From: Rozella allomycis CSF55
Lineage: Eukaryota
DNA length: 64,000 bases
Reading direction: 5' to 3'
Assembly (NCBI GenBank): GCA_000442015.1
Contig: KE561300.1
Coordinates: 1-64,000, forward strand
Positions 1-64,000 of this stretch are shown here, piece after piece. Position 1 is the stretch's first letter, and each line of letters starts with the position of its first letter. The notes below the pieces were generated by a model that saw nothing but the letters and a program-made list of their open reading frames with translations, made no database searches and had not been told where the DNA came from. The position numbers and the translations under genes are program-made.

Positions 1-668
1 GAAGCATTATTTAATGAATCTTTAGGAATTAAAGTTCGTCTTCTTGGAATAGTCATCATAGATGCAGTTGAAGGTTTAAACTTATTAAGAATTATAAATA
101 GGTACAGCGATGGAAGCTTTACCATCGATGATGGATTTCCTTAGGAAAAGGCCTCAGAAATTTAATTCAATTGACGAGGCTGTTTCATGGAGGTATCAAT
201 TTTCGATAGAATGAATTATTGTATTTCATCAAAGACTGTTTTAAATATTGATTCCGCAAAAATATCAATCCCATCGCAATTAATTCAACAGCCAGGTTGT
301 GATTGGTACACATGGAGGACCAACCTGAAATTAACAGAGTCTTTCTGGAAAGGTATAATTAAGTATCATATTTTATAGGATGGTTTGAAGGGCTGTCTTC
401 AAAGTTTCTGTCGATTAAAGCGGCCAAATTGTTAATACTTGCCGGGACAGATAGAATAGATAAAACCTTAATGATTGGACAAATGCAAGGTATTTAATCT
501 TCTATTATAAAGAAAGGAAAATTTCAAATAATCATGCTGCCCCAGTCAGGACATTGCATCCAGGAAGATTTTCCGGAGAAAGTAGCGGATGCATTGTCAA
601 CATTTTATAATCGAAATAAAAGATTAGTACTTCCTCCCAAAGTAGTAATTCCAAATAAAACGACATGA
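1..668 (+). CDS. PPME1: Protein phosphatase methylesterase 1, 3' part (5' end outside window; 4 tiny introns)
   Basis: Spliced translation IDAVEG/TAMEALPSM..FLRKRP, YTWRTNL, WFEGLSSKFL, LLILAGTDRIDKNLMIGQMQG/KFQ..GHCIQED matches PME-1 motifs. Introns at 74-101, 193-221, 353-378, 490-516. Confidence 0.92.
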
Positions 669-677
669 ATACATTTA

Positions 678-2230
678 TTAAAAGAATCCTTTCTTCCCTG
701 GCTTCAGCCTTTTGCTTTGTTTCTGGTTAAAGTTTCTATTTTCGTCAATTATTTCATCCTCCTCGACATAAAATAATCCAAGCATTCCCACATTTATGAC
801 AGAGTCTTTATTTTTCTTTTCTGCGTTTCCCGATTGCAAAACATGCTTAGTCAACTTCTTAATGTTTAAACGGCTCAACAAATTCATCAATCGACCTATA
901 GAACCTTTATATAAATTCAATTGGATGTTAAGGTTTGACAAGTCACGTTTAACAGACTTAAAATTTGAGAAAGGAACTGTTGAACCGATTGGAATTTTAA
1001 CCTTGGCAGTAAAGGAGGGCAAACGTCTGCTTTTGGTCGCAGTGTCAAAAACTACGCAATCAAATAATTCAAAATGAAGCAGATTTCTGCAATGAAAGAG
1101 AATAGAATCGATTGTTGATACGGTGACAATACATCTGGAGAGAACAATCTTTGCAAAAGTGGCTCTCAATGGAACATCTTCAAATCTTATGTAACAATCA
1201 TTAAGAGTGAAAACATTCACCTTTTGGAATAAATTATGATTAAAGTTTGAAAGATTGAAAACTTCATAACTCGAAATTGATGGATCGATTCCTTCAAATT
1301 CAATAAAATCCTGATTGGGCATTAAGTTTTCTGTTTTCAAAATATCTAACATCGTGAAAGGAAAGAAAACTTACTCATCCATTCATTATAAAGAGTAATT
1401 GGTTTTTCAACATTTTCAAACTGTTTAGATTGAAGAATGATGCTGCCAACAAAGTTAAAGTTTGAATTTAAATTTTCCAGGAGCTCATTAAACAGTAAAT
1501 TTCTATAGTTTGTAACGAAGAGCTCAGCAACTCTATATCCCTTTACATTCTTTATACAATCCACATGGCACAATAGATTGCGTATAGAATGAACATAGAC
1601 ATTATTTTTCAAATTTTCAATAAACATATCATTTGCAAAGATCTTCAATTGCATTTCACACAAGTTGTAAAACAAAATTTGAAATCTCGATGTTTCGCTG
1701 TGGTCATCTAACCGTACCGGATTCTTGATAACGACAGAATTCACATTGGTAAGAGATTTAACAATAGGTATTTCGTTTCTTGAAATGCATAACTCACTGC
1801 GCATACTTTTAATATTTATGATCAACTTTGTCACCCCTTGAATGATGGATGAGGAGCACTTTAAAAGAAACCACATGCCATCGAATAGATTATGGATATG
1901 CAATTCAGGGACATTAAAATCAACGTTTGATCTCCTAAGCTCTTTCAAGAATACCAATAGCTCCTTTTCAGAAATAACTTTCTGTAGAGAAGAAGATAAA
2001 GGTCTAAATTTTAATAAGCTATTCCAAGCGCTATTTTCCTCGTGTCTATTTCTATATTCATCTTCGTCTAGATAGAAGGGAATGAAAGGGATGCTCGACA
2101 ACAGTTTGTGAAATCTTTTACAAGATCTGGATAGAGTAGACCACGTAGGTGCAGCGAATGTCTTGTCTTGGTCGACAGATATGGTGAAAATCTGGCATAA
2201 AATTTCGTCAGGAAGATTCTGCAATTTCAT
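678..2230 (-). CDS. F-box protein with LRR-like C-terminus (two ORFs joined by a ~29-nt intron at ~1346-1374)
   Basis: N-terminal LQNLPDEILCQIF...LSRSCKRFHKLL is an F-box. GTAAGT...TTAG intron on the minus strand links ORFs 1346-2230 and 678-1352. Confidence 0.7.
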
Positions 2231-2329
2231 GTACCCTGAATTTCAAGTTTTTGGTTTCTAATCTAAACCAATGTCCAATAATAATTTTGCTAGATTTCAA
2301 AATTATATAAAGGGAAAGTGACAAAAGAG

Positions 2330-5300
2330 ATGGAAAAAGTAAATTTCCCCAAAATGACGTTTAAACTTTTGAATACTTTTTCACTTGAAGAGTTTGACTG
2401 GAAAGTGAAGCAGTTTGCGCACGAGAAATACGGTCTTAAAATAGTTATTATTGATCTTCCTGGTAAGAGTGTATTTGTAGGGTGAAATAGCACCTACGGT
2501 GAATGGTCACTTTGTACTGGCCACCGAAGCTCATGACGACGATGGATGCCCACATGTTTTAGAACATTTGGTGTTTTTGGGAAGTCATACTTATCCCTAT
2601 AAGGGTGTTTTAGACTCTATTGCGAATAGATCGTTCGCGCAGGGTACCAATGCGTGGACTGATACAGGTAATATATTTTTTAAAACATAAATAGACCATA
2701 CGTGTTATACGGTAATAAGTTAAAATCAAAGGCACTAGATTGCCACAGCAGGTTCAGAGGGATTTCTGCAGATTCTTCCGGGTACATTTATTTTATAATG
2801 ATGAAGATATAGTTTATTTAGATCATATTTTGTTTCCCACGATAACGGAAGCTGGGTTTTATACCGAGGTCCATCATATTAATGGAAAAGGGCATAATGC
2901 TGGTGTAGTGTATTGTGAAATGCAGGGACGTCAAAATTCGAATGGTGATTTAATCCATCATAAGATGTTGAATCTGTTGTATCCAGAGGGTTGTGGATAT
3001 CGAAGTGAAACTGGAGGAAAAATGGAGAATCTACGCGTTCTTCATGTGAATACTGGTAAGTCTTTTAATATTGTATAAGAGTTCGTGAATACCATAAAAA
3101 GTTTTATAGACCAGAGAATCTGAATGTTATAATTACAGGAAAGGTTGAAGAGGAAAAGTTGTTTGAAAAATTGCAACCATTGATTGAGCAGCTGGATGCT
3201 AAATACAGGGATTGTATTCCGGAATATCAGAGGCCGTGGATTGAATCGGGTGACATTCCTGACTTGAAAGAGAATATTGTGGAAACGCTGAACTTTCCAG
3301 ATGAGGATGAGAGTGTTGGAACTGTTGTTATTGGATGGCATGGATGGGGATATAAAGAGCATTTGCTTAAAGTTGCGTTTCAAGCGTTGACGACATATTT
3401 AACTGATTCTGCTGTATCACCCCTTCAGAAGACATTTGTAGAGCTTGAAGAGCCATATTGTTCTGATGTTACATTTGGAACTGTTGAAGCTATAAAGAGT
3501 TCAACTTTTGTAGAGTTTTCAAATGTGCCAGTTGAAAATATTGATGAGATTGAAGAATTGTTGATAGAAACATTGTCAGAAATGGAAATTGACATGGGGA
3601 GAATGCAAACAGTGTTAGAGAGATCAAAGTTGATACTTTTGGAGCAAGTTGAAACAAGCCCACATTCTTCAGCAGCTTTACCGTGTGTTGGTGACTTTTT
3701 GTATGGCGATAGAAATGGAAGTGAATTGGTTGAAGTATTTAGAGATTTGGAATTTACAAATGAATTGATGAATTGGCAAAAAGAAAATTGGAAGAATTTG
3801 ATTGAAGAATATTTATTGCAGAGGCCCAGAGTAGTGATAAAGGGAGTGCCATCTAAAGCACATGCTGATCTACTTAGCCACAATGAGAAGACTAGATTGG
3901 AAGAACAAATTAAAGAATTGGGGCCTGAAAAGTTGAATGAGTTGGAAGCGAAATTAGAAGAGTGTAAGAAGATCAATGAGATACCAATTCCACGTGAAGT
4001 TTTTGGTAATTCGTGATTTATGTAAATGAAGATTAGATAAATTTGTTGTACCGAAAATAAAAGATATAAAAATGCATAAAACAATTGCTGGATCTATTCC
4101 AGATATTTACGGATTGAAGAATGACTTACAAGAGAGATTAAACAATGAGGTGTTGGAATGTGAATTGCCATTTGCTTCTATTCAATTTGATTGTAAATAA
4201 ATAAATTTGAATAAATAAAGCGACATCAACAAAGTTTGTTGATATTTCTATTGGATTTGAAACAGGGCATTTGACAGGGGAAGAAAGATTGTACTTGGAA
4301 ATATTTTTAGATTTATTTTTTGAAGTTGACGTTGAAGATGGAAATGAAATTATTGATTATGAAACTGTAATTGAAAACTTACAAAAGGAAACTGTTTCAT
4401 ATGCAACCAGCTGTGGTTTAAATGGTGACGCTGATTTCTCTTGTGGTGATTTCGCTGATTTTGTTGTTTTAACAATTAAGGGATCTGTAAAATTATTTTA
4501 ATGATTAAAAAAGATTGAAAAATATGAAAAATTGATTTATTGGATGAAAATGCTTTTATTCCATTCAAAATATTCTTCAGAGAGAATTATGATTTCTGCT
4601 CAGAAAATTATCAATGAAATTCCAGAATACAAAAGAGATGCAATGAAAATTATTTCAACAGCTCAAACACTTTTTCATTACATTGCAGATTCAAATCAAT
4701 CAGCAGTTTCCCTTTTCAAACAAGATTCATTCGCTAAGACTGTTTCTTCTAATATCAAAAATGACGCTTCAGTAGTCGAGGATGCTTTCAATGCTTTTGT
4801 TAGGAAAAGTAATCATTTAAAGATAAATTAAAATAGTCGTATCACCTGAGAGAATGATGGTTTACATTGTAGCTGACCATTCAAAGTTAAATGAAATAGT
4901 TAAACCCTGGTCCAGACAATTTCCTAATTTAAATTCTCCAATCAAATTAGATTTAAATAACATTCCAAGATCACAATTAAAACTCTCTGAATTTGGCAAA
5001 GATCTTGGAAATAGATCATTCTTAATAAAGATGCCCAGCATCGAAAGCACTTATGCTATACACGTATGCAACGGCCCTTCAGACTATAACGATCCAGATA
5101 TTCCAGCTCTTTTGGTTCTTCACGAATATCTTTCAACAATGGAAGGTCCATTCTGGAAACAAATCAGAGGACAAGGACTGGCATACTCTTGTTCTATCAA
5201 CGTTTCGACGGAGGCCGGCAACATCAAATTTACAATATATCGAGCCCCAGATGCTTTCAAGGCTTTTAACGCTGCAAAACAAATTCTGTTAGACATTGCA

Positions 5301-5680
5301 GCTGATCCTTTGAACCAACTAGATGATTTCGCTATTGAATCCACCAAAAGCTCAGTCTTGTTTGGATTCATTGCTTCCCAAGAGACTCAAAGTCAAGCAG
5401 TAATTAATCCTTTTAATCTTTATAGGCGTTCCAAGCATTTGTGGACAGAGTATTAAAAAAGAGAGATCTTGCTAAATTCATGGCTGCAATTCAAAATGTA
5501 ACAAAGGAGGATATGGCCCGTGTTCTTAAAAAGTATACTTTGAATTTATTTGATTCGAACTCTTCGGATTGTTTTGTTGCTTCTACTCCTAACATGTTTA
5601 GTGAATCTATTGATGCATACAAATCATTCGGCTTTGACGTTAAATCTTATGATAAAATTGAAGATCTTGCTTCTCTATAA
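2330..5680 (+). CDS. M16 (insulinase/pitrilysin-like) zinc metallopeptidase, multi-exon
   Basis: Inverted zinc motif HVLEH in DDGCPHVLEHLVFLGS; TNAWT, GVVYCEMQG and IRGQGLAY motifs. Start is ATG 2330 or in-frame ATG 2354. Confidence 0.9.
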
Positions 5681-5814
5681 ACCAATAAATTAATTTAAAT
5701 GAGTCCTTTTTTCATTTAGTCTTTCTGGATTGGTCCGATTGGATTGATTTTTCTCAGTGTAATGTTTTTTTCGCGGGTAACGAATGATTGTCTGTTTATG
5801 TTCCTTTTACCTCC

Positions 5815-8115
5815 ATGACAACTATTGATTCATCCCCTAAGATTGAAAAGGTCACATCAGATAAACTGCCAAACCACTCAAACGGTCTATGATCCTAGCT
5901 AGCTGAATGGACGAACGGGCGCGCAATATCTTTTTAGCAAATTCCGAAATTTCAAGAATATTTGGCTCGAATGCAATCCAAATTAGAATCGATTATTCTT
6001 CAGGAAAAAGTCTTGGAAGAGTCAATAAACCATAAGATTAGTAAAATCCGCGACTTGGAGAAAGAAATATCAAATCATTTCGAGTACAAAATTGACAAAT
6101 ATAATAAAGGAAACTGGACGAGTTTAAAGTTGATCAAGATTTGCTGAATAAAATTCTGATAGACACGAAAAAAGATACCAATAGCTCTGTCGAGCCTATG
6201 CGCCTATTGCACCAGGAATTAGTAAATTGGTACTCTTCGAATGATAGACTAGAATTAAGAGTTTGCGAGCTAATTATAAACTAATTTTACAGACAGATGT
6301 ACAATTTAATATTTTTAGAGATAGGAATGTGTACAAAGGGTATTATCGAGTGTTGAAGAGTACGATTTAAATCTTGCAAAGGCTATTGGACATCTTTTAA
6401 GATTGGAAGAAAGAGTGTTTCAAGTTTACTGTTGTATAAAATCATTTGATCCAAGATCGCTCGACGAGACTATTAATAAATTGTGTGTTGAATTGAAAAA
6501 GAAGTACAAATCCAGGGTAGATTTGGAATCAGTTGAGGTTCATTATGAACTTGAAGAATTTGAGATTGGAAATTCGCTGCTTTGTGAATATTGTTGTAAT
6601 TTGATAATGGAAGGAAAGTCTCTTGAAGAATTTAGTGGAATTGAAAAGATGATTGAAATGATAGACAAGGTGAAAGAAAACTGGGAAGAAATATCTAAAA
6701 TTATAAGAGAGAGATCAATAAAATATTATGATATTGTGCAAAAAATGATAATTGAGAAATTTCAAGCTCGGATGATTAAAGTTATTGACAAGGAAGTTAA
6801 AGACAGGGGATACTTTAGTCTATCGTCTAACATTGAAAAACAAATTTCGTCAAAAGAATTCGATATTAAAACTTATGATTTAAAAGCTGTTGATGGTATT
6901 TTAACCAGGGTTGTTCAGTTCATTAGCATTATTCTATCTTTTAGAGCTAATTTTTACAAAGTAAGAATTTATGATATTTATTATTGATATTCAAACAAGA
7001 TTTATGTATTGAAAGTGCTAAATTTAGCGATGAATTGAATGGCATATATTTCCAGTTAGAAAACATTTATGTAGACCTTTGTATGCAAAAAGTAATAAAT
7101 TCATTTTTATTTTTAATTGGCAATGAGTGTCGAAGAATATGACCAGGAATCGTTTTTGTCCACCGCTTGTGACGATTGCCATTTTATCTTTAATAGAAGT
7201 TTTCAAAGAACTTTAATGACTGGCAATTCTGAAACAATTTACAAATGTTTCAAATCATTTTTAAAATCATTTGTGACGATTGCCGTTAATCAATACGAAA
7301 GAAGTTTATCAAAGGCTGAAATGTTGGTTGAACCAAATTCAGAGTTTACAGTATGAATTTCAATTAATGATCTTGTAGAAAAATTTTAATAATATCTTTC
7401 AATGTCTAAAAATCATGCAAAATTTACAGAAAAGAATTTCCAATGATCCAGATTTGAAAACAGTTCGATTGTTTCAACCCTTGCATTCAAATGTTTCTTC
7501 ATTGGAAGAAATCAAATCTAAAATGGTCGCCTCATGCAGTCAAATCGTTGAAGCTTTAAAGAAACACGTTCATAAAATTTCTTTTGCTATTCTTGAGCAC
7601 TTTATCTTTTCTAATCACTCTCAATTAGATATCTTAGAAATGACAAAGCATTGCATTCAACAAATTTCAAAGCTAAAAGTACTTTTTACAATTGTTTGTG
7701 TATAGAATTTATTTGAAAATAGTTTGGTGGAAAGACTAACGATAGATTCAATGGAAAGGCTATGTCAGACATTGGAATTGACCGTTCTGTCTACTAAATG
7801 GGATTATGTAAACATTCGATTCTTTTAAAATAGAATTCAGCTATTAAATTTTACAATACGTATTCTGACATTATTGATTTGATTCAAGAAAACTATGGTT
7901 TTCAATTCAAACAACTTTATTCTAAACTAAACCAAATGATGTTGATACTGACAATCGAAAAGGTAATAAATAATTTGCTTTATTTATAGTACACTGATAT
8001 AGTTGATCTGGTCCCTTTGAAAGACAACGGCATTGATGTTTCACCTGAAATTGTCACGTCAATTTTGGAACAACGAACAGACTTTGATTCTAATTACACA
8101 ATAAAAATTTATTAA
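5815..8115 (+). CDS. COG4: Conserved oligomeric Golgi complex subunit 4 (divergent), multi-exon
   Basis: Spliced LNGIYFQLENIYVDLCMQK/AMSVEEYD..STACDDCHFIFNRSFQR and C-terminal YSKLNQMMLILTIEK..VSPEIVTSILEQRTDF resemble COG4 signature segments. Confidence 0.7.
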
Positions 8116-8181
8116 CTTTTATATTATGTAGAAAGCAAAATATTTCCATGCTATGAAATGTAAACATCAATATTCCGTAAA

Positions 8182-11100
8182 ATGCCTTACATTCAAGGCC
8201 CTTGTTCTGCATCCGATTTCTTAAATAGCCTCAAGTTTCAAGCAGAAAATGACAAATACAATTCTTTAGACCTAAGGTATTAATTTGGATTGTTGAATGA
8301 CCAGCTTTATTCAAGACCCTGAAATTGTAAAGACTAGACTTTCAGCTGCCAAAAATACAAAGTACATATCCTTGAGCAATTCTAAATTCAATGATAGCGC
8401 ATTGGAACTAATTTCCTGCCAGGGAGAGTCCATTCGAACTCTGGACCTCAGTGGCACGGATACTAAAAGAATCACAATTAATCTCTCTAATCTTCAATTC
8501 TTGGCTGAACTAAATCTATCGAAAAATAGGATTTCAGAGCTGCCCAAAGAATTAGTATACCTTGAAAACTTGAAAAAGCTGAGCATTGCAAAATGTGCAT
8601 TTGAGTCACTATCATTTCAACAATTCGAGAAATTAAAGGCATTGACTCATTTGGATGTTAGGTAAATTTATAGAAAATTGAAAAAAAGTTTCAATCGTAT
8701 ACAATGTTTACCTGATAATTTCAATTTACCTCATTTGGTCAATTTAAACGCTCGCGGAAATCAACTTACATGTATTCCTAACAGCATAAAGCATCTTAAA
8801 TGTCTGATTAAAGTATTCGAACGTTTTTTAGTTTAATTAGCTTGATCTATCAAAAAATGATATCGTTGAATTTGAACCTATCATCTGGCGAAACCAATCC
8901 ATCCAAATTTTAAATCTCTCTGAAAATAAAATAAAAAATATAAGATTTCCTGAAGATACTCATGGGATAAAAGCTTTGATACTAAAAGGAAACTTGATTG
9001 AAGAGATCCCTTTAGGTATTACCAAAACCCCACAATTAAACATTTTGGATATGCGCAGAGTATAAAATTTATAGTTATAATATAGAATAATCTTAAAACT
9101 ATAGCTTCTGGTATGTTTCATTAATTTGCTTTGATAGATATTTGCAAGTCAAATTTAAGTTCTTTAATTCTTGACACATTCAAGTTTTTTGATTGTCCGC
9201 CATCCAAAGTTGCTGAACAAGGTTTAGAAGCAATTAAGGACTATTTTAAAATGCTTGAAGCTCAAATTCATGAAGAAAATGGGATACATGTTGAGTTTAC
9301 TATTGACGATCCTTTAAGCCAAAATGCAAATAAATTTGAAGCATCAATAGAGAAGGAATGTTCTGTTAAGATATTCCAGGGCAGTGAGAGAATTGTTCTG
9401 CAGGATATTTCATACATTTTGATCAATGAAAATGCAAATGAAAGTAAGTAAGCAGATATTTTGACATAGGCCAAATATTATTACCGATAGTCAATAATGA
9501 TACTTCCACAGTAATTCTGAATCTATCTAAAACTGGGAAATATTCAATTCATGCCCAATTGGATGGAAAAGATATCAACGGAAGTCCTTGTGAATTTTTT
9601 GTGAAACCAACTGTTATCGATCATTCAAATTCTAAGATACATGTTTTGACGCCTACCATAAAGGCCGGTGACCGTGTCGATATTCAGCTTGATATAAAAG
9701 ATAAGCTTGGGAATCTACTTGATGCGACGCATATTGACAATAATGATCTTGAGATTGTACTAGTGAACAAATCTCGTGAGTTAAGGCTCAATGTAAGAGT
9801 GAGATGGTGCTTTTATAGGGACAAATTTTCCAAAAGAATGACAAGGTGATAGTTTCAGATAAAGTCACCATTATTGGAACATACAAGCTACATGTCAAAT
9901 ACCAATCCTTTGAAGCTATTTCTTCTCTTGAAGTTACTGCAGGTAGAAGGTTATAGATTCGGTAACGTAGGCAATTGCTGTCATGTTCATTCATTTTGTG
10001 AAATTGACAATGACTATGATACGTTGAACCATGATGGTTTAAAAGTTTACATAAATATGCGTGATGAATACGACAACGTGGCTGAATGTTCTCCTTCGAA
10101 CCTAAAAATACGAATCATCAAGGCTGATGGAGAGTACCTTTTCTAGTATGTATTTAACTATAGAATATCTTATGGTATTGTCAACCGTCAAGTGGATTTG
10201 GGTAAATATGAAGCAAATGTTTATCTGACGGGATCGGGCACTTTGAAAGTAGAAGTTTTACTAAAAACAGGAAATGATGATTTTCTTCATGTCGAAAATA
10301 GTCCCTTTATAGTAGTTGCAAAGGTCAAGAGTGTTGATAATCCATCTTTGAGAATATCAAAAGACAATGTTGGCAATGGAATTCCTACTGAAGCAAGTTT
10401 CCAGTACAAATGCGATAATGATAAATTTCCAGGAATTGTAAATGATCTCTTTGATGATCCTCAAAGACTCTCAACTCCGCCTTTTGCAGCAGCGGTTGTT
10501 GTTCAACTTCTTCTACATCAGAAAAAGAGTTGCGCTTTATTAATATTTGAAAATTTTCTGAAGCTTGTCGCTCGAAAGATAATTGAAAAATACAACACTT
10601 ATCGAAACGAGCCAACTTGGGATCTTTCACTTCAAATGTACAGCTGTGCCCTGTACATTTATGGGAGTATGTTAGAAGCGGCTGAATGCGAAGTTTTCCC
10701 ATCAGACGCCCTTTCAAATTGGTTGGTAGACTTTTTTAAGGTGCTAAAGTCAATGTCAGATGACTTGGTGGAGCGTTTCGCACAAGAGAAAATTAAGAAC
10801 AATAGAAAATATGAATATCTGATTCCCAAATCATCGTTTTTCACCATTCGAAAACTAAATTTTGTTGATTTAGTGAAAAGTTTTGAAGGTTTCATTAAAT
10901 GTATGAAGAGAAATTTTATCTCACAAAATATAAGAGATCAATTAATTACAAATGCTTTAAGAGTGATTGATAATTATCTTTATCAAGAAATAAAGAGCCA
11001 TAAGAAAATATCGACCATCGAAATAAAACAGAACATTGAAGAAATCGTTAGCATTCTAGGAACATTTGATATTAATCTCAAAAGCGAAAATTGTTTTCCA

Positions 11101-11376
11101 ATGGTTCTTGAATTATCAAACTTTAATTTTCTTGCTCAGAATTCAGATATCGCTAAATTGGCGGGAGTTGTTCCCACACTTAAATATCTTGAATTCGATC
11201 CATTCATTCGTTTATTGAAAAGAAATGGATTGTACAATAAGGTACCAAAGTCTATGATTACAGAATTTCAAAAATCTTTTGGAAAAAGAGATACATGTCC
11301 AAATACCTTGCCTATGGAAATAGATACAGATTGCTTTATTAAGGTAGATCCAAAGGACTCAATCACTCTCGTATAA
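8182..11376 (+). CDS. LRR + filamin/Ig-like repeats + probable C-terminal DIL (dilute) domain protein
   Basis: LxxLxLxxN repeats (LAELNLSKNRISELP, LTHLDVSFNRIQCLP); filamin-type ends (DINGSPCEFFV, HVENSPFIV); C-terminal helical region QLITNALRVIDNYLYQEI..IEIKQNIEEI is DIL-like. Confidence 0.7.
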
Positions 11377-11447
11377 CTAAATAAATAAATAAATAAATTT
11401 GATACAATCAAATGTGTTTTATTTGCATATTATTTTAATTTATAAGC

Positions 11448-12939
11448 CTATTTAACATTGTATCTTAGTAGAGAGCCATTTACGGTAGCAGCCCCGAACA
11501 GTACGGTGAAAATTCCCAGAACAATCGCGCATGAAACGTGATTGTCCGCATTATTTCCAAAGGTGGACCAAAGAAATGAAGAAAACGGAGCGGCTAAAAT
11601 ACCGGCGCATTTAGCGATAAATGATATCATGGACATTATTCTACCTCTTTTTGTAACATCTATCAAAGTTGGAGTCCAAGTGTAAAGAACAGTCCAACAT
11701 CCAATGATAAAAAAATATATTAAAGAATTAAAGAAGAAGATTAAATTAGTTTCTTTTGCAAATATCAAACCCAAGCATGACAATGCGCATCCAAATGTGT
11801 TCGCAGCCAACGTCGTGGAATAGGACGCTTTCGTTAAAAATAGCCTTGTTAAAACTAATCCAGGTATTTCAGAGACAGCTAAAACAATATAAAAATCATA
11901 AACACCGGCCATTTCAACACGTCTTTTCATCAAATATGTAGGAATAAATAGGATTAGGCCATAATACGACAAAGTAACTAAAAACCATTGGAGGGCTAAA
12001 GGAAAGAAGACTTTTACATCCTTAAACATTATTTTGCTCTTCTTAACTTCTTTGTTTTGTTTCACGTAAATTGTGCAGTCATCTTGCAACAGACAATCTC
12101 TGCTCATCGTATTGATAACTTTGACAACTTTATTGTGCTTCGATTTAGATAATAAATATCTGGGAGATTCAAATCTAAATAACAATATTCTCAAAAGAAA
12201 AATGCATCCAGATAAAATGGAATATGCAAGCATGTAGTTCCTCCATCCGTATGGCTCAATAATAAGCTTTCCCATTACTCCCACGTAAATCACTATTTTA
12301 AAACTAATGCAATAATACTTCCTGTGATTCCAAATAACATAATGAGAGGGTTTAGGTCCTTAATTTTAGAGCTGGGAGTAAATTCTAAAAAGAATATAAC
12401 ATCATAACTCAAATGTCCACCTTTAGATAAAGATATTGAACCAAGCTACCGAGTGCAATACCAAGAGGGAGCTGTAACGCTAAAAATATGAGGCTGGTAC
12501 TACAAAAGGATATGGAGAGAGAAACTAAAGAAGCTAGCAATACAGGTACGTAAAATACGATGCGTCTACCTTTTCTTGCAATGTCGTTTTCTGTTACCAA
12601 GTCGGTCAGCGACATATCCGAATAGAAAACCTCCTATAACTTGCCCACCGAACAGTAATCCATTCATCCAACTAATCAATGTATTAGAAGGCATTTTGAA
12701 ATCTGTATCCGCAGCAATTAAAGGCGAAGATATCATTCCGATTGTACCCGATGCTTTTTAATATATAATCTCGTTTTACCGAAACCTAATCCACAGAGAC
12801 ATAAGAGAACAACATGGTATCTCTATTGGAAATATATTAACCCATACCTTGATAAATTTATATTATTCATAGTATCTTCAAGATTATAACTGTTATCTTG
12901 GGGTTTTTGAGCTTCTTCGTCTACGACCACCCTATTCAT
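11448..12939 (-). CDS. Major facilitator superfamily transporter (SV2/organic cation-like)
   Basis: Many TM segments; motif-A-like GYVADRLGNRK in the 5' exon region; ESPRYL; LYTWTPTLIDVTKRGRIMS. Confidence 0.85.
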
Positions 12940-13136
12940 TTTGACCGGCAAAAAGAGGTGCAAAGTGGCGCGGCAGGACACAAAAACTACTTTGGCATGT
13001 TTAATCAAGCTCAAAACACTGCAACAAATTTAGAATACCTGTAAATTATAACATAGAAGAATGAATAATTAGAATTACATGAAGGAAAGGGGAATCTTAA
13101 AAAAACATTACCTACCCAGCCACAATTTTTGTGTCC

Positions 13137-14987
13137 ATGGTACGAAAAAGTGTTATTGCTGTGTCTACGGCATTTCTTATTATGGGCGCAACAGCGCTTT
13201 TATATGTGTTCAAAAGCGATAGCAATAGTTCCAAGAATAATGGCATTTCTCCAAATGCAGAAAAAGTGACGCCTTCAATAGATTCTGTTGACGAAGCAAA
13301 CAATATTTTTCGTGTCTCGTCCAGGGAAATTATAAATCCAATCGATCAAAATCAAGAGTTCGAGGTTAGCTCAAGGGTTAACGATGAGAAATCGGAAGTT
13401 TCGAATACAGTTGTAGTTGCGGAAGAGCCTTTAAACATTGCGACATCTGAAGCTAAAGTTCACACAAAACATGAAGTATCCCCATCAAAAATGTTACCAG
13501 AAGTGAATTGCCAGAAAATGACCGAGAAAGAAGTTTTTGATGCTTTGTTCTCCCATGAGTATAAGTTTTCTTCTCAAGATTTTTCGGAGAAAGAAAAAGT
13601 AGGTGAAGGCAAGTATGGTGAGGTTTATAAAGCGACCATCCGGGGATGTACAATCGCTATGAAATGTGGATCAACTGTTGTGTCCGAGTATAATTTCTAT
13701 AAGGACGTAAAAGGCGAAGAAATAGAAGAGTTGCTTCCTCTATACGGCTCTGTCACAATGGATGATCGAACATGTGTGTTAATGAAATATGTTCCTGATG
13801 GCGATCTTTCAAAGTTTCAGTACAGTGACGACATTTTGCAAGAAACTCTGTTAGCTGCGAAGCAAATTGCGACCGGAATAAAGAAGTTACATGACAGGGG
13901 ATACATAATGATGGATTTGAAACCCCTTAACATTCTATATGACAAGACCGAAAAGAAAATATATTTAATTGATTTTGGACAAATCACGGATATATCATCT
14001 GGAAATTTATGGCATAAAGGTTCATTCTATTTTATATCTCCAGAACAATTTAATACCTTTGTTGGCAGTCGAAGCTGTTTGGACTTTGAATCTGATGTGT
14101 GGGCGTTTGGACAAACTTTACGACACATGATAAAACCTCCTAATGTGAGCATTGCATACACTGATGACAAATATAACAATATTTATGAGATACTGGAAAA
14201 TGGACCTACTCCCAATTGGAGTTCACTTCCAAAGCCATTGAACACTCTTGTTCGTGATTGTACACATGTTATCGACGTGAAAAGACCTACAATGAATCAG
14301 GTTATTGAACGTTTAGAACATATGATCAAGAATGGAAAAGATACTCCTGACACTCCTGTCATGATTTTTGAATCACTTGATAGCGCTTTGAAATCATCGA
14401 GAGAGTCTTTTACAAACAATTTCGCCTCAAAGACTAAAGATTTTAAAATCTATCATTCACAATACTTGAATTCTCTAAATATGATGACCTCGCATAAAGA
14501 ATTTATTGACTTTGAATATTTAAACATTGAAAAGTCATTAAGAATAATATTCAATAGAGAAAAGGAAATTTTTGAAAATAACGAAAATAGGGCTGGAGAA
14601 TACGGTTTCTATTCGGCAAAGCTTGGGGACCAAAATGTATTTCTATATTCCATTAAGTGTGATTCGAATATGAAAGAAATAAATGATAGCATCGAAGATA
14701 TTCAAAAAATCTCAATCATGAATGAAAGAACGCTAAAATCTTTGAAGGAAATTTATGACGATGAAGATATGAAACCTCGCCGCCAGTTCAGAGAAATTTC
14801 AAAATTGTGTAGATTTGGTGAACTCTTAAACGCAGGGAAGATTCTTGGATTTTCAATGGCGGTCTCATCAACCGAAAGAATTAGTAAATTGTTCATAGTA
14901 GTTGAAGCTAAATCACCAACCGATGATTACAAAAAACTTATGGAGAAATATGAAATTCTTAAAAAGCAGTTCGAAGATTATGATTAA
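13137..14987 (+). CDS. Intronless protein kinase with N-terminal signal/anchor helix
   Basis: GEGKYGEVY, IAMK, MMDLKPLN, DFG, SPE and DVWAFG motifs; hydrophobic VIAVSTAFLIMGATALLYVF at the N-terminus. Confidence 0.9.
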   Translation: MVRKSVIAVSTAFLIMGATALLYVFKSDSNSSKNNGISPNAEKVTPSIDSVDEANNIFRVSSREIINPIDQNQEFEVSSRVNDEKSEVSNTVVVAEEPLNIATSEAKVHTKHEVSPSKMLPEVNCQKMTEKEVFDALFSHEYKFSSQDFSEKEKVGEGKYGEVYKATIRGCTIAMKCGSTVVSEYNFYKDVKGEEIEELLPLYGSVTMDDRTCVLMKYVPDGDLSKFQYSDDILQETLLAAKQIATGIKKLHDRGYIMMDLKPLNILYDKTEKKIYLIDFGQITDISSGNLWHKGSFYFISPEQFNTFVGSRSCLDFESDVWAFGQTLRHMIKPPNVSIAYTDDKYNNIYEILENGPTPNWSSLPKPLNTLVRDCTHVIDVKRPTMNQVIERLEHMIKNGKDTPDTPVMIFESLDSALKSSRESFTNNFASKTKDFKIYHSQYLNSLNMMTSHKEFIDFEYLNIEKSLRIIFNREKEIFENNENRAGEYGFYSAKLGDQNVFLYSIKCDSNMKEINDSIEDIQKISIMNERTLKSLKEIYDDEDMKPRRQFREISKLCRFGELLNAGKILGFSMAVSSTERISKLFIVVEAKSPTDDYKKLMEKYEILKKQFEDYD

Positions 14988-15013
14988 TAAAATTTAAAGT
15001 CAATTATAAAGAT

Positions 15014-16615
15014 TTATTGCGGGATATCGGATTCGGTGATTTTTGGGCTTTGAGGAGATTCTTTGACCTCTTTTTGCTGTTGGTTTCTCTTTCTGTTTTT
15101 GATTTTATCTTTCAAGTTATTGTATTCTCTTTTGTACAACTCTAATTCCTTAAGGACTGATGCTAGCGCAGAGTCGTTGTCCTTTCCAATAATATATATC
15201 ATCTTTTGCATGTAGGCTTCATATTTTGCTTTGATTTCATTAATGTCTGCTTCTGCTCTTTGATTGACTTGGTTTATAATTTCGTTGCGTCCTTCTAATT
15301 CCCTCTTCAACTTTGCGGCATAGCCATTCAAGGCCTGTTTTGATTTTTCATATTTTTGATTCAATAACGATGTTTCCTTGCGTAACTTTACATTATCTTG
15401 AAGGAGACTTTCTAATTTTTCTTGAAAAGTCTGAGTTTCGGATGTTAGAGCGGATTCCGCTGAATTAAGTTTTTGGAGCATTCTTGCCACTTTAATTCCC
15501 ATATTCTAATTATATATGCTTTGCTTAATTTACCTTGTTGTCTTGGACAAGATCGTCATTTTCTTTGCGGATCGTTTCAATATCTGTTTCTAACGTTGTT
15601 TCTAGTTTATAATTATTAAATGAAAAATACTCTGATCGCGTAGCTCATTTAGTAGAGCCTCAATCATTTCCACTAGTGAGAAATAGTTATAGGGAACGGC
15701 CAATTGGGGTTTACCGATTTCTTTAAACATTCCAGAGACCGTGTTAATACAGTCTTTGTTTGTTTTGTCAAAGTCTGCTTTTAAAGCTACTAGTTTATTT
15801 TCCATATACGTAGCTTTTTCTTTATACGATCGAAGTTCAAATTGATCGTTATAAACTTTCTTTTTGAGTGCCTCTTCCTCAACTTTTAAAGCCTCTATCT
15901 GTGTTTTCAATTCATTGTTTTCATTCAAGATTGCGTTTGTTTTCTCCAAACTGTTCTCTTTGTCTACCAACAATGCTTCTTTTTCTTGCAATTCTTTTTG
16001 AAGAGATAAAATGTCATTTTCTTTTATGATTAATTGATTTTTAATGTGGCTATATTGATCTTTCAATTTAATGAAGTTTGCTTTGAAGTCATTGGCGATC
16101 GTGTTGGCAATGCTTTTCATTTGCGTTTCATGATTTAAAAGAGCGTTTTTCAAAGTTGCTTCGTTCTTAAGGAAAATTTTCACGTTTTCTTTAAGATTCT
16201 TTATTTTGGCATCTTTTTTCGTGCTTAGCTCTTCTAGATTGTTCAACCTTTCGTTGTATGATTTCTTCAGTTTGGTAAATTCGTGGGCTTGTTTTGCATT
16301 CGTTTCTGTAGTTTCTTTCAATGCTTTGTTATATTCTTCCTCTTTCAATCTGAACGATGATTTTTCTTTCTCAATTTGGTTTTCTAATTCCTTTATTTTA
16401 ACATTTAGTTTCTTTCGTTGATTTAAATTTGCTTCTGCTTCTTGAGAGAGCTCATCTAACATTGATTTAAGCTCCTTATTTTCGATAGATAATGTTTCTA
16501 TTTGTGATTGTAGTTTTTGATTTTCTATAAATATATTTCTTAGTTCGTTGATTTCAGATTCCTTCAAAGACTTCAATTCAGACTTTAATTTATTGGCTTC
16601 TAATACATTGTAAGC
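15014..16615 (-). CDS. C-terminal part of giant coiled-coil protein, copy A (cut at N 16616)
   Basis: Heptad-rich ORFs 15014-15502 and 15602-16576, near-identical to 17131-18711; same two introns. Confidence 0.75.
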
Positions 16616-16616
16616 N

Positions 16617-16944
16617 CACCCGGCGCTGTACTTCCGGCCAATGCAATAAATGCCGCTTCGCTAACTTCAAAACCTCCAGTTGCCTGCCATGCCATTGTCA
16701 CAGTCACTGATTTGCCCTTGTAAGTCAAGGTAATTTGCTTCCCACAATCACTTTGCGGCTCTTTGCGTGACGGAGTTTCCCCAGTTCCAGGAGATCCTCC
16801 ATAGAATCCATGTTGGATGTCGCTAGACGTTTTCCCGTTGGTAACAGACAAACAGTCGCTCGCTAATTGGTAGTCGTGCCATCTTAGGTCTAGTGAAAGT
16901 ACAGAGGATAGAAGAGCAAGACTGGAAACAATTTTGTACAACAT
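16617..16944 (-). CDS. Secreted DPBB (RlpA/expansin/barwin-like) protein, copy 1 (3' end lost at N)
   Basis: Signal peptide MLYKIVSSLALLSSVLS; CGKQITLTYKGKSVTVT...EVSEAAFIALAG fits the DPBB pattern. Confidence 0.7.
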
Positions 16945-17130
16945 TTTAAAACAACTAGGAGTAGTGTGGGTTTCTTTTTACGTCACTCATTTCTATTTAT
17001 AGCACACGGTGATATTATGATTTTTGAACAAATTAAAGATAATCATTAGCACTAAGAGCAATTTATATGTAACTTTTTAATTTAAAAGATTAAAATTTAG
17101 GTTTAATTTTAGTTTATTGATTTAGTAGGT

Positions 17131-18848
17131 TTATTGCGGGGTAAAAGGTTCGGTGATTTTTAGGCTTTGAGGAGATTCTTTGACATCTTTTTGCTGTTGG
17201 TTTCTCTTTCTATTTTTGATTTTATCTTTCAAGATATTGTACTCTCTTTTGTACAACTCTAATTCCTTAAGGACTGATGCTAGCGCAGAGTCGTTGTCCT
17301 TTCCAATAATATATATCATCTTTTGCATGTAGGCTTCATACTTTGCTTTGATTTCATTAATGTCCGCTTCTGCTCTTTGATTGACTTGGTTTATGATTTC
17401 GTTGCGTCCTTCTACTTCCCTTTTCAACTTTGCGGCATAGCCATTCAAGGCATGTTTTGATTTTTCATATTTTTGATTCAATAATGATGATTCCTTGTGT
17501 AATTTTACATTGTCTTGAAGGAGACTTTCTAATTTTTCTTGAAACGTCTGAGTTTCGGATGTTAGAGCGGATTCCGCTGAATTTAGTTTTTGGAACATTC
17601 TTGCCACTTTAATTCCCATATTCTAATTATATATGCTTTGCTTAATTTACCTTGTTGTCTTGGACAAGATCTTCATTTTCTTTGCGGATCGTTTCAATCT
17701 CTGTTTCTAACGTTGTTTCTAGTTTATAATTATTAAGGAAAATTACTTTGATCGCGTATCTCATTTAGTAAAGCGTCAATCATTTCCACCAGTGAGAAAT
17801 AGTTATAGGGAACGGCCAATTGGGGTTTACCGATTTCTTTAAACATTCCAGAGATCGTGTTAATACAATCTTTGTTTGTTTTGTCAAACTCTTCTTTTAA
17901 AACTACTAGTTTATTTTCAAAATACGTAGCTTTTTCTTTATACGATCGAAGTTCAAATTGATCGTTATAAACTTTCTTTTTGAGTGCCTCTTCCTCAACT
18001 TTTAAAGCCTCTATCTGTGTTTTCAATTCATTGTTTTCATTCAAGATTGCGTTTGTTTTCTCCAAACTGTTCTCTTTGTCTACCAACAATGCTTCTTTTT
18101 CTTGCAATTCTTTTTGAAGAGATAAAATGTCATTTTCTTTTATGATTAATTGATTTTTAATGTGGCTATATTGATCTTTCAATTTAATGAAGTTTGCTTT
18201 GAAATTATGGGATATTGTGTTGGCAATGCTTTTCATTTGAGATTCTCTATTCAAAAGAGCGTTTTTCAATATTGCTTCGTTCTTAAGAAAGCTTTTCACG
18301 TTTCCTTTAAGATTCTTTATTTTACTATCCTTTTTCAGGTTCAACTCTTCTAGATTGTTCAACCTTTCTTTCAGTTTCGTCAATTCGTGGGTTTCTTGTG
18401 ACTTTGTTTCTTTCAATTCTTTGTTATAGTATTCCTCTTTAGATCTGAATGATGGCTTTTCTTTCTCGATTTGGTTTTCTAATTCCTTTATTTTAGTATT
18501 TAGTTTCTTTCGTTGATTTAAATTCACTTCTGCTTCTTGAGAGAGCTCATCTAACATTGATTTAAGGTCCTTATTTTCGATAGATAATGTTTCTAGTTGT
18601 AATTGTAGTTTTTGATTTTCCGTAGATATATTATTGAGTTCGTTGATTTCAGATTCCTTTAAAGACTTCAATTCAGACTTTAATTTATTGGCTTCTAATA
18701 CATTGTAAGCCAGCTGTTTATTTAAGTCTTCTAACTTTAATTTATAATCTGAGATTTCATTGTTTGCATTATTGAGCCGAATTTTCAAATCCTTTGTAAT
18801 AATAGAATTAGATTCTTTTTCATTTTTAAGGTCGGATATAATTTGATT
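17131..18848 (-). CDS. C-terminal part of giant coiled-coil protein, copy B (cut at N 18849)
   Basis: ORFs 17131-17619 and 17733-18788 are paralogous to copy A. Confidence 0.75.
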
Positions 18849-18849
18849 N

Positions 18850-21800
18850 CAACTTTAATTTATAATCTGAAATTTCTTTATTTGCGTTATTGAGTCGAAT
18901 TTTCAAATCCTTTGTGATAATAGAATTAGATTCTTTTTCATTTTTAAGGTCGGATATTATTTGATTCAATTCATTCAAATTGTCTTGATTACTCAAGTAA
19001 GTGTTCTTTGATTCTTGGATGATTCGTTGCATTTCATCATTCAATGACTTTTTACTGTCTTCAGCTCTCTTGAGCTTTTCTTGCACGTCTTCTAAGTCTG
19101 CTTTGTTGCAACTTAGTTCATTAACACGCTGGCGGAACTCGGCAACTTCTTCTTTCAACTTGCCATTTTCTTCTTTCAACAGGGCAATGGAAGATTTTAA
19201 TTTTTCCACCTGCTCTTCATTCAATTTCTTTATGTCATGTAACTGATTCTCAAATTCTGGATGTAAGATTTCCTTTTCAGATTCCGCAATCAAGAGCTTT
19301 TCATTTAGCTCCTTAATTTCAACCAATTTTAATTCATATTGATTTTCAATTTCTTTTGAATATTTCTCAACTGTATCAATCTTTTCATTTAATTCATTTA
19401 TAAGTTTGATTCTGTCATCAACATCTAATTTTAACAACAAAACCTCATTTTCCGCCTTTAACAATTCATTTGATTTTAATGCTAAATTATGTTTGCAATC
19501 GTTTATTTCATCTTGTTGTCTCTCCAATTCTACCATCTTGGTATTTAATTCATTTTCAATGGTGCTTTTAAGCTCCAACAATTCGTACATTTTTTGCATC
19601 GAGATTTCAATCTAAATATCATCAATTATAATAATATTTACCTTATTTTCATATTCTTGTTTAATTTGTTCATTTTCGGCGACCAGTTTTTCAAACCTGT
19701 CAGTAAAAGAGGCCCGCCCCTTTTCAAGTTCATGCTCAAAATAATTAATTTTATTTGTTTGCTCATTAATAATCACATTTTTTTCTATAATTTCTTTCCT
19801 AGAATTTTCAATATCTTGCTCTCTGGTAACCAGTATTTTTTCCAACTCATTTTCTCTTCCATTTAACTTCTTTATTGCATCATTATAATAAATTTCTTTA
19901 GTTTTTAGTTCATTATTTTGGATTTTCAAGGATTCTACTTCATTTATGGATTGATTATATTTTTTGTTTACATCTTTCAAATTCATGTTTAATCTTTCAT
20001 TAGCAAGATTCGCTTCATTTAATTCATCTGAAACACGAGAATATTCATGAGTAAGTTTATTATTTTTCTCGCTTAAATCTTTTATTTGATTTGAGAGAAG
20101 CTCTGTTTCTTTATTTGCATCAATTAATTTATTTCTAATTGATTCATTTTCATTTCTTAAATTAATATTCTCATTATCTTTGGTATCTATTAGAATATTC
20201 CTTTCTACAATTCTTTGCTCAAGATCATTAACCCTTTCCTGCAATTTTCTTGCTCTCTCTTGTTCTTCAAACAAAATAGATTCATTCTTTTCAATAAGTG
20301 ATTCTCTATTTCTTAAGTCTTCATTCATAGCGTCTAACTTTGCATTAAAGTGTTTTTCTTTTATTTCCATCTCTTCGTCTTTCTTTGCTAGTTCCATTTG
20401 ATACTTTTGTTCATTTTGCTTTCCCTTCTCTATTGATGCAGCATATTCACTCATCTTCAGCATCTTAACTTCATTCTGTGATTTGAGTTCAATTATTTCA
20501 TTTTTCATTACATTAATTTCCATATTTTTTTCAGCTAACTCAGATTCTAATTCAGAATTATGGATCTCAGTCAATTCACCTTTCTGTACTTCATCTTTTA
20601 AAGATTTCTTTAGCGATGTGATCTCTTCATTTAACTTATCAGTACTCTTCACATATTCAACAACCTGTTCTTCCAACAATTTTGCCTCTTCATTAGAATT
20701 ATTGTATCTTCCAATCATGGCATCCATATCACTCTCAAATTTCTTCTCCAGCATTTCCTTTTCCATAGATAATTCAATTATTCTTTTATTTAATAAATTT
20801 ATGTCATCATCAGCCTTTTCCTTAATACCCTTAACCTCGGTTTTCAATTTCTCAATTTCACTATTTTTCAATTCACCGTCCTTGGTCATGTTCTTGTTAG
20901 AACACTGCAGGTACTTGACCTGAGTTTCTAACTCACTATTTTTTTCCAATGACGTATTTAGAGCATCTTTGAGAACCATAACCCCTTCCTTTATATCAAT
21001 TGACTGTTGTTTTAGCGCCTTGTTATCTCTTTCAAGCGAGTCAATTTTGAATTCCAGTTTGCTGATTTCTTTTCGCTTGAAATCAGCTTCAATGGCAACA
21101 ACAATGCCAGATTCATAACTTTTGCTCCTCTTCATTGCACTGGATTCATTAGCCCACTTATTTTTGAGATTCTCGTCATTTTCATCTTTCAATTGACTCA
21201 CTTTTTGCTCCAAACTTTTCTTGCTTTCCTCCAAATGAAGGCAGACAGCCTGCAAAGATAACATTTTACGCTCCACTGCACCGAGTTTCTCCTCCAAGCT
21301 TTGCTTTTCCTTTGCATATCCAACACAAACATCTCTTTTTGCTTCAAGCGACAATCTCAAATCACGAATAACTTTCAAAACACTTTCCTCGCTCACACCC
21401 TTCTCCAAAGATTCTACCAGCGATTCATTGGAATGCAACAAAACTGCATTTTCATGTTCAAATTTCTCAATAAGGGACTTGGCAGCATGTAGATCATTTT
21501 GCAACTTCAGGTAGTCGTTATAGTTACCAGGACTAGCTTTCCTTGTGTAGTGACTGAGCATAGACATCAAATCCTTATAGTCTCCTTTTAGATCACTGTA
21601 AGCCATCCACAATGCCTGAAAATCCATCTTTCCTTCAAAACCAGATTGTATATTTTCAGCGGTATCCAAGACTTTTCCTTGTTCAGTTACCTCGACAACA
21701 ACATCCTTTGGGCTATTCTTGTACAAGCTAAGCAATGACATTGACTTTTGCAGGGTCGCTCGGCTGTTTAGTTTTCCGGTCGCCAAGTACTCTGAATCAT

Positions 21801-21995
21801 CTTTAAGGGCTACTTCTTTCAAGGAGCGTTGTTGCCCGCCTATAAATGCGGTGTGATTATGTTACCTTGGGTGTATGGGGAAACAGTGCTTTGAGATGAT
21901 AGAGAATCCAAACTAGATGCTCTCGACTCAATTTGAAGTGAAGACTGCTTAATTTGAGGTAAATGTGTTACGCTTTGAATCGCACTTCGAGACAT
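18850..21995 (-). CDS. N-terminal and middle part of giant coiled-coil protein, copy 1
   Basis: MSRSAIQSVTHLPQI exon, intron ~21842-21868, ORF 19612-21822, intron ~19611-19640, ORF to the N at 18849; continuous coiled-coil heptads. Confidence 0.8.
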
Positions 21996-21999
21996 GGTG

Positions 22000-22072
22000 A
22001 AATGTAAACAAATGCTGAATATTAATGTTTTGTTTTGTTCCAATTTTGGGAAAATTGAGGGTATTTGTTTAC
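22000..22072. promoter_or_regulatory. Paired forkhead-like sites (GTAAACA / TGTTTAC) upstream of coiled-coil copy 1; conserved at 25050-25122
   Basis: Both sites are retained in both paralog promoters while spacer bases differ. Confidence 0.5.
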
Positions 22073-22692
22073 AATCAGATGCTTCTAGAAGATTTAAGGA
22101 TTTGTTTAGTGTTCTGTGTTGGGCGAATGACAGGCAAATGAATGTTCATATGCTACCTTAGAGATTTGAACATGACACAGTCACACTATTCGGCCACCAC
22201 TTTACTATAAAAATCAGGTAATGTCTTTAGCCTTAGTGTATGCCATCCCTTATGAAAATGAATAGTTGAAAATAAACCATAAAAAATTAAAATCATTTCA
22301 AAATGGGAATCAAATATTTATGCCAGTCTTCTCAAAACAGAATCATTCATATTTGCAAATGGGAAACTTATCTTTAATCTGAGCCTGTGGTGTACCACAT
22401 TAGTTTCGATATTTTGCACATTGGACACTGCATGAGCGATCTTTTAAGGAAAGCCAAAGAATATACATCCATTCCTCCAGTTGATTCCATACAAAAAGGA
22501 AAAATATCAAAAGATCAAAGTTAAACATAGTTTATCAAATCAGTAATCCATTTCAATGGAATATTTTACCAACTCCATTTACCTTGACCACTGACATAAT
22601 TTTAAGTTTTTAACGATCAACTACAAAATCACATTAAGTCACAAATATTTTTTCTTGATAAAACATGTTTTCATGCATTAGGAAATTTCAGA

Positions 22693-23101
22693 ATGCAGTC
22701 CAACAGCGAAGGACTCTCCACGAGTTCTCTGGAGAATGTTCGCAAGAGCATAATAGCGTTCCAGTATTTAACGACAAACACAATGAAGCCTGCAGCGAGC
22801 AAGAGTGCGGTCCCTGCCAGCCGCATAATCGAGCCCGACAAGTTGCCAAGGGGCATAGACATACTTGAGCGTGTGAAAGCATCCAAGCGAGCTGTTTCTA
22901 GCGGTATGGAGAGGCGTATGGAAGAGTTGGAGCAGCTAGCGGACAGTGTGAATGACGACGTGAAGATCCGTGCCTTGATAGAGTTGAAGGGGTTGCGGTT
23001 GGCTTCCAAGCAGCGTGAGATTAGGGATGATTTTGTGAATGGGTATAAGCGGGCGTTTAAGTTTGAGAGTGAGTTTGAGCGAGGGTGGTATCGACGCAAC
23101 A
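22693..23101 (+). CDS. Fragment resembling the N-terminal (pre-HSA) region of Snf2/Brahma chromatin remodellers, cut at N 23102
   Basis: LPRGIDIL..RRMEELEQLADSVNDDVKIRALIELKGLRLASKQREIRDDFV parallels the SMARCA2/4 pattern [36 protein letters not shown] (recalled). Confidence 0.6.
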
Positions 23102-23102
23102 N

Positions 23103-25045
23103 TTCATTAGCAAGATTCGCTTCATTTAATTCATCTGAAACACGAGAATATTCATGAGTAAGTTTATTATTCTGCACGCTTAAATCGTTTATCTTATTAC
23201 AAAGAAGCTCTTTTTCTTTGTTTACATCAATTAGTTCATTTCTAACTGAATCATTTTCTTTTCTTAAATTTATATTTTCAACATCTTTGGTAACTATTAG
23301 AATATTCCTTTCTACAATTCTTTGCTCAAGATCATTAACCCTTTCCTGCAATTTTCTTGCTCTCTCTTGTTCTTCAAACAAAATAGATTCATTCTTTTCA
23401 ATAAGTGATTCTCTATTTCTTAAGTCTTCATTCATAGCGTCTAACTTTGCATTAAAGTGTTTTTCTTTTATTTCCATCTCTTCATCTTTCTTTGCTAATT
23501 CCATTTGGTACTTTTGTTCATTTCTCTTTGCCTCCTCTATCGCTGCAGCATAATCACTCATGTTCAGCGTCATAACTTCATTCTGTGATTTGAGTTCAAT
23601 TATTTCATTTTTCATTACATTAATTTCCATATTTTTTTCAGCTAACTCAGATTCTAATTCAGAATTATGAGCCACAGCCAATTCACTCTTCACTAATTCA
23701 TCATTCAAGGTTTTCTTTAGCACGGAAATCTCATTATTTAGCTCATTTGTACTCTTTACATAGTCAACAACCTGTCCCTCTAACAATTGTACCTGCTCAT
23801 TAGAGTCATTGCATTTCTCAATCATTGTATCCATTTTACTCTCAAAATCTTTCTTCATCATTTCTTTCTCCATAGATAATTCAATTATTCTTTTATTCAA
23901 AAAATTAATGTCATCAGCGGCCTTTTCATTTATACCCTTAACCTCGGCCTTCAATTTCTCAATTTCTTTATTTTTGTTTTCACCGTCTATTTTTGAAGCA
24001 CTGAGCGCATCTTTCAGAGTCATTGCGCCTTGTTGGAGCATCACCGACTTTATCTTTAACGCTTCATTCTCATTTTCAAGCGCATCAATTTTAAATTCAA
24101 GCCTGTCAATTTTTTTCCTCTTCAAGTCAGCCTCGATAGCGACCACAATTCCAGACTCGTAACTTTTGCTTCTAGACATGCCACGAGCGTCATTCCATTT
24201 AGTTTCAGGTTTTGTATTCATATCATTCTTTTCTTTCAATTGGCTCACTTGATTCTCCAAAAATATCTTTTGCTCTTCCAATTTGACACAGGTTGACTGG
24301 ATTGACGACAACTTATGTTCCACTAAACCGAGCTTTTCCTCCAAATGCTGCTTTTCTTTTGCATACCCAACACAAACATCTCTTTTTGCTTCAAGAGACA
24401 ATCTCAAATTACGAATCACTTTCAAAACACTCTCATCATTAACGACCTTTTCCAATGATTTAACCAAAGTATCATTAGAATGAGTCAACACGGAATTTTC
24501 ATATTCAATCTTATCAATTAGCGATTTAGAAGCATTCAAATCCTTTTGGAGTTTCAGATAGTCGCTATAGTTACCAGGACTAGTCTTCTTTGTAAAGTGT
24601 CCAAGCATAGACACGATATCCTTATAGTCGCCTCTTAAATCACTGTAAGCCATCCACAATGCCTGGAAATCCATATTGTTTTCAAACCCGGTCTGTTCAT
24701 TTTCAGTGGGCTCCAATACCTGTCCTCGTTCAGGCTTAACTTCCACAGCATCCTTTGCGCTAGTCCTATACAAGCTTAACAATGACATGGACTTTTTCAA
24801 GGAGGCCTGTCCGCTGTTTAGTTTTCCGGCCGTCAGGTACTCTGAGTCATCTTTGAGGGCTATTTCTGTCATTATCGGCTTTTGGTCGCCTGTAAAATGG
24901 CATGCAATGTGTTACCTTTGTCATAAGGAGAAATAGTGGTTTGGGATGATACAGAATCCAAACTAGATACTCTAGGTACGATTTCGAGCGGCGCCTAGTT
25001 TATTTGAGGAAAATGTATTACACTTTGAATCACACTTCGAGACAT
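23103..25045 (-). CDS. N-terminal part of giant coiled-coil protein, copy 2 (cut at N 23102)
   Basis: Paralog of 19996-21995 (shared MDFQALWMAYSDL and RSKSYESGIVVAIEAD); same first intron position. Confidence 0.8.
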
Positions 25046-25394
25046 GATGAAATGTAAACAAACGTTTAATATTAATGTTTTTGTTTTGTGCCCTATTTGG
25101 TAAAATTGAAGCAAATGTTTACAATCAGATGCTTCTAGAAGTTTCAATGAATTTTGTACAAGCAGATGCTTCACAAATTGTGAATGATATTTTTAGTTTT
25201 CGCCACCGCTGCTGAAAGTTGGTCAACATTAATATGTTTGAAGTTACTTGGAAAGAAATTGGTTAATCAGACATTTGTCTAAAACTATGAATGGTATGGG
25301 CCGAAATCAGATGGAGGAAGTCTTCAATGTCACTCGCTCTGGTGATATTGATATTTTTATATAAAGAGAACTTAAGTCACTGTACAATATACAT

Positions 25395-26336
25395 TTATTG
25401 GTTTTTCGCTTGAGAATTCCAAGGACCAGGTAAATTCCAAACTGTACCGGTACCAGCAGGCGGAACTTGATTTTGTCCGTTGTTGTTGCTTAAGGCCCAA
25501 TTAGGTTGTTGAGGTGCCCAAGTTTTACTAGCGTCAGCTGCAGATGGATATGTATAAGTTGATTGTGGATTCCAGTTACTTCCTGCACCTGCAGTTGATG
25601 GTGCATCAGGTTGAGTCGGAGGCTTACTAGCTTCAGCTCTTTGTGCGTTTGGTTGAGCTCTGTCTGTTTGTTGAGGGGTCCAATTACTTCCCCCAACATT
25701 ATTTTGTGTCTCTGCTGGCTGCGTTGATTGGGAGTTTGGATGAGTAGCATCAGAAGATGGATTTGTAGTCTGCGTATTTGGTGATTGTGTATTTCCAGTT
25801 CCAGCTGCTGGTTGTATTATCCCGTTGTTGTTTGCTGTAGATCCAGTAACGGTAGTTGGTTGAGCAGTGTTAGCAGTTGGTGTTGGACTGGCGGCTGTCC
25901 CAGCATTGGAATTTCCACCAGGTGCAACTGCCGCACTTGAAGGTTGGGAAGGTGCGGATGATCCACAAACGCCACCAGCACATTCCACTTGAAGAACACC
26001 GGCATTTGTGCTGCCTTCCAATGCAATAAATGCCGCTTCACTAACTTCAAACCCGCCTTCTGCTTGCCAAGCCATTGTCACAGTTATAGTTTTACCTTTG
26101 TAGTTTATGGTCATTTGTTTCCCACAATCACTTTGTCCTTCTTTGCGCCAAGGTGTTTCTCCTGTTCCCGGTGACCCACCATACATTCCATTTTGAATGT
26201 CTTTGTCTGTTTTTCCTAATGTTACAGACGGACAATCATTTTTTAGGTGATATTCGTGCCACCTTAATTCGAAACAAAGCGAGCAAGTTACAATAGCGAG
26301 ACCCAATACAGTTTTGTACAACATTTTGTGAAACAA
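25395..26336 (-). CDS. Secreted DPBB protein copy 2 with S/T/P/Q/N-rich tail
   Basis: Signal peptide; DPBB paralogous to 16617-16944; low-complexity tail with NW(T/N)PQ-like repeats; intronless. Confidence 0.75.
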   Translation of the reverse strand: MFHKMLYKTVLGLAIVTCSLCFELRWHEYHLKNDCPSVTLGKTDKDIQNGMYGGSPGTGETPWRKEGQSDCGKQMTINYKGKTITVTMAWQAEGGFEVSEAAFIALEGSTNAGVLQVECAGGVCGSSAPSQPSSAAVAPGGNSNAGTAASPTPTANTAQPTTVTGSTANNNGIIQPAAGTGNTQSPNTQTTNPSSDATHPNSQSTQPAETQNNVGGSNWTPQQTDRAQPNAQRAEASKPPTQPDAPSTAGAGSNWNPQSTYTYPSAADASKTWAPQQPNWALSNNNGQNQVPPAGTGTVWNLPGPWNSQAKNQ

Positions 26337-26469
26337 TTAGGAGATCAAGGAAGGGCTTTTTATAACCCTGCGTTCTATTTTTAGCATTTTACTCTATAAA
26401 TATTCAATATATTCTAAAGGGACGGATGTCGGATGTATTTTTAGACTTCATACATTGCCAATTTTACTA

Positions 26470-28864
26470 ATGTCAATTAATGGCATTTTACAAGTACAAT
26501 TATAAATGTATGTAAATCTAGGCGACTAGATATAAATTAAAGCTATCTAATTCAAATTTCAATGATGAGGAGCATAATGACGTTCTAATATTGGAAGAAG
26601 TAATTACGCTGTATTTATTGTTGAAAGAAAATTAAGATTTTGAAAGAAGATATGAAGATGATATCTAAATGCATTCGGCAGTTATTCTTTCAAGGATTGA
26701 TTGGCCAGCTTGAAGACCTCTATGATATTCAAAAGGAAGATATTGAAAAGAATCCGTTTGGGGTATTAGGCTTGTCTTTTATTAAAGCTGGAGATGATTT
26801 ATCAAGATCAAATGCGTTAGGTAGCAAGTTTTTTTTATTATGAAAGGTAACCTGTTGACTGCAGTCGGTAATTCGCAATTGGAGATTGCCAAAAACTTTC
26901 AGAATTTTGGCCAGTCATTGAATAATACTTTTTTGAATTCCATTAAACAATTCATTCAAGAAGACTTGAAAGATGCTTCTGTAAAGAATTTGATTTTGAA
27001 AGAATAGACGATGAAAAAGGAACTTGATAAAAAGTTTATGGAATACAATGTACAAAAGCAAAGATATCTAAAGGCTGCATCTTCTATAAAGGCAAGCATG
27101 GATAGAGATATAATTGTTCAAAAGGTACGTATGTGGGATATTAGTAGATAGGAAAAGGAAAAGTGTGATCAATTGGAGTATTCGTATCGGCATTTATTAC
27201 AATCAACTGAAATGCGGTATAAAAATATTTTAGAGGAAGGAAAAATTGCGAATTTATTACAGTTTGTCAAGTGCGAAATGGAATATTTTCAATCTTGTTT
27301 AGATTCGCTAAGCAAAGTCCACGACGTGTTGGATGACAATAATAAAAGAATAAAAATGGAGAGTCATAACAATTTAAAGGATGGGATTACAGTGTACGCA
27401 CTGTTTGACTATTATCCCCAGAATTTGGATGAATTAGCATTTAAGGCTGGAGACTACATTCAAATAACTGATCAGGGTAGAATTAAAATTATTTTTTGAT
27501 AGAAACGGAGTATGAAGGATGGTGGAAAGGCAGACTAGAGAACAAAATGGGCCTTGTTCCGTCCAACTATATATCATTTGAATCCGGCACAGCTATTGAA
27601 AATTTTAGCGCAATGGAAAATTCGTATCTTTCAATCCATAAAGGAGATGAAGTGTTTGTTATAAATAAAGACACTGGGGATGAATCTATTTGGCAGGGAT
27701 TTCTAAAAGATGAAATTGGATTCTTTCCCAGAAGAGTTCTTGACATCGGAGTGTAAAGTGCTTAATTATATTAAATATAGTGATGAAGAAGAAACCGAAA
27801 TGAGTAATAAAAGTAGAATAGTTTCAGAGATTGCAAAAAGGAGCTCATCAGTGAAAAGTTCTTGGCGCGGAAATATAGATAAAAATTCATTGAAACAACT
27901 TGTTGATATTTTAAAAAACATCCAAGAACAAATTTCATCTCCCGTTAGTTTTGAGTTTTTGGAAAATGTAGTTGTGATTCAAGAGATCATCAATGAAACA
28001 GAGCAATTAACAAAGAAATGCCAAGAATACTCCAATGAAAATAGCAAAGTTGATCCAAATGCGATAATTCAAATTTTGGAAGATTTGGTTTTAAAATGTT
28101 TAGCCTTTTCAAAGTCACTTCATTTTGTTCAAGAAAAAGTTTCATTTTTAAACTTGTTAAAGAAAGTTGCTTCTAGTTTAACATCTTTTATACAAGATAA
28201 ATCAAATGCACAAAATAGAACAAATTTTATTTCTTCAATTTCTAACTTTTTAGACTTAATTTTGCCCTACACTGAAAATAAATCAAATATGTATCAAGAC
28301 ATGATAGATCTTTTAAAGCAAACTTTTACTTCTTATCAATTGGCTGTAAGATCTACAAATCTATTAAAACCAAATGAAGATGACGCAAACTTATTAATTG
28401 GAATTTCGACATTGATTGAAAAGACTCAAACTATTCACAAATTTATAATATTAAGACATCAAGAATTGGAATTCTCTGAAAATTCCACCGCCATACTATT
28501 TTCGCGTTACCATGAATTTATCACATCTTTAACTTCATTAATTGATTTGTTAGAATCGTCTATAAAGAAACCTCTGGCCCCTTCGGTCTTTCAAAAAGCA
28601 TCTGAAAAATGCATAACAACGATTCTCGGGGTTTTCGATTCATCTAGGATTTCAAACGATGGCACTTCGTTAGCTCATTCTTCAATAACATTTTATACAA
28701 AAGAAATAAAGAATCAGTTAGAAAAATTATTCAAATCCATAACACGAAGCCGTTCTATGAGTGAAGATGAACTAGTACGCTCTCTACATGAACTTTGTGA
28801 TATTGCCAAAGTTGATGATTCCAATTCTTCTCAAGGAGGTGATAATGAATTAATGAAGATATAA
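26470..28864 (+). CDS. N-BAR + two SH3 + C-terminal helical domain protein (endophilin-like N-terminus)
   Basis: Spliced MSINGILQ.. BAR helices; SH3 ALFDYYPQNLDELAFKAGD..GWWKG..GLVPSNYI; second SH3 ..WQG..GFFP; 28-nt GT-AG intron 27753-27780 joins in frame to ORF 27710-28864. Confidence 0.75.
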
Positions 28865-28929
28865 TTCTAAATTGAAGCGATTTAATAAATTTATTGTCTA
28901 TAAATCAATTAAAAAATGTATTTGTTTCT

Positions 28930-29646
28930 TTATGATCTGGCAGCCATTTGGGCAAATCGGTCTGCCTTGTCATTCCAAATACTCTCCCAATTCTTCTTTC
29001 CTGTATGTGCCTTTACATGCCTCCAAATTATTCTCCTTTTGCCTCTAGTTTCTACCAATTCTTCAAGCAAATCCTTGTTCAAAACAGGTGTGCCATCAGA
29101 TTTTCTCCATCCTTTCCTAATCCACCCGTTAACCCATTCAGTCATGGATCGAATCAGCAGCATTGAATCAGAATAAATGTACAGTGGCTTCAATTGACCA
29201 GGATCTTCCTTGTTCGCTCTTCTCATGGCTTCTATCGCAGCTAAATATTCCGCTCGATTGTTTGTCTTTTTGGATTCTGAAAGTTTACCAGAAACGTTCC
29301 AGCTCTCGTTATGCGGAAATATAGCAGCCCATCCAGCCCTGCAATTCAGTGACCCGTTGCTAATCGCACTGCCGTCTGTAAAGCAAACCAACGTTTCCTT
29401 GTGCAGTGGATCTGGATCTTCACTATCGCGAACATTAAGAATATTCGCTTTAAATTTGGCATTATTATTCCGATTTCTCGCTTTTTGATTATTGGCACTG
29501 TTAAATCGTATAAATTGTTCAGCCTCCTTTTCTGTTCCAAACCTCTGATATTTAGAGTTGGGGAATCCTTTTATTTCCTTTTCAGCCGCATCCCAGTTTG
29601 GATAAACACCCGGGCGTCTTCCCACCGCGACTGCATAAAAGTACAT
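28930..29646 (-). CDS. RNH1: Ribonuclease H1 with N-terminal hybrid-binding (caulimovirus viroplasmin-like) domain, intronless
   Basis: YAVAVGRRPGVYPNW..F.TEKEAEQF hybrid-binding domain; catalytic FTDGS, TNNRAE, YSDS and HVKAH..WNDKAD. Confidence 0.95.
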   Translation of the reverse strand: MYFYAVAVGRRPGVYPNWDAAEKEIKGFPNSKYQRFGTEKEAEQFIRFNSANNQKARNRNNNAKFKANILNVRDSEDPDPLHKETLVCFTDGSAISNGSLNCRAGWAAIFPHNESWNVSGKLSESKKTNNRAEYLAAIEAMRRANKEDPGQLKPLYIYSDSMLLIRSMTEWVNGWIRKGWRKSDGTPVLNKDLLEELVETRGKRRIIWRHVKAHTGKKNWESIWNDKADRFAQMAARS

Positions 29647-29693
29647 TCGAATTTTCCCAATATATTTGTAAATTTTGCATTTGTAAATTTCGC

Positions 29694-30461
29694 ATGAAAA
29701 AATTGTTTGCGTGCATTTTCTTGTTCCTGCTCTTTAACGTTTGCCGCTCGATACCTACGATTCCGCCGGTGAGTTATCTTGTGATCCTTGGTGAACAAGT
29801 CAATTGGGCGCTCGAAGTTTTGAGCAGCGGGAGAACGTACTATTCGACGCTGCTTACCAGCAATGCATTGTCTGTTCAACACAAGGCCCTTTTGGTCAAT
29901 ACGATTTACGAGAAAAAATCAAGTGACAAGAGTTTCATCTACAGTATTGAGAGCATGGACGGCGGCCGATTGCAACTAGCTGAGCAGCTGTTTGAACATC
30001 ACGTTAGAGGCAAGTGTATAGTGGATTGTTTCAAAGCTGCCACTCGGCTTGTTAAGAATGTGAGGTATACAATGCGTGTGCAGCATCCGAGGTCGTATGA
30101 CACACATATTTTGGTAGAGGGCTTGCGACATAATTTACTGTTTGTCTTTGAGTATCAGCTGAAGAGGTTTAGGAAGCATGAACAGTTGCAGGCTGCGCGA
30201 GATGCCTTTGAAATTTTTGCTGAAGAGATAAAGGATTGGCATGTTGAAGATTTGGAACGTATGTATCAAAGACTTAAATTGAATTCCTTTAAGATTAGTG
30301 ACAATGAGATTGTAGAGTTTATTGACGCGACGTTTAATTCGTTTGGGATATACCACCCTGATTCGTATCTGGATATGGAAGAGTTTGATGAATCAGAGTA
30401 TAGTGAAACAGGGAGTCCTATCATAAAGGAAGTCACTCCTGTTTTTTCATTGGAAGAATAA
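29694..30461 (+). CDS. Orphan secreted protein (~255 aa), intronless
   Basis: ATG 29694 begins MKKLFACIFLFLLFNVCRS-IP (signal peptide pattern); no family recognised. Confidence 0.65.
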   Translation: MKKLFACIFLFLLFNVCRSIPTIPPVSYLVILGEQVNWALEVLSSGRTYYSTLLTSNALSVQHKALLVNTIYEKKSSDKSFIYSIESMDGGRLQLAEQLFEHHVRGKCIVDCFKAATRLVKNVRYTMRVQHPRSYDTHILVEGLRHNLLFVFEYQLKRFRKHEQLQAARDAFEIFAEEIKDWHVEDLERMYQRLKLNSFKISDNEIVEFIDATFNSFGIYHPDSYLDMEEFDESEYSETGSPIIKEVTPVFSLEE

Positions 30462-30537
30462 ACTGAGCTTACAGTAAAATGCATTAAATAAATCTATTTA
30501 AATGAAATACTATTTCCCTGTTTTCCAATTTTCGTAA

Positions 30538-33500
30538 ATGACAACTTTTATCGAAAGCCTTGGGTTTATACAAAAGAAGCTATCAAACCAACAAAAATAC
30601 AAAGTTGATAAAGATCAGAGCCACTTGCTGTGTATTTACGAGCATATTTTGTATATTGGCACTGGGAGCAAGATAGTTTCAGTGGATGCCAAGAGTTGTG
30701 AAAAAATAGATGCTGTCGAGTTGTCGGATGCTGTGAGTAATGTTGGAGTGAGTGGGTGTGGAACTGTTGTGTGTGTGAGTGGAGGGAGGGTTGTTGAATT
30801 TGCGATTGAGAAGGGGAGGTTTGGGGAGAAGAGGGAAATGGCTATTGAAGGGAGTGTAAAGAAGATTTGTTTTTTGAAGGATTGGATGGGTGTTTTGTGT
30901 GAGGGTAGGGTTGTGATTGTTAGGGAGGGTGAGGAGAGGGTGATTGAGGGATTGAGTTGTTGTAAGGGATTAATGATAATGTGATTGTAGTGGATGTTTT
31001 GGGCGATTGCTTTATTGGAATAAAGGATGGCAGATTGAAAAAGTTTGATTTAAAGAGAGATTTTGAGGAAGTGGATGGAGAGTGTAATGTAGGGGCTAGT
31101 GTGAAAGAGATTAAAGTGATGAATGAAGAGATGATTTTGATTGTTGATGAAGAAGATGAAGAAATAAAATATAGAGTGATTAATTTGAGAAATAAAGAAA
31201 CGGTTGAATTTGAAGATGAATGTGGGTTTGGGAGAGTAGAAGAAGCAAATAAATTACAATTCTATTTGAATGTTATTAAAAAATGGTAAAAATAAACTTT
31301 ATGGATGACAGGGGTGAATATAGAGATTTAGTTTTGATATGTAGAAGAGAAGGGATAGAATGCACATTGATAGGAAATGGAGAAAAGAGGATTGAAAAGT
31401 ATGGAATTGAAAATGAAGAAGAAAAGATAATGTTTCCAATTGATAAAGAAAGTGATGAAGATACATATCCAGTTGGAATGGTGATTGAGGAGAGCAAAGA
31501 TTCAATTGAAAAGAATGAAAAAAAGTATGAAAATTTGCCTAGAATTTGGGTTATGATTTCTAATGGAGAAATTTTATGTTTTAATTGTGTGAATTACGAG
31601 AAGAATGAATTTGAAGTTGAACAAGTTGAAGTTATTAAAGGGAATGTATTGGCTAACGAAGAGAAGGTAAAAGAAGAGAAGGTAGGAGAAGAGAGAGTTG
31701 AAATAAGAGAAGAGAGAGTTGAAAAAGAGAAAGAGAGAGTTGAAACAGTTCAAAGAGAAGAAGAGAGAGTTGAAAGAGAAGAAGAGAACGTTGAAAAAGG
31801 AGAAGAGAGAGTTGAAAAAGAAGAAGAGAGAGTTGAAACAGTCCAAAGAGAAGAAGAGAACGTTGAAGCAATTACTGAAACAGAAGAAGAGAGAGTTGAA
31901 ACAGTTATAGAAAAGGTAGAAGAGAATGTCAAGGATAAAGATAATTCTAGTTTTAAATTGGAAACAAGAAATGATTTTAACTTTTCCTTTGGTGGTTCAA
32001 ATAATTCTGAAACTAAATCTTTTAACTTTTCTAATTCATTCGGTGCTGTCAAATTTGATGCGAATCCTTCAATTAAGCCTACGAGTATATTTGATAAGAA
32101 ATCATCAACCACTACGTTGAATGCATCTGTAAATGAATCTAAACCTCCTTTGAGTATTTTTGGTGCTGATCCCTTCAGTACTAACAATGTGCCTAACACT
32201 TCTAATGTTTCTAGTTCAATTACTTCTAATGCTTCTAGTTCAAGTACTACTAATACTGCCAGTAAATCTTCTGCTTTTAACACTACATCTACTACTAATA
32301 CATTTAATACTAATATCGCTGGTAATTTCAACGCTGCTAATTCTACTACTATAACATCTAGTTCATTAAAGCCTACTGTAGCATCTAGTTCATTAAAACC
32401 TACCATAACTTCTAGTTCATTAAAAACTACTGTGGCGTCTATTAAGTCATCTTCCACTTCTACTGCATCTCCATTGTCTTTTGTTGAACCAAAGTCATTT
32501 GATGATCTAGTTGAGAATGAGCTGAGATTGTTTAGAAATGAAATGAATAAGATATCAGAGATGAGAGAACAATTTAAACCAATGGATGTAACTGTTGAAG
32601 AAATAGAGATGGATGTAAAAGAATTGAATGGAATTGTAAATAAAAATAGATTTGAGTGTCAAAATTGTTTAAATAGATTAATTGAAATTGAAGAAAAGAA
32701 AGAAAATATTTCTGAAATTTCCAACAATAATATTTCTGAAAATTCGTTAATTTATTTGACAGAAATTGAAAAGCCAATTAATAAAAAGATTAGAGAGATT
32801 CAAAGATCTTTATCAGATATAAAAGAATTTATAATAAATTTCAATAATAAACAAAAAAGAAATCAAAATTTATCATTTATTTATTCTTCCATTGAAAGAT
32901 TATCTTTAAAAGCTGAATTTACTTTAAAGGATTTAAATGAAATTGAAAAAAGTAAGAAAAAGAAGAATAGAAAAGAAAAGAGAATTGAGTTTAATGAAAA
33001 TCATTTGTTTAACAATTTTAAAGATAAATTGAATCTTTATTCACCCAAGAAGACTACATTCAAAGCAGAGAGAGTGAAAGGGGTCGAAGGGGTTGAGAGA
33101 GAAAGTGTTGAGAGAGAGGGGATTAAAGGGGTTGAAGTGCAAAAGGTTCAAGTTAAAGTTAAAGAGAATGTGTTTGGGGCAGTTGAAGTTAAACAAAGTG
33201 AGACTGTGAATGTTAAACCATTTGAGTTTAAAATAAATGAAAACTTGAATGTTAAACCATTTGAGTTTAAAAAGGATGAAAATGTGAATGTTAAACCATT
33301 CGAGTTTAAACCAAAAGAAACAAATAGTCCATTTAGTTTCAATCAAACCGCTAAAGTTGAAAATAATTTATTTCAATTCAATAAAGTTGAAAAAGAAGAT
33401 AAAAGTTCAAATCAAAATCTTAAATTTGATTTCAAAATTGTTGAAGAATCAAAATCATTAAATGAATCAATTGTCTCTCCTATTCCCTTTAAAGCAAATT

Positions 33501-34755
33501 TCAATATTGAAAACAAATATAATAAAGAAACTATCAAAGAAGAAGTTATTGAATCTCCCAAACAAGACATTGAGTCTTTTAAGCAAGATATTGAATCTCC
33601 CAAACAAGACATTGAATTTTCTAAGCAAGAACAACAACTCGAGTCTCCTGTTAAAGAAGTTAAAGATTCTCCAGTCATTGAAGTTTCAAAGTCTCCTGCT
33701 AAGCACGTGGTTGACTTTGCTAAAGAGTCTCCTCTTAAAGAATCCATTAAACCAACCATTAACGAAACAACTGTGTCTCCTGTGAATAAAGTTTCACCTA
33801 TTAAAGAATCTAATGAATCTTCGATTGAAATCCCCGTTAAATCTCCCATTGAAAGAGTATCAGTGGATTCACCAATTGAAATGACGACTTCACCCATCAA
33901 CGAAGATAACATTCAACCAATGTCTGCAATTGAAGAAAATATTTCCACAAGCTTAAGTTTTGGCAATCAAAAATATGAATCAAAACAATCAACTCCTTTT
34001 GTAGCTCCTCAACAATCTACATTCTTTCAACCAAACATTTCATTCAATAATTCATCTCAACCTTCAACTACTTTCAGTCAGGCCTCGTCAAGTGGTAATG
34101 CATTTGGTCAACCGTCTTCATCGTCCAGTGGCACAGCCTTTGGTCAGACGTCATCATTGAATTCTAATGCTCCAGCTTTTGGTCAAACGTCATCATTGAA
34201 TTCTAATGCTCCAGCTTTTGGTCAGACTTCTTCTTTAAGTTCGAATGCTCCAGCCTTTGGTCAGACCTCCTCTTTAAGTTCTAATGCTCCAGCCTTTGGT
34301 CAGACATCATCATTGAATTCTAATGCTCCAGCATTCGGCCAGTCCTCCTCTTTGAACGCCAATTCATCTGCTTTTGGTCAGACAACATTCGGTCAAACTT
34401 CTTCCTTATCTTCAAATGCGCCTGCTTTTGGTCAAACGTCGTCTTTAACCTCCAATACATCAGCGTTTGGTCAAACCTCATTTGGTTCGACAAACTTTGG
34501 ACAGACCTCTACATTTGGTTCTAATCCTTCTTCTTTTGGTTCTTTGGCTTCAAATAATACACCAGCATTCGGTCAATCATCGGCATTTGGGCAAAATGCT
34601 TTTGGTAGTGTGACACTCGGCCAAACCTCAAATAATGGATTTGGTACTTTTGGAAATCAAGTTAATCAACAGCAGAATTCGCAACAAAAACCAGTAAGAT
34701 AGCAATCTTTTTATTTAATTACAGGGGTACATCATTCACACAAAGAAGAGCTTAA
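30538..34755 (+). CDS. NUP214: FG-nucleoporin NUP214/Nup159-like
   Basis: N-terminal beta-propeller (DTYPVGM..LPRIWVMISNGEILCF), central coiled coil, C-terminal PAFGQTS repeats. Last exon uncertain: the ORF stops at 34702 without splicing. Confidence 0.8.
31655..31930 (+). repeat. Coding minisatellite encoding E/R/V-rich repeats (EEERVE)
   Basis: Repeated gaagagagagttgaaa units of ~21-30 nt inside the nucleoporin. Confidence 0.85.
34135..34630 (+). repeat. 39-nt coding tandem repeats encoding AFGQTSSL(N/S)SNAP FG repeats
   Basis: 13-aa period with synonymous variation between copies. Confidence 0.9.
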
Positions 34756-34789
34756 ATAAATTCATTCAATAATTATAAAATATTCTTAT

Positions 34790-35474
34790 TTATTGGATAA
34801 TATTATGAGATTTTTCTTCAATTTCATTCTTATGATCACTCAACATTGGTTTCGCTTCATAAATTGCAACCACCGCTTCTCTTTTCATCTACTGTCAAGA
34901 AAAATCATAATTTACTGGCGTATACTCTCCTTTAAATCCAATAAAATAAATCCTAGTCTTTTCACCCCCAAAATTGTCTTCAAAAAACAATGTCAATGTT
35001 TGCACATTCGAAAACTTTGATACTCTGTCTCTCTCTACAATAACCCTTACTTTGTCACATACTCTGCACACTCTTCATACTCCTGCCTCGCCATCTCAAA
35101 CTCTTGCGTCGGCTCAACTTGCATCACATTATCAAAATCTACGTCCATATTCACAAACCTTTCACCTAAATTCAAACATCTTACGCCTTGCACAAACTGG
35201 GACTTTCATCACCACCCTCACTGAACACGCTGATACTCCTGATCTTTATAGATCCTGTAAACGGAATCCGCAATATTATCTGGGAATCAACATCGCTCTC
35301 TACAAAATAACGCTTGCTCAACCTTTCACAGTACGGCCTGAATATCTTTGCTGCATTAGACTCTGCCGTGCAATTAAGACTTGTTACGTTTGCAACATCT
35401 ACATGTGCAAAGAGTGAATATTGTGAATTCAAGTCTTCTTCGATGGAGCTGTGCGAATGGCTGCAGTTGCACAT
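34790..35474 (-). CDS. PITHD1: PITH domain protein
   Basis: ESDVDSQIILRIPFTGSIKIRSI; later exons KFSNVQTLTLFFEDNFGGEKTRIYFIGFKGE and AIYEAKP. Confidence 0.88.
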
Positions 35475-35507
35475 TTTTTATTACGAAATTCGGGAATTGA
35501 CTAGGGA

Positions 35508-36067
35508 ATGCTGGCGGATATTGATGGAAATGAGTTTGGAGAGGCTACCGTGGATTCTCGAGGAGAAAATAGGATTTGGTTTGATTTAGTTGATGATGAG
35601 GTCGAGAAACAAATGTGGACGAGATTAAGGGAGAGGTATACCGTAAAGGGCGATAGGATTTTGGTGAAAACACGATATTATGAAACTACGCTGCTGGTTA
35701 CAGAGTTTGAACCCCATCTAGTTGTTTCGGATAGATGTGTAGAGAGAACTACACACTTTGGCCATTATCTGTGTTTGACAGAGACGGACGAACACAAGGC
35801 GGATTATTCATATCTACCTTTGTGCGATGAGCAAGATTGGGTAGATTTTTTTACATTTATTGAAACTTTTGAATGGCCGTTTCTTGAAACAGCAAGTATG
35901 CGGGAACAAGTGGACGGACTTGATGACCTGTTTAATTCACTCAGAAAAGCTAAAGGTATGGTTTCATGTTAAATGCAATAGAACATGCTGACGGCTTAGA
36001 TGGAAATCAAAGGAAAAAGTTTGCAAATAGTTACGCGAATCTATTTGCTGAGGCTTTGGGTTTATAA
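35508..36067 (+). CDS. Alpha/gamma-adaptin binding protein p34 (AAGAB/Irc6)-like, compact
   Basis: VKTRYYET segment and spliced C-terminus LDDLFNSLRKAK/EHADGLDGNQRKKFANSYANLFAEALG resemble the AAGAB/Irc6 tail. Confidence 0.6.
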
Positions 36068-36165
36068 ATTGGATACCAGAATAGTGAACACAACCACGAC
36101 ATAAAGCAATATATATCAATCTTATACCATTCAAATGAATTTCAGCAATTTACTTTAAAACTACA

Positions 36166-36192
36166 TTTGAATCTGTAGTCTACAGATTCAAA
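36166..36192. repeat. 13-bp perfect inverted repeat with 1-nt spacer
   Basis: TTTGAATCTGTAG-T-CTACAGATTCAAA in the AAGAB-PCT1 intergenic region. Confidence 0.85.
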
Positions 36193-36375
36193 ATCCACTT
36201 TATAGTGCTGGTGCATATTAAGCTTCACATTTATGCCAAGCATTTGCTTAGTTTTTGATTTCCTGAAAACTATATATTCTATGTAAATTTTCACATCATA
36301 TAGCTGTTTTGACTTGACACGCAATATTCTTTTTTGCTTTATCTTTTAAGCCACAATTTGCTTGTAAATTGTTAA

Positions 36376-37230
36376 ATGGTTAGTAGTGAGCACTTAAACA
36401 TTGTACCCCCGCCAACTAATCGAGCATCCCGCATTTACTGTGATGGTATCTTTGATCTATTCCATTTTGGACATGCAAAGGCCCTTGAGCAGGCGAAAAA
36501 GATCCTACCCCACGTATATTTGATAGTTGGAGGTATAGCATACCATTTAGATATAAAGTTTGCGGTGATGAGATCACACAAATGATGAAAGGCAAAACGG
36601 TTATGAATGAAAAGGAACGGTACGAGAGCGTTAGGCATTGCCGATGGGTTGATGAAGTTGTTGAAGATGCACCGTGGATTATTACACAAGAATTTCTGGA
36701 TCATCACAAGGTAAATAAAATCAGATGTTTTGAAAGATTGACTATGTGGCCCATGATGATATTCCATACAAAATGAACAATTTGGATGATGTCTATAAAT
36801 TTGTTAAAGATCAAAAGAGATTTATTGCTACAAAGCGAACGGGTGGTGTTTCAACATCAGATCTTATCACTAGAATTGTTAGGGACTATGACGAATATCT
36901 GAGGAGAAACTTGGCAAGAGGGGTCCCTGCTAAAGAATTGAATATATCATTTATGAAAGTACGAGTTCATATTTATTAACATAGGAAAGGGAATTATTTG
37001 TTAAAGATAAGGTGCGGGTAATGAAAAAAGGATTGAAAAGAACTATCAGCGAAAGTGAAGACTGCATCAAATGCAATTGGGAGAATACAAGAAGTGAAAT
37101 TTTAATGCTTTTGGACAAATGGGAGAGTAAATCTCATGAATGGATAATGAATTTTACAAGGTTATTTAAATTTAACGACAAAGAAAAAGAAGATTCAAGA
37201 GCGAACGGCCCCAAGAGGTTAAAGTTTTAA
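36376..37230 (+). CDS. PCT1: Choline-phosphate cytidylyltransferase
   Basis: [40 protein letters not shown] and [19 protein letters not shown]. Confidence 0.95.
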
Positions 37231-37283
37231 AAAAATCATAATAAAAGTTAAGCGATGAAATCTGAAATGCTTTTTGTTATTAG

Positions 37284-37612
37284 TTATTTCTTTTTTCTTT
37301 TTTTCAGCTCTGATTTCTTGTCATCAATTCGCTTTCGTTTTTCATTTATCCTATCTGCGTGAGTTTGTTCTCTTTCCGCTACTTTTTTAAGCCAAGCTTC
37401 CTATAATAATGTTTTAATTTTTTTGTACTTGTTTCTCCACTTTTTCTTGAATTACTTTATCTTCTTTTTTGTTTACTAGTTCTACAAGTTCCAACATACG
37501 ATTCTGAAATAGAATTAAAATAATGCTATACTTTGGTGACAAAAACTTTTCCTCGCTTGGATTTCTCATCTTTGGATGCTTTGACTCTTTTTTTCACAAC
37601 CGCGTTGATCAT
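37284..37612 (-). CDS. Small basic protein, LOC1-like 60S assembly factor (3 exons; absent from the ORF track)
   Basis: Two 28-nt GT-AG introns give MINAVVKKRVKASKDEKSKRGKVFVTK/NRMLELVELVNKKEDKVIQEKVEKQ/EAWLKKVAERE..KKRKKK*. Confidence 0.6.
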
Positions 37613-37762
37613 CAGCCACAAAAGTTGGCACGACTTTCTTGAATCGCTCAATCAATAAATTCAAAATATAAAAATCAATTATCATTCTGATTCATTCAAA
37701 GATTTCTGTATTAGTGAACAGAGTAAACCTATGACGTCCAAGCCACGTAAGTTTATTGTACT

Positions 37763-39840
37763 ATGGGGCTATTGTCGCTCGGAACGCCCCTCCTCTGGCA
37801 AGAAGCAAAAACATATGCTGAGCATGTTCGTGATCATGGTATCGAACAATTTCTGAATGTATATCATCGTGTTAAAGACAGAAATAGAGACGGACTGTTC
37901 TGGGGAGACGAGGTACTTTAAAACAAAAGTGTAAACTCAGGTAGAATACATGCTTCTCTATTTGGACCACGAGAAGAAAAATGTAAAGGTCAATATAAGA
38001 GCCGAGGAAATTTTGAAGACATTGCGAGATCAAGGTCATGACGACGTAATATTTCAACCAGAGTATGGAAGATACATGATAGAAGGTACATACCGTTATA
38101 TATGAAAATATAGCAACCCCAGGAAAACCGTTTGGGTCGTCAACACAAGATCTTTTGAAATTGGAAAGCAACATGAGAAAAAGGCGCGAATTAATTAATT
38201 CGATGCTCAGACCGAATGAATTTCTGATAACTTTAACAAGCTTTCCGTTACTTGGAACGAGTGATTTTATTCATTCTGAAGTGCCCTTGGATGAAAACGC
38301 TGACGCTTCACATTCATTGTTCATTCCTGATAATTTGATTAATATGCATGCGAGATTCAAGTAAAATAAATATTTATGAGTGAAAGAACATTAACTAGAA
38401 ATATTAGAGAAAGGAGAGGTGAGAAAGTAGCGATTAATGTTCCTGTATTTCGTGATACGAATACAAACGTCCCATTTGTAGAAGAAATCGCCCCACATAA
38501 AACATATGGGTTAGAAGGAACAAATAGAAGATTAAATGATCATATTTATTTAGACTGCATGTGTTTCGGGATGGGTTGTTGTTGTTTGCAAGTTACTTTC
38601 CAGGCTTGCAATATTTCAGAAGCCAGAAAACTATATGATGCTCTAGCTGTTTTAACTCCAATCATGGTAGTTAATATATGATTGGTTCATGTAGATGGCT
38701 TTATCAGCAGCCTCTCCAATTCATAAAGGTTACCTTGCTGACACGGATTGTCGTTGGAAAATAATTTCAGGTTCTGTTGATGATAGAACGGATGAAGAAA
38801 GAGGCTTAAAGGTAATTTTTATTAAATGATTTAATAGCCATTAAAGGATAGCAATTATTTAATTAACAAGAGTCGTTATGATTCTATTGATTCGTTCATA
38901 TCCAATGATGATAAATTTAAATCAAAATATAATGATATAAATCTCGTTAAAAATGAAAAGTTATATAGAAGAATGAGAGATAACGGTACTTTGTCTTTAT
39001 TCCACTGGATAGGCGTTGATGAGTTATTGGCGTCTCATATGGCCCATTTGTTTATTAGGGATCCCCTTGTTGTGTACAAAGAGTTGATTGACCAAGACGA
39101 TAAAAACTCTTCTGATCATTTTGAGGTATTATGCAACCATCTAATTACATAGAATATTCAAAGTACAAATTGGCAAACTATGCGTTTTAAGCCACCAACC
39201 GCCAATTCATCAATTGGCTGGCGCATTGAATTTAGATCAATGGAAGTCCAATTGACAGACTTTGAAAATGCTGCTTATGCTTTATTTATTGTCTTGTTAA
39301 CCAGAGCTATTCTCTCATTCAATTTAAATTTGTATATTCCCATTTCCAAAGTTGATCAAAATATGCAAAGAGGGCAGGTTAGAGATGCAGTGCTAAAAGA
39401 AAAATTTTACTTTAGAAACCACTTGTATGAAAGTAAAAACACTATAATTCTTGTCAAAGACGATGACAGCGATGAGTTTGAAGAAATGACTATAGACGAA
39501 ATTATAAACGGAAAAGAAAATGTAGAAGAATTTCCTGGATTGATCGCCATTGTAGAATCGTATTTGGAAACACTATCTTTGGACGTTGAGTCTCAATGTA
39601 GGATATCAAAATATCTTTGTCTCATAAGTGGAAGAGCGAAAGGTAAATATAGAGTCAAGGGTATATTTAGGTAGTGTAAAAACTATGGCTAATTGGACAA
39701 GGCATTTCGTAACCACTCATCCTTTGTACAAGCACGACTCTAAAGTACCTTCAGAAGTTATTTATGATTTTGTTCAAAAATGCAAAGAAATGACTGAAAA
39801 TAACGCTTTTGATGACAATAAATGCAATTGTGGGTGTTAA
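37763..39840 (+). CDS. GSH1: Glutamate-cysteine ligase catalytic subunit
   Basis: [46 protein letters not shown] and [23 protein letters not shown]. Confidence 0.97.
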
Positions 39841-39866
39841 TAGTTCAAGCAATAAACCGTTATTCT

Positions 39867-40262
39867 TTATTTATAGTGATGAAACGTATACTTTTGCGGT
39901 CTTTCAATTTTGTGGAACGTCCTTTTACTTAGCTTGCTGGCTATTAGCCTTCGTAGTCTAGTAGTTTGTGTTGCATTCGTATAAGTCATTTTTCTCAATC
40001 TCTTCTTTTTGTAATAATTCTTTCCGAACATTAAATGCCGCGTCCCCGCATGTTTTCTCAAAAATTTTCTCTTAATGGGATCCCATGAAAATCGCCTCTT
40101 TATGGAGCCAAGCGTTTTGTGTGTGTTTCGCACGAACATTAAACTTGTATTATTAAAACTTGTTATTCTATTATTTACAAGCCCATTTACTATTGGGTTT
40201 AATGCAATGGTGGAAAAAGACTTTGAAATTGTTAATGGGGAGCGAAATATTGATCTGAACAT
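39867..40262 (-). CDS. Mitochondrial ribosomal protein bL35m
   Basis: Presequence-like N-terminus; HKTLGSIKRRF..RKHAGTRHLMFGK..KKRLRK is an L35 pattern. Confidence 0.8.
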   Translation of the reverse strand: MFRSIFRSPLTISKSFSTIALNPIVNGLVNNRITSFNNTSLMFVRNTHKTLGSIKRRFSWDPIKRKFLRKHAGTRHLMFGKNYYKKKRLRKMTYTNATQTTRLRRLIASKLSKRTFHKIERPQKYTFHHYK

Positions 40263-40290
40263 TTCCAGGGTTTAGTTTGATTTGGGTGAC

Positions 40291-41470
40291 ATGCAAATAA
40301 TTTCGTTTGTTATATTAATTCTCATTGTTTTAGCTATAGTCTCAATAATTGCAGCTTACTATTTGGACAAGCCATTTTCAAAGTTCGAGCCTCGAGGAAA
40401 ACACATCGTGATCACTGGGGGCAGTAGTGGTCTAGGATTTAGTATTGCAAAGTTATTAGTTCAGCAAGGTAATCAAATTAAGGATCTTTGAATGGTGCTA
40501 TGGAGAATTACTAATGATAATAGGTGCTAATGTAACTATAATTGCCCGGAGATTGGATTTGCTAGAACAGGCCAAAACCCAATTAGAAAAGCATGCGGAT
40601 CTATCAAAAACAAAGATTCTTACATTGTCTGCTGATGTATCAAAACATCAAAACATTGCAGCTGCCATTAGTTTGGCGGAGAGTGAGATTGGCCAATCAG
40701 TGGATTACATTTTTACTTGTGCTGGGTACAGTCGACCTGGCTTATTTTTGGATATCGAACCTTTTGAATTTGAAAATGGAATGAAGATAAATTATTTAGG
40801 CACTGTTAATGCAATAAGAGTATCAGAGTTTATTTGCTGGGTTATTAGGCGGCAGTCCAATCCATGATCACGAAAAAGAGAAGAGGAAAAATAATTCTGA
40901 TTAGTTCCACCCTTGGAGTTATGAATCTCATTGGATACTCTCAGTATTCACCCACAAAACATGCAATCAGGAGTAATACAATTTGTGGAAAAATATCTAA
41001 GGTCTCGCTGAAACGTTACATCAAGAACTGCAACCATATCAAGTAGTTGATATTTACTAATATTTTAAAAGATTGATGTCCATATATACTACGTCTCGAC
41101 AATTTTGACTCCCGGATACTTAGAAGAAGTAAGTTGGTGAAAGCGTACGACAGAGGAAAAAACGAAACCAGCAATTACCAAGATTATTGAGGGAACAGAA
41201 ATAAGCGATGCATCACCAGACGCCCGAGCGAAAACTTTAATTGACGGTACAGAGATAACTGCAATGTAAGAAGGGTTAACAAAAAACAATCATGTCATAA
41301 CGTCCGACTTTGTAACCGACATTTTTCGCATTGCTTCTAAAGGTGTTTCTGTTGGATATGGGTTCTATGACTTTGTAATTTCGATATTTGCATCGATAGC
41401 CATTCCTTGTTGGAGGTTTTTCATACAGCATCAAATTAGACACCATGAAAAAAATGAAAAAGTGCAGTGA
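40291..41470 (+). CDS. TSC10: 3-ketodihydrosphingosine reductase (SDR)
   Basis: N-terminal TM; HIVITGGSSGLG, NYLGT, GYSQYSPTK (YxxxK) and TPGYLEE.KTKP. Confidence 0.88.
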
Positions 41471-41492
41471 AACTACTAAATAAAAATAAATT

Positions 41493-41821
41493 TTATTTAG
41501 ATTGCAATTCTTTAACAAATTGAATATACTCCTTTTGTGCAGTCTACATTTGGAAAGAAGTGAGAACTTACCTCTTTGCTCTTTCCCTTTTGACTATTCC
41601 AGCCGTTCCACTTTGCTTTGCCTTTTAAATCAAGCATGCCTGGTTGTGGGGTAGTGTTGTCACCTTCAATGGCTTGCTTGAAGAGTGAATACAATTTGAT
41701 CAAGTCATCATTGCTTGGTGTAGTTTTTAAACTCTTGGCAGCGTCTGCAGCAGCGATAAATTCAGGCTGTATCACATGTTGAAAAGCATGTTACGTTATT
41801 TGTACTTTTTGGATCAGACAT
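41493..41821 (-). CDS. ACB1: Acyl-CoA-binding protein
   Basis: PSNDDLIKLYSLFKQAIEGDN..PGMLDLKGKAKWNGW; two tiny introns. Confidence 0.95.
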
Positions 41822-41846
41822 TGTTTCTGATTTTTCAAATTCAAAG

Positions 41847-43171
41847 ATGGCATTTGAGTTGGCAAGTGTTACAAATTTGACAGTACAAAAGATCTTAAGA
41901 CTTTACAAAGGGTTTAACCTCGAAACATGTATATGGGATATCGCGAAATCCGTACGAAGTTTTCGATGATGACAGCGAACTGTTCGGTTGTGTTGGAGAA
42001 AGAAAGGTAAAATTTTGTGATTTATTTTAAATCAGATTACTTTTTTAACATTAAATGACGAAAATATTGAAATACAGACTGTTTTTAACGACGACAACGT
42101 AACGGTTGGTCTGATTCTTTATTATAGCCAAGCGAATATTTTTATACTTGTTGTTGGTGTTATGTAGGCGAAAAGTCTTTATTAGCCGCCGGAGGGTTTT
42201 GTGGAATAATTAAGATTGTAGATCCCTGGAATGGTGAATTAGTCAAGGTAGCAAAATCTTGTACTCCATCTTTAGGCCTTATACGGTCACGGGAATGACA
42301 TCAATACACTTAAAGTACATCCCAAAGATTCTACCTTGCTTTTGTCTGGAAGCAAAGATTTTTCAATAAGGCTTTGGAACGTAGAGACAAGTTGCTGCGT
42401 TGCAGTTTTTGCTGGAGAAAACGGTCATTTAGAGCAGGTCTTGGCAGTGGTAACATTATATCTATAAATTTTTTCAGGCCTTTCATCCTTCTGGTAATCA
42501 ATATAAAGGTTTGTAATTTGGGTGATTATTTTGCGTCTGCAGGTATGTGTTCCAATGTCAAAGTGTGGTCTTTGAAATGCGAAAAAGTTAAAAAAGCTAT
42601 TCTAAATTCCAAGGAGGAGAATAATATAAAAACCAGTGATTATCTCAAAGATCAATCTGATTTTTCGTCCAATGAATTACTTGGAATTTCGTACCCATGT
42701 TATTCTACCGGAAGAATACATCGCAACTACATTGATTGTATTGAATGGTATGGTGATTTATTGTTGACAAAATCCGTTCAAAATAAGATTCTTTTGTGGA
42801 AGCCATTTATTTTAGACTTTGAAAAGCCGCAAGGGATTGGAAATGGCAAATCACACCTGATTGCTGAATTGCATGCTGAAGGATGTGATGTTTGGTTTTT
42901 GCAGTTTACGTTAAGTACGGATATGAAAAATCTATTCGTTGGTAATAAGGATGGCTTTTTCATGCATTGGAATTTAGAGAAGCAATTGTCAACAGCAGAC
43001 AAAGTAAATATCTATGGTTTGTTTGAAATCAATCCTTTGTATTCTGCACGATCTAAGCGAGCAAAGACGACTATTCGACAAATTGCATTATCAGGTGACG
43101 GGTCAAAGGCATTAGCTGTCAATGATGGTGGTCAGATTTTGATGTATCGAAAGGGAAATATAATAATATAA
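41847..43171 (+). CDS. EED: Polycomb PRC2 WD40 subunit EED/ESC/FIE
   Basis: GHGNDINTLKVHPKDSTLLLSGSKDFSIRLWNV..CVAVFAG..GHLEQVL, IHRNYIDCIEWYGDLLLTKS and CDVWFLQF. Confidence 0.88.
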
Positions 43172-43257
43172 AATAAAATAATAACTATTTTTATATAAAT
43201 ATCATAAATATGATAAAAATGATCTTTGAATTGAGTTTGTTAATTTCAGTGGCTTGG

Positions 43258-46200
43258 ATGGAACTTGAGACGAATTCGAAAACAAAAAATGTTCTCAAGT
43301 CATATTCATGCTCTGAGATGTTTTTTAAGAGTGCTTCTGTTAGCAGAACCCATACTGCAGCGATATCAGTAAATATGATTTGACTGTTCCAACTAGACGA
43401 GTAATACCCTGTATATTTGGAAAAAACTGGACAAACCAGAGGTTAAAACAGAGCTTGAAGGTATTCCACTTAAGCATGTTGAATGTGGCGACGGATTTAC
43501 ATTGGTTTTAACAGAAGATCATTCACTTTTAAGTTTTGGTAGTAATGAATATGGTCAGTTGGGCTTGAATCCCCGTGTTATTCCTGTCTGTGGAATTGAA
43601 AATGATAGTTTTAATCTCTATAACACACGAAGTAAAAGGGTTGCAATTACTCGGAAAAATATTTTCAGCAAGTAACGAATGACTATAAACTTGAAAGGTA
43701 TTCAAAGTTTATTAAAAGACGAGACGATAATTCACAGGCAAAATTTGTGCAAAAACTAGCGAATATTGCAATTGAGCAAATAGCAGTTGGATCAGGGCAC
43801 TGTGTGGCGTTGGCGTATAATGGTTATGTGTATTCATGGGGATTGAATGATAAGGGACAATTGGGTCACGGGAATACTTTTAATTATGATGGGCCCACAA
43901 TAATCAAAAAACTTGTTGGAATTCCGATTGTAAAAGTTTGTTGCAAGTCTAAATCGACAATTGCTATTTGCGCATTAGGAAACGTATATATTTTTGGTAC
44001 TTTTAGACAGAATGGCGTAAATAATGTGAGTTATGTAGAGCCAATAATCTTAACTCTCCTTCATAAGCCGTTTATTATTGATTGTGCTTTTAATGAAAAT
44101 GACATTATCCTTTTGTCTAGAGATGGATCTGTTCATTTGGTTAATTATTACTATGATCTGAATACAAAATCTATAGTAATAGATCGATCTATTTCAATTA
44201 AATCTATTGGGCTAACAGAAAAACATGTTTTGATTCAATCTACAAGCAATTCAATCTATTCTCTTCCATATGGTGAATTTTGGGATAATAGAATTTTAGA
44301 TTTAAAACGAGTAGATGAATATAGATCATTTGTTACCCGAGAATGTGGAACTCTTTACTTTAAGTTACCACTGTATGTATCGAGTTCACGTGATGAAACG
44401 TTGTATTGGGATTCACCAAGTTTTATTTATAGATATTTTATGAAGAACAAAGAATTACCTGGGTCACAGATTGAAAAGGGGATGATGAATCTCTTTCTTT
44501 ATGAAAATTACTCATATCGAACGATTCCACTTTTAATTTCTATTATTTGCGATAGATCAATTTCATTTAATACATTTAGGATTGCGATTAGATTGTTAAG
44601 CAATCTTCAATGGGAGCTTGAGAAGATTTCCATTTCAATTGATGTGAAAATAGAACTAATTACTGTATTGAAAGACTATTTAGATATAATTATGGATAAT
44701 TCGGGATTAATCTTTAAGAAAAATATACAAGTCGTTGATATTTCAGTTGTTGATATTTTAGATTTTATGGGTAACATTTTTGAAACAACCTTTGAAATTG
44801 ATTATAAATTGTTTTATTGTGATAGAATCCTGGAATTTGTTGAATTATATTTTGATTTCACTTTGAATCAAATAAATGGACTTACATTTAATGATCTTTA
44901 CATTGAACAGCCAAAGAGTGGAAAGTTGGCTGATCCATTCCCAGCACTTTTTCAAGCAAACAAGTTGAAGTATTTTAAATTTACTTCATATTCGTTTCTA
45001 TTTGACATTCATACTAAATTTGAAATTTTAGAATGGGATTTTAAAAATATAGCGGCTAGTAACATGTCTAGAGCAATGATGTAAAGAATAGTTATTATGT
45101 AAATATAGGGATGCAGTTTTGGCGGGAACCAGGGGTCTAGTTAGTCGAACCGGGAATTCCATAGATGATCGATTAATGTTTGATGCTGTATTTAATATGA
45201 ACAGTGAAGGTCAATCATCATTAAGAATATATCATATTCCAGATGAAGATGAAGATGAGCATGAGCATGAGAATATAACGTTTACTGTTGATGAAATAAA
45301 ATTGAACTTTAAAATGAATGTGAGAAGAGAATTTATTCTTCAAGATACATTTGCTATTTTATCAAATGCCAGAATAGAAGATTTAATGAAACCATTTTCA
45401 GTAAAATTCTTAAATGAAGATGCAGTTGATCATGGGGGTGTAACAAAGGAATATTTCTATTTGATCACAAGAGAATTATTGAAAGATTCTAATGGAATTT
45501 TTGTTTGGTTGGAAGAGTCGAAATACTACTGGTTTAATTCTAATTCAAATGATTATGAAAAATTTAAATTTGCTGGAATCATTTTTGGTTTGGCCGTTTT
45601 CAATTCTTGCATCGTTGAAGGTCATTTCCCTTTGGCTTTCTTTAAAACCGTTTTAGGCGTCACTTGCAGCACTGAAGATTATTCAAAGTTGTTTCCAACA
45701 ATTCATAAAAATTTAAATGAATTGTTACTCTTGGCTGAAAATTGCGAAACAGATAAAGATCCAATAAAAGATCTTGATTTAACGTTTTCTATCACAAGAA
45801 AAAAAGATTCTTCAATACAAAATGTAGATCTAGTTCCAGGGGGTTCTTTTCTTCCTGTTGATAAATTCAACGTTAAAAAATATGTCAAAGACTATCTTAG
45901 ATTTATAGCAGAAAAAGAAATTTCAGAACAAATAGATCATTTTCAAGAAGGCGTCGGATCTGTTCTATGTCCTTCTGTTATTTCGGTAATTTCAAATTTT
46001 AAATCTATTTTTAGACTTTTCATCCACTCGAATTAAAATTAATCATGATGGGCGAATCTTGCAATAGTTTGGAAGATCTTGAATTTTTCAAATCAGATAC
46101 TATTTACAAAGATTACACCCCAGTTGATAACACTGTCGTCTATTTTTGGGAAATCCTTGACTCTTTCAATTTAGATGACAGAAAATTGTTTTTCAAATTC

Positions 46201-46401
46201 TTAAGCGGTAGCGATAGGATCCCATTCAAGGGTCTTTCAAGCATCCCCTTTACCATCCAAAGAGTCAATGACACGTCTAGACTCCCAGTCTCTCACACTT
46301 GCTTCAACTTGCTTGATTTGCCTGATTACAACGATAAACACATTCTAACCCAAAAATTGCTCTTTTCAATCCACAACACTGAAGGCTTCGGCCTCGCTTA
46401 G
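43258..46401 (+). CDS. Small HERC-type E3 ubiquitin ligase (RCC1 repeats + HECT)
   Basis: VYSWGLNDKGQLGHG RCC1 repeats; EDAVDHGGVTKEYF; LPVSHTCFNLLDLP; C-terminal EGFGLA. Confidence 0.92.
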
Positions 46402-46457
46402 CTTTAAATAAAAATAGAAATTTCATTATTTACCTACTACGCCACATTGTCACACTG

Positions 46458-47785
46458 ATGGCCGCTATTAATGATATTCCCCAAAAACCAGCTATCGCCA
46501 TTCTTGGAGGTGTGGGTTTTGTTGGCAGAAACCTCGTTCACTATCTCGTATCATTAAACCTTTGCTCAGATATTTATGTCATCGACAAGGCACTCCCTTC
46601 AATGTCATTTTTATCAAAGGAACATCAAAATTCATTTTCCAAAATTAAATTTAAGCAATTGAACCTATGCAATCCAAGTATCTCCATTTCTAACTATTTA
46701 TAGACGCCTGCCAAGAATTTTTTTCAAATAACAATATTGACGTCATTGTTAATCTTGCGGCAGAAACAAAGTATGGCCAGTCAGAATCAGTAAGAAATTA
46801 AAATATTGTCAACTTTGGTATACGAAGAAAGGATACTGGGCATCGCTAGAAATGTAATTGACGGGATCAAAAATAGCAGCGTCAAACTTTTCATTGAAGT
46901 GTCAACTGGCCAGGTTTATGACCCAGACAAGGTAAAAACACATATGTTTTACAACGGCAGAAACCTTCAAAAGAAAATTCTAAATTGAAGCCATGGACGT
47001 TCATTGCAAGATACAAACTGCAAGTTGAAAATCTACTTGAACAGACCGAAAAGTAGCCAATATAATGTAATCAAAATAGTCTACCATGGATAATTCTTCG
47101 ACCGGCCATAATTTATGGACCCGGTGATTTGACCGGCATCAGTAACACTCTCAGTTTGAATACAAAAGTGCCTAGGTTAACATGCGGAGCAGTTTACAAG
47201 GAATTGAAACAGAAAATGGAATTTTTATGGACAAAAGATTTGAAAATCAACACTGTGCATGTGAATGACGTCGCACGCGCCATTTTTCATGTCATTCATA
47301 ATGGAAAAAGAAATGAAATTTATAATCTCGTAGATCATGCAAATACAGGTATGATATTAGCAAATTAATGATAAAGACCAAGAAAATGTAAATTCATGCA
47401 TCAGGGATATATTCAAAATAGAAACAGGGTTTCATGGATCATTGATTTCAAATATGGCAAAAGTATTATATTTGTTTAATGATGTAAAGTTAAGTTTAAC
47501 GAGCGTTGTGGATGAGGCGAATGATAAACATATGAAGCCTTGGTCAACTATTCTCACTAGGGCTGACATATCGTACTCTCCGATCACTCCGTATCTCGAC
47601 AAGGAAGTAATTCAGTTTATAATATACGATAGCTTTTGAGTAATAATTCTTTATGTCTCGATGGAACGAAAATAGAGCAAACCGGATTCGAATACGAAAA
47701 AAATACATTAAGCAGAGAATTAATTTTGGAATCGTTGCAATATTTTGTAGATCAAAACTTGTTCCCAGACTATTTAATAAAATAA
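46458..47785 (+). CDS. NAD-dependent epimerase/dehydratase (extended SDR)
   Basis: ILGGVGFVGRNL, NLAAETKYGQ, LRPAIIYGPGD and NTVHVNDVARA; ~8 tiny introns. Confidence 0.88.
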
Positions 47786-47794
47786 AAAAGTTTT

Positions 47795-47866
47795 CTCTTC
47801 CACTGAGAATCGAACTCAGATTGTTGGATTCAAAGTCCAAAGTGCTAACCATTACACCATGGAAGA
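47795..47866 (-). tRNA. tRNA-Gln (UUG)
   Basis: TCTTCCA TG GTGTAATGGTTAGCAC T TTGGA CTTTGAA TCCAA CAAT CTGAG TTCGATT CTCAG TGGAAGA G folds as a 72-nt cloverleaf; a T6 Pol III terminator follows. Confidence 0.95.
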
Positions 47867-47913
47867 TGTCTCTTACGAAATTAAATCAAAACTTATTTTA
47901 AAAGAACTACAAT

Positions 47914-50900
47914 TTATTCAAACAAAGAACCACAGAGATCAAAAAGCGCTTGAGTCAAAACCATAGTAGATAGGTCTTGATAAACCTTGGAACTTTTTTC
48001 GCATATTTCATATATTGTTACTGTATAACCCTTTGGTCTTTCGAATTCAACAATGGGAATTCCCCTTTGTCCACCGTCAGCGGATATTCATCGGTCAACT
48101 TGGTAACAATATCCTCCTGCTTTATTTCTGTGAACGTTTTATCAATTAATTCATGAATGACATTTGTGATAACATTCATTTTTCGATCGTCATTGTCATG
48201 GACATAATTTAAGCCTTCTTCTATAGGAGCAAGACCTCTCACAGGAAAATGATACAATGACCAGTCTTCAGGTGAGAGTGTGCCGGCTGTTATCACCAAA
48301 GGAAGTACTGATGCTTTTGGAATTTGAAGAACATCCATATCAGCATTAACACAATAATCAGCGACTATAAGAAACTTCAATTAATATTACCAAACACACT
48401 TCGCCGTCTTGCCATTCGTGGTTTTTGACCTTGTTCCATAATTGTACTCTTAGAGAAACTCAAATTTGTTTCCACGCTTGATTTCCTTCTAAAGTTGCTG
48501 ACGGTGATTTCATTGCGTTTATCTTGTTTTAATTGCTCGAGAACCTTTGTAGCTCTATGATAATCCGCCTGTTTTCAAAATGTCCGATAATGTACCAGTT
48601 TTTCTGTTTTGTAAATATTGCACTTTATAACGAGATTATAAAATTTAGCTAAATGGGAGCTTTTCAGAACCACCCTGCAGTTATAAGATTGACCAACAGG
48701 AATTGTACCCCTTGTCGGATAGACACAAACTATTATCTCTAATTGAACGAAATACCAGTATCTTTATAAAGGCTTTCTATTTCCCATTCAAAGTCAATAT
48801 CACATTCGCTCCGATTAGCAACTTTGCAAAGTCCATTAAAACTGGAGCCACTGAAAGACCATCCAAAATTTAGTATTTCGTTAGATAAAAATGCTAATTG
48901 ATTATCATAGAAGCATGTTTGGTCGGTAGGTATCTTTGGAGCTTCAGCGAGTGCCTAAAATATTCGTGAAATCAAAGGAATACATGTGATGCCAATCCAG
49001 TCCCTCTAATTTTGCAAAAGTACGTTTTTTCGTCATTTATTTTAATAGAAAATTCAGTCTATTTTGGACAATTTTAGGATATATACTTCATAAAAATAGT
49101 TTTCTTCCAATGGACTGAAAGTCCATTCGCAATCGAATTTGGACCTTGGAGGGATTATTCCTTTTATACTACTGCATTGGAATATGTCTTTAAGCGCCTC
49201 AATCCATCATAATACATCTATTTACGTCAATTATTGAACTGGTATCCACTTCAAAAGATACTTCTTCTTCAGTTTCATTTATCAATGGAATAGTCTGAGA
49301 AAAATCTTATTGAAAATTTACTTGAATGACTGGCTGATGCAGTCCAACAGGGATGTCAACAAAATTGAAATCTTCAAATGTCAATGGATTTCTGCATGAC
49401 CTAGACTGCTGTGTTGAGGCGGTCATTAATATCATTCGGACCCTTCCTTTTAAGCTAGATGGACCATTCTGATTTTTTAATATAACGGGCATCGTGTGAT
49501 CGCCAATTGCCCGAGGATCGTAAGTACATTTGACGACGGTGGACTGACCGGGTGTTAAAACACCAGTCTGATATACATTGAAATAAAATTTTACCTTTGG
49601 ATTAAAATCAAAAAGTTGTTGCTCCAGAGTTTGACTCGATGTTGAATCAATATTGTTGGGTTCTAAAGAAAACTCACCAGGAGCAAAATCATCGGGGAAT
49701 GAGGCGACCCATTCAACATCAACACATCCCGAATTAACAAAATGCAAGTAAACGACTTTTTTCCCTTGACTACTATTTAAATAAAGAATAAGCTTACTTC
49801 AATACCAAGTTTCCGAAATTGAAAGTAATGTATGAATCATCTTGGAGTAATTCCTTGTTAACTAAAAAATCATATTTTACATGTGACTTTAAGCTTTCAT
49901 TAAACTTATCAATGGAAAAGGCTTGCCAAAGTGTTATTTTGTCAATGCCATCACATTTTACATCCTTAATTTGAATAAGAGGAAAAACACCCCTTGCTTT
50001 AATGGTGGTTATTTTTTCAATTGATGCATGTTTATCAATAGAAACATCACTACTTTCAATGAATCTAGGCAATGTGTCCACTAATTGTTTAAGTGCACAA
50101 ATAGTTACTCACAGGAAACCATAAGACATCACATAAATAACTTCTTTGGTGTTTCAAGAATGCATTTATATTGATTATTTTTGTTACTCTAGCAGGAAAA
50201 ACTACAACATCATCTTCAACGCGAAATGAATGGTCAGTAAGTTTGAATCGACAAGCGAGGTCACAGTCTGATTTATTCGTCACTGAAAGCTTTAATTTTT
50301 CGTGGTTATTTGCCATTAGATTTCCAAAATCGTACTCTTCTTTGTCGCATTGAATTGTTCCCTCACATCCTTGGCCCATAAGAGTAATTATTGCTTTCTT
50401 TGCATAAAGTAAGTTTAGGTCACTCTCTTCGATTAAAGATTCAGGTTTATCAGCATATCTGCATGTGACTTTCGCGACGTGAGACTTCTCAGTTGTTGGA
50501 GCAAAAAACCAAGTGCATTGCATGGCTTCGGATGGACCAATATATCCTTCGGCTGGCTGAACCTCCAAAGTATCTCTGTATTGAAACGGTATTTCCCACT
50601 ATTTACGCATTACATTTTGAATTACTTTGAAATAAAGTGGAACATTTGTGACATTTCTTGCTATTGTTACACGCTCTGATACACCATTAATCCATGTTGG
50701 TTTAAAGCATACCAAATTTGGTTCCAAAGTTATTTTCGGTAAATATCCAGTGCCTAACATTTCGATAGTACTTGTACTGGAACCATAATTGAAATGGCAC
50801 ACAAGAGGCGTTTTGTACTCCTTGAACTCCAGTGGCGTGAATCGAAAAAGAATAATTTGAGACTAATTTAGTTAATCAATCTAGGAGTACTTGATTTGGA

Positions 50901-53257
50901 GACAATAACCCATGGTTGGGTTTTGCGGCGAAGACGCCAGAATTATCATTCGAAAACCAAAATTTTACAGAAGTATCTCCAGTATTTGTAACATTAATAC
51001 TTTTGTATATCTGTTCTCCGACCATACACGAAGGAAACTCCAAAAAGTTTTGGTTAAAACTAATTTTTGGTATAAATGAATCCCCTTTTGAAAATGTATT
51101 TCTTTGATTATAGAGGAGAATAAGTAATACCCGGAAATGTAAGGAGATAAGTGAATAGGCGGAGTAAATGTTTCTTCATTGACCAGTCTAAAACTTCTCA
51201 TGCTCTTAAAGCAAGCGTAGCCATCAATGTGTTGTCCATAGAATCGGTCGTCGTCAGAAGGTCGAAATGAAACTCTAAACTCGTACGATGATTTGGCATT
51301 GATGTCGGCGGTGTCTGGCTGAATAAAGAATATAGAATTGCTTTTGTCATGGCGGTTCAAAGTCATTACGTGTTCAATACATCCCAGGAACAGGAAATTT
51401 TTCCTTTTGTGCAATTGACAACTTTTAATGGCAATGACTCTACCATTCTGTATTTGGAACAAGTGCCAAAATCAACAATAGGATTTTCAATATAAACTTG
51501 TGGAGTTAGTTGTTCAGTTTGCTCCAAGAAAAATTGTTCAGAGACCGACTCAGGTCGGCTTTCGGGTCTATATTTTGCTATATAAGCACTAAAACAAACA
51601 TTACAACATAAGCTAAGATTTGAAGGAACAAGGAGGCCGTTTTCTAGTATCACTGTGCCATTTTTAAGCATATCTTCAAGGAGTTCTGGTGGGTAAAAAG
51701 AAAGTCCAGCATCTACTCTATGTTTATAGGCAGCCAAATGGTCAGGTAACATGGACGGCGGCCTTTGCTTTTCACTATAACAAGTACCCAAAATTTCAAT
51801 AACAGATGGTTCTTGATTCTCAACTAAGCAATATACTCGTTTATAATAATGAATTGGATTATTGGGACTAAATTTAAATACGATACTCAAGCTAGTTTCT
51901 GGTGGAATGTTCCCTTGCGACTTGTCGATTGAAAAAACAGAGCCTGTGTCATTGTAAAATTGATATGTAAGATTTATCTTTGACAGGTTTGAGAACACCA
52001 AAATTTTAGATATAGATGTACCTAATTCAACGTCACCAAATTGTATTATTTTGTTGCTAATATGATATTTTGGACCTTCAGCTCTTCCAGCCAAGCAGAG
52101 CTTTATTTGGTTTCCTGAAAGTGTTTTTACAACGTATTCATATACTGAAACGGATCCAGGCGCCTTTGGTTTATAAGTTATCTATATGTTAATTGATAAT
52201 GTGTAATACTTGAAATGAAGTGGATGATTCATTATTTATCTGGCCTTTCAAAATGTTAAACTCGAATGGACTGCCATGATGTTTGGTGCCGACAAATTCG
52301 ACTTGCTTGACAGAAAAATTTGCTTTAACCTTTTAATACCTTAAAAACAAATTACTTTGGTTAAATTTGCGATTTCAATCCGCCTTGTATATGACTTTCC
52401 GATTAAAACAGTTCCAAAATTGATTTTGTATGTTCCTGTAGTTTCCCGAGTAATATTCTCATTTAGAATTGGCTTGATGAATGGATATTTTCCTATTCCT
52501 TGTAATAGCAAATTTTGTGTTAATGAGACGCTCTTATCAGCATTGGAATTGTAAAGATTTTCTCCAAAAGCGCAGACAGCCAAACCCTCAATTTTGGAAG
52601 CATCCTATATATGTCAACAATTGTATCTACTCTTGGTAGGAATTGAATTTCTACAGCAACAGATTCTTTAGGTTTAAGCGACCCTGAAGAAGGATGCATT
52701 TTGAACAAGTCAGGGTAGTCCCACTTAAACTCCGTAGTTAGTTCTCCGGTATTCTTTATTTTGAGCACTCGTGTTTCTATTTCATTTACTGGGCAATATC
52801 CAAAGTTAACTGTGGAATCAAATGTTATTTCATGCTTCGCCAAAGACGCTGCTATTGTAAAATAAAAACATCTATTTGCCAATTTGAACTCAATGTTATC
52901 TTTGTATTCTTCCTTTTATCTTCTTCGGTATGTTCTTATTACCTTTTTGACTGGTCTAAATGTGACAGGTATTGTCCACGACATTCCAGTGGATAATATT
53001 TTGACCTCAGGGAATTCCATACTAAATATTTTAGATCTTGGCAATGTATAAGTAATTTTCTGTGTCAGAGGTGATACATTCTTTATGACGATATTCTGTA
53101 CAAATTCACCGCCGATATGCCAATTTTTAAAGACCACAGATTCAATCGCATCAATCCCGTATTCTTTGATTCTCTTTGTCCTTGACGGTGTATATATTTG
53201 ACTTTTATTTGACGGAATCTTAGACGTGATAGGCGGCAAAGGCTCTTGAACAACCAT
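47914..53257 (-). CDS. CFAP65: Cilia- and flagella-associated protein 65 (CCDC108), many tiny introns
   Basis: YGIDAIESVVFKNWHIGGEFVQNIVIKNVS..TQKITY, repeated ASH/Ig-like domains and FKSMRSFRLVNEETFTPP. Confidence 0.85.
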
Positions 53258-53269
53258 TCTACGGAATCA

Positions 53270-53280
53270 AAATGTAAACA
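53270..53280. promoter_or_regulatory. Forkhead-like AAATGTAAACA site upstream of CFAP65
   Basis: 12 nt from the ATG; the same 11-mer is at 8156-8166, 22000-22010 and 25050-25060. Confidence 0.5.
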
Positions 53281-53615
53281 AAAAGTAAGGTTACAGATTA
53301 TGATTTATTTTATTCTAATCTTCTTTAATGAACATACCGCATCTTTTCAGCATTTGAGTGATTAACCAGCACACTTGACAATGAATGAATGGTACGCAGT
53401 CATCTGCTCTTATTTATGGAATCACAAAATCATTCTTGATTCTAAGAATTAAAAAGAAGAAATAACATAACAATTAAGATAAATTAAACAATAAATTAAT
53501 ATTTAATTGAAGTTTTGAAGAAAAATTTAATCATTAAATAATTTTTCTATTAAAAAATCTAAAAAAGTTACCAAAAAATAGTATTTTTAGTAAATAAATT
53601 TCGGAGAATTCTAAA

Positions 53616-55805
53616 ATGAATTCTGTCCTTGAAGACCTGAGAAATCGAGTAGTGAGAATCAAACAACTCTTGGATAAGCCATATAAGAAATGGTCAGTTT
53701 CAGAAAAAGAAGTGTACGTTAACAGAAAGCAGGCTCTGGAGACCTTGATTTCGGAGGAAGCCAAACTCAATTCGGAGGAAGCCAAACTTAATGAAGAATT
53801 GGATAGAGAAAGAGAAAGAGAAAACAAAAAGTTGAGCGACGGCAGGATGTTTTTAAATTATCTTGTAGAAACAGATATGTATACTATTAGCCAAAGAAAA
53901 TTAATGCTCAAAATCTTTGCGGAGAATTATGAAACCAATTTAATATTACAGATGCAGAGCTGGGAATTGATTCTTCTTGAAATATTGGAAATACAAGAAA
54001 AAATAGATGATGCGCACTTTTCATCAATGAGGTCTCTTCCCTGTGATTATATTTCAAAATGGACAAAAATATATAAAAGTATTGAAAAAAAGTTGCCTGA
54101 TTTACCAAACTATTTGGAGGCCCCAGCCAGGAGGTTCTACAATCTAATTGGATTCGGCATCGTGGACTCAAGCTTTGTGATTAATAACAAGGATTTAATC
54201 CTGGAAATCTTGGAAGAGCAGAATTTGGGGCTCAGTGTGAAAATTCCTTTTGAATCGATGGAGATGACGGGTGTTAATGAGTTTAGCGACGAAGAAAAGA
54301 ATGCGTTTAATGTAGCATTAATGAAAGCGAAAATATTCGAGCACTCTAAAAGCGCCAATCCAGAAGAGCAATACAGAATATTGCATTCCTTTATTCTGGA
54401 GGCTGGGATTACTTGGATCAATTCTCATCTAAAGTTTGTGCCTGAGTATCAAATGAATTCACTTACTGGATACAAATTTGACCACAAAATTGACATAGCA
54501 TTTGTTTTGAAGGGTTTTGGCCCATTCGACCTCCCTTTCTTTTTAGTTGAGTGTTCGGGCTATTTTACGAATGGCTTCCAACATAAAGACTATAGAAAAT
54601 TGATCATGTGCATGTTTTCAGTACTTTTGTATTTAAAGGAGCTCTTTAAAAATTATCCCGAAGTTCAAAAGAAGCTCAGGGTGTACGGTGGCTTCACTGG
54701 CAAAAGCATCCTTCAATTGGTTAAACTGGTTCCAGTTATTGACGGAAAAGACAGTTTCTATATCTTTGAGAATCCAAAAGATTGGGAACTTGATGTTCTG
54801 GGCAATGAGAAAGTTTCCTGTGAAAAGCATGAATGTACCTTCTGCAAAAATAGGGACTTTCATGAACTAGAATTGAAGGATGTAGAGATTGAATTTGGGA
54901 ACCTTTGCATTACAGATGATACCAAAATCAACAAGGTCCCTGTATATGACGAGTCAATATGCACCAACAATTTAAGTCACTTATTTAATGGTCTGAAAGA
55001 AGTTCGAGAATATGGTGAATACTTGAGGAAAGAAATTTCAAAATTAGACGTTCCTTTTATTGAAAACTTCTCTTTTCAATCTTTTTCATCAGAATCTAAT
55101 CCCAACACTAGACCATCTCATTCAAAATCAACCTCAAGGAAAGACAGACAGCGAAGAACCCCGAAAAAGTCCAACATGACAACCAGAAATAATCAAGGTA
55201 GCTCTCAAACTACGGCGGTCATTACAAAGTATTATAATAGCTCTGAGATAGAATTTTTGAAAAAGCTGCAATCAGACAAAGTTGTTCAGTTATTTGACTA
55301 TACCATTTATGACGACCATTATGAACTGGTAGAAGAACTTTTGTATTTGAAAAATTCTATATACTACAATGAAGAAGATTTATTGGACTATGTTTGTAAC
55401 GGCTTAGAAGCTCTTTTATTCCTCCGAGATAATTTTTGTATTCACAGAGATATAAAACCTGCCAATTACATGTATTCTTACAACTCAAACACTTGGAAAT
55501 TGCTTGATTTTGATCGATCTATATTTGTTGACGAATCGGGCGTGGTAGCATTCAATAAAGTACATGGAACAGAAGGATTTATTGCCCCTGAGATGTTAAA
55601 TTGTGAAAACTATTCGTACACTGTTGACTGGTTCAGTTTTGGTAAAACTTTAGAAAAGATCCCTTTGCAACGCTTTGATAAGTCTTTTGCTTCTTTCGTA
55701 AATAATATCATCACGTCACTAACAAATACCTCTCCTTCACATCGTCAAGATCCTGCGTTATTACTAAGTCAAGCCGAGAAATATAGACCATTAGAAATGT
55801 TATAG
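53616..55805 (+). CDS. Crinkler/CR-type effector-like protein: helical header + PD-(D/E)xK-like nuclease + C-terminal kinase
   Basis: Header LLDKPYKKWSVSEKEVY plus coiled coil; PEY..KIDIAF..FFLVECS; kinase HRDIKPAN, LLDFD, GTEGFIAPE and DWFSFG. Confidence 0.7.
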   Translation: MNSVLEDLRNRVVRIKQLLDKPYKKWSVSEKEVYVNRKQALETLISEEAKLNSEEAKLNEELDRERERENKKLSDGRMFLNYLVETDMYTISQRKLMLKIFAENYETNLILQMQSWELILLEILEIQEKIDDAHFSSMRSLPCDYISKWTKIYKSIEKKLPDLPNYLEAPARRFYNLIGFGIVDSSFVINNKDLILEILEEQNLGLSVKIPFESMEMTGVNEFSDEEKNAFNVALMKAKIFEHSKSANPEEQYRILHSFILEAGITWINSHLKFVPEYQMNSLTGYKFDHKIDIAFVLKGFGPFDLPFFLVECSGYFTNGFQHKDYRKLIMCMFSVLLYLKELFKNYPEVQKKLRVYGGFTGKSILQLVKLVPVIDGKDSFYIFENPKDWELDVLGNEKVSCEKHECTFCKNRDFHELELKDVEIEFGNLCITDDTKINKVPVYDESICTNNLSHLFNGLKEVREYGEYLRKEISKLDVPFIENFSFQSFSSESNPNTRPSHSKSTSRKDRQRRTPKKSNMTTRNNQGSSQTTAVITKYYNSSEIEFLKKLQSDKVVQLFDYTIYDDHYELVEELLYLKNSIYYNEEDLLDYVCNGLEALLFLRDNFCIHRDIKPANYMYSYNSNTWKLLDFDRSIFVDESGVVAFNKVHGTEGFIAPEMLNCENYSYTVDWFSFGKTLEKIPLQRFDKSFASFVNNIITSLTNTSPSHRQDPALLLSQAEKYRPLEML

Positions 55806-55937
55806 TATTAACAAGGCTCAACGTTTATTACTTTACAATCAATAAATTCAAATTTAAATATTTTACAATAATTTAAAATATAATCACAAAAATGCTACCA
55901 ATTCCCAATTCCCAAACAAGAATTTATTTATTTTAAA

Positions 55938-57367
55938 TTAATCTTCTGAAAGCAATTCATTCAAGTCTAATTTAATAACATCTTCAGGAATGAATAGAAT
56001 CTGTTCACCTGCCACATTCTTTTTGAATAAAATAATTTTATGATCTTTAAACTCTGTCAACTGCGCTCTGAAGGTTAAATCATTCGATACCAAAAGCCGG
56101 TCACTGCATTGTTTGAAAAATATTGAATACACAATCCCAAGATCTTCGTGCGATCTTTTTCCTTGATCATAGAGGTCTCTTTGCCTTTCAAAGAGTTTTT
56201 TAAATATCTCTCTTGCATTAGGAGTCAAACTAGAAAGAACGTGGCGAACTCCCCGCATTGAAAGGTCTGTCGAGTTCAACAGCAATGAGTTTTCATATGA
56301 TGTTTCAGACTTGTAAGGACTAAAATTGGTGCAATCATGATAAACCCAGTTGAAACCATTAGCTTTCTGGCTGTCCCAGAGAAGAGGTGCTTGAATGTGA
56401 TCTATTGACGCAATGAAATGAAAGCAAGAGCTAGACGCCAATAAACTTAGAGAAGTTTGTGTTTTTTCATTTCTCAAATTTATCCCATCAATATTGTGAA
56501 TCAAGACGTACGCAAAGCATGTTTTTGACAAAAGTCTTTGTTTCTGAATAAAATTTATCATTTCATTTGTGTAGTCTAAAATATTAGCAGTGACTGCATT
56601 TGGAAAATCTATCGATGTGGCTATTGTAGAAAGAATGTCTTTTATGCTCAAAGTAGGCACGTATCCATTGATGATAACAAGAGGGGTGTCATTTAAATAT
56701 TTCAAGGCAAAATCTTCTAGTATCATCTTTTTAGAGCCATATCCGTAAAACAAAAGGTTAAAATCGGATTTTAATTCAGAAAACCACTGAGGAAACATTG
56801 TTGAATATAGTTTTTTCAACAAGAGTTGTTCATTTTGATTTGAATAGCCAACAGTCTGAATTAATTTCAATAATCTGTCTGGTTCAATTTCAGGGAGCTT
56901 AGATAAAGTATTTGAAGATGTTTTTGAATTTTTCATGTCGTATAATTGCTGAAAGTAGCTTGCAAATGTTTGCCCCTCATTTTCTTCATCACTTGAAGAT
57001 TTTTCACCCTCACTTTTTCTTCTGCCGGCAAGTTTACAAGATTTTTAACCTTTTTTACAAGATTATTCTTCGAAACTCGTTTCCCACTGTACAAATCTTT
57101 CCCAACCGTTTCCCCTTCATCTACATCTAGCATTGACTTTCTTTCCTGTTTTTGTTTTTCGCTTCTAGTTATTCTATCTTGCAAAGGGTCTATATTTTCC
57201 TGGTCTTCTTTCTTGATTTGACAGCCTTCTTCGTCGCTGGACTCGTGTATCATAAGTTTAGAGGGTATGGACTTTCTTTTGACATTTTTTGATGTGATGA
57301 TAGTTTTGTGAGGAATTAAGAATCCAGACTCTTCGTGTCTAGTTTGTTTTAATAGAGGAACCTTCAT
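55938..57367 (-). CDS. ORC2: Origin recognition complex subunit 2
   Basis: FPQWFSEL..FNLLFYGYGSKK, LIHNIDG, IASIDH..APLLWD and LTEFKDHK. The join to the 5' ORF near 57020-57095 is unresolved. Confidence 0.92.
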
Positions 57368-57411
57368 GAACAATTGAGAAAAATCAGAATCTTCGTTTCG
57401 ATAAATTTTGA

Positions 57412-60347
57412 ATGACAAACAAGGAGAACATTCGACCTAGAAAGAAAGACAAACCTAGAAAGAGCAATGCTGTATCAGTGGCTGCTAGTGGACTTCAGAA
57501 ATTGATACTCTCTGGACAAACGCCTCGACATTTGGAAAAGCAGCAATATAAACAAAAGGTAGTCTTAATATTATACTTTAATAGCAAATGGATGTGAGAT
57601 CGAAGCAGTTAGCAATGATTGCTGTTAGAAAATGGAGGTCTTTTGTGAAGAAGAGAATAAATGAGCGAGCTATTCAGACAAAGGCAATTAAGGCGCTGAA
57701 AGAGTATGCAAAGTATGAAAAACTGAAATGGGCGCGGAAAGTGCGTGCGAAATTTCATCAGGAATATTACAATTGTCGCCATCATTTTGCTATGTGGCGA
57801 GTAGCAGCCACTGTAAAGAAACAGAATAAACACAACTATGAAATGGCTGATAAAAGATGTAGATATAAATTAATTTGCTTAAATAGATGAAAGATTAAGG
57901 TTATGTTCAGCATTTCGCTTTATTAAATATGAATATAAAAGGAGATTGGAATTTAACCGTTTGATTGGATTGTTTGAGTTGTCCAAACAACAAAAAATTT
58001 TAATAAAATGGAAAGAATTTTATTGTGATACATTGATTGATAAGAAACATGCACCAGCTGTGAATGATTTCTTGATGAGAAAATCTGTCAAAATGTCTTA
58101 TTTGAATTGGTCAAAATCATTCAAAGAAATTCAAATGAATGTTATGAAAGCTGAATTGATGGCCCAGAGAAATGTTGCGAGTGCATTCTTTAATAAATTA
58201 AAGATGAAATATGTTCAAATCTTAAAGATAAAGAAGCTGGAGTTGATGGCGATCAAATTTCAACGTAGAAAATGGATTTTAAGAGTGAAGCAAATAGCCA
58301 TGAAATGTTTATTTTGGAAGCCGAGAGCTGAACATTCCATTTTCTATTTTGAAAGAAGAAAGCAACGAGAATATTTCCACAAAATTAAGGCGCGTAAATT
58401 TAATGAAAAAATAAAAAAAGGGATGCGTGAAATTAATTCAAAGAGAGACAAGGGTTTGTTTTTGAATGAACAAAGAAACTTTCAGATGATGGCTACAATA
58501 TTTCATAAATGGATCCTTGAAAGTATTTTGGTTAATTCAGAGGCCAAATCATTTGTAATATATTATTGTAATAATTAAAAGAAACTGAAACGATTAATAA
58601 ACAAATGGAAAAAGATTGCTGTGAGGAAAAGAGATTTAAAAGCCTTGCAATTTTACGAGTTTAATTTGAAAAAGAATTTTCTTTTGTTGTGGAGATTCAC
58701 CAAACAAATTGTTGTCAACCAAAATGAATTATTTTCTCTTCTTAAATTAAGATGTGATCGGAAATTTCTTAAAGTAGCTTTCGCAGGTTTACAATTATTG
58801 GCAAAGAGAGAACAAAGCAAGAAATCATTTCTCAACAAGGGTTATTTTAAAATAAAATCATTATATTTTAATTTTTGGAAAGATTCAACCAAGTTTAAAC
58901 AACATTATGATATTCTGCAGATGATGTCATTAGATTTTGATATGGCCAGGGTCATTCATGCAGCATTTACAAAATGGAAACATTCAACAGGCGAGATTTA
59001 TAAGATTAGAGTACAACAAGTAAAAATAATGCCTTACATTTAGTAGATTTTGATGCTTGATAGATATTATTGCAAGGTTGCTAGTAATATCATCAATGAA
59101 TGGCATTCTATTGTTGTTAAGAAGAAGAAATTAAAAGAAAAACAAGAAAATTTAATTTTAAATAAATCAAAAAGAAACAAATTCTTCTTTTTTCAGTTTT
59201 GGAGAGATAAAATTGCCAATTTAGCATCATTCAAGTTGCAGCTTGAAAAGGCTGAAGAAAGGAACAAGAGAAATATAAAAGTTAAAAGTTTAAACGTTTG
59301 GAGAAACAAATTAAAAATCATTGAGGGGAATAAAGTCAAGAGTGACGGTGCGTTTGATAGAAATAGAAAGATTTTCATGTTCAAAGTTTGGCTTTTGAAA
59401 TTTCGATTGTTTGAATGTTTCAAAAAAGATGAAATGTTTTCCCTTAAAGTTTACAATTTGAATTGTTTAGCCAAAGTAAATAAAAACATTCTTGTTAATT
59501 AAAGACATTTGTTAATTGGAGATCAGAATTGTTTAGCATTCAAAATCTCTATCAAGAATCATTTGAACAATTTAAACTTAATAAATTAATAAACTTTTTA
59601 AAACAATGGCGAATTCATCTCAAACGAAGAGGTGATTTAGACTTTGCTAATAATTTCTACAATCGAAAAATAAAATCAAAAATATTTAAAAATTCATTCA
59701 ATTTATTTCTTAAAATTAATTCTTTAAATAAAAGATTAATTAAATTTGAAATGAAAAAAGATCTTTTGCAAATAAAGTTTAAAGATTGGAGATTCAAAGT
59801 CCACGAAAAAAATAAACTAAAAAGAAAATATTTAATTGCAGACAATTTTTATTTCAATCTTTTACAAAAGAGATCATTAATTGGTCTCTATTCCTACAGC
59901 CAATACAAAATAGACAAAAAGCCATACAAGTTAAAATTCCAAAAACTCCAATCAGACATTATATTTTTCCGTTCAATCAACAAGAAAAGAAGAGTTTTTG
60001 TTTCATGGCTTCAACTAAAAGAAAAAAAGAGAATTGAAAGGATTCCGCCCCCAAAGATTAAAATTAGATCGCCATCAATCCAAAGAACTCTGATTGACGC
60101 TAATCACATTCAATCGTGCTTGAGAGAATTGGAACAAGAAAAATTGGCTCATTTAGCTAATGTTGAAGATTATGAAAAGACAAGATCATTGTTTTGTAAA
60201 TCAAAAGATAAAAAGATTCAAAAACGTTTAATCGAGTTGGAAAATTTGATTAAAGATTATCAAGCAACTGAAAGAGCAAGAGCCGCCAAACATAGAATTT
60301 TGACGCAGAGAGCTGAAGCCCTGAAAATTACAATAAAATCACTCTAA
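57412..60347 (+). CDS. SFI1-like centrin-binding repeat protein (basal body/spindle pole)
   Basis: Basic helical protein with recurrent F/L-x-x-W-K/R repeats (FAMWR, FNFWK, FTKWK, FQFWR, FKDWR); 5 tiny introns. Confidence 0.65.
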
Positions 60348-60481
60348 AAACAAATAAACTTACGTTTACAAATCTAAATTTAAACCCTGATTATAAAATA
60401 TTAGCAAATTGTTATAGTCCTTCTTCAGTCTTCTAGCTTCATAAATTCCTAATTTTGGAATTTTACAAATACCAAATAATG

Positions 60482-63338
60482 ATGGGAGTGGATGCTTACG
60501 AGGCATTTAAACATCTAGTCTACTCCAGTTTTAATGAGACTAGCAAAGAAAAAAGAGGAGAGGTTGAATACACTCTTGAAGAAATATTCAAACAGGGTAA
60601 ATACATTATAGCATAAATTAGTTTAAAAGATACCGCAAATGCAGCAGTGTGGTTAAAGAGAATTATACAACAAGAATCAAGTAATACGCCGCTGTGTAAA
60701 ATGGCTGCTGTCTTGTTCAAGAACAATGTTCAAAATTTGTTGCCGGTGATCCAGGTATGATGATATCGTATAAATTTTGAAGAATAGAAGAGAATATTTT
60801 GACTTGTTTTTAAGAATAGCTGTTGATAATCTACAGCTGCGCAGTATTTTCTGTTACAATATTGCAAAACTGCTTACAAATGAGGAGGATTGTTTGGAAA
60901 TGGAGCTTCTTGATCAGCTATTTAGAATGCTGAACATGAAAGATTTGAATGAGAGTGAAGTGTCATTGACAGTTATACTTGGTAATGTGCATTGCATGAG
61001 TTTATAGAATTTGTCAAGGAGGATATTGGAGACCAGCATTTCCCATTGGTTGCTAAATATTTGTTTCCGGTTCTGCCCAATGCATTTAAAGTTGGGAAAT
61101 TGAAGGGGGTTGTTTTGGAGCTTGTAAAGACATCTGGAGATTTGTTGTTTATAATGAAAAAGGAGGCCAAAGTTGTTGCTGAAGAGTTTATAGCGGAATG
61201 GTTTGAGATATTTAGTCGGGAGCCGACGATTAAAGTGTTGGAGATTGCGAATCATTTACAGAGAATGTTTCCTAGTGTGGTGAAGAGACATACTTTAAAG
61301 TTGCTTGAATCTTTGTGGAGTGGAATGTTTCAAATGATGGAGCAAGAATGGTATGCTCAAGCGATGGAGTATTTTGTAAAGTTTATGAAGCATGAATTTA
61401 TTAAAGATAAGATATTTAATCAGAGTGAATTGTTTTTGAGAGTTTTGTGTAAAGCGTGTTCGTTTAATAAAGAACAGTTTGAGGAGATGGAGGATGATTT
61501 GGAGCTGTTTATTAGAGAGATGGATGTTGATATGATAAGTTTTGGATTTAGAGTATCTGCGATGGATTTAGCAGAGGAGATTGTTGGTGTTAATGAAGAG
61601 TTTAATTTTTGGTTTCAAAAAGGGCTTTGTTCTGTTATTAGCAATCCTGAAAATTCGGAAATGCTGGAAGCGGGATTATTTTTGTTTGGGATTGTTGGAG
61701 AAGAGATTCCAGTTGATATTTTGCAGAGGATATCATGCATTGATAATAAATTTATAAAGTCTAGATTTGTTTGGTGTTTAAAGAGCTATGTAGAAAAAGT
61801 ATCGAAACCATTGGCCAATGAGTTGGTACCGTTTATTATGGAGTGTTTAAAGTCGAATGAAAAGATTATAAAATTTAGTGCGATTTATTCACTTTCAGGG
61901 TAATTTTATTTAGTTGATTTAATTTGATTCTTTTCAGCTGTAGAAGAAATGCCGTGTGATGAGATTGTAGAAATATTGTTGAATGAGTTGAGAAATCAGA
62001 GCAAGATGAATGAGCAAGTGACGAGTTGTTGTTTGTCAGCGTTGCTTTGTTGTGCTTATTGTAGAGTTGAATCCTTTGAAAGATTTATTGAATTTTCAGT
62101 TTCAATGTTTCTTTCAATTTATTCAAGTTTTCCAGTTAATCATTTAATAAATGATATTACAAGTGAAATTATTTCATTATTGTCTCAAGTAATAAATAAA
62201 ATTATTATTAGAAATAAAAGAATGAAAAATTTAGATTACTTTTTGAAAAATCGTTAATAAATGCAACAGAAACACTTTGTAATGGAAATGATGAAGAAAA
62301 ATCATCAATTATTCAATTTTTGAGTTGTCTTGTTGATTGTATTGATGAATTATCATTGGATTCTCCTTATGTTTTAATTATTCCAAATATTTGTTCTTGT
62401 TTTGTTAATTCAAATGATTTAAACCTTCAACAAGTAAATTTCCAAATCTATTTTTAGAATTAGGCAGCACAAAAATTAATTTCTTTAATAATTTCTAAAA
62501 ACAAGAAAATTATTTCTTCGTATTCTTTAATTATTCAACAAAGTTTATTAAATTGTCTTTCAAATGGCTATTTTGATTCTCAATTGTTTATTAAAACTCT
62601 CTACAATGTTAAACATGAAAATCCAATCAATTTTCTTTCAAATTTAATTCCAATTTTATTCAACAAAATTTCTTCTTTTGATCCTTCAAGCCAAAAATTC
62701 ATTTTTACAATTTCTATTTTAATTCATCTTATTCATCTTTATGATCAATCTCTAGAAATTATCTTTAATCTAAATTTTGATCTTTTTCTTAAATCTTGGA
62801 TCAATTCGTTTTCTGAAATTCAATCAGAAAATTACATGGGTAGAATCTCTATTCTTTCTCTATGTAAACTATTAAATCTCAACAATCCATCTATCATGAA
62901 TTTCAACGTTCTAAAAGAAATTCAATCTCAAAGCAATAACAAAATTATCACAAGAAGCAAATCCAAATCTTGTAATACATTTTCATTCTTTTCATTCTAG
63001 TGACAAAAGAATTCATTTCTATCCCTTTTGTTGTTAGAGCCGTTGAATTGTTAATAGACTCTCTCAACACCATTCAATCTCTTAATAACAACAAACAAAA
63101 TTCATTCGAACAAGATGAAAACAGTGATGACACCGATTGGGAAGATGACGATGAATGCACCCCAGATCATCAGTCTCTCTTGGGTGCTTTCAATTCTCTT
63201 CCAACTGTAGAAGAATTGGCTTTTGATGTCATTGAAAATGATCCCTCTGCTAACATTGATCTCATCTCTACTATACATCAAACTATCAACATGTGCACTC
63301 ACAATTATCCCATTGTCAATCAATACCTTGAAAAATAA
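60482..63338 (+). CDS. IPO9: Importin-9 / Kap114-like karyopherin
   Basis: IBN_N-like start; HEAT repeats; IITRSKSK..IPFVVRAVELL; acidic DDTDWEDDDE followed by DPSANIDL. Confidence 0.75.
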
Positions 63339-63430
63339 ATTAAAATTTCTTTGAAATAGGTTTTTTTATCATTTATTATGCTACAAACATTTAAGTGAAT
63401 CTATCAAGGGAATTTCAGAATAATTTCTTA

Positions 63431-64000
63431 ATGAACAATGCAGGTTTATTCAAAAACAACATTAAAAAAATTCTACAAAAACCATTATTCGGATCAGAAT
63501 ATATTCTAAACGGTTGGGCAAAACAAGTTCGAAAGCAAAAGACAAATTTATTCTTTCAACTATCAGACGGTTCTAATTTGCATGGCCTTTCCTGTCTCAC
63601 AAAACCAACCAATCAAATAACAAACGGCTGTTCCATGCTAGTCAAAGGAAACCTTCAATCACATCCAACTCTAGGAACACCTGAACTACTTGTAAATGAA
63701 TTCTCAATTCTCGGCAACTCTGACGTAATTTCCATAATAACTAACAATAGGAAACATATCCAATCCAGAAACGAAGAATGACAATCGACGAGCTAAGAAA
63801 CTCTCTCGTACATTTCAAACCCCGGACATCGATCGGTCTAGCATACACGAAACTGAACCACCATCTCACAAAATCAATCCACGACGCATTCGCGAAACTA
63901 GATTTCACACAAATATACACACCATTAATCACATCAATGGACTGCGAAGGCGCCGGAGAAACATTTTCATTGGGCTCGCAGCTAAATTGTAACGCCAATC
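63431..64000 (+). CDS. Asparagine-tRNA ligase (likely mitochondrial), 5' part
   Basis: GWAKQVRKQK..LSDGS OB-fold; YPIQK; HTPLITSMDCEGAGETF. Start may be at 63378. Confidence 0.88.

What the first reader, a model, noticed from the sequence alone, without database searches (positions are those of the whole stretch)
193..46817. Recurrent GT-TG tiny introns in conserved genes: a non-canonical 3' splice-site rule
Seen in sequence: four introns of modal length end in TTG, not AG. (1) COG4 6961-6986 (26 nt, gtaaga...ttattg) and (2) COG4 7092-7119 (28 nt, gtaata...taattg): from these donors every nearby AG gives a frameshift and stop, while TG gives an open frame and the COG4-like join LCMQK/AMSVEEY. 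(3) Epimerase 46790-46817 (28 nt, gtaaga...actttg) gives KYGQSES/VYEERI; AG alternatives delete conserved residues. (4) PPME1 193-221 (29 nt, ...attattg) gives AVSWS/ISSK; the only AG option is a 17-nt intron adding 4 residues. Established: AG is nearly invariant for the U2 spliceosome and is read by U2AF35. Inference: four cases among roughly a hundred introns, all ending TTG, suggest a spliceosome with relaxed acceptor recognition rather than random sequencing error.
Basis: partly seen in the sequence, partly recalled or inferred. Interest (0 to 1): 0.85.

Follow-up and report, generated by a model that had tools for sequence, protein, structure and literature searches.

The report
Tiny Rozella introns ending TG, not AG
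In this stretch of the fungal parasite Rozella allomycis, about one in twenty of its very short introns appears to end in TG or GG instead of the near-universal AG, which would explain why several public gene models here are wrong, but no RNA data could be found to prove that they are spliced that way.

Summary
The window is Rozella allomycis CSF55 nuclear DNA, standard genetic code. All four segments are at the stated coordinates. A home-made gene parser finds 128 introns, and 127 of them are 25-33 nt. When all 16 acceptor dinucleotides compete, TG wins at 4 loci and GG at 1.

Homology supports the non-AG joins. The epimerase 28-nt removal scores best of 1051 stop-free options and aligns without gaps to homologs. 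The PPME1 29-nt model leaves exactly one residue between blocks aligned to human PME-1. The COG4 extension at 7120-7146 adds 7 bits to the Pfam COG4_m match.

I found two more cases: a 27-nt GT..TG in an importin-like gene and a 28-nt GT..GG in an EED-like gene. DNA contigs from separate runs confirm the COG4 bases and show no excised DNA form. Three public protein models dodge these sites with 186-nt or 60-nt introns or a wrong reading frame.

No RNA run was available, so splicing is inferred, not shown. Best reading: constitutive U2-type introns with TG/GG acceptors, about 5% of introns, confidence 0.65.

The parts
1..668 (+). 3' part of a PPME1 (PP2A methylesterase) gene. It runs off the window start. 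Parser exons: 1-73, 102-192, 222-352, 379-489, 517-668.
   Evidence: parser; exons align to human PME-1 chain 3c5w_P at 152-180 and 184-222.
193..221 (+). Candidate GT..TG intron, 29 nt (GTATCA...TTATTG), phase 2.
   Evidence: Its removal leaves exactly one residue between the two blocks aligned to PME-1. The only AG option from this donor is 17 nt and adds 4 residues. The parser picks it once donor position 3 is relaxed. The bases are not independently confirmed.
5971..8115 (+). COG4-like gene, 10 exons and 635 aa in the TG model.
   Evidence: Pfam COG4_m match in the exon starting at 7120. Public model P0001 covers part of the gene.
6961..6986 (+). Candidate GT..TG intron, 26 nt (GTAAGA...TTATTG).
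   Evidence: No AG solution keeps the following 105-nt open frame. Parser pick it. GC is 15%, against an intron mean of 25%. The bases are confirmed in X1 and X5 contigs.
6987..7091 (+). 105-nt exon B (35 codons), skipped by the public model.
   Evidence: It is open only in the required frame. Its codon log-odds of 2.86 lies at the 31st percentile of true coding windows. Its GC of 27% is low for an exon. It has no Pfam hit on its own.
7092..7119 (+). Candidate GT..TG intron, 28 nt (GTAATA...TAATTG).
   Evidence: The 9 codons at 7120-7146 raise the COG4_m score from 18.0 to 25.0 bits and move the profile start from 239 to 228. There is no AG between 7093 and 7125. The AG alternative is 55 nt and deletes those 9 codons.
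41847..43171 (+). EED-like WD40 gene, 385 aa.
   Evidence: PDB matches to Polycomb protein EED.
42450..42477 (+). Canonical 28-nt GT-AG intron preceding a 16-nt micro-exon (42478-42493).
42494..42521 (+). New candidate GT..GG intron, 28 nt (GTAATC...AATTTGG).
   Evidence: The upstream exon ends at EED chain 9koh_D residue 163 and the downstream exon starts at residue 169. Five residues are therefore expected. The micro-exon model gives 5, the 59-nt AG model gives 4. The parser prefers it only weakly, by 1.2 nats.
46458..47785 (+). NAD-dependent epimerase/dehydratase (extended SDR) gene, 7 exons, 388 aa.
46790..46817 (+). Candidate GT..TG intron, 28 nt (GTAAGA...ACTTTG). A GTA direct repeat flanks it, so the cut can be placed at 46789 to 46793 with the same product. 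None of these placements ends in AG.
   Evidence: The alignment to homologs is gapless. It is the best of 1051 stop-free deletions against an HMM of 84 homologs, at 425.0 bits. Public model P0002 reads the wrong frame here.
60479..63338 (+). Importin-like (armadillo/HEAT) gene, 885 aa in the TG model.
   Evidence: Public model P0122, 867 aa, treats it as one gene.
61900..61926 (+). New candidate GT..TG intron, 27 nt (GTAATT...AATTTG).
   Evidence: From this donor the AG ends at 61937, 61943 and 61946 all give a frameshift and stop (read from the sequence). The parser picks it even at a penalty of -6. It beats the 60-nt GTG..CAG alternative of P0122 by 9.5 nats. There is no homology test.

Best explanation
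These are ordinary U2-type spliceosomal introns of Rozella allomycis whose last two bases are TG (five cases) or GG (one case) instead of AG. I infer that they are spliced constitutively at that G.

Rozella introns in this window start with GTA, have an extremely narrow length range (26-29 nt for most), carry no clear branch-point or polypyrimidine motif, and normally end in (A)TAG. My proposal is that the 5' splice site plus a fixed distance places the 3' end in the catalytic centre. The terminal G, which pairs with the intron's first G in the second step, would then be enough, and the A at position -2 would be preferred but not essential.

Shown: the sequences, the frames, the length distribution, the homology fit, and the genomic bases at COG4.

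Inferred: that splicing happens at these sites, and how.
For: (1) Identity. Three exons are 99-100% identical to Rozella allomycis CSF55 proteins.

(2) Census. There are 128 predicted introns: 121 GTA-AG, 1 GTT-AG, 5 GTA-TG and 1 GTA-GG. Of these, 127 are 25-33 nt. With AG only, the parser splits PPME1, COG4, the epimerase and the importin-like gene at these very places and needs a 59-nt outlier in the EED-like gene.

(3) Unbiased competition of all 16 acceptor dinucleotides gives 4 TG and 1 GG among 7 non-AG picks. The other two are a spurious GT site antisense to an ACBP gene and a GA site at an assembly N.

(4) Epimerase. The 28-nt removal aligns without gaps to 40 homologs through a conserved block. 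It is the top of 1051 candidates. The 52-nt AG option deletes 8 conserved residues.

(5) PPME1. One residue lies between the blocks aligned to human PME-1, as the TG model predicts.

(6) COG4. The 7120-7146 extension adds 7 bits to the COG4_m match. The TG+TG model beats the 186-nt model by 10.9 nats, even after a 4-nat penalty per TG.

(7) EED. Five residues are expected between the aligned blocks and five are supplied by the micro-exon model.

(8) COG4 bases are identical in contigs of X1 and of a different sample, X5, with no bubble in an 11-kb contig.

(9) All six candidates keep the terminal G and differ from the commonest canonical ending, TAG (74 of 122), by one base at position -2.

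(10) The affected genes show no other lesion. All their other exons are open and their other introns are canonical.
Against: There is no RNA evidence of any kind. One search listed no RNA holder, and the one metatranscriptome laid gave only 24-33-nt chance pieces.

Canonical in-frame GT-AG alternatives exist for COG4 (186 nt, or 26 nt TG plus 55 nt AG), the importin-like gene (60 nt) and the EED-like gene (59 nt). They were chosen by the public annotation.

Exon B of COG4 has intron-like GC (27%) and no Pfam hit of its own. The COG4_m match stays below Pfam's gathering score (25.0 against 27.1 bits).

Frames alone allow three in-frame ends per locus. For COG4-1 these are TTG, ATA and TTC.

The parser's length prior and GTA donor weights were trained on its own output, so the tight length distribution is partly self-reinforced.

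The PPME1 site lies in a stretch where public contigs differ from the window.

Only one 64-kb window was examined.
Confidence: 0.65

Rival explanations
1. The canonical long-intron models are right wherever they exist: COG4 186 nt, importin-like 60 nt, EED-like 59 nt. Only the epimerase and PPME1 carry a damaged acceptor, as isolated mutations. On this view there is no general rule.
For: Public models P0001 and P0122 use such introns. They are in frame and stop-free. Exon B has low GC and no family hit of its own. The EED preference is only 1.2 nats.
Against: These would be the only introns outside 25-33 nt among 128, apart from one spanning an N. The 60-nt one would also be the only GTG donor. 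Each resolves into modal-length GTA introns if TG/GG ends are allowed. Dropping 7120-7146 costs 7 bits of COG4_m. The EED spacing fits the micro-exon model. This rival also leaves the epimerase and PPME1 unexplained.
Confidence: 0.12
2. The introns are dead. AG-to-TG/GG mutations block splicing, and the genes are pseudogenes or poorly expressed in a parasite that is losing genes.
For: Rozella is an obligate intracellular parasite related to Microsporidia, which suggests relaxed selection (recalled background, not from a call). No RNA shows that the sites are used.
Against: Five genes would be hit only at intron position -2 and nowhere else. All other exons are open and all other introns intact. 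Every lesion keeps the terminal G, and five of six are the same A-to-T change, which random decay would not produce. The epimerase still scores 425 bits against its family HMM.
Confidence: 0.12
3. Assembly or base-calling errors produced the T or G at position -2.
For: The window is a scaffold with 3 Ns. Its first 285 bases differ from public contigs at positions 41 and 157. Sites 42494, 46790 and 61900 were not checked against reads.
Against: Both COG4 sites are identical in contigs of X1 (depth 377, an unbroken 11-kb contig) and of a separate sample, X5. Public model P0002 translates straight through 46790-46817, letter for letter as in the window. The same kind of error in six introns is unlikely.
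Confidence: 0.04
4. They are U12-type (minor spliceosome) introns, which are known to tolerate GG and TG ends.
For: Sheth et al. 2006 list 8 GT-GG and 1 GT-TG among 66 non-canonical U12-type introns (PMC1557818, passages read). The PPME1 donor begins GTATC.
Against: None of the six donors matches RTATCCTT. The motif TCCTTAAC does not occur anywhere in the window (both motif consensuses are recalled, not from a call). The donors look like the other 122 introns.
Confidence: 0.03
5. The segments are removed at the DNA level, like the TA-bounded eliminated sequences of ciliates. This was my own first idea, before the organism was known.
For: TA dinucleotides at the right in-frame spacing flank 2 of the 6 segments, 6962/6988 and 46791/46819 (read).
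Against: The organism is a fungal relative, not a ciliate. Four of the six lack such TA pairs. No DNA contig skips 6961-6986 or 7092-7119 (table 5).
Confidence: 0.01

Closest known systems
TG 3' splice sites of human U2-type introns (Szafranski et al. 2007, PMC2374985; abstract and discussion read)
   Same: A U2-type intron ends in TG. GG can replace TG (chicken CNBP). The authors propose that the choice is made at the second catalytic step.
   Different: In human these sites are 0.02% of acceptors. They are always alternative to an AG a few bases away and are never the sole acceptor. Here the share is about 4-5% of introns (6 of 128). The nearest AG is at least 8 nt downstream and at least 12 nt upstream, so these would be the sole, constitutive acceptors.
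Non-canonical termini of U12-type introns (Sheth et al. 2006, PMC1557818; passages read)
   Same: GT-GG and GT-TG termini occur, at about 5% of U12-type introns.
   Different: The U12 donor and branch-site motifs are absent here. The introns look like all other Rozella introns.
Lineages with ultra-short, length-constrained introns, such as Paramecium, the Bigelowiella nucleomorph and microsporidia (recalled, not from a call)
   Same: Introns of about 20-30 nt with a very narrow length distribution and weak internal signals.
   Different: As far as I recall, those are described as GT-AG throughout. I did not check this in papers.
Yeast 3' splice-site mutants such as UAG-to-UUG reporters (recalled, not from a call)
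   Same: A U at position -2 with the terminal G kept can still go through the second step at reduced efficiency.
   Different: Those are engineered, inefficient substrates, not natural constitutive sites.

Membership tests
U2-type spliceosomal intron of this genome | 5' end GTA-like, as in the other introns | tested here: met
   All six start with GTA, as do 121 of the 122 AG-ending introns in the same parse; the other is GTT.
U2-type spliceosomal intron of this genome | Length within the genome's modal range | tested here: met
   The six are 26, 27, 28, 28, 28 and 29 nt. Of the canonical introns, 120 of 122 are 25-33 nt.
U2-type spliceosomal intron of this genome | 3' terminal AG | tested here: not met
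   The ends are TTG five times and TGG once. This is the anomaly itself.
U2-type spliceosomal intron of this genome | Removal restores the reading frame and colinearity with homologs | tested here: met
   Epimerase. PPME1. EED. COG4 second site. COG4 first site and the importin-like gene: frame only.
U2-type spliceosomal intron of this genome | Absent from mature mRNA | not testable with these tools
   No RNA holder was listed. The metatranscriptome X10 gave only chance pieces.
U12-type intron | Donor RTATCCTT (consensus recalled) | tested here: not met
   None of the six donors matches. The five matches to this motif in the window lie elsewhere.
U12-type intron | Branch site TCCTTAAC near the 3' end (consensus recalled) | tested here: not met
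   The motif has zero occurrences in the window on either strand.
TG-AG tandem alternative acceptor (human type) | An AG acceptor within a few bases of the TG | tested here: not met
   The nearest AG is 8-21 nt downstream and 12-23 nt upstream, or absent.
TA-bounded germline eliminated sequence (ciliate type) | TA at both ends, and an excised form present in DNA | tested here: not met
   TA pairs fit 2 of 6 segments. No DNA joint is seen over the COG4 sites. The organism is Rozella.

The most novel reading that the evidence does not exclude
Rozella's spliceosome defines its tiny introns by the GTA donor plus a molecular ruler and needs only a terminal G. TG and GG would then serve as sole, constitutive 3' splice sites in roughly 5% of introns. 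If the window is typical, that could mean on the order of a thousand introns genome-wide. This extrapolates 6 per 64 kb to a genome of about 12 Mb, a size I recall rather than measured. A sizeable share of the public Rozella proteome, which is widely used to reconstruct the origin of Microsporidia and Fungi, would then be mis-modelled.
Probability: 0.5. Interest if true: 0.8.

Novelty: new variant of a known kind. Interest (0 to 1): 0.62.

Why it matters
The AG at the 3' end of U2-type introns is one of the most constant signals in eukaryotic genes. A lineage that uses TG or GG as the only acceptor in a few percent of its introns would be a natural system for asking what the A at position -2 is needed for. 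It would also let one test whether very short, length-fixed introns relax that need.

There is a practical side too. In this 64-kb window, three public Rozella protein models that I retrieved are affected. P0001 skips 44 codons. P0002 loses its NAD-binding N-terminus to a wrong frame. P0122 drops 12 codons. Gene predictors restricted to GT-AG will repeat this across the genome. Rozella proteomes feed many analyses of gene loss on the way to Microsporidia.

Tried and rejected
(1) My first guess was a ciliate with TAA/TAG read as Gln and TA-bounded eliminated sequences. I dropped it when one search identified Rozella and the standard code fitted.

(2) RNA evidence. The look-up of sequencing runs listed no RNA holder. 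The one RNA run laid (X10, a metatranscriptome with next to none of the words) gave only 24-33-nt pieces and two long-range joints of chance quality. This is no evidence either way.

(3) No whole genome is held. A genome-wide census and a look at U2AF, SF1, Prp8, Slu7 and the snRNAs were therefore not possible.

(4) phmmer of P0001 against 1.84 billion representatives found only itself, so no COG4 homolog alignment could be made. Exon B alone has no Pfam hit.

(5) A metagenome scan with P0002 gave 4 loci at 47-51% identity. These are generic homologs, not close relatives, and were not used.

(7) Literature. 'Rozella allomycis + intron + splice' gave 21 papers. 'Rozella + introns + non-canonical' gave 6. 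'GT-TG + introns + splice' gave 17. 'Rozella allomycis + transcriptome + RNA-seq' gave 33. Judged from listings and abstracts, plus passages of PMC13393502 and PMC8476143, none reports non-AG introns in Rozella. The 2013 genome paper is not held, and supplements were not consulted, so the point may be mentioned there.

(8) Earlier findings of this scan held nothing on this genome, these words or this sequence.

(9) The Rfam and tRNA scans found only one tRNA.

(10) Other non-AG picks by the parser were dismissed. 41769-41796 (GT..GT) lies antisense to a well-formed ACBP gene. 18820-18850 sits on an N at 18849. The extra picks at the lax penalty of -2.5 were treated as noise.
Full report
WHAT THE WINDOW IS

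My first reading, a ciliate using the TAA/TAG = Gln code, was wrong. An exon at 6319-6960 is 100% identical to 'hypothetical protein ROZALSC1DRAFT_28057 [Rozella allomycis CSF55]' (P0001). Two further exons match Rozella proteins P0002 (100%) and P0122 (99%). The standard code fits: genes end in TAA, TAG or TGA. GC content is 31-37%.

THE OBSERVATION

All four segments are at the stated coordinates, and the stated frame joins are correct.

I wrote a small dynamic-programming gene parser. It uses codon log-odds, a donor and acceptor-context weight matrix, and an intron length prior, all trained on the window itself.
- With GT-AG only, it predicts 122 introns. All begin with GTA, and 120 are 25-33 nt (26 nt: 35; 27: 24; 28: 32; 29: 18).
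- Its only length outliers are a 59-nt intron in an EED-like gene and a 178-nt one that spans an N.

IS TG SPECIAL?

I ran three tests.
- Adding one extra acceptor dinucleotide at a time (penalty 4 nats): TG bridges four separate loci. The 14 other dinucleotides give 0-3 picks each. Nearly all of those sit at the same few problem loci or at the N at 18849.
- Letting all 16 dinucleotides compete at once: the non-AG picks are 4 TG (6961-6986, 7092-7119, 46790-46817 and a new one at 61900-61926), 1 GG (42494-42521), 1 GT antisense to an ACBP gene (spurious), and 1 GA on the N. That is 7 of 127 introns.
- Allowing AG, TG and GG with a relaxed donor position 3: the parse has 128 introns. They are 121 GTA-AG, 1 GTT-AG (74-101), 5 GTA-TG (now including PPME1 193-221) and 1 GTA-GG. 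Of these, 127 are 25-33 nt.

As a null, an in-frame TG end at 25-33 nt exists for 18.5% of exonic GTA sites. Finding one at 5 or more of 6 loci by chance has P = 1.1e-3.

HOMOLOGY, SITE BY SITE

Epimerase (46790-46817).
- Removing these 28 nt aligns the protein without gaps to 40 homologs through a highly conserved block.
- Among 1051 stop-free single deletions, scored against an HMM of 84 homologs, this removal is the best at 425.0 bits. All top candidates are 28-nt removals, and none ends in AG.
- A GTA direct repeat lets the cut slide over 46789-46793 with the same product. Only 46790 gives a GT start.
- The 52-nt AG alternative deletes 8 conserved residues.
- Public model P0002 reads the wrong frame here and lacks the NAD-binding N-terminus.

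PPME1 (193-221).
- The exon ending at 190 aligns to human PME-1 (3c5w_P) residues 152-180.
- The next exon aligns from its third residue to residue 184.
- Exactly one residue therefore lies between them. That is what the split codon of the 29-nt model supplies.
- The 17-nt AG option would add four residues and would be far shorter than any other intron.

COG4.
- The public model joins 6960 to 7147 with one 186-nt GT-AG intron.
- The nine codons at 7120-7146, which that model discards, raise the Pfam COG4_m score from 18.0 to 25.0 bits and extend the match from profile position 239 back to 228. The score stays under the gathering cut-off of 27.1.
- There is no AG between 7093 and 7125.
- The 105-nt exon B is open only in the needed frame and has an average codon score, but its GC is low.
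- The two-TG model beats the 186-nt model by 10.9 nats despite two penalties.

Importin-like gene.
- P0122 uses a 60-nt GTG..CAG intron.
- The 27-nt GTA..TTG intron scores 9.5 nats better.
- There is no homology test here.

EED-like gene.
- The upstream and downstream exons map to EED chain 9koh_D up to residue 163 and from residue 169.
- The five-residue gap is filled by a 16-nt micro-exon flanked by a canonical 28-nt intron and a 28-nt GT..GG intron.
- The 59-nt AG model supplies four residues.

GENOMIC BASES

- A contig of run X1 covers 259-11368 with a single difference, at 10848.
- A contig of a different sample, X5, covers 6180-7138 with no differences.
- No DNA contig skips the COG4 segments.
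- X1 may be the source of the assembly.
- The other sites were outside the 20 kb that could be laid.
- Window 1-285, which holds the PPME1 site, has much higher depth, two differences (41, 157) and contig breaks at 219 and 285. That site is the least secure.

ANATOMY

- Canonical introns end in TAG (74), AAG (33), CAG (10) or GAG (5), of 122.
- Position -4 is mostly A. No branch-site motif stands out.
- The six odd introns end in ATTG (three times), TTTG (twice) and TTGG (once). Each is one base away from TAG at position -2, and all keep the last G.
- Their GC is 11-25%, against a mean of 25% for canonical introns.
- No AG lies within 7 nt of any of the six ends.
- U12 donor and branch motifs are absent.

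INTERPRETATION

The best reading is that these are normal U2-type introns whose acceptor tolerates T or G at position -2. This may be because, in introns of fixed tiny length, the 3' end is placed by distance and the terminal G suffices at the second step. That mechanism is inference.

The main rivals are:
- long canonical introns where they exist,
- dead introns in decaying genes,
- base errors,
- U12-type introns.
Each is weighed in the Rival explanations section.

The closest known case is the human TG acceptor (PMC2374985). It is 0.02% of sites and is never the sole acceptor. Here the sites would be sole and about 200 times more frequent.

I found no report of this in Rozella in four literature searches. 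The genome paper itself and all supplements could not be read.

VERDICT

This is a real and non-random sequence pattern, extended from four to six cases. It has good homology support at two sites and moderate support at two more. It lacks the RNA evidence that would settle it.

Noticed in passing
window 6961-7146, 46458-46860, 61878-61937: Three public Rozella protein models look wrong at these places. P0001 skips 44 codons with a 186-nt intron. P0002 starts in a wrong frame and lacks the Rossmann N-terminus. P0122 drops 12 codons with a 60-nt GTG-donor intron.
   Followed up: yes
window 1-285: Public DNA contigs here have 5-30 times the depth of the single-copy flank. They differ from the window at 41 (T>C) and 157 (G>A), and they break or diverge at 219 and 285. 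This looks like a multi-copy or mis-joined stretch that includes part of the PPME1 coding sequence.
   Followed up: partly
window 11340-20000 (Ns at 16616, 18849, 23102): Depth is higher and uneven, with many variant letters in run X1 contigs. A large minus-strand gene (17131-21995, about 1500 codons) has internal repeats. The parser's only long intron (18815-18992, 178 nt) spans an N and a repeat, and is probably an assembly artefact.
   Followed up: no
window 74-101: This is the only intron with a GTT donor (GTTTAA...AATAG, 28 nt). All the other 127 predicted introns start with GTA.
   Followed up: partly
window 42478-42493: A 16-nt micro-exon lies between two 28-nt introns in the EED-like gene. 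It encodes a typical WD-repeat strand motif.
   Followed up: yes
window 47795-47866 (-): A tRNA-Gln (anticodon TTG) lies 10 nt beyond the epimerase stop codon. It is the only RNA gene found by Rfam and ARAGORN in the window.
   Followed up: no
window 43171-43210 and 46401-46458: Intergenic spacers between same-strand genes are extremely short, at 38 and 56 nt. The genome is very compact, which makes false gene fusions and splits easy.
   Followed up: no
window 10848: A single-base difference (T in the window, G in the contigs of both X1 and X3).
   Followed up: no
window 41493-41821 (-): A small three-exon acyl-CoA-binding-protein-like gene sits on the opposite strand, between the SDR-like gene and the EED-like gene. 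I named it from its sequence motif only, with no family search.
   Followed up: no
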